Positions 1 through 35,360 are shown, counted from the first letter of the stretch. The stretch is 35,360 nt of DNA from an uncultured virus (IMG/VR IMGVR_UViG_3300005821_000187) (IMGVR_UViG_3300005821_000187), one strand, 5' to 3'. The notes: a model not told the origin generated them from the sequence alone. A program made the numbers and translations.

Positions 1-339
1 CCGGTAGCCACACCCCAGCAAGTCGGTATCGAGCAAGGTATCTTCGCGCTTGTAGCCCATGAGCACGCGGTCACCCGCTTTGAGTGCCCGTTGCTCGCGC
101 CACAAGGGGGCTCCTAGGGCGCTCTCTGAGGGGACGACCGCTAGAGCCTGCGATGGGCTCACGAGCGCGGAGAGCCCGTTGGCGAGCTTCACGCGGGCAA
201 CAGGCTCGACCCCCGCGGAGTAGGCCAGGGCTTCCTCGTATCGCTGGCCCGTCCAGACCTTGAACGGGGCCGTGGTGAGGGCTTCGACGGGCATGAGGCC
301 CTTCGACGTGGTGATCAGGGTGCCGGGGGCAACGCTCAT
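1..339 (-). CDS. Hint/intein-like domain protein (runs off window edge)
   Basis: Not in the ORF track. Manual translation gives MSVAPGTLITTSKGLMPVEAL...VWTG...VKLANGLSALVSPSQAL...WREQRALKAGDRV, resembling intein N-terminal blocks A and B and the W..a.dL..GD motif. Confidence 0.7.
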   Translation of the reverse strand, partial: MSVAPGTLITTSKGLMPVEALTTAPFKVWTGQRYEEALAYSAGVEPVARVKLANGLSALVSPSQALAVVPSESALGAPLWREQRALKAGDRVLMGYKREDTLLDTDLLGCGYR

Positions 340-364
340 GCCCGACTTATACGCCGGGCCGTTG

Positions 365-1450
365 CTATGCCCAAGTCATTTTGAGGCCGCGGTAATACTG
401 CTTATACATCGGGATCGCGGCCTTGATCTCTTTGAGGTAGTTGCCCACGCGAGCGCCATACCCGGAGTTGGTGGCGGAGCTAGTGGTGCCGATGGCTTGG
501 CTCAGCCCGTCCATGCTCAGAGAGATATTCGCGATGCCCGCGCCCGCGATGAGATCGCCAAAAATATGGAAGGGGCCGATGCTCGCCATCATGCCGATCA
601 CATTGATGATATCGGCTGGGATCTGGCCCTCTTCGAAGCCGGCCGTGTAGCTCACTTCGAAGAGCTGCGGGAGATAGTCGAGCCCGTTGTAGATGGCCGG
701 CAAGAATGAGCCGCCCTGGCCCACAAGGATCTCGGAGAGCGTGCCGCTGGTCGGGACGATCTGCACTTGCCCTTCGAGCTTGTTCAAGCGAATCCATTCG
801 CCGGGAAAGATGATCACGTTCTGCCCCGAAGGATATTGAACGCGAAACTCGTCAACGGTGATCACTGGCGTGTTGTCCAAGTGAATGAAGTTGAACGAGT
901 GATAGTCGTGGCGGTAGTAGTCGTGCTTCTCTACGAAGGTCGACGGCAACAGCGGGATATCGACCTGCTTCTCGAAGCCGCGAATCGCGGCCATGATGTA
1001 GCTCAGGTACACGGCGTCTTCTAGCGGTACGCCTTTGTCATTCGTAAGGTCGAGCCCGAACATGTAGCGCGACTTTAGGTCATCGACCGTGAGGATATTG
1101 CGCACGGCCAAGCCCGCTCCCAGAATCGGGGGGCTCGCTTCCGTGCACATCTTCTCGCCCTTGACCGTGCCCGCGTAGCGCGTGCGGTACAGGTAGGTCG
1201 GGCTCCCGCAGCGGTCGAAAAACTCGTAGACGAACTGTTCGGCTTTGAGCACGGGCCGCTCTGAGGCGTGCGTGATCTCTTGGTACGTGAGGCCCTGGTC
1301 CGTGCTCCGCTCGACCACGAGCCGTTCCATGCCGGCAGCGATGGCGATGGCCACGTTCGGGTCATTGGTCGTGACGCGAATGACGTTGCCCGACGCGCGT
1401 GTATCAATGCCGCTGTTCTCTGCCGGGTCTAGTGGATTTACCTGAGCCAT
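365..1450 (-). CDS. Head-tail adaptor/neck protein, Herelleviridae-like, with extra N-terminal beta-rich region
   Basis: Motifs EKHDYYRHDYHSFNFIHL and GAGIANISLSMDGLSQAIGTTSSA resemble the conserved virion protein encoded downstream of the MCP in Twort/SPO1-like phages; position agrees. Confidence 0.7.
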   Translation of the reverse strand: MAQVNPLDPAENSGIDTRASGNVIRVTTNDPNVAIAIAAGMERLVVERSTDQGLTYQEITHASERPVLKAEQFVYEFFDRCGSPTYLYRTRYAGTVKGEKMCTEASPPILGAGLAVRNILTVDDLKSRYMFGLDLTNDKGVPLEDAVYLSYIMAAIRGFEKQVDIPLLPSTFVEKHDYYRHDYHSFNFIHLDNTPVITVDEFRVQYPSGQNVIIFPGEWIRLNKLEGQVQIVPTSGTLSEILVGQGGSFLPAIYNGLDYLPQLFEVSYTAGFEEGQIPADIINVIGMMASIGPFHIFGDLIAGAGIANISLSMDGLSQAIGTTSSATNSGYGARVGNYLKEIKAAIPMYKQYYRGLKMTWA

Positions 1451-1463
1451 GCGTCCCCCTCAC

Positions 1464-1637
1464 TCATTCTGGCGCTTCGCTCTTCAAAAGTGCAGCACCA
1501 CTTTCCAGGTCGTCCCACATTTGAAAATACTCAGCGAGGATCAACGGGATCAGATCCTTCACGAAGAGCTTTTTCTTGTCCGCTTCGGCGGCAAGCCGCA
1601 TCTCAATATCCTCCGGTACGTCGACCACGTGCTGCAT
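1464..1637 (-). CDS. Small ribbon-helix-helix (CopG/Arc-like) protein, 57 aa
   Basis: Not in the ORF track. MQHVVDVPEDIEMRLAAEADKKKLFVKDLIPLILAEYF shows an RHH-like pattern; its start overlaps the upstream stop (TGATG). Confidence 0.6.
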   Translation of the reverse strand: MQHVVDVPEDIEMRLAAEADKKKLFVKDLIPLILAEYFQMWDDLESGAALLKSEAPE

Positions 1638-1993
1638 CACTTTTTCCTTCGGATGTAGAGGCGCTTCTCGATGGTGATCAACCGTTCCCCGTGCTCTTTG
1701 TCCGTGTTCTGCATGCTATCGAGCGTGTCTTGGTTCACCCCGTGTGGCTGCTTCGCGTGCGCTTCAATCGACTGCTTCACCCCGGCTTGCTCTAGCTTCC
1801 TACTGTCTACGTCAACGCACGCGCGCTGCCACGAGCCGAGCAATGTGATCAGAAGCATCCCGGCGAGCACTTGAAAAACCCGAACCTGAGTTTCGAGCTT
1901 TTCAAGTTTGCGGAGCCGAGCATCGTGCTCTTCCAGCTCCCGGCCCATATCGACCTTGCGATAGGGGCGTATGCTCGCCTTCGGCTCAATCAC
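1637..1993 (-). CDS. Hypothetical single-pass membrane/coiled-coil protein
   Basis: Hydrophobic stretch VFQVLAGMLLITLLGSW flanked by heptad-like segments; coupled to neighbouring genes. Confidence 0.6.
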   Translation of the reverse strand: MIEPKASIRPYRKVDMGRELEEHDARLRKLEKLETQVRVFQVLAGMLLITLLGSWQRACVDVDSRKLEQAGVKQSIEAHAKQPHGVNQDTLDSMQNTDKEHGERLITIEKRLYIRRKK

Positions 1994-2310
1994 TCACTCC
2001 CAGCGTCGATCAACGCCCAGATTGCAGCTTCTACCGCGGCCCATGGAGCACCTAGCCCCGCGTCTTCTTTGTATACGTGGCGGTCCCGCGTGACACGCCG
2101 GAAGTCGCCATCCGCGTCCAGGTAGCCGTTCTCTACGTCCACGGTCGCCAAGCAAGATCCTTCCGCTTTTGGCGTGATCACCACGCGCGAAATGCGCTGT
2201 TGATCCAACGTAACCTCGACCTCAGTAGGCTCCGGCACTTCGGCCACCACCGGCTTAGCCCGCTCTTGGAGCTTGCGCGTTTCCACTTTCCCTGTTTTTT
2301 GGCGTGGCAT
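1990..2310 (-). CDS. Hypothetical protein (start MPRQKTG)
   Basis: ATG at 2310 overlaps the upstream TAA (TAATG); the longer ORF-track start is unlikely. Confidence 0.65.
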   Translation of the reverse strand: MPRQKTGKVETRKLQERAKPVVAEVPEPTEVEVTLDQQRISRVVITPKAEGSCLATVDVENGYLDADGDFRRVTRDRHVYKEDAGLGAPWAAVEAAIWALIDAGSE

Positions 2311-2675
2311 TATCGCTTGTCCCTTGAAACCTTGGTTACCTGGACCACGGGAGTGCCCCCGGACCCAAAGCATGAGAGCCCGTCGTCGCGCTCCCCGCGC
2401 ACCATGAGCGTGAAGATCGCGTAGTTGAGATGCGCACTGTCTGTGTGCACCACGAATTGCGTGGAAGGGGCCGCAGCCGTCGCCTGCACATCGCCGAACG
2501 GACCTTGGCGAAGCCACAAGTCTCCGCCGCCGTACGCGGGCACACGGATCTCATAGCGTCCCGGCGTCAATGGTTCGGGCAGCTCGACCGAACCACCCGA
2601 TGGCGCCGTGACCCGTACCGTGTCCCCCAAGTGCTCTGCGTAGAAGTACCGCAGATCATCAGCATGAGCGGCCAT
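2310..2675 (-). CDS. Hypothetical virion-associated protein
   Basis: Translationally coupled within the structural operon; beta-rich composition. Confidence 0.65.
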   Translation of the reverse strand: MAAHADDLRYFYAEHLGDTVRVTAPSGGSVELPEPLTPGRYEIRVPAYGGGDLWLRQGPFGDVQATAAAPSTQFVVHTDSAHLNYAIFTLMVRGERDDGLSCFGSGGTPVVQVTKVSRDKR

Positions 2676-3127
2676 TATTCCCCCTCATCCTCGAAGATCG
2701 CGGCTTCCACCGCGGCCTTGATATCGTCTTTGCGCATGTGCGCGTCTACATCGTCGACCCCGTACTCCGCCGCGGTCGCCAAAAGCTCCGCTTTGGTCAT
2801 GGCATCGAGATCGGGGCCTTCGGCCTCATCGTCGGCGCCATCGTCCCCCTCATCGCCACCATCGGCCGCTTCGGGCTCAGGGGCGGGCTCAGGGGCCGGC
2901 TCTGGTTCAACGGCCGCTGGTTCAGGCTCCGGTTCCGGCGCCGGCTCAGGGGCCGCTGGGGCCACGGAACGACCCGACTTGGGCTTAGTCCAGCCCGGAG
3001 TAGTCAGAAGGAACTCCGCGTCTTTGCCCGGTACATCGAACACGCCATCGGCATCCCCTGTCACAGTCCCCGTACCGTACTTGAGGCCCAGCTCCATGCC
3101 GGCCAGACTTGGATTCTTGATCTTCAT
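2675..3127 (-). CDS. Protein with Pro/Glu linker and C-terminal Rho-N/HeH-like domain
   Basis: DLDAMTKAELLATAAEYGVDDVDAHMRKDDIKAAV resembles Rho-N/HeH motifs; AGGA SD upstream; lies directly after the MCP. Confidence 0.7.
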   Translation of the reverse strand: MKIKNPSLAGMELGLKYGTGTVTGDADGVFDVPGKDAEFLLTTPGWTKPKSGRSVAPAAPEPAPEPEPEPAAVEPEPAPEPAPEPEAADGGDEGDDGADDEAEGPDLDAMTKAELLATAAEYGVDDVDAHMRKDDIKAAVEAAIFEDEGE

Positions 3128-3144
3128 TGTCCTTTTTCCCTCCG

Positions 3145-3191
3145 AAAAGTAGAAAGGGCGAGCGAACTAATGCCCGCTCGCCCCGTTCTAC
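3145..3191 (-). terminator. Intrinsic terminator after the MCP gene
   Basis: Long stem GTAGAACGGGGCGAGCGGGC-ATTA-GTTCGCTCGCCCTTTCTAC followed by TTTT on the minus strand. Confidence 0.7.
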
Positions 3192-3216
3192 CAGCTTTCG
3201 CTATGGGCTTCCTCCC

Positions 3217-4626
3217 TTAGAGGCTGCCCGCTTCGCGACCGATGTTCTTGACCACGATGTTCTTGGCGGGCGTGTACAACTTTATCGCACCATAGACTAC
3301 CTGAGCCCACCTGATGCTCGTGTCGATGGTTGCGAGGGGAATCCGGGTCATTGGCAAGAGCTGAGCCCATGACATTGACCGCTGATTCTGCTGCAAAACG
3401 AAGCCCTTGGTGGTCCCCGGAATGTCGCCGTTGCTGTCCGTAATGACCTGCGTTGCGCCAGTGCGCGCGACGCGTGTCATGAGCTGAGCGGTGCCCGCTG
3501 CGCCGCCGACCGTGGAACGGTACAGCTCGTAGAAGGTCGTGCCCTGCCCACCGTCTGCCACCGTGAAGGTGACGTTCTCGCCCGCAGCTACCGTGACCCC
3601 GGCCGTGGTGACCGGAGTGCTGACGCCGTAGCGGTTGCCCGCCATGACTTGGTAGATGTACACGCCCGCGTCAGCCAGGATGAACTGGCTGCCCGTGCCG
3701 GCCGCTGCCGGTGCCACGGTGATCGTGGGAGTGAGCGGTCGCTTCGAAGCGTCGCCCAAGCCGTTTGCAAGCGGCGTCTGGGAGTCTTCAAAGAACACGT
3801 GGTCGTGCAAGTTGATCTTGCCGTGCTGGCCCTGGAAGGCCGTGACGGAAGCGCCGAGCACACCGGGTGCCGGTGCAATGGCGAATCGTTGCCGCTCGTA
3901 GACCTGCTTCGCGAGATCCGAGAATGCCCCGGCGCTAAAGTAGGCATCGGTCGCCATCCCGTAGTTTTCGCGAATCTGCAACAGCATGTCGTTCATCGCG
4001 TTTTCAGTGAGCGCAGCGCCACGAAGGTCGACCACGTTATCCGGCGCCGCATCCGAGATCAGCTTTTCGAGACCGTCGAGCTGTTCGGGGATGAGCGAGG
4101 AGTTGCCGAAGAACAGGGAGTTTTCCAGATTCTTCAACAAATCCATGGTCTTGTTCATGGTTTCGAGCGCGATCACGTTGCCGTGCGCGGCTCGAATGGT
4201 GTTGGCTACGTGCGTGACGCGGCCGACAACGCCCAAGAATTTCGTGAGAACCGTCACGCGTTCGTACGTGCTGTCCTCTTCCTCGGGAAGAGCGCCTTCA
4301 CTCATCCAACCCATGTTGAAGCGACGGCTGCCTGAGCGGCTGTAGCTTACAAGTCGGTTGAACTCCTCCACTGTGTTCTGTGCACTCACCTTGGAAATGC
4401 TACGAAACAGCTTGATTTCTGACATTTCGAACGTCAGATTTTTGAGTTGTGATTCGAGACTTTCCGTCCTCAACGGAAAACCGACACCGGGCGCAACGCC
4501 TGGGTCGTTCACGTCACTGCCGGCCGTAAGGGCCTTGCGCAGCTCAGCTAGCTCGTCGGGCGACGATGTGCCCCAACCGCCGTAATCGCGGTAGTCACGC
4601 GCCGAAACAAATGATCCTACACTCAT
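3217..4626 (-). CDS. Major capsid protein (Herelleviridae-type) with N-terminal propeptide
   Basis: 469 aa. LRKA|LTAG...PLRTESLESQLKNLTF, QLDGLEKLI, ATDAYF and QLLPMTRIPLA match Twort/SPO1-like MCP motifs; beta-rich insertion near the C-terminus. Confidence 0.92.
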   Translation of the reverse strand: MSVGSFVSARDYRDYGGWGTSSPDELAELRKALTAGSDVNDPGVAPGVGFPLRTESLESQLKNLTFEMSEIKLFRSISKVSAQNTVEEFNRLVSYSRSGSRRFNMGWMSEGALPEEEDSTYERVTVLTKFLGVVGRVTHVANTIRAAHGNVIALETMNKTMDLLKNLENSLFFGNSSLIPEQLDGLEKLISDAAPDNVVDLRGAALTENAMNDMLLQIRENYGMATDAYFSAGAFSDLAKQVYERQRFAIAPAPGVLGASVTAFQGQHGKINLHDHVFFEDSQTPLANGLGDASKRPLTPTITVAPAAAGTGSQFILADAGVYIYQVMAGNRYGVSTPVTTAGVTVAAGENVTFTVADGGQGTTFYELYRSTVGGAAGTAQLMTRVARTGATQVITDSNGDIPGTTKGFVLQQNQRSMSWAQLLPMTRIPLATIDTSIRWAQVVYGAIKLYTPAKNIVVKNIGREAGSL

Positions 4627-4657
4627 CTTGTTTTTCCTTTGTTCTTTCTAGGCGCGT

Positions 4658-5590
4658 TTAGGCGTACTGCCGAGCCGCGTCCGCCTCATTTGGATGGGTC
4701 TGGAGGAAGTTGTGAACGGCGCCGACTGTCTTCTGGTCGATGACGTTGCCCCCCTCGAACAGCCCGACCAATTCGGACGTTCGGTGGCCATTGATCTCGT
4801 GCATGCCTTTTTCAAGGTTCATGTACGTGAGGGTCGAAAGGATCTCGCTCTTGCGAAGCTCCTTACCACCCTGGCCAAGCTCACCGGGCAGTGCCTTGTG
4901 AAGCGGCTGCGCCCCGGAAAGCTGGGTAGCTCCCTTTGGTGCGGCCGGTGTGCGCTCCACGATGTTCAGGCGCTCTCCGAGAACCTGAATGACGTTGCTC
5001 TGGCTCTTGAGCAATCCACCGATCTGGTGAAGTGCCGCGGCGAGCTTCTGGTTCACATGAGACTGCTGGCCTTCGAAGGCTCCCGCGCTCTTGCGAATCG
5101 CATCGAGCTGATCTGCCGTGCGGGCAGTCAGCGCCTCTAGGAACGGCGACACATCGATGGTGTCGGAGAGATCAGGATCTTCCCGGTACACATCCATGCT
5201 CTTCTGGAAAGCGTGCGCCTCAGACTTGTCGAAGGGATTTTCCTTCTTGTCCTTGTCGTCACCCTCTTCGTCGCCCTCTTCCTCTTCCTCTTCCTCATCG
5301 TCGCTCATGAAAGCGGCGAAAGCGTTGATCGTTCCGGCAGGAATGCCCGCGGCGCTCATCTTGGCGATCATGAGATCGTCAAGCCCGCCTACGTCACCAC
5401 CACCGGCCGTTGCGCCTGAGCTTGCACCACGCTCGTCCACACGGCCGCCGGTCTCCACCGATGTGCCGCCGTACGCTTTGGTCAAGCTCGTGGCGTCCGC
5501 AGCCTTTAGAAGCTCATCGAGAGCGTTCCCAAGACCGTCGTCAGTCACTTGCGGCTCCGCTGGAGCCTGGTTCTCATCCGGCATGTTCAC
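4658..5590 (-). CDS. Probable scaffold protein
   Basis: Lies between protease and MCP; acidic and coiled-coil, with many K-S/K-A motifs. Confidence 0.65.
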   Translation of the reverse strand: MNMPDENQAPAEPQVTDDGLGNALDELLKAADATSLTKAYGGTSVETGGRVDERGASSGATAGGGDVGGLDDLMIAKMSAAGIPAGTINAFAAFMSDDEEEEEEEGDEEGDDKDKKENPFDKSEAHAFQKSMDVYREDPDLSDTIDVSPFLEALTARTADQLDAIRKSAGAFEGQQSHVNQKLAAALHQIGGLLKSQSNVIQVLGERLNIVERTPAAPKGATQLSGAQPLHKALPGELGQGGKELRKSEILSTLTYMNLEKGMHEINGHRTSELVGLFEGGNVIDQKTVGAVHNFLQTHPNEADAARQYA

Positions 5591-6314
5591 TATCCTCCGT
5601 TTCGGCGTGCCACTTCATCGCGTACGCCACGATTTTCTCTGCTAGCGCGCCGTCCAGGTTTGGCCGGATTGCGCGGAGTTTTTCGATCGCCTCAGTCGCT
5701 TTGTAGAGGCGCTTTTTCTTTTTCTTTTTCTTGCCGCCTTCGAGCGATTCATCGCGAAGCGGGAAGCCTTCACCGGGTGCAGTGCCGGGGTCGCTCACGG
5801 CGTTGCCGGCGCTCAGCGACTTGGCGAGCACATCGAGCCCGGTGTTCGTGTTCACGGGGCAGCGCGTGATCGCGACCTCGCGCACGGTCGCCTTGCGCAC
5901 GACCTTGGGGTTCACGGAGTCGCGCTCTTCGATCTGCCCTTCGACGCTAAACCCGAGTCGGCGGTCGCTCTTTTGAAGCGCCTGCGCGATGTTCCAAAGG
6001 TTGTCAGAGCGTTGGTGGCCTTTGAGCAGGTAGCCTTCGACGTACCAACCTTGCTCCCCATCGGGCAGCTCCCGAAGCTCGCAAAGGTCGGGATACCCGA
6101 CTAGGGCCTCAGTGCTGTGATCGTGGTTGTCATTGAACCAGCCACCCTTCAAAAACGGGCTGAAATCGAGCCCCTTCTGGATCAGGCGCTCGCCTTGGCG
6201 GTCGACTTCGCCAGTCGACACGATGCCCCCGATGCGGCGCTCTTTGGAGGGATCGACTCCCGCCTTTTCAAAGCACTCAACTTGAACATCGAACTTGAAT
6301 GGTGTTGCCGTCAA
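5574..6314 (-). CDS. Prohead (maturation) protease
   Basis: IGGIVSTGEVDRQGE, FNDNHDH, LGFSVEG and VREVAITRCPVNTNT motifs of the HK97/Herelleviridae-type serine prohead protease. Confidence 0.9.
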   Translation of the reverse strand: MTATPFKFDVQVECFEKAGVDPSKERRIGGIVSTGEVDRQGERLIQKGLDFSPFLKGGWFNDNHDHSTEALVGYPDLCELRELPDGEQGWYVEGYLLKGHQRSDNLWNIAQALQKSDRRLGFSVEGQIEERDSVNPKVVRKATVREVAITRCPVNTNTGLDVLAKSLSAGNAVSDPGTAPGEGFPLRDESLEGGKKKKKKKRLYKATEAIEKLRAIRPNLDGALAEKIVAYAMKWHAETEDSEHAG

Positions 6315-6332
6315 TGTCGCCCCCCGAACGCA

Positions 6333-6368
6333 AAAAAGGCGGCCAACCGTCGATGGTTGAACCGCCTC
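6333..6368 (-). terminator. Terminator-like hairpin just upstream of the protease RBS
   Basis: AGGCGGTTCAACC-ATCGAC-GGTTGGCCGCCT followed by a T run on the minus strand. Confidence 0.6.
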
Positions 6369-6432
6369 TAATGGCCACGCCCCCGCGTGACCTAGGCCCT
6401 GGTGATGATCTGACAGTATCCCCTAGGGCGTG

Positions 6433-6666
6433 TCAACTCTTGGGGACGGTGAAAACGGCCTTTCGCAGCTCGATCTTCGCCCTAGCGAGGATAACCGCGC
6501 GCTTGCACGAGCCGCAGTTGATCTCCACGTCGCCGCTCTTGTGCAAAACCACGATCGACGTTTTCGCTTTGTAGCGTGCGCCGGAACTACTCTTGCGGAA
6601 TATGGGACGATCACAGTGCGGGCAGTGCAAGTGCTTGTCGCCGTTCATTATCCCTTGTTCAGTCAT
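6433..6666 (-). CDS. Zinc-ribbon protein, Mu Com-like
   Basis: LHCPHCDRPIF...VEINCGSCK matches the Com-family CxxC...EIxCxxCK pattern. Confidence 0.6.
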   Translation of the reverse strand: MTEQGIMNGDKHLHCPHCDRPIFRKSSSGARYKAKTSIVVLHKSGDVEINCGSCKRAVILARAKIELRKAVFTVPKS

Positions 6667-8438
6667 GCCCAGATTTTTCGATACGCTTTGTGCACGAATG
6701 CGAACTGCCGTGGCCAGCGAAGCATAAGCCGCTGGCGATGGTACAGATAGAGCATCGTGACTTCGGCGGCATTCTCGATGGGCTCGCGTAGCGCGTAGTC
6801 GCTCACGTAGCCCTCATCCTTGCTGATCGTGTCGAGCGACGCATGCCATGCCTTGACCGCTGCGATGCTGCCGAGTTGCCGGATGAGGTAGACGTTTAGC
6901 GAGTGTCCGATCTCATGCGGGAGCACGCGCGCGATGCGCTCCGCGGGAAGCGTTTGCGAGATACGGATCTCGTTGCCGCTCCAATACGCGTAGTCGTGTT
7001 CATCGAGCGGGTTCTGCACCCGCGGGATATCCGTAGTAACAAACGTGATACCCACGTCTTTGTCAAAGATTTCGGGGGGTGTCTTGTCGATCACCTTCTG
7101 GATCTCATCCATCATGGTGGGGTCGCCGACACGCACGCTGATCCCCTTTTCGGGCCGGCTATCCCCGTAGCTCAGCACGGGCGCATCGGGTGTCGGCTTC
7201 GGGAGCGCCTTGCGCAGATCCCAATTCAGCCAGTCGCTTCGCAGCAATGACTCCGGCACCATCTCGCCCGTTTCGTCGAAAGCCCAGCCTTCGGGCACGT
7301 GGATGATATCGCAGCCACACCACGGATGGACGGGGCCGACCGTGGCCTTCCAATCGCGTGCCTTGCGGCCGACGTTGCTCCCGTTCTCGACCAGCTCACT
7401 CATCTTGAAGATCCGCAGTTGGCCCGTGGGCAGCTTGTGCAGCCTCATGCAATGCGGGCACGCGTCCGGGTTTGGCATCTTGGCGACCCGGATATCTTCG
7501 GGATCGCCGTAGCGTGAGGCGAGCCCCTGGACGATGCCCTCTTGCATGGCCTTCTGCTTCTCAGTGGCCGCGATGCGCTTGAAGTCGCGAGACCAATCCC
7601 CGGTCTTGTCGCCCAAGTCGCTCGCGAGCTGGCGCCACGTTTGCTGGCGCTGAATGTTCTCCGCGGTGGAGTCTCGGATCACGCCTTCGTAGCGCCGCCG
7701 CAGATCCTTGTCGGCCTCGATGGCGATGGTCGAAAAGTCGTCCGATATCTTGTTCCCGAGCCCCTTGATCTCCGTGGCCGCGGAGTGCTTGGCCCATTCG
7801 ACCGCGTGCTTCTCGTTCGGCCCTATCGGGATCTTCGGGGCGAAGTCACTCACGAATTGCTTGTAGGTGAGCCCGTGGCGCCGCTTTTTCTCTTCGTAGG
7901 ACCGCGACGCGCTCAGGACGTGCCCATAGCGGTAGGCGTCTTCGATGGCGTCCATGGCCGCTGGGGGCATCTCTGAGGCCGTGGGGACGAATGTATGCCG
8001 TAGGTCTTCGGGGAGTATCCCCGCGTCGATTAGGCGCTCTACAGAGCCCGGCGGTAGGGTCTCCGGGCCGATGGTCCCGGCGATGAACGCTTGGTGGTAG
8101 TCTTCGACGATCTGAGTCAGCTCATACAGCTCCCCCGGCGTGATCAACGGCTTCGGGGTGTCGGCCTTGGTGAGCTTCACCTTGATCGTCTCTTCGATGT
8201 AGTGCCGCATCTCAGACACCATCTTGTCGAGCTGCTTATCGTAGGCGCGTTCGAAGCGGCCCACGCTCGTGAGCATCGCCTTGTAGCGGCGGAACGTGCC
8301 CTTGCCGTAGCGCGGAACGGGCTCCGCTTTGACCAGAAGTCCGTTTCCGACCACCGCTTGGGCGATCTCGATAGGATCTAGGTCTGCGGGCGCGTCGACT
8401 CGAATCTTGGCTTTCGCCGCCACGTCGCCCCCCTGCAT
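6663..8438 (-). CDS. MuF/SPP1 gp7-like head morphogenesis protein with C-terminal zinc metallopeptidase domain
   Basis: RIAATE, DACPHCMRLH and GPVHPWCGC MuF-like motifs; C-terminal HEIGH and YVSDYALREPIENAAE. Confidence 0.8.
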   Translation of the reverse strand: MQGGDVAAKAKIRVDAPADLDPIEIAQAVVGNGLLVKAEPVPRYGKGTFRRYKAMLTSVGRFERAYDKQLDKMVSEMRHYIEETIKVKLTKADTPKPLITPGELYELTQIVEDYHQAFIAGTIGPETLPPGSVERLIDAGILPEDLRHTFVPTASEMPPAAMDAIEDAYRYGHVLSASRSYEEKKRRHGLTYKQFVSDFAPKIPIGPNEKHAVEWAKHSAATEIKGLGNKISDDFSTIAIEADKDLRRRYEGVIRDSTAENIQRQQTWRQLASDLGDKTGDWSRDFKRIAATEKQKAMQEGIVQGLASRYGDPEDIRVAKMPNPDACPHCMRLHKLPTGQLRIFKMSELVENGSNVGRKARDWKATVGPVHPWCGCDIIHVPEGWAFDETGEMVPESLLRSDWLNWDLRKALPKPTPDAPVLSYGDSRPEKGISVRVGDPTMMDEIQKVIDKTPPEIFDKDVGITFVTTDIPRVQNPLDEHDYAYWSGNEIRISQTLPAERIARVLPHEIGHSLNVYLIRQLGSIAAVKAWHASLDTISKDEGYVSDYALREPIENAAEVTMLYLYHRQRLMLRWPRQFAFVHKAYRKIWA

Positions 8439-9193
8439 TACGGTGTCGTGACCAGATCCCCGGCGACCATGACGCGTACGCGCGCATTGCTCGTGAGCGA
8501 CGTATTGCTGATCGATACCGAACTTGTGTTGACCGTGGCGAGCAAGTAGGCGAGCACGCCATCCGCTGCGCTCGCGCCCGAAGGATCGGCGGGTCGCTGG
8601 ACCTGCATCGCGCTCGCGCCCGGAGTGCTGTTGATCCCGTTGGTAATCCCGATGGAATGTCCCAAAATGGCCAGTGCGGTGCCGCTCTGAATGTCGATTT
8701 CCGACCCGGTGCCGGTCGTGGTGCTCGCGAGCCGCAGCTCGCCGCCGTTATCCGACGCAACGGGCGCTTGGCCGTTCAACGCAAGGCACGAGTTGATGCG
8801 GTTGACGACCTGAGCGAGCGACTGATCGGCCGCATCGAAGCTGCACGAGACCAGCCCACCGTTGTCCACATCGAGATTCAGGGTCTCGCCGCCGGCAAAG
8901 CCGGTCGGGTAGGTGCCCCCGGAGCCGTCCACGATTGCAGCCGTGGCGAGCGCACCCCCGAAGGTCACTTCGATCTCTAGGTCGCTTTCAACGTAGATGA
9001 GCCGGGCTTGGGTCACGTCGCCCATGTCGATCGCGAGGTTCGTAGTGCCCGACTCGATCGTGAGCACTTGGGAGATCGCGTGGTCGAGCGTGTCTAACAG
9101 CTCCGTGAAGCTCCGCTCGAAAAGGCAGTCGTCCAGCGAGTTATTGAGACCCACTTCGAGCGATAGCACTGTGTTGGTTCGTACCCCCATCAT
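8438..9193 (-). CDS. Putative virion structural/decoration protein
   Basis: Gly/Ala/Thr-rich beta protein with SLAQVVNRINS...ASDNGGELRLASTTTGTGSEI, a segment type seen in phage structural and flagellar-hook-like repeats. Confidence 0.55.
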   Translation of the reverse strand: MMGVRTNTVLSLEVGLNNSLDDCLFERSFTELLDTLDHAISQVLTIESGTTNLAIDMGDVTQARLIYVESDLEIEVTFGGALATAAIVDGSGGTYPTGFAGGETLNLDVDNGGLVSCSFDAADQSLAQVVNRINSCLALNGQAPVASDNGGELRLASTTTGTGSEIDIQSGTALAILGHSIGITNGINSTPGASAMQVQRPADPSGASAADGVLAYLLATVNTSSVSISNTSLTSNARVRVMVAGDLVTTP

Positions 9194-10989
9194 TCCCCCA
9201 CGATCTCTACATCGATGATCTGGCGATCATTGTGCACTCTTTGGCTCTTCCGCAACACTTCGACGGTACGGATGGCCGACTCAGAAGCCGCTAGGGCTTC
9301 CTTCTGGGATGCCTTGCCGCCCTTGACCCCCGAAGGTAGGTCTTTGCCCGAAGCCGACTCTTTGCCGCCCCCCTTGGCGCCTGGGGGGCCTTGCTGCTTC
9401 CCCTTGTCGTCGCCCTTGTCTTTGTCCTTGTCGGAACCGCCGAACCAGTCGGGAAGGCCACCGGAGTCGCCATCGCCGTCCCCGTCGCCTTCCTCGCCGA
9501 AGCCGCCTTCCTCGCCGCCCTCATCCATGCCGGTCTTGCCCTGGACCCATTGCAGGAACGTCGGGTCGAGAATGATCTCCCCAAGCCCATCGGGCAGCGG
9601 ATCTTGATCCATCTCAGCGCGGATTTCGTCGACCGTCTTGACCTTGGTGACTTCAAGCATCCGAGCCTCACGCTCTTTGTCTTCGGCCTTGGCATCGAAG
9701 CCGGTGAACTCGAATTCAAAGTCGGGCTCTAGCTCCCACACGATATGCTGATTGATCGTGTCTTCGATGTGCTCGATGAGCGGCCGGAGCCCCTTATCCT
9801 TCGACTCTTGCACTTCGGCCTGGTTCGGCCGGGATTCGAAGAGCGATGAGCCGCCGCCGCCGGAGCCGTAGATGAACCCGATCTCTAGGGGGTCGATCCC
9901 GTAGACCGAACAGATCGACTTGGTTAGGAAGTCGAGCCACTGGCCAAACTCCATTTCGCGGTTCGTCGAATGGAGCGAGACCCATTGCAGGTCTTCCGCA
10001 TTCAGAATCGGGGTCTTCCAACTGTTCTGGACGCCCGTCACCATCGAGTACCACATGCGTCGGAACGCGCGGAGCTGGCGGTCTGGAATGGCGCCCTTGA
10101 CGTTGATCACGCCCTTGATTGCGGAGCCCTGAGAGAAAAATTTGGTATTGTATTCGAAGCCATAGAGCCAGCTCGTGATCATGCGGATGAGCTGTTCAAT
10201 GGGCGAAAACCCGAAGCCATTCACGCGCAAGTCGCTTCGCGGGTTCATGACGCTCCACGCCATATCGTCAGGGCCGAACTCAGCGATCACGGAGTCTTCG
10301 TAGACCTGGACGTAAGCGACCCGGTTGCGGCGCTCTTCTGGGTCCATGTGCTCCACGTCCGCGACTGCGGGACGGATAGTCTCCGTGGGCAGCGCGATGA
10401 AACGGCTAATCCGACCTTTGCGGTCGCGGATCTTCTCGATGCAGATTTGGTCGTAGGTGAGGCAGTCCCGCACGATCTTCTTTAGGAAGCTGCGGAACGA
10501 GTCGCGATCGTACGCCTTCTCATCGGGGAGCATGTACCCGGTGGTTTCGATCATGCGCTCTAGCTCAGTCGCCTTCGTTTGCTGCGCTTTCGTCATGACC
10601 TTGGTTTTGTCGCGACGGTCCCGAAGGATAATGCGGTAGCCCCGGTCGTAGTCGCCTTGCTGCGGCACGGCGAACTGGCTGAGCTGGTTCACGCGGGTCT
10701 GGATAATGGCCGCGATCACCGTGTTCGATATGCTCATTTGGCGGAGCGTATCGTACGTGAGAATGCTGGGACGTTGCCGCCAGCCGCCCCAATCCATGAC
10801 GCTGTAGGGATCATGAAAGAGACCACGGGGCTTCTCTTCCGTGGGCTGCGCGAGCCCGCCCTTCATGAGTGCATCCTGCATCTCATCGAACGGCACATCG
10901 TCGCCAAGGTCATCGGCCTTGCGCAATGACTGCATGGCGCCGTCAAGAGCGCCCGTCCCCGCCGTTCGGATATCGTCTAGGAGCCCCAT
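9190..10989 (-). CDS. Portal protein
   Basis: AIIQTRVNQ, DCLTYDQICIE, GFGFSPIE, FFSQGSAIKGVI, MEFGQWL, YGIDPLEIGF and SKDKGLRPLI portal motifs. Confidence 0.92.
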   Translation of the reverse strand: MGLLDDIRTAGTGALDGAMQSLRKADDLGDDVPFDEMQDALMKGGLAQPTEEKPRGLFHDPYSVMDWGGWRQRPSILTYDTLRQMSISNTVIAAIIQTRVNQLSQFAVPQQGDYDRGYRIILRDRRDKTKVMTKAQQTKATELERMIETTGYMLPDEKAYDRDSFRSFLKKIVRDCLTYDQICIEKIRDRKGRISRFIALPTETIRPAVADVEHMDPEERRNRVAYVQVYEDSVIAEFGPDDMAWSVMNPRSDLRVNGFGFSPIEQLIRMITSWLYGFEYNTKFFSQGSAIKGVINVKGAIPDRQLRAFRRMWYSMVTGVQNSWKTPILNAEDLQWVSLHSTNREMEFGQWLDFLTKSICSVYGIDPLEIGFIYGSGGGGSSLFESRPNQAEVQESKDKGLRPLIEHIEDTINQHIVWELEPDFEFEFTGFDAKAEDKEREARMLEVTKVKTVDEIRAEMDQDPLPDGLGEIILDPTFLQWVQGKTGMDEGGEEGGFGEEGDGDGDGDSGGLPDWFGGSDKDKDKGDDKGKQQGPPGAKGGGKESASGKDLPSGVKGGKASQKEALAASESAIRTVEVLRKSQRVHNDRQIIDVEIVGE

Positions 10990-13900
10990 TAGTTACACGT
11001 GCAATGTCCGGGCGGGATCAGAAGAGTCTGCATCTTGGTGAGGTCGTGGTAGCCGTGTACCGGACAGTCGCCGTCCCCCTTTACCACGAACTCCGGTTCG
11101 GGTGCGGTAAATGCGCGCCGGGTCTCCGCGACCTGAGACTTGCGAAGCGCGATGCTGGGGTCTTCGGTGTCATCGATGAACGAGCCTTGCTCATGGTGGT
11201 CGGCGAGCTGCGCCGAAGGCCGTGCTCCGGGGTCTTCCTGAATCCAGGGAGCCTCTTTGGAGTAGTGGGCCACTTCGCCCCTGTACCCGTTGCCCGCATC
11301 GTTGTCGAAGCCGCTCACATCGGGCTGAATGAGCCCGGAGTTGCGGAGGATATTGGCGATGCTCACGGCCGTCGCATCCTTGCCGGCAGCCATGAGATCG
11401 GGGTTGTTCCGCATGTAGACGACCAGCTCGTTCATGATGCGCATGGCAAAGAAGTTGAGCTGATCATCGTAGCCCGTGGGCTTGTTTTTCACGTGCTCGC
11501 ATTCCTGCTTCTCGTGCTCGTAGGCTTGCTCTACGAACGCCCCAAGGTACTGCGGCAAGAGGTTGTCAGAGAGCTTGCGGCCCTTGCTCTCCGGCCCGCT
11601 CAGCTCGAAAGCGTAGAGGCCCTTTTTGAGCGAAGGCTCGAAGTGGCTCTTGCGAGCCTTGCGTGTATTGCATCGGCCGATGAGCTGTTGCACTACATCG
11701 TCCGCGACGCCCGCGGCCTTCATTTTGCCGATCAGCTCTTGGGTAATATCCCCCGACTTCATCTTTGCGATCAGCTTTTGGATGATATCGCCCTTGCTCT
11801 TCCCCATGAATGCGCTCTCTTTCTCTGGCCACCGCGCCCCCGCGTACTTGGCGGTCATCTTACCCGACCCGTAGTCCATATCGTAGTACCGGGCTTTGCG
11901 GAGCCCTTCCAAGCCTTCGATGGCATCACCGCTCTTGTCGAAGCTGACTTCTTTCGAGCGGTCGATCTTGTCGAGCGCGGCTAGTGCGAACTTCCGCACT
12001 TGCACGTTTAGCCGGCTGCGCTCCGCCATCTTGCTCTTCTCGCTCGCGATGGTCCGCTTCATTTGCGTCGGCGCAGTCCGCATCGAAAGGAGCCCGTCAG
12101 GGATATCCCCGCGCATCGCATGCGCGATTTTTTGCGAAGATCGAACGTCCGCGTTGTCGAGCTTGTTTTTGATCGCCCTAGCCATGCCATCGATGCTGAT
12201 CTCATCGTTGCCAGCTTCGACGGCCTCCGTGAAGTCTTTGAGATCCTTGGGAAGCCCCTCGATCACGCCGACCGCCCAACCGCCACCCAAGACACTGCGG
12301 GCATCGCTGCCACGCTTGACCTTGCCACCGCCCGCACCCGGTGCGTCCCGGTAGATCCACTTGCCCCCGGCACCACGCGTGCGCTGCCGGCCTTTCTTGG
12401 AGCCCGGTGCGCTGTGCCAGCCGCCGCCACTGGCCTTGCGGAGTGATTCGAGCCCATCGATGGCGTCGCCGCTTTTCTTGTGGCGCATGTACTTGGCCGC
12501 GTGGGTATGCCCCTGAGCCGCGTCGTCATGAAAGTGGGCCGTGTGGACGGCGGCCCGGATCTTGTCGTTCGTTTCCTTGCCGAACTTCGGGTCGACGCCG
12601 CCGGAGATATTGGCCCCTTCTCCGACGCCGAGCTTCTTACCGTAGGCTTTGACTTCCGCGGCGTGCTTTAGCTCGCGCCATTCGCTCATCTTGTCGCGGT
12701 ACGCGTCGCGGTGCTTGCCCGCGGCGCCGTAGTGGTCGCTCTTCGAATGTCCAGGGAAGAGCTGTTGCACGGCCTTGCCGAGCCCGGATGCGGACTGGAT
12801 CTGATCCCACGTGGGATTGTTCTGCCCCTTGATATTGAACTTCTGGCCCCGGTAGGAGTCGGGCGAGATATCGATCGCGGCGTGCTTGGCCTTGGCTTCC
12901 TCGCGCTGCTTATCGTGCGCGGGCTTTAGGTGAATCGCATCGAAGTGCGCATTCTTGGCGCTCTCGATTGCTCGCTGGATCTTCGCGTCGCCGTGCTCTT
13001 TAGCCCAGCTTACCGCCGCTTCGATATCCTCTTTGGGTACATCGGTGAAGGCTTTGAGCTTTTCCGCGGCGTTGTCGTTCCACTGGTTCAAGTGGTGGTC
13101 GTGGTAGAGATCGACGATCTTCTGGGTCTTGGCGCGCGCGTTCGGATCGGTATCCTTCGTAGCTCCGGGGCGCTTATCGTATTGCTCTTTGGTGTAGTAA
13201 TACTTGTAGCCCTTGCCCCCAGCCTTCGGGACACGCTTGTAGTATTTGCCGCCGCGCTGCACACCTTTGAGCAACACTTCGAGCCCTTCGATCGCATCGG
13301 CGCTCTTCTTAGCGTCCATCTCAGCCTTCTTTTTGCGCCACGCTTCGAGCGGATCTGCGCCCTTCATACCGCCGCTCTTCTCTTTGTTCCGGCGCACGGT
13401 CTCTGCCAGCTCCGCATCGGTCGAACTGCGGTAGCCGCTCTCCGCGCGCGTTCTGACGTTGCGCCTCTTGTTCTCCGCCAGCTCCGCATCGGAGCGGCGG
13501 CCCTTTGCGCGGTCTGCCCCGCGCTCTTCGGGGCTCTTGACCTTAGTGCCCTTCGGCCAACGGCCCTTGCCCTTGCCCGCATCGATAGCCGCCGCTGCTT
13601 TGCTAGGCGGCACGAATACATCGATTCTTCCGCGCTCTGTACCGGAGCCTTGGCGCACGGTGATATCGGATTTGCTGCCAACTAGCGTGGCCGCCACCGC
13701 GTTCATGATGTTATCGATAGTCCCTTGTGGCAGCGTCTTATCGACCGTGAGACTCAGCTCTTGCGTGCCGTCGTCATGCGTGAGCGCGGTCGAGCTTTCC
13801 ACGCCTGCGATTTGCTTCACGGCCGTGGCCATGCGCTTGCCCGTTCCTTCTTGTAGCTCTCTGAGGCCGCTCTTGCCGGAACGCTCCCGCTCCGCATCGG

Positions 13901-15071
13901 TACGTCGACCCTTGGTCTTCTTTTCCGTCTCACTAAAGTCAGCACTTCTAAGCGCCAACTTCTGAGCCTCTTCTAGCGACGATGCGTACCCCAATTTTTT
14001 GGTGGGGTTGCCCGCTTGCGACACGTGAAACAAGCCATCTTCGTCCGTAGCGTCAACAAAGATCCCGTGATCGTATTTGTAGCGGGTTCCGCCGTACTTC
14101 ATGTTGCGAATCACGGTGGGCTTGCTGCCTAAGTCGCGACCGCCCCATGCTTTGGTCTGGCCTTTGGCCTTGTCCGCTTTGCGCTTTCGAGCGTCGTCCT
14201 CGCGCTTCGCGAACACGTTGCGCATCTCCGATACCCGATCCCGAAGCGACGGGGGCACGACGTGGTGCTTGGGGCCGAACCGCTTGTCAGCGACTTCAAT
14301 GCCCCTCGCAAGCTCCTGGTAGGCCGCGTACTTCACCGGCCACTGTACGGAGCCGTCATAGGTGCGCTCGCTATCCCAGAGCTTGTCAGCGGCCTCTATG
14401 ATGCGCGCCTTCTCGCCCTCGGAAGGATTCAGCGGATCGATAGCATCCGCGGCGTCGTTCTGGTTCTTAGCGATGCGCTTGGCTAGCTCGAAATCCGTAG
14501 CCTCAGTGACCGGGGTGAGCTTGGTTCCGCCCGTTGGCGCATCGAGCACCATGATGTGCCGAACGCCTTTGATCGTGCTCCGAAAGTCGGCTTGCTCCGC
14601 GTACCACGCCTCGTTTTCGAGCTTTGTGCGCGCCATGTCAGCGGCGAGTGCCCGGCCTTCGGGGCTCGCATCGTTCGCTTTGCGGTTCGCCGCGTGCCAG
14701 CCCTCCGACCACGCATCGAGATAGGGCATGGTGCCGCCGACTTTCAAATCGAACGGCGTGCGGGCCATGAACTCTCTGTCTTGTGCGGACGCTTGAATGC
14801 CTTCCGCATGCGCTGCGGCGCCACGTGCGCGAGCTTGCTCCGGGGAAGTCCACTTGCCGGCGCCGCTCTTGGCTTTGCCCTTGGCTTTGCGCTTACCGCC
14901 CTTGCGGGGGCTACTCTGCCAGCCGCCGGAGCCGTCAGGATAACGGTACTGATACTTGCCGCCGACTCGCTTGCGCTGCCCGCCCTTAGTGCCCTTGGGG
15001 ATATTGCCCCAGCCGCCACCACCCGGCGCACCCTTGGCGAGCCGGCCTAGGCTATCGATTGCATCTCTCAT
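10989..15071 (-). CDS. Large basic virion-associated (poly)protein, 1360 aa, with four DAI[DE]xLxxLxK[AG] linkers
   Basis: Long ORF coupled to the portal gene; internal repeats visible; no catalytic domain recognised. Confidence 0.75.
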   Translation of the reverse strand: MRDAIDSLGRLAKGAPGGGGWGNIPKGTKGGQRKRVGGKYQYRYPDGSGGWQSSPRKGGKRKAKGKAKSGAGKWTSPEQARARGAAAHAEGIQASAQDREFMARTPFDLKVGGTMPYLDAWSEGWHAANRKANDASPEGRALAADMARTKLENEAWYAEQADFRSTIKGVRHIMVLDAPTGGTKLTPVTEATDFELAKRIAKNQNDAADAIDPLNPSEGEKARIIEAADKLWDSERTYDGSVQWPVKYAAYQELARGIEVADKRFGPKHHVVPPSLRDRVSEMRNVFAKREDDARKRKADKAKGQTKAWGGRDLGSKPTVIRNMKYGGTRYKYDHGIFVDATDEDGLFHVSQAGNPTKKLGYASSLEEAQKLALRSADFSETEKKTKGRRTDAERERSGKSGLRELQEGTGKRMATAVKQIAGVESSTALTHDDGTQELSLTVDKTLPQGTIDNIMNAVAATLVGSKSDITVRQGSGTERGRIDVFVPPSKAAAAIDAGKGKGRWPKGTKVKSPEERGADRAKGRRSDAELAENKRRNVRTRAESGYRSSTDAELAETVRRNKEKSGGMKGADPLEAWRKKKAEMDAKKSADAIEGLEVLLKGVQRGGKYYKRVPKAGGKGYKYYYTKEQYDKRPGATKDTDPNARAKTQKIVDLYHDHHLNQWNDNAAEKLKAFTDVPKEDIEAAVSWAKEHGDAKIQRAIESAKNAHFDAIHLKPAHDKQREEAKAKHAAIDISPDSYRGQKFNIKGQNNPTWDQIQSASGLGKAVQQLFPGHSKSDHYGAAGKHRDAYRDKMSEWRELKHAAEVKAYGKKLGVGEGANISGGVDPKFGKETNDKIRAAVHTAHFHDDAAQGHTHAAKYMRHKKSGDAIDGLESLRKASGGGWHSAPGSKKGRQRTRGAGGKWIYRDAPGAGGGKVKRGSDARSVLGGGWAVGVIEGLPKDLKDFTEAVEAGNDEISIDGMARAIKNKLDNADVRSSQKIAHAMRGDIPDGLLSMRTAPTQMKRTIASEKSKMAERSRLNVQVRKFALAALDKIDRSKEVSFDKSGDAIEGLEGLRKARYYDMDYGSGKMTAKYAGARWPEKESAFMGKSKGDIIQKLIAKMKSGDITQELIGKMKAAGVADDVVQQLIGRCNTRKARKSHFEPSLKKGLYAFELSGPESKGRKLSDNLLPQYLGAFVEQAYEHEKQECEHVKNKPTGYDDQLNFFAMRIMNELVVYMRNNPDLMAAGKDATAVSIANILRNSGLIQPDVSGFDNDAGNGYRGEVAHYSKEAPWIQEDPGARPSAQLADHHEQGSFIDDTEDPSIALRKSQVAETRRAFTAPEPEFVVKGDGDCPVHGYHDLTKMQTLLIPPGHCTCN

Positions 15072-18000
15072 CGAATATCCCCCACAACGAACCGCCTCTT
15101 GGGCACGGTGAACGCTGCCTTGCGAAGAGTATCCCCTTCGAGTCGGCGCATCATCTTTTCAAGTAGGCCCGACTCTTTGAACTTCGCAAAGATGTTCTCG
15201 AAGAGCGGGGCCATCGCGTCGGTTTCCTCGTCGGTCGGCCAAAGCCCGTCAGGCGAGCTAGCCGCCTTCCGCAGTGCCACAAGGTACGTATTGCTGCGCC
15301 CTTGCTTAGCCATCTTGCGCTGTAGGTGCCGTTCGAAGCTGCGGGCGAACATTTCGACGTGGCTCCGCCAATACTGCTTCTCCGGCGGAGAGTAGAGCGG
15401 GTTCTTGTCCATGGCCGTCGTGATCCGGGCATCGAACTTTCTAAACGCCTCGCTATCACGGAGCGCCGTCACGGCCTCGCGCGTAGGCGACGGTGGACCT
15501 TGGCTGGCGCCGCGTGGGACACGGCTCCCCGTAAGGTTGTTATCCCGGTTGCGACCGCCATTTAGGTCGGCTGCGCCCGCGTTCGAATCAAAGAAGTGGC
15601 CCCATTCGTGCGCGAGCGAGCCCGCGCCGTTTAGCCGCGTCAGGTTGATCGCGTTGGCGGTGGGTTCGTAGTGCGCGAGTGCCCCCGCGACACCACGTGC
15701 GCCCACGGCCATCGCGAGCTTGCCGTTGTAGCCCATCATGCTCGCCGGCAAGCCAGTCAGCTCCGCCATGTCATCGAAGCTATCGACCAGACTCTTTAGA
15801 TGGTGAACGCGCTCTTGGTCCGTGACGCTCTTGCCGAGCTGTAGGCCGCGCATCTTGAACGGGCCGCCCTTGCTCATGAGCTTGCGGCCTTGCTCGATGT
15901 GCTCGTAGCGGCTCTTCGGCCCCTTACGTTCCATCTTGTCCGTGTCGTACATGTCCCGAAGGTTGACCGCGTAGCCCTTGCCGCTCTTCTTTTCCCCGAA
16001 GGCCGCGTTGATGCTCTTGCCTTCCATGACCAGCATCGCCGCTTCGGTGGCTGCGCTATTGATCGCGTCGGCGTCTGGCCCGTGCTTCCTAGTGGCGCGG
16101 GATTTGATATCGTCGACTTGCCGCGATGGCCGTGTCTTGCCGCTCACTTGGCCGTTGTACGCCTTGCGCAAGCTCTCGATCTCCGCGGGGTGCTTGCCTT
16201 CGGCCCTGGCCCGCTGATACGCCGCACGGATCTGATCTTCGAGCCTGGTCGGCTCCGTGGTCGGCGGCCCGTAGCTGGGATACCGCATTTGCGGAGCTGC
16301 TTCGGGAGCACGGCCCGACGCGGAGTGCTTCTCGATGATCCCTTGAACCGTCGCGTACGCGTTGTAGTAGCCTTCGAGCGCGTCCCGCTGCCATTCCTTG
16401 GAGACTTCCGCCCACTTTTCGGGGTTGTTCCGGGCCTCTTCTAGCTCCGCCGCTTTCGCCTTGTACTCCGGGCTTTGGTGGTAGTCGTAGGTGCCCCGGC
16501 CCTCACGCTTCACGTCCCTGAAAAACCAAGCACGAGTAGGCGCGGTGCCGACCTTGGGCGGCTTCGCGGGGAACTTGTTCATCGCGAAGTAGTAGTGCGC
16601 TTGGTGGAGCACCCCATCTACGCCTTCCGCCTTCTGCGCGCGCCCGATGAACTCGATGGGCTTCTCACGGAGTAGGAACTTCCGCGTGAACATGGCGGGT
16701 GCGTCTTCTGAATCAAGAGCTTCGCGTAGGCTCTTCCAAGCCATCGCCCGGTGGCGCGCGCTGCCGAACACGTCTTCGCCGATCTGGCGTACGTTGCTAT
16801 CCCGATCGTTGACGTACTCGCCTTCCTCGATCATCGATTCAGTCGTGTGCGACGCCTTGCCGCGTGGTGTGGAAGCGGGGGCCTTCTTAGGCGGCTGCGA
16901 CTCTACATCCGCCTTGCTTTGCGCGCCCACTTGCTGGACCCACATCTTGTCCGTCGCGCTCACTGTGAGCGCGAGCGATTCGCCCGTTGCGACGTTCATG
17001 GTCGCAAGGTGGATCTTGAACCCCTTCTTACCCGACGCGATGATCCGGTACTGTTCATCGCCGAAGGGATGCAACACGTCGCCCGGCTTTATGAACGACG
17101 CGGCAAGGTGCACGATATCGGGCATGCCTTTGGGCGTGTCGGGCTCTTTGGGCGCCTCAGTCGCGCCGAAGTCGAGCGTCGTTTGGCCCGCCTGCTTCTT
17201 ATCGGGGGCCTTCTTTTTGGGTGCGCTTCGCTTGCGCGATGCGCCGCTCTGCCAGCCACCCTTGCCATCGGGATAGCGGTAGACCCACTTCATCCCCACG
17301 CGCTTGCGCTGGCCCCCACGCTTGCCGGCGGGAATGTTCCCCCAGCCCCCGGCTTTCTCTAGGTCGCCGACTACGAACCTATGTAGGGGCACGCTGTAGA
17401 GGCTCTTGCTAGTACCGCCCCGGCCGGGGATATCTACGATCTCGTCGCCGTCCCGATCCCGAAAAATGTACGCGCGCCCCTGGTCCTGCATCGCCTCGAC
17501 CATGAGGCGAATGTCATTGACTGACTTCTCGTCTTTGGAGCCCGTCAGTTTTTCCGTGAGGTAGCCTAGATTGTGGGACGCTGTTTTGATCGCGTCAGCC
17601 ACGTTCACGGCCGTGACTGAGCGCGACGGCTTAGCCATGGGCCACGGCTCGCCGTACTGGCCTTTGCGCGGCGGTAGCGTGTTTAAGTGCTCCGCGAAGT
17701 CGAGCCCGGTCTTCGTCAGGTCTTTTTGGTCATAAAACCCACCGTTGGAGAGAGCTAGGATACGGCCAAACTGCGGATGCGTTTCGACCTTGGCCCCGTC
17801 AGCGACAACGGACTGCATGAACGCTTTGAGCGTCGTGACCTTGCCATCGATGCTCCGCTGCTTATTGAGCGTCGCGTTGACCTTGGCCTTGCGCGCGGGG
17901 GTCATCTTGTCCGTGAAGCCTTGCGTGTCTTCGGCTTTGGCCTTCAACTTGGCGTCATTATCCTTTTGCGCTTGCACGCGCGCCGCCATCTTGTTCCGGC

Positions 18001-18958
18001 TTTCGGCTTGCCGTACGTCTAGGTTCTGTTCATCCGCAAGGTCTTTGCCATCGATGAGAGTGAGCATCGTGTGCCCCTCCGTTTCGACCATGAACTTGCC
18101 GTTGGCGTGCTTGCCGACGATCCTTCGTTCGCCGTCCGCAGAATTCCAACGCTCTTTCGTATGCGGCGGGAGCTTTTTGCTGGGGTCTTGCTTGGCCGGC
18201 GCGAGCTTCGCTTCGAGACTATCGCGGCGCTCGTGGAGCTTGGTTAGCTCGCGCTTGTCGATATCCGCCTGGATCTTCCCGGCCGTCGAAGGGTTGCTCT
18301 CGTTCTCGCCGATGCGCCATTCGCGCACGCCGATCTCATCCCGTGTGCGAAGCAACTCGCTCTCAGTCGCGCGCTTCGGGTTCGCGGCGCGCTTCTTTTG
18401 CTCTTCGACCAGCACGCTCGCCTGGTCACGGTAGTAGCCGCCGTTGTCCGTGTTCATCTCACGGTCCATCGAATCGGCGCTTGGGAGCGTGGCGCGAATG
18501 TCATCGAGCGCCCCGCTGAGAGCTTGGGGCGTCATCCGGTAGGCGCGCTGGCGGTACTCATCGAAATTGAGCGACCGGCGGGTGACCGGGCCGCGGGCGG
18601 CGTTCTGCCGGCGGCTCTCTTCGATGGACGCGTCTAAACGCTTCCCAGCCGCTTCCTTGCGCTCTTGCTCCCACCGCTTGGTCCTAGCCTCGAACTTCTT
18701 GACCTTGTGATCTACGAGTCGGCCTCGGATGCTCGTGTCCCGCTTAGGGCCGTGCTGCGGCTTGCCTCGGCTCACTCCGCTCTGCCAGCCGCCCTTGCCG
18801 TCCGGGTAACGGTAGAGATACCCCTTGCCGCTGCGCTTGCGCTGCCCGCCGTGCTTGCCGTTCGGGATATTACCCCATCCGCCCTTACCCTTTTCGAGCC
18901 CGCGCGCCATGATGGAACGCAACGAAGCCGCGTCCCCTATCGGTAGTCTCCCCGCCAT
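15068..18958 (-). CDS. Large polyvalent protein with C-terminal LPD1-like (DarA-associated) metallopeptidase-like domain
   Basis: AVGARG...AHYEP...INLTRLNGAGSLAHEWGHFFD...YWRSHVEMFARSFE...NTYLV, the LPD1 signature. Confidence 0.8.
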   Translation of the reverse strand: MAGRLPIGDAASLRSIMARGLEKGKGGWGNIPNGKHGGQRKRSGKGYLYRYPDGKGGWQSGVSRGKPQHGPKRDTSIRGRLVDHKVKKFEARTKRWEQERKEAAGKRLDASIEESRRQNAARGPVTRRSLNFDEYRQRAYRMTPQALSGALDDIRATLPSADSMDREMNTDNGGYYRDQASVLVEEQKKRAANPKRATESELLRTRDEIGVREWRIGENESNPSTAGKIQADIDKRELTKLHERRDSLEAKLAPAKQDPSKKLPPHTKERWNSADGERRIVGKHANGKFMVETEGHTMLTLIDGKDLADEQNLDVRQAESRNKMAARVQAQKDNDAKLKAKAEDTQGFTDKMTPARKAKVNATLNKQRSIDGKVTTLKAFMQSVVADGAKVETHPQFGRILALSNGGFYDQKDLTKTGLDFAEHLNTLPPRKGQYGEPWPMAKPSRSVTAVNVADAIKTASHNLGYLTEKLTGSKDEKSVNDIRLMVEAMQDQGRAYIFRDRDGDEIVDIPGRGGTSKSLYSVPLHRFVVGDLEKAGGWGNIPAGKRGGQRKRVGMKWVYRYPDGKGGWQSGASRKRSAPKKKAPDKKQAGQTTLDFGATEAPKEPDTPKGMPDIVHLAASFIKPGDVLHPFGDEQYRIIASGKKGFKIHLATMNVATGESLALTVSATDKMWVQQVGAQSKADVESQPPKKAPASTPRGKASHTTESMIEEGEYVNDRDSNVRQIGEDVFGSARHRAMAWKSLREALDSEDAPAMFTRKFLLREKPIEFIGRAQKAEGVDGVLHQAHYYFAMNKFPAKPPKVGTAPTRAWFFRDVKREGRGTYDYHQSPEYKAKAAELEEARNNPEKWAEVSKEWQRDALEGYYNAYATVQGIIEKHSASGRAPEAAPQMRYPSYGPPTTEPTRLEDQIRAAYQRARAEGKHPAEIESLRKAYNGQVSGKTRPSRQVDDIKSRATRKHGPDADAINSAATEAAMLVMEGKSINAAFGEKKSGKGYAVNLRDMYDTDKMERKGPKSRYEHIEQGRKLMSKGGPFKMRGLQLGKSVTDQERVHHLKSLVDSFDDMAELTGLPASMMGYNGKLAMAVGARGVAGALAHYEPTANAINLTRLNGAGSLAHEWGHFFDSNAGAADLNGGRNRDNNLTGSRVPRGASQGPPSPTREAVTALRDSEAFRKFDARITTAMDKNPLYSPPEKQYWRSHVEMFARSFERHLQRKMAKQGRSNTYLVALRKAASSPDGLWPTDEETDAMAPLFENIFAKFKESGLLEKMMRRLEGDTLRKAAFTVPKRRFVVGDIR

Positions 18959-21900
18959 TTACCGTTTCCTCGCTGTGAGCCTAACTCGCTTCTTCTTCTT
19001 TTTCCGCTTTGATTTCGGCTTGTCTTCGCCCACTAGCTCCGTGTCCTGGTAGGTCGTCTTCCCCTTCTCTTCGCGGGTGCGTGCATTCAGCTTGGGGCTC
19101 ACGCGGAGCGGCTTGCCTGTTTCCCGGTCTTGCGGTTGCTTGAACGCGGGATCGCTTTCCGTCCGGTCCATCTCCCATTTGATGGCCGGCTTGGCGCTGA
19201 GCACCTTGCCATGAAAGCCCCATTTGCCGCGCGCCCGCTTGGCATCGGCTTGCCGGCGGTTCATCGCCTGGTCCCGCTCGCGCTTGTGGGCGTCGCTGTC
19301 TTCGGGGGGATAATAGATGCCTTGGTAGTCGGGCATCGGCGGCGTATCGAAGCGGGGTGCGCCTCGTGCTTCGCCTACCTGAATGTTCGGCGTGAGGATC
19401 GAACGGGCCTTCACGATCAAGGTGGGCTCGCTCTTGACGACCAGTGTGGGTTCCATGCTCTTCTTTGCCTCACCCTTCATGGCCCGCTCTAGCAACGCTT
19501 CGGGCGATGGCTTGTCGCCGAACATGCTGTCTTGATCTTCGGGGTGCTGGGCAGCGAGCGCGGCGTAGTCGCGGAAGACGGCGCTCATCTTTTGGGGGCC
19601 ATTCTTGCGGATGAGCACTTCAAGCAAGGTCATGGCGCGGGGGTTGTCGAGAATCGGGTTCCGCTCCCCGAACATCTCCGCTTGCGCGAAGAGCCCCTTG
19701 AACTCTTTGTCGCTCATGTCGGCGTTCAAAGCTGCCCGGTGGCCTTGCCGAGCCCGGAAGCTCAGATCGTTGAACTGTTCAAGCGCGACTTTGAGATCAT
19801 CCCCTAGGTCATACGTGGCACCGTGGGCCTTGGCTTGCGCCATGAACGGCACGCTTCGGGCGATATTCCCGACGATCTTGGCGGTCGTGTTGCTGAGCAA
19901 GTCAGCGTCGCCGACCGTGCGCCCTACAAGCACGCGCTCGACCAGTTGCTTGCCGTCCTCGTTCAACCGCTTGGTGCCCTTGACCATGTACTGATTCGAG
20001 TTGCGCTGATCGATCACGCCAACGCGGGTGAGCGCATTGATGAACCCTTCGGCCCGTGGCGAATCAAGAAAGGCATTCAGGGTCTCATCGGCTTCCATCG
20101 AATCGCCAAGTTGCTTGACCGCTGCATCGTCCAGCTTACGGCCCATGGCGACCTGCATCGTCCGCGGGTCCATCCCCTGAGTGAACGACTCGTTCATTTG
20201 CCGCACGAGTAGCTTCTGGTCGTCCGGTCCCGTCGACTCGACCACGCGCACGAGCACGGGGTTTTTGAGCGCCTTCACGTCTTCGGGGGTGAACCCGGTC
20301 TCATGGGCGTGGGCTTCCATGTAGGCCCGTAGCTCTTTGGCCCGATCGGGGTGCTTCTCATAAGCGAGTTGCATGCTCATCGTGCGCGAGTTGCCCCCCA
20401 GCACCACGCCGTTCTGGTCCAGAATGGGTGGGCCGTTGACCGCATCGGGGTTCGTATTGACCAGGAATGCGGGATTGAGCTTGTTCGCGTTCCGCATGAC
20501 CTTGGCTTGTTCGGCCCGGTCCCGGTGGTAGGCGCGCTCTTGCACCCCTTCGGGATACCCCTCCCGTTGCTTGAATGAGTTGGGGTCATGCGACGCGACG
20601 GCCTCAGAGGCTTCCACGAGCTTGTAGCGGGCCTTTAGAGCCCGCGGAGCGCCGTTCTCGCCCGCTACGTACACCACGGCCGAAGCGCCCTCACGCGTCG
20701 GCTGAGAGCGCGGAATGACCGCCTGCACTTGGGCCATCGCATCGCGGGTCGGCTGGATGGCCTTGTCTTTGAGCCCTGGCATCGCCTGAGCCACGAGCGC
20801 GAGCCGCGCCATCGCGGGGCTATTGAGCGCGGCTTCAAGGGCCTCTTTGGGGTTGCCGTCCCGTGCCTTGGCCAGTGCCGAGCTGAGCGTCGCCAGCTCC
20901 GTTTCGGCCTTCCCAGCCAGATCGTCGACTTCGGCTTTGAGCGTCTTGCCGCCGGGTGGGTCGAGAATATCGGCCATCGCCTGGACGTGCCCAGCCTTGA
21001 CCTTGCCGCCGCCGGCTAGGTTCTCCGCCCCCTGAATGGTCTGGCGGTAGGCCATGTTCCGGTGCTCTATGACGTTCCCAATGACCGCCGCGCGGGCTTC
21101 GGGCTCCCAGCCCTTGCGCTCTAGGACGGTGCCGAGCACCCGCTTCGCTTCGAACGGGCTCACCCCGGAACGCTGAAAGCTGGCCCTGAGCTTGGCGTAG
21201 ACTTCGGGCACCCGCTTTTCGAGCTGCGCCATGCGCTCCGCGTCCGTGCCTTTCAGGTCGGTTAGCATCTCACGGGGCACGTGGCGGAGCACGGCGTTGA
21301 CCGTCTGCGAAGCCCGCTTCTCCGCCCATTCGAAGTACCGATCGCCGTAGTGCTTGGCCATGAGCTTCGACCACTGGTCCGCAGTCACAGTGCGCTTGCG
21401 CTTGCCCTCACGGATCGTGATCTTGCCGTCTTTGTCGATCCCGAGCACTTCGGCGACACGCGTGCCGAGCTTCACGGTCTCGCCCACGGTCACGTCACGG
21501 GCTGCGGCGCTCTCCCGGTAGTAGTAGCGATACTTGCGCTTGCCGTTCACGTAGTACGGCACGCGTTTGATGTACTTGCCCCCGCGCGCGGCTTGCTCGC
21601 CTTTGCTGAGCGAAGTCACAAGGATGGGCTCATTATCCTCTGACTTTTGGAGCTTCATACCCGTCGACCGCAGCGCCCTTTCGAGCTGATCACGGACGCG
21701 GGGTTTCAGCGAGCTTGGGCCGTTGCGCACGTAGTGGTCGAAGGCTTCGGCGAACAGCTCCCCATCATCGGTCTCCGCGTACTGAGTCACGAACTCATCG
21801 GGGATCGATGCGTTGACGGTCCCGGCCTTGACCGCTTGCCGAAACGACTCCCCCATTTGCTCCGCGGTCTGCCCGTAGTGCGGCACGTTGCCCCACTTAT

Positions 21901-24256
21901 CGAGCTTGTCGCTGCCGAGCTTTAGCTGTTGGAGTAGGAACTTCTGACGCTTCGCTTCGGGCGTGCCCTTAGCTTCGAGTGCTTTGAGCGTGTAAAGCAC
22001 GTCCGCTTTGGGGCGGCCCTCGGAATTCATTTCGAGCAAGTCAGCCAGCTCTTCCACGTCGTCATCCGTGACCTTCTCACGCCGGCTTTCGTAGAAGTTG
22101 GCCCATTCCGCGCGCGCCTTGCTGCCCATGAGCTGGTAGTACACGCGGTGCCCTAGCTCATGCGTGACCACGCGTTGCGTGTTCCCGCTGTTGAACAGCC
22201 GCACATAGTCTTGCTGCACATTGTAGTAGCCGGCCGTCGTGAAGTTTTCGCGCCCCCGGTGCTCATGCCCTTCGACGGAACGGCGCGTTTCGTTGTGCAC
22301 GTGCACGCGCAGCCCAGCCAAGGTCTTGCCGAGCCCCATCTTGTCGAGCTTCGTTTTGACCCGGAGCGCGGTCTCGACCACGTTCGCGATCTCATCGTCG
22401 CCCGCGGCCGTGCCTTCGAAGCCTTCCCCGTGGACGGCGAACTGAATGCCCTGCTTATTGAACGTGCTGATCGGGGTGCGACTTGTCTGCCCCGCGTGGG
22501 TATCTGCGATGAACGTGTCGACCGCATTCAGCAAGCCACGCACGCGCCGCTGAGTCTGCTTCCAAGCCGTAGCGGCGTACTCCGCCATCTCAATGCCGGG
22601 CGCGTACGTCACGCTCTCTTTGTGTTGCATCGCTTCGGGGAAGCCCCCTGTAAAGTGCATGCCGCTCAACTTGGTAGCTATGTCGCGTCGGCCGATCTCA
22701 GGGATATCCTCCGGCTTTGTCAGTAGGGCTCTGCCCTCTAGCCCAAGCACGTGGCTTGTGGCCCACCCGCGCAACTGCATCCCCATGTTTTCCACGACGT
22801 TCTTGGCTTCGTAGAACTTCTCCGCAAACTCTTCGGGCACTTCGGGCTCAAAAGCGAAGGGGCGCTTCGATGGTTCGATCGCGTTGTGCGCATCCCACTG
22901 CGGCCGGAAGATCGTTTCGGCCTCATCCATGATTTGCTTCTGGAGCTTGGTGGCTTGGCGGAAATCTTTGCGCCATTGTGCGACCGCTTCGTGGGACAAC
23001 GGCCCCCACACGTTCACGCGCTTCTTAGCCTTCTTTTTGCGCCCCGTGCGCTTCGGCTTGGCGCTATCGGGATACCAATACTGCCAGCTCCCAGCGTGGC
23101 GCTTGCGGTAGCCGCCGCGCTTGCTGTTCGGAACGGCGGAATAGCCGGCTGGTGGCCCCTCTTTGGGGGTCGAATCGCGCGTGAAGTCGAGCCCTAGCTG
23201 TTCGGCCTTCTCGATGGTCGCGAGTTTTTCGTAATAAGCCGCGTCTTCGGTCAAATGGTCCATGGCGATCTCGGTTGCGATGGCACGATCGCTCGTGTGC
23301 TCCATTTCAACCTTGATACCCGCCGCTAACTTCGCTTTGTCGAAGTCAGAAGGCTTCTTTTTGTCGGCGAGACCGCCTGGGATCTTGTCGGCCTTGCGAA
23401 ACTCCGCCCCATCGAAGTCACGGGCCTGTTCAAGTAGCTCATCTTTGTCGAGCGCCACTTCGATACAGGGCACTTTTTGGTCGAGCGCCTTGCATGCGGC
23501 CCAACGGTGGTGCCCATCGAGAATAAAGCCGTCGTGACTCACCACGATCGGCTTTTTCAACGCTTCGGGAGTGTTTTTCAGCCGCTCGACCTTGGCCGTA
23601 TCGAGTTTGTTCTGCATCGGTTGGAGCTTGTCGGCGTCGTAGCTCTTACGCTTGCACTTCGCGCCGTCTTTGCGCAGCTCTTTCAGGAATGCCGGGAGCT
23701 TTTTGGCAACGATCTGCGGCATTTCGATGCGCTTCTCATCGCCATTCAGGCGTTGCGCCTTGATCACGAGCGTGGGCTCGCTCTTGACCGCTATGGAGCG
23801 GATGGTGGGCACCTTGCCGTAGTCGGTTTGCGTCGTTCGGCGCCAGTACGCGATCACGCGCTTGGTTAGCTCCATGCGAATGTCGGAGCTGATATACGGC
23901 ATGGCCCGCAGCACGGTCACAAAGCGTTCGCGAGCGAGCGCGATGCGTTGCGTTTGCTGAGTCTGGTCGAAATGCGCGTTGGTATCGACAATGAGCCGCT
24001 GTACCGCCTGCTCATCGGCGGAGTCGAGCCCCAAGCCGGCGGTCACGTCCTCGATGGTGACGATATGACGCGGCAACGGAGCATCCTCCGTGGTCATGTT
24101 CTGCCGAAAGATGCGATTCGCAGCGAGTTGGGGGTCTAAAAGGCCGCCTTTACCCGCAACAAGGCGCGCACGAATCTTGTTCGTGGGAGCCATCGACGGG
24201 AAGCCCGATGAAGCGTTGGTGTGCCAACGCGAGCGTTCTGCTTTGCGAAAGGCCAC
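18959..24256 (-). CDS. Large polyvalent protein: ParB/Srx-like, DUF5661-like, zinc metallopeptidase and DdrB-like ParB domains
   Basis: KPIVVSHDGFILDGHHRWAA; GIKVEMEHTSDRAIATEIAMDHLTEDAAYYEKL; THELGH...TQYAETDDGELFAEAF; YKLVEASEAVASHD...NGPPILDQNGVVLGGNSRTM. Confidence 0.8.
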   Translation of the reverse strand: MAFRKAERSRWHTNASSGFPSMAPTNKIRARLVAGKGGLLDPQLAANRIFRQNMTTEDAPLPRHIVTIEDVTAGLGLDSADEQAVQRLIVDTNAHFDQTQQTQRIALARERFVTVLRAMPYISSDIRMELTKRVIAYWRRTTQTDYGKVPTIRSIAVKSEPTLVIKAQRLNGDEKRIEMPQIVAKKLPAFLKELRKDGAKCKRKSYDADKLQPMQNKLDTAKVERLKNTPEALKKPIVVSHDGFILDGHHRWAACKALDQKVPCIEVALDKDELLEQARDFDGAEFRKADKIPGGLADKKKPSDFDKAKLAAGIKVEMEHTSDRAIATEIAMDHLTEDAAYYEKLATIEKAEQLGLDFTRDSTPKEGPPAGYSAVPNSKRGGYRKRHAGSWQYWYPDSAKPKRTGRKKKAKKRVNVWGPLSHEAVAQWRKDFRQATKLQKQIMDEAETIFRPQWDAHNAIEPSKRPFAFEPEVPEEFAEKFYEAKNVVENMGMQLRGWATSHVLGLEGRALLTKPEDIPEIGRRDIATKLSGMHFTGGFPEAMQHKESVTYAPGIEMAEYAATAWKQTQRRVRGLLNAVDTFIADTHAGQTSRTPISTFNKQGIQFAVHGEGFEGTAAGDDEIANVVETALRVKTKLDKMGLGKTLAGLRVHVHNETRRSVEGHEHRGRENFTTAGYYNVQQDYVRLFNSGNTQRVVTHELGHRVYYQLMGSKARAEWANFYESRREKVTDDDVEELADLLEMNSEGRPKADVLYTLKALEAKGTPEAKRQKFLLQQLKLGSDKLDKWGNVPHYGQTAEQMGESFRQAVKAGTVNASIPDEFVTQYAETDDGELFAEAFDHYVRNGPSSLKPRVRDQLERALRSTGMKLQKSEDNEPILVTSLSKGEQAARGGKYIKRVPYYVNGKRKYRYYYRESAAARDVTVGETVKLGTRVAEVLGIDKDGKITIREGKRKRTVTADQWSKLMAKHYGDRYFEWAEKRASQTVNAVLRHVPREMLTDLKGTDAERMAQLEKRVPEVYAKLRASFQRSGVSPFEAKRVLGTVLERKGWEPEARAAVIGNVIEHRNMAYRQTIQGAENLAGGGKVKAGHVQAMADILDPPGGKTLKAEVDDLAGKAETELATLSSALAKARDGNPKEALEAALNSPAMARLALVAQAMPGLKDKAIQPTRDAMAQVQAVIPRSQPTREGASAVVYVAGENGAPRALKARYKLVEASEAVASHDPNSFKQREGYPEGVQERAYHRDRAEQAKVMRNANKLNPAFLVNTNPDAVNGPPILDQNGVVLGGNSRTMSMQLAYEKHPDRAKELRAYMEAHAHETGFTPEDVKALKNPVLVRVVESTGPDDQKLLVRQMNESFTQGMDPRTMQVAMGRKLDDAAVKQLGDSMEADETLNAFLDSPRAEGFINALTRVGVIDQRNSNQYMVKGTKRLNEDGKQLVERVLVGRTVGDADLLSNTTAKIVGNIARSVPFMAQAKAHGATYDLGDDLKVALEQFNDLSFRARQGHRAALNADMSDKEFKGLFAQAEMFGERNPILDNPRAMTLLEVLIRKNGPQKMSAVFRDYAALAAQHPEDQDSMFGDKPSPEALLERAMKGEAKKSMEPTLVVKSEPTLIVKARSILTPNIQVGEARGAPRFDTPPMPDYQGIYYPPEDSDAHKRERDQAMNRRQADAKRARGKWGFHGKVLSAKPAIKWEMDRTESDPAFKQPQDRETGKPLRVSPKLNARTREEKGKTTYQDTELVGEDKPKSKRKKKKKRVRLTARKR

Positions 24257-24345
24257 AAAAAATCACCGCCCGTACGCGGCCCCATTCATGCGCCTCGGAT
24301 TCCCCCGAATCTGATTTGCGAAGCCGCGTACGGACGATCCCCCGA

Positions 24346-24756
24346 TTAGAGACTGTTGTTTGAGCTGAAGCCCAAGCACCACGCCGACACGGTATCGCCA
24401 TCGGGCGCGAGTGCGGTCGGAAGAGCGATGGTCCATGTGCCATCTACCTCTTGGGTTGCATCGGGGATCGCGGTTCCTGCCGCGGCCCCTGTGATCAGGT
24501 TGAGATCCACCTTTGCAGCCGAGCCCGGAAGCTGGAGCTGCAATGAGGGACCAGTGGCCTCACTCAGATAGATAACAGCCGGATCGAATGGGATGCCTGT
24601 GAGGCTCCCGCCTGCGCCGCCAGCGCCGACAACTTCGCCCACAAACGAATCCGTCATGTGCCGGCCAAGCCCTTGCGCGATCTCCCGATGATCCGCGTAC
24701 GGAACTGAATCCTGCGAAGTCGGAATTTGCGATTGTGCGTAATTGTCTCTTGCCAT
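24346..24756 (-). CDS. Hypothetical protein, first gene of the head operon
   Basis: GGGAAGG SD upstream; same strand as the structural genes. Confidence 0.65.
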   Translation of the reverse strand: MARDNYAQSQIPTSQDSVPYADHREIAQGLGRHMTDSFVGEVVGAGGAGGSLTGIPFDPAVIYLSEATGPSLQLQLPGSAAKVDLNLITGAAAGTAIPDATQEVDGTWTIALPTALAPDGDTVSAWCLGFSSNNSL

Positions 24757-24903
24757 CGGATAGACCTTCCCTCTTTTAGCGCCCGTTGGGTTGTGCGCGC
24801 GTCACAATGCTGCCCGCAAGGGTACGCCAGTGCAACGGTGAAGGCTCATTATCCCCTGGCGCCAAACTGGACCCGCAGCCCTGAGCTGGGGCACGATAGC
24901 GAA

Positions 24904-25143
24904 GTGCCCCTGATCTATGTGCAGTGCGCCGCGTGCAAAACCGAAGAGCCCGCGACCGATAACGACGGCAAGCCGGATATCCCATCGCACTGGCGCGCGC
25001 TTTGGGCGGAGAGCAATCCGAAGTATGAGCTGTACGCGTGCTCGCCCTCATGCCGGCGAATCACGAGCTACGCGCTCGTGCAGTCCTACCCCGAAGATCA
25101 CATCATGGAACGCCGTGTGGAATGTCTAGCGAGCCACGCTTGA
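24904..25143 (+). CDS. Small Cys-rich (zinc-finger-like) protein
   Basis: GTG start inferred; CAAC...CSPSC. Confidence 0.55.
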   Translation: MPLIYVQCAACKTEEPATDNDGKPDIPSHWRALWAESNPKYELYACSPSCRRITSYALVQSYPEDHIMERRVECLASHA

Positions 25144-25490
25144 AGATCGTGATCGTCGAATCGCCGTACTCCGGCGAGGTAGAGGATAATGAAGCGTACG
25201 CCGAAGCGTGCTTGTTCGATTCGCTTCTGCGCGGAGAGAGCCCGTTCGCCAGCCACTTGCTCTACACGCGGGTGCTGGACGACACGATCCCTGAGCACCG
25301 CACACTTGGGATGCTCGCTGCGCGCGAGATCATGCTCCGCTCCGATCTCACGGCGGTCTACATGGACCGCGGGCTCACGGACGGCATGAAAGAGGGGATC
25401 AAGCACGCACGCTTGCACCACCGTCCCGTCGAAGAGCGTTGGCTCAGTCGCTACACCCCCACGGGCGGGTCGAGCGGCGTGCGCCCGTAA
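25122..25490 (+). CDS. Nucleoside 2-deoxyribosyltransferase-like fold protein (DUF4406/DUF7768-like)
   Basis: IVIVESPYSGEVEDN..YA...L.RGESPFASHLLYT..LDD...DRGLTDGMKEGI, a widespread phage family motif. Confidence 0.7.
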   Translation: MSSEPRLKIVIVESPYSGEVEDNEAYAEACLFDSLLRGESPFASHLLYTRVLDDTIPEHRTLGMLAAREIMLRSDLTAVYMDRGLTDGMKEGIKHARLHHRPVEERWLSRYTPTGGSSGVRP

Positions 25491-25547
25491 CGATCTTACA
25501 GACTCGAAACAGGAAAATGCCGTCATCCCTGGACGTGGCCACTTGGT

Positions 25548-25766
25548 TTGGCTAAACAGATGGCCGTGGGGATTCATTGGAGTGACAAGCCTTATCACGC
25601 ATCGCATTGGTGGGAAGCACATGGCGGGCGTGTTCGTTGCAAACTCTGTTGGATGGAACGGTCTAACATTTTCGTAGGAGCGCGGTTCCAATGCGACGCC
25701 TACGAAAAGAAACCGGCGAAACGTCCACGACCGTTACACGTAGGGCAAAAGCAGCCCCGCGTCTGA
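25548..25766 (+). CDS. Hypothetical protein (CxxC)
   Basis: Short ORF filling the gap; start uncertain. Confidence 0.4.
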   Translation: MAKQMAVGIHWSDKPYHASHWWEAHGGRVRCKLCWMERSNIFVGARFQCDAYEKKPAKRPRPLHVGQKQPRV

Positions 25767-25800
25767 ATCCGGCAACTGACAACTTAGGGGAACGGTACTC

Positions 25801-25995
25801 ATGGCAAGAGCCACGATTGTGTTCAAAGACGCGCCTAGTGGGACGGCGCTTCTACGCATCGGTCCAATGGAGCGATGGTACGGCAAGGATCACTTGCCGC
25901 TCCCCGCACTAGAACCACCGCGTGCTGTCATCGAACGGTACAAAGCATGTAAGACTGCGGATCGTGTCGAGCCTGAGCACCGCCGAAGTCGATGA
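25801..25995 (+). CDS. Hypothetical protein
   Basis: AGGGGA SD-like sequence upstream of the ATG; overlaps the terminase 5' end. Confidence 0.45.
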   Translation: MARATIVFKDAPSGTALLRIGPMERWYGKDHLPLPALEPPRAVIERYKACKTADRVEPEHRRSR

Positions 25996-27553
25996 GCTGA
26001 TCCTCGAAATGCAGGGGGCCGAAGACGACCCCTACTGGCAAGCCCTCTACCAAGAGCTTCTAAAGAATGATCTTTGCTTGTTCGCAAAGGATATTCTGGG
26101 GCTAGAGATCGGGCCGCATCTCATGGATTGGGGCGACCTGATTCACGACAACCGCCGCATCGCAATCAACGCGGCTCGTGACCATTCGAAGAGCACGTTC
26201 TTTTCGTACGCGTACCCGATCTGGCGCGCATGGTCTGAGCCCGGCTGCGAAGTGTACATGTTCAGCGCGACGCTCGATGGTGCGATGGAATTCCTCGATA
26301 TCATCATCTACGGACGCGACAACTTGAAGGGGATGATCGATATCCCTGAGTTGCAACACTTGGTTCCGCAGAACGAAGGCAAGGGCACGCGCACGCGCTT
26401 GAACCGCAGCGACGCACGGCTCACCAACGGCTCGCGCATCCGGGCCATCGGCTACGGCAAAAAGGTTCGCGGTCGTCACCCCAAGTACATCATCGCGGAC
26501 GACGTTCTAAACGATGAGGATATGTGGAGCGAGACCGTCCGCAAAAAGAACATCGAGTATTTCAAGAGCGCGATCACAAACATGCTCACGCCCGAAGGCC
26601 AGCTCGTGTGCGTCGGGACGCCGTACCACGCCGCCGACCTATGGGGCTTCCTTCGGCACAACTCGCAATACGTGTTCAAAAAGTACCCCGGCATTATCCG
26701 CGACAAGGATACCGGCGATGAGCGCGCGCTGTTCCCTTGGCGCTGGACGCTGAAACGCCTCTACGACAAGCGCGAAGAGATCGGCTCAGTCAGCTTCACG
26801 CGCGAGATTCTGTGCGAACCGATCAGCGATGAGCTGAGTATATTCCCATCCCACTTGTTCCCACCGCTCTTCGACCCCGTGCTCAAAATGCGCCCCTCGC
26901 TTGCGGAGATCAAGCAACGCGGCTGGCAAACGTACATGGGCGTCGATATCGCGCGCAGTGCCAACGTCGGCGCCGACTACTTCGTTGTCTACACCATCGC
27001 CAAGGATCGTCAGGGCAATGTGATCCCCATCGAGATCAACCGCACCAAGGGCTTGCCGTTCAACGCGCAGCTAGAGCAAGTCACGCGCGACGCACTGGCG
27101 TATGACCCCGGCCTGATCTTCATCGAGTCGAATGCGATGCAACAGATTTACACGGATGAGATGCGGCGCTTGACCGATCTCCCCGTCAAAGAGTTTGTCA
27201 CGCTCGCGACGAACAAGTACCCGCTCGACCGTGGCGTTCCGGGGCTCCGCATCCTGCTAGAGAACCAGAAGGTGATCATCCCGCGCGGCGACGCGTACAG
27301 CCGGCAGCAAACGGATATCTGGATCGAAGAAATGTCGATGTTCGGATACATCGAAGGCAAGCTCCAAGGCATCGGCGCGCATGACGATACTGTTATGGCG
27401 TGGTGGTTTGCGAACGAAGCGGCCAAGGCTGGCGGCTTCTCGTTTGCGTTCGGCGACGAAGACGAAGACGAAGGCGACGAAGACGATGAGGGCGGCGATT
27501 GGGAAAGCGTCATGCTAGGCGAAGACGAAGACGACTCCGCGTTCGGCACCTAG
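25922..27553 (+). CDS. terL: Terminase large subunit
   Basis: Walker A-like AARDHSKST, Walker B IIADD, VGTPYH coupling motif, RNase H MGVDIA/ADYFV and HDDTVMA; exact start uncertain. Confidence 0.93.
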   Translation: MLSSNGTKHVRLRIVSSLSTAEVDELILEMQGAEDDPYWQALYQELLKNDLCLFAKDILGLEIGPHLMDWGDLIHDNRRIAINAARDHSKSTFFSYAYPIWRAWSEPGCEVYMFSATLDGAMEFLDIIIYGRDNLKGMIDIPELQHLVPQNEGKGTRTRLNRSDARLTNGSRIRAIGYGKKVRGRHPKYIIADDVLNDEDMWSETVRKKNIEYFKSAITNMLTPEGQLVCVGTPYHAADLWGFLRHNSQYVFKKYPGIIRDKDTGDERALFPWRWTLKRLYDKREEIGSVSFTREILCEPISDELSIFPSHLFPPLFDPVLKMRPSLAEIKQRGWQTYMGVDIARSANVGADYFVVYTIAKDRQGNVIPIEINRTKGLPFNAQLEQVTRDALAYDPGLIFIESNAMQQIYTDEMRRLTDLPVKEFVTLATNKYPLDRGVPGLRILLENQKVIIPRGDAYSRQQTDIWIEEMSMFGYIEGKLQGIGAHDDTVMAWWFANEAAKAGGFSFAFGDEDEDEGDEDDEGGDWESVMLGEDEDDSAFGT

Positions 27554-27774
27554 ATCCCTTTGAGCTGTTTCTTGTCGGCGAGCCACTTCGGGATCTGCAA
27601 ACAGCAAAGCGCCGTGCGGCTACCGTACGCCTCTTGCAACGCTTCGACGTTCAACGCTTCGAGCTGGCTCTTCGGGAGCCACACGACCTTGCCTTGGGTC
27701 ATAACGCGAAAGGCGCTCTCACTCTTTGAGAGCACCTTGTCGATATCGATTTCGATGGTGGGGGTCTTCGCCAC
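27550..27774 (-). CDS. Conserved small phage protein (WLPKSQ...IPKWL family)
   Basis: Recurrent phage motif pattern. Confidence 0.65.
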   Translation of the reverse strand: MAKTPTIEIDIDKVLSKSESAFRVMTQGKVVWLPKSQLEALNVEALQEAYGSRTALCCLQIPKWLADKKQLKGI

Positions 27775-27792
27775 CCGCGGAACCTATCGTGA

Positions 27793-28122
27793 TCAATACT
27801 CTGACGCGAGCATGATGGTGAGCACGCGCACCGTGCTGGGATCTGCGGCGTTCTGCGCCCCCAAGCTATAGCTGGCGTCGGCGTAGTAATCGAACTTCCA
27901 GAAGTAGGTCACCCCGTCGAAGTCGAGCGCGCCGAAGTCGTGCTCGCCGTGGGGGTCGTTCCCATCGAGCATGCCGGCCTCATCGAAGGCGTCGTAGCCC
28001 TTCACGAGCTGCATGAGCCCGCGCAGCTTGTCGACGGGCAGCGCATCTACGCCCGTGGTGGCCACGAGCCGGCAAGCGCCGTGCTTGCGCGCGTGGTCGT
28101 TTAGCTCTGAGATGGTGCTCAT
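27793..28122 (-). CDS. DUF3768 family protein
   Basis: NDPHGEHDFG...FWKFDYY...DP..TVRVLTIMLASEY signature. Confidence 0.88.
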   Translation of the reverse strand: MSTISELNDHARKHGACRLVATTGVDALPVDKLRGLMQLVKGYDAFDEAGMLDGNDPHGEHDFGALDFDGVTYFWKFDYYADASYSLGAQNAADPSTVRVLTIMLASEY

Positions 28123-28394
28123 GATGTTCGGCTCTCTTCCTCTAGGTCGGCAAGGCGCTCGTGGGCGGCGTCCAGCTCCGTGAGCAACGTGTTCACGTCG
28201 GTTTCGTAATCGTAGAACTTGGGGAATGGGGACACGACTTCGGCCTCATCGACCTTGCGTTCACACGCGAGGCAAAAGCCGTAGCCTTCGTAGTCTGCGC
28301 GGCTCATGTCGACTTCGCCGAAGCAACCGTGGATGTGCACGAATCGCTTGATTGACATAGCCGTGAGCCGCGCCCTGATCTTCGCGTGGTTCAT
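28119..28394 (-). CDS. Hypothetical protein
   Basis: ATG at 28394 overlaps the upstream TAA; contains CxxC. Confidence 0.6.
   Translation of the reverse strand: MNHAKIRARLTAMSIKRFVHIHGCFGEVDMSRADYEGYGFCLACERKVDEAEVVSPFPKFYDYETDVNTLLTELDAAHERLADLEEESRTS

Positions 28395-35360: not shown

Follow-up and report, generated by a model that had tools for sequence, protein, structure and literature searches.

Three giant genes upstream of the portal gene of an uncultured phage (g1, g2 and g3) probably encode capsid-loaded cargo that is cut into pieces, because the joints between their modules end in hydrophobic-x-lysine, a signature shared with the site where trimming of the coat protein by the phage's prohead protease is expected. 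The joints were located in a window of 35,360 nucleotides (IMGVR_UViG_3300005821_000187). Judging from the sequence, we consider it somewhat probable that g1, g2 and g3 are packaged polyvalent proteins that the prohead protease would cut into roughly 13-15 pieces; an earlier sequence-only reading of this DNA had foreseen about ten effectors, and a count of about ten or more products is reasonable. Polyvalent proteins are common in phages.

Results

A head operon with an SPO1/Herelleviridae-type capsid

The window holds the head operon of an uncultured phage whose capsid is of the SPO1/Herelleviridae type (Table 1). The phage, like its group, has a genome of about 100 kb, and G+C in the group is 60%. 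All head genes lie on the minus strand in the order g3-g2-g1-portal-p251-p591-protease-scaffold-coat, with stop and start codons that abut or overlap, and TerL is encoded at 25922-27553. The three giant genes directly precede the portal gene with overlapping stop and start codons. A reading of g3, g2 and g1 as one frameshifted ORF was dropped because each stop codon cleanly abuts or overlaps the next start.

The coat protein is homologous to SPO1 Gp6.1 (E 9e-53) and to the phage 812 coat protein (E 7e-30), and its single match to the loose motif [LIVMF]xK[AGS], ELRK31/A32 at 4531-4557 (slashes mark predicted cuts throughout), is the predicted maturation site. Literature searches yielded nothing usable on the coat maturation site of A511, phi812 or SPO1, and a deposited phage 812 coat chain was used instead (PDB 9row, 9rox, 9roz). 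This 439-aa chain begins at S25 of the 463-aa precursor, and its junction DVVK24/S25 aligns with ALNK/ALEAG of SPO1 and, by way of SPO1, with ELRK31/ALTAGS here. The mature phage 812 chain is the sole experimental anchor for cut-site assignment.

The protease matched phrog_1028 'head maturation protease' (E 1.3e-43) and, by BLASTP, the annotated prohead protease of phage 812 (29% identity over 174 aa, E 1e-19); against Pfam Peptidase_S78 it scored 16.6 bits (cut-off 21, E 0.0088), and a sequence search of the PDB gave 0 matches. Its NDNHDHS and RRLGFSVEG stretches, which presumably contain the catalytic His and Ser, correspond in the alignment to N--YEHQS and RRLGFSIEG in the enzyme of phage 812. 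After VLAK165/S it carries a copy of the coat protein N-arm (5745-5828, E 4e-13). In the scaffold-like protein the first hydrophobic-x-K[AGS] site is ELLK29/A, and candidate trimming sites in the portal are SLRK24/A and VLRK581/S, with R580 and K581 invariant in 8 portals. Protein p251 is Lys-free in the window and in five relatives (one at 50% identity), a sixth having one Lys.

The loose motif marks scaffold and protease, not the giants

By the sequence-only reading's own criterion, motifs that are not enriched over the Lys-rich background would speak against cutting, and for the loose motif in the giants 2000 shuffles per protein showed no significant enrichment. The loose motif occurs 30 times in the three giants together versus 20.6 expected (g1, 11 versus 7.65, P 0.14; g2, 7 versus 5.78, P 0.35; g3, 12 versus 7.17, P 0.06), and plain K[AGS] 35 times versus 33.2 in g1, 35 versus 29.3 in g2 and 53 versus 40.1 in g3; loose-motif enrichment was likewise not significant in the giants of the relative G002. 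The claim of cutting thus rests on the extended cassette described below. The long motif D[AGS][LIV]xx[LIVM]xx[LIVMF]xK[AGS] occurs 4 times in g1 versus 0.01 expected, and 0 times in 16 other proteins.

Among window proteins, strong loose-motif enrichment was limited to the scaffold (9 versus 1.12 expected) and the protease (8 versus 1.14), each reached in 0 of 2000 shuffles, with slight enrichment in the portal (5 versus 2.02, P 0.045). The sequence-only reading had noted similar motifs in scaffold, portal and MuF, but the 591-aa protein is not recognisable as MuF. Identity of p591 with MuF (Phage_Mu_F / SPP1 gp7 minor head protein) was not confirmed: neither Pfam nor PHROG gave it a family at E<=0.01, and up to E 5 there was no MuF model among its matches. 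Around its HEIGH motif lie weak SprT-like and Mx1-peptidase matches (E 0.15-0.2), and it has a leader-like GLLVK37/AEPVPRYGKGTFRRYK.

The loose motif was enriched in only 2 of the 110 ORFs of G002, a complete genome, and in phage 812 in the protease (6 versus 1.53) and gp93 (7 versus 1.31). N-terminal leaders of the form hydrophobic-xx-hydrophobic-x-K[AGS] are found in 5 of 9 head-cluster ORFs of G002 versus 4 of 101 others (Fisher P 1e-4). Joint sites were kept in 66 of 92 homolog-by-site cells versus 69 of 145 for other loose matches (P 3e-4, with cells that are not independent); poorly kept loose sites include g2 932 (0 of 3 homologs) and g1 766 (0 of 2).

A recurrent cassette joins the modules of the giants

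The cassette comprises an optional K/S, a leader of 7-20 residues, hydrophobic-x-Lys followed by Ala, Gly or Ser, usually a basic beta-hairpin 'knuckle', and a Lys/Arg-rich tail. Leaders are either amphipathic helices (DAIxGLxxLxK) or of an extended type (EPTLV[IV]K, AFTVPxxRFVV). Many internal leaders open K-S-M-D-A-I, as if they were former gene starts. Knuckles take the forms GGWGNIP..GGQRKR..YRYPDG and GGKYYKRVP..YKYYY and, in relatives, GPYIGPRGGKWAD..H.I.W. Joints with the same signature and no knuckle are g3 166, 288 and 1608 with 1616, g1 1059, 1150 and 1311 with 1331, and g2 1280. The motifs first quoted from these proteins are all present; 13263-13310, 12432-12479 and 11892-11939 translate to KKSADAIEGLEVLLKG, KKSGDAIDGLESLRKA and DKSGDAIEGLEGLRKA.

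Table 1 Head genes of the window and the joints of the three giant proteins
Feature	Position	Strand	Basis or remark
g3, 1765-aa polyvalent protein	18959..24256	minus	ORF and domain matches
g3 joint 1, AVK158/SEPTLVIK166/A	23756..23791	minus	paired site round beta-type spacer, just before ParB module
g3 joint 2, EFRK288/A	23390..23404	minus	between ParB module and DUF5661
g3 joint 3, TIEK350/A and type-A knuckle PPAGYSAVPNSKRGGYRKRHAGSWQYWYPDS	23063..23218	minus	K[AGS] kept in 11 of 11 covering homologs
g3 joint 4, LQK871/SEDNEPILVTSLSK885/G and type-B knuckle (ARGGKYIKRVP...KYRYYY)	21509..21652	minus	15 HSP endpoints at 852-902
g3 joint 5, KK1599/SMEPTLVVK1608/SEPTLIVK1616/A	19406..19465	minus	triple site, duplicated spacer
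g2, 1296-aa polyvalent protein	15068..18958	minus	ORF and domain matches
g2 N-terminal cassette, 23-aa leader to GLEK23/G and type-A knuckle (GGWGNIP...YRYPDGKGGWQSG)	18776..18958	minus	
g2 internal cassette, SK518/SLYSVPLHRFVVGDLEK535/A and type-A knuckle	17243..17410	minus	
g2 C-terminal spacer, TLRK1280/AAFTVPKRRFVVGDIR then stop codon	15071..15130	minus	
g1, 1360-aa protein	10989..15071	minus	ORF
g1 N-terminal cassette, leader MRDAIDSLGRLAK13/G (MRDAIDSLGRLAK/G) and type-A knuckle	14913..15071	minus	
g1 cassette 2, KK589/SADAIEGLEVLLK602/G and type-B knuckle	13188..13310	minus	kept in 8 of 9 homologs
g1 cassette 3, KK866/SGDAIDGLESLRK879/A and type-A-like knuckle	12339..12479	minus	L017 homology begins at 869
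g1 cassette 4, DK1046/SGDAIEGLEGLRK1059/A, no knuckle	11892..11939	minus	six HSP endpoints at 1030-1042
g1 site SLKK1150/GL	11616..11633	minus	opens widely conserved C-terminal module; kept in 13 of 15 homologs
g1 C-terminal paired sites, ALRK1311/S...AFTAPEPEFVVK1331/G	10992..11150	minus	each kept in 10 of 17 homologs
Portal protein, 599 aa	9190..10989	minus	start overlaps g1 stop codon
p251, 251-aa head-cluster protein	8438..9193	minus	zero lysines
p591, 591-aa protein	6663..8438	minus	HEIGH motif at 508
Prohead serine protease, 246 aa	5574..6314	minus	phrog_1028, phage 812 homology
Scaffold-like protein, 310 aa	4658..5590	minus	no family match
Major capsid protein, 469 aa, SPO1/Herelleviridae type	3217..4626	minus	homology

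In g3, family matches confirmed the two domains named by the sequence-only reading, a ParB-like domain at 171-291 (phrog_2859, E 5e-21) and DUF5661 at 310-350 (Pfam, E 5e-8). They follow an N-terminal domain and precede an HELGH zincin (motif at 699), a large ddrB-ParB module at 886-1597 (Pfam 1207-1339, E 1e-20, 74.2 bits versus a cut-off of 27.6) and a conserved basic C-terminal module at 1617-1765; phrog_17197 'peptidase' also matches g3. HSP endpoints gather at joint 1 (nine at 168-176), a module swap point in relatives, at joint 2 (12 at 281-304), where a GAYIGPRGGKW module is inserted exactly in the relative G004, and at joint 5 (16 at 1569-1610), which shares DNA repeat D5 with joint 1.

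Protein g2 carries two cassettes of leader plus knuckle and, towards its C-terminus, a HEWGH metallopeptidase with LPD1 (1010-1262; E 3.8e-15, 56.1 bits versus a cut-off of 27; phrog_616, E 7e-31). Its N-terminal cassette carries the 111-nt DNA repeat D1. At the internal cassette, which lies within a stretch of pLDDT <50 (residues 486-624), homology to L017 begins at 518. The gene ends in an internal-type spacer, and the g1 start codon overlaps its stop codon.

Four DAIxxLxxLxK leaders occur in protein g1, and its C-terminal module (1151-1360) recurs at the end of many related proteins. Protein g1 matched no Pfam or PHROG family and has no detectable peptidase domain; its membership in the polyvalent class rests on module homology only, because it has no recognisable domain. 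Both sites of cassette 4 are conserved (8 of 9 and 6 of 9 homologs), six HSP endpoints fall at 1145-1149 beside SLKK1150, whose Lys is invariant in A2, and K1331 is followed by a 28-aa Cys/His tail (DGDCPVHGY...HCTCN). An ESM Atlas search with residues 1150-1360 gave no usable match, and a fold search with the g1 model gave only generic helical-bundle matches (Z <8, model residues 78-163).

Joints coincide with module borders

We counted HSP endpoints within 12 aa of a site and compared them with 5000 random placements. In g3, 46 of 77 endpoints lie near sites versus 11.2 expected (0 of 5000 placements); the excess is smaller in g2 (7 of 21 versus 2.7, P 0.04) and g1 (14 of 38 versus 7.7, P 0.08). 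Three relatives have a module inserted, deleted or replaced exactly at joints. Where the window reads EPTLVIKA/[ParB]..EFRKA/DKIPGG, L016 has another module in place of ParB between ..LRKA/ and ..LRKA/, and G004 carries ParB and the L016-type module in series. Breakpoints and swaps together bear out the proposal of a modular build with sites at domain boundaries. Against cutting, many module borders within g1 residues 14-588 have no site (endpoints 145, 287-303, 415, 488-523).

AlphaFold2 models of g1 561-1360 and g2 97-1296 have mean pLDDT of 48.0 and 52.8 and serve as a weak indication of linker positions only. At this low confidence, the suggested check of domain boundaries came out divided: joints lie at helix ends or in stretches of pLDDT <50, but some loose sites fall within modelled helices or knuckles (for example g1 616, inside a knuckle), which speaks against cutting there. 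In the low-confidence model of g1 cassette 2 the helix terminates at K602, with a beta hairpin after it; at SLKK1150 a low-confidence linker precedes a confident core at 1160-1250.

The cassette recurs in many large proteins

A profile built from 27 cassettes of the window and four relatives matched 296 representative proteins (protein clusters) at E<=1e-3, 66 of them at E<=1e-10, and had 0 matches among PDB sequences at E<=10; knuckle strings such as GPRGGKW were not found in the literature. The best 150 of the 296 are mostly 600-3100 aa long with 2-10 matched stretches (two that were kept, P0033 and P0096, look like an unrelated repeat). Among 26 scanned representatives, 16 have polyvalent-type domains (InPase, ddrB-ParB, SNF2, topoisomerase IB, zeta toxin, SAM lyase, GNAT). 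Every cassette match in two complete relatives (101 and 108 kb) lies inside giant genes, and the incomplete relative G003 has one outside them, in its p591 homolog.

Since the 150 proteins were retrieved with a profile containing the Lys column, the best stretch of each is biased, and we recounted knuckles by a pattern blind to upstream residues. Type-C knuckles number 243. K[AGS] lies no more than 25 aa upstream of 238 of them; among these 238 sites, P3 is L/I/V/M/F in 224, and the distance to the knuckle is 2-5 aa in 223. Within 8 aa upstream of type-C knuckles, P1 is Lys in 228 cases, Arg in 5 and neither in 10, versus an overall K:R of 15695:12476 in the same proteins. Among 248 internal junctions, 156 carry Leu at P3, and 55 of all 303 junctions stand at protein N-termini, as leaders of 6-13 aa. 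The paired sites first noted in the window are real there, but in the wider family K[AGS] shows only a 2-3-fold excess, at 9-10 and 13-14 residues upstream; strict fixed spacing was dropped in view of these broad peaks.

Searches among cultured phages found no relative of this phage. A DNA search with 25 kb of the window had no match in 50,697 phage records, nor did tblastn with the cassette-rich protein P0010, and tblastn matches of P0040, P0021 and P0002 were limited to isolated enzyme domains, namely InPase (PB1-like phages), zeta-toxin-like regions and, in Stx-phage giants, the LPD/MPTase region. A search for the coat protein among genome contigs gave 19 pattern matches and 0 confirmed.

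Were the K-[S/A/G] matches functionless by-products of Lys-, Gly- and Ala-rich low-complexity interdomain linkers, loose-motif counts in the giants would fall within shuffle range, as they do, and individual sites would be lost in close relatives, as several are. The long motif at 4 versus 0.01, recurrence of the cassette in 296 clusters, the preference for Lys over Arg at P1 and for Leu at P3, and the coincidence of g3 breakpoints with sites all argue otherwise, and we regard this reading as already disfavoured and very improbable.

Less likely alternatives: uncut adaptors and embedded peptidases

The cassettes could instead be adaptors that remain uncut. Leader helix, Lys and glycine-rich beta hairpin would together make up a single small unit, either folded or binding (to DNA, the capsid interior or a partner), that recurs between cargo domains, and the giants would persist intact in the virion, as with N4 virion RNA polymerase or P1 DarB. 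A single folded unit could account for the fixed register of K[AGS] 2-5 aa before 223 of 243 type-C knuckles and agrees with the unenriched loose motif in the giants, and the Lys/Arg-rich tails after knuckles suggest nucleic-acid binding. N4 virion RNA polymerase is indeed described as packaged unprocessed (PMC5512222), and phi24B gp47 (2811 aa) has been detected in virions by a study whose available part reports no fragmentation of it (bioRxiv 10.64898/2026.04.10.717836). However, hydrophobic-x-K[AGS] also ends knuckle-less leaders, stands at the N-termini of the knuckle-less coat protein, scaffold and portal, and forms the mature N-terminal junction of the homologous phage 812 coat protein; moreover, P1 favours Lys over Arg by 228:5, and a second K/S often lies one leader-length upstream. 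We judge uncut adaptors rather unlikely.

A further possibility is that zinc metallopeptidases embedded in the giants do the cutting, whether in the head or once injected, with the prohead protease uninvolved. HExxH motifs occur at g3 699 (HELGH), g2 1117 (HEWGH) and p591 508 (HEIGH), accompanied by LPD1 and phrog_616 in g2 and phrog_17197 in g3, and MPTase autoproteolysis has been proposed by Iyer et al., with a polyprotein analogy (PMC5512222). Yet at least four joints occur in g1, where no peptidase domain was detected, and the joints share their signature with the sites in coat protein, scaffold and protease instead of having one of their own. No peptidase is among the families reported at E<=1e-5 for the 26 scanned representatives, a weak argument, as these zincins may be missing from Pfam. 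We hold cutting by embedded peptidases to be improbable.

The joint signature matches the expected specificity of the phage's own prohead protease, as judged from the phage 812 coat junction and the enrichment in scaffold and protease; the sequence-only reading had likened the motifs at domain boundaries to the coat protein junction. That reading also had spacer peptides dock the giants into the prohead, a role that is conjectural.

Discussion

In the scheme that we propose, the giants would be built into the prohead, where the prohead serine protease would cut after Lys in hydrophobic-x-K/[AGS]. The coat protein would be trimmed at K31/A32 and the portal trimmed, the scaffold and the protease itself would be shredded, and the giants would be cut at their joints into the pieces counted above. 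Short leaders would leave as peptides, and, more speculatively, the basic knuckle at the new N-terminus of each module may hold it on DNA until ejection. If the joint is read by the capsid maturation protease, this would supply a concrete mechanism and exact product boundaries for hundreds of uncharacterised cargo proteins, explain module shuffling between phages, and offer a portable leader and cut-site tag for loading chosen proteins into phage heads.

More tentatively, and as a possibility that we would not call likely, the cassette may be an 'address-and-cut' unit of a large uncultured phage clade. Each cargo module would bring a short leader of its own as the counterpart of a T4 capsid targeting sequence; Lys-specific removal of leaders in the prohead would turn three precursors into a dozen or more independent effectors; and the basic knuckle kept by each effector would tether it to DNA for ejection. 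With one and the same cassette at both ends of every module, modules could be swapped, inserted or split without breaking packaging or processing. Injected counter-defence enzymes would then form a plug-in system, and the cassette would provide a ready design rule for placing foreign proteins inside capsids.

Comparison with known systems

Polyvalent proteins were described as giants predicted to be packaged and injected and were likened to viral polyproteins (Iyer, Burroughs, Anand, de Souza, Aravind 2017; PMC5512222). The polyprotein analogy is thus already published, with embedded peptidases as the cutters. The giants here share the stringing together of unrelated effector domains (four in g3; MPTase-like and LPD1 in g2), the signature domains LPD1 and ddrB-ParB, and a location beside portal and virion genes, here among portal and terminase genes. 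The difference lies in how modules would be released: embedded peptidases were proposed in that paper (PMC5512222), whereas here the joints are one conserved cassette with an end that matches the likely cut site of the prohead protease. In the available portion of that source, the main text makes no mention of linkers, spacers, boundaries, glycine, or interdomain, low-complexity or disordered regions, and 'prohead' occurs only in the reference list.

The Dar system of P1 (DarB, DdrB, DarA) likewise places giant anti-restriction cargo directly ahead of the genes for portal and protease, with DarB, Prt and Pro as ORFs 10-12. The N-terminal 30 residues of DarB suffice for capsid targeting, and DdrB carries the ddrB-ParB domain also present in g3 (PMC9024508, PMC5512222). 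In contrast to the giants here, the accessible parts of these sources describe no repeated joint cassette and treat DarB as a single 250-kDa protein.

In SPN3US, phiKZ and 201phi2-1, a single head protease acts at a short consensus in many head and ejection proteins, among them the portal and the protease itself, with several cuts per substrate (PMC10052503). In SPN3US, 13 of 14 mapped sites remove discarded N-terminal propeptides and functional modules are not separated, according to the portion of that source available, and the protease family and consensus of these phages differ from those here.

Herelleviridae (812/K, SPO1) have homologous coat protein and protease, a hydrophobic-x-K/small coat junction, a motif-rich protease and scaffold, and a protease tail that copies the coat N-arm. 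The sole Herelleviridae locus compared, an 8.2-kb stretch of phage 812 that is cut inside the portal gene, showed no giant polyvalent gene.

The T4 head protease gp21 cuts after Glu, at a consensus that ends the leaders of internal proteins and is also found on coat and scaffold. These leaders are short N-terminal capsid targeting sequences, and the basic cargo is injected along with the DNA (PMC9024508). The cassette system resembles this arrangement: N-terminal leaders end in one shared consensus in g1 (K13/G), g2 (GLEK23/G), coat protein (ELRK31/A), scaffold (ELLK29/A) and portal (SLRK24/A). Whereas T4 cargo is made from separate small genes with one leader each, here leaders recur inside giant chains and the residue is Lys.

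Head operon and its giant genes

The phage head genes form an operon on the minus strand of the window, with successive stops and starts overlapping or abutting, in the order g3-g2-g1-portal-251-aa protein-591-aa protein-protease-scaffold-like protein-coat protein; g1, g2 and g3 are three giant genes just upstream of the portal gene. The coat protein is of SPO1/Herelleviridae type, matching SPO1 Gp6.1 in the PDB at E 9e-53. By tblastn it was found in 784 phage records, none of which reaches 60% identity (best 33%), and the window DNA had no DNA-level match among 50,697 phage records. We did find relatives of the phage in IMG/VR, two of them complete (101 and 108 kb). Outside the head genes, a 150-aa protein matched endonuclease VII (phrog_3281, E 1e-7), and a 361-aa protein matched phrog_772 'tail fiber protein' (E 4e-58), with a second, weak match to a head-tail adaptor family.

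Features of the window and their positions
Feature	Coordinates	Strand	Length or match
TerL	25922-27553	+	opposite strand to head operon
g3	18959-24256	-	1765 aa
g3 N-terminus	24242-24256	-	
g2	15068-18958	-	1296 aa
g1	10989-15071	-	1360 aa
Direct DNA repeat in g1	13386-13492	+ coordinates	35 nt
g1 Cys/His tail	10992-11075	-	28 aa
Portal	9190-10989	-	Pfam Phage_portal, E 6e-26
251-aa protein	8438-9193	-	no Pfam or PHROG family
591-aa protein	6663-8438	-	
Prohead protease	5574-6314	-	phrog_1028, E 1e-43
N-arm copy in protease	5745-5828	-	
Scaffold-like protein	4658-5590	-	
Major capsid (coat) protein	3217-4626	-	phrog_752, E 1.5e-88
N-arm of coat protein	4387-4626	-	
150-aa protein	2675-3127	-	phrog_3281
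361-aa protein	365-1450	-	phrog_772

A lysine-bearing cassette recurs in the giants

The sequence-only reading had held that K-[S/A/G] motifs mark domain boundaries in the giants. All the peptides it quoted and its three DNA ranges were verified in the window sequence. In its simple form the claim nevertheless fails by its own test of enrichment, because shuffles show no enrichment of the loose motif [LIVMF]xK[AGS] in any of the giants (g1 has 11 sites against 7.65 expected, g2 7 against 5.78 and g3 12 against 7.17). A longer motif, D[AGS][LIV]xx[LIVM]xx[LIVMF]xK[AGS], occurs four times in g1 against 0.01 expected in the shuffle test.

Common to the window and its relatives is a cassette made of an optional K|S (the bar marks a predicted cut), a leader, hydrophobic-x-K|[A/G/S] and, usually, a 'knuckle'. 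Leaders are either helical (DAIxGLxxLxK) or extended (EPTLV[IV]K or AFTVPxxRFVV); knuckles are basic, rich in glycine and aromatics, and followed by a Lys/Arg-rich tail. The three knuckle types aligned as one family in MAFFT: GGWGNIP..GGQRKR..YRYPDG, GGKYYKRVP..YKYYY and, from relatives, GPYIGPRGGKWAD..H.I.W. When 1.84 billion representative proteins were searched with a profile built from 27 cassettes, 296 matched at E<=1e-3, of which 66 reached E<=1e-10. Most of the best 150 of these 296 measure 600-3100 aa and hold 2-10 matched stretches; two proteins that resemble an unrelated repeat (P0033 and P0096) were kept among them. Among 26 of the 150 scanned with Pfam, 16 carried families (InPase, ddrB-ParB, SNF2 helicase, topoisomerase IB, zeta toxin, SAM lyase, GNAT, GGDEF, PAPS reductase, DUF5661 and DUF6582), and none spanned a knuckle. 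Within three relatives, two of them complete, profile matches fell in the giant genes only, plus the 591-aa protein homolog in one.

To examine the joints we re-found knuckles with patterns blind to upstream residues. K[AGS] lay within 25 aa upstream of 238 of 243 type-C knuckles, with L/I/V/M/F at P3 in 224 of the 238 and a distance of 2-5 aa in 223; K[AGS] likewise preceded 47 of 51 type-A and 18 of 19 type-B knuckles. Within 8 aa upstream of type-C knuckles, Lys occupied P1 in 228 cases and Arg in 5, and the other 10 had neither; the Lys:Arg total in the proteins overall is 15695:12476. Set beside these counts, chance origin of the joint motifs, which the loose counts in the giants might suggest, seems to us very improbable. 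N-terminal leaders make up 55 of 303 junctions and mostly span 6-13 residues (for example, M-K-D-A-I-E-G-L-G-R-M-A-K|G-G-P-Y-I-G). A second K[AGS] upstream gave broad peaks only, 9-10 or 13-14 residues away (16-21 cases, with ~5-8 at other distances).

Several further features were seen around the cassettes. The open frame around the g1 cassettes is reported as 1105 aa in the nearest, near-identical record, G001 (94% shared words), against 1360 aa in the window; the discrepancy may be genuine or may come from a broken contig. The direct DNA repeat in g1 (80% identity, copies 72 nt apart, residues ~527-562) yields a duplicated peptide, ..SDAELAENKRRN.. and ..TDAELAETVRRN.., directly upstream of cassette 2. 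At its C-terminus, after a paired-site spacer, g1 carries a Cys/His tail, DGDCPVHGYHDLTKMQTLLIPPGHCTCN, that is conserved in 5 of 5 relatives and many representatives and may be a zinc knuckle. The g3 protein begins (M/V)AFRK5|AERSRWHTNASSGFP, its counterpart in relative G004 MVIRK|AERSKWH.., and the ORF as called in relative L020 VAERSRWH..; the g3 start could be a 5-residue leader with the same hydrophobic-x-K end signature. The YIGPRGGKWAD DNA pattern also occurs in four MAG contigs of a genome collection (L041-L044) that carry the labels Myxococcales (two, one a 3.5-Mb chromosome), Lentisphaeria and Sedimentisphaerales, possibly hosts or prophages of the wider clade.

Joints coincide with module borders

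We compared the giants by BLAST with relatives and the 150 representatives, scoring alignment endpoints lying <=12 aa from a site. Internal endpoints fell near sites in 46 of 77 cases in g3 (11.2 expected; 0 of 5000 random placements), clustering at 168-176, 281-304, 852-902 and 1569-1610; these come from related proteins and are not independent. The signal was smaller for the likewise non-independent endpoints of g2 (7 of 21, 2.7 expected, P 0.04) and g1 (14 of 38, 7.7 expected, P 0.08), and g1 residues 14-588 hold several module borders without any site.

Modules are exchanged at the joints. The window reads ..EPTLVIKA|[ParB module]..EFRKA|DKIPGG.., and its relative L016 reads ..EPTLVIGAELRKA|GAYVGPRGGKW[other module]..SRLRKA|DKIPGG..; in G004 the ParB module and the other module follow one another, with EFRKA|GAYIGPRGGKW as their junction. 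For sites listed by the sequence-only reading, 66 of 92 homolog-by-site cells retained K[AGS], against 69 of 145 at other loose sites (Fisher P 3e-4, with cells not independent). Joints such as g3 350 (11 of 11 homologs) and g1 1150 (13 of 15) were well retained, in-domain matches less so (g3 1130 in 6 of 16, g3 1426 in 8 of 18). AlphaFold2 gave poor models from shallow alignments (mean pLDDT 48.0 and 52.8). Read with that caution, they have leader helices ending at the joint Lys and knuckles forming beta hairpins. The g2 joint at 518-535 lies within a long stretch of pLDDT <50 and g1 1150 in the linker preceding the sole confident core (1160-1250); the non-conserved g2 932 lies inside a helix (pLDDT ~73). 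Borders of this kind could also belong to cassettes that act as adaptor modules and stay uncut, a possible reading that we hold less probable than cutting.

The prohead protease is predicted to cut after lysine

The window protease, whose putative active-site Ser lies in GFSVEG, is 29% identical over 174 aa (E 1e-19) to the annotated prohead protease of phage 812. In phage 812 the coat precursor has the sequence ..QEDVVK24|S25FQTGYG, and the 439-residue coat chain deposited in PDB 9row, 9rox and 9roz starts at S25. This K24|S25 site aligns with SPO1 ..ALNK|ALEAG, which in turn aligns with window ..ELRK31|ALTAGS; K31|A32 is the only loose-motif site in the window coat protein. The coat protein of another cassette-bearing relative (43% identical) reads ..ALNKA|LVAGQ.

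Exactly two window proteins show a strong loose-motif excess in the shuffle test, the scaffold (9 against 1.12) and the protease (8 against 1.14), and the same two alone stand out among 110 crudely called ORFs of the complete relative G002 (9 and 8, each against 1.09). Similarly, phage 812 shows excess in its protease (6 against 1.53, P 0.001) and the adjoining gp93 (7 against 1.31, P 0.0005). In both phages the protease carries a copy of its own coat protein's N-arm directly after a hydrophobic-x-K site. The window copy follows VLAK165|S (26 of 54 identical, E 4e-13), with LSAGNAVSDPGTAPGEGFPLRDESLE in the protease and LTAGSDVNDPGVAPGVGFPLRTESLE in the coat protein; phage 812 has FMKS|FLTGHGTSPDTQVDAGALRKE and VVKS|FQTGYGITPDTQIDAGALRRE, respectively. 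The copy may be a means of placing the protease in the prohead.

Hydrophobic-xx-hydrophobic-x-K[AGS] leaders occur in the first 45 residues of 5 of 9 head-cluster ORFs of G002 (g1, portal, protease, scaffold and coat protein) against 4 of 101 others (Fisher P 1e-4). Lysine is absent from the 251-aa protein in the window (which has 8 Arg) and from its homologs in G002, L017, L008, L019 and L032, the last only 50% identical; the L020 copy has one. Among the 74 G002 ORFs >=150 aa (median Lys content 3.6%), this protein is the poorest in Lys. Because phage 812 homology, coat sites, motif excess, N-arm copies, leaders and the lysine-less protein come together, there is good indirect evidence for predicting that the window protease cuts after Lys in hydrophobic-x-K|small. 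In T4-like and phiKZ-like phages the P1 residue is Glu. Runs of opposite charge were also seen in two adjacent proteins: the tail of the protease has GGKKKKKKKR, and the scaffold-like protein has DDEEEEEEEGDEEGDD.

Proposed processing and relation to known systems

The earlier view of the giants as protease-processed cargo polyproteins is partly supported: its observation of recurring motifs stands in part, extended to the cassette and strengthened by the module borders, and the loose-motif enrichment that it proposed to test for was not seen in the giants. We lean, by a modest margin of confidence, towards the giants being polyvalent cargo assembled into the prohead and cut at the joints by the predicted Lys-directed prohead protease. 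This protease would trim coat protein and portal, degrade the scaffold and itself, and cut the giants at conserved joints into ~13-15 products, with predicted g1 product starts at G603, A880 and A1060 as well as S590 and S867; leaders would be released as peptides, and basic knuckles would stay on the modules, perhaps binding DNA. Cutting by zincins embedded in the giants, as Iyer et al. proposed, is unlikely beside the lysine-directed signature shared by joints and head proteins.

Published work already describes polyvalent proteins, predicts that they are packaged and draws the analogy to polyproteins, with embedded peptidases (PMC5512222). Absent from the main text of that paper are linker, spacer, boundary, interdomain, glycine, low-complexity and disordered, and 'prohead' stands nowhere in it but in the title of a reference; motifs might be listed in the supplementary files. 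Four knuckle strings had no match in full-text literature, and nothing closer was found in the literature on polyproteins, prohead protease and phage ejection proteins. Prohead proteases acting on many head and ejection proteins are known, and 13 of 14 sites mapped in 9 SPN3US proteins remove N-terminal propeptides (PMC10052503). Capsid targeting sequences are known from T4 and P1 DarB (PMC9024508), and a 2811-aa polyvalent protein was detected in phi24B virions (bioRxiv 10.64898/2026.04.10.717836). Polyvalent proteins and protease-processed head proteins are known kinds; the new part is the joint cassette, a widespread Lys-specific element that, as predicted from sequence, would link the way polyvalent proteins are built to the very protease that matures the capsid.
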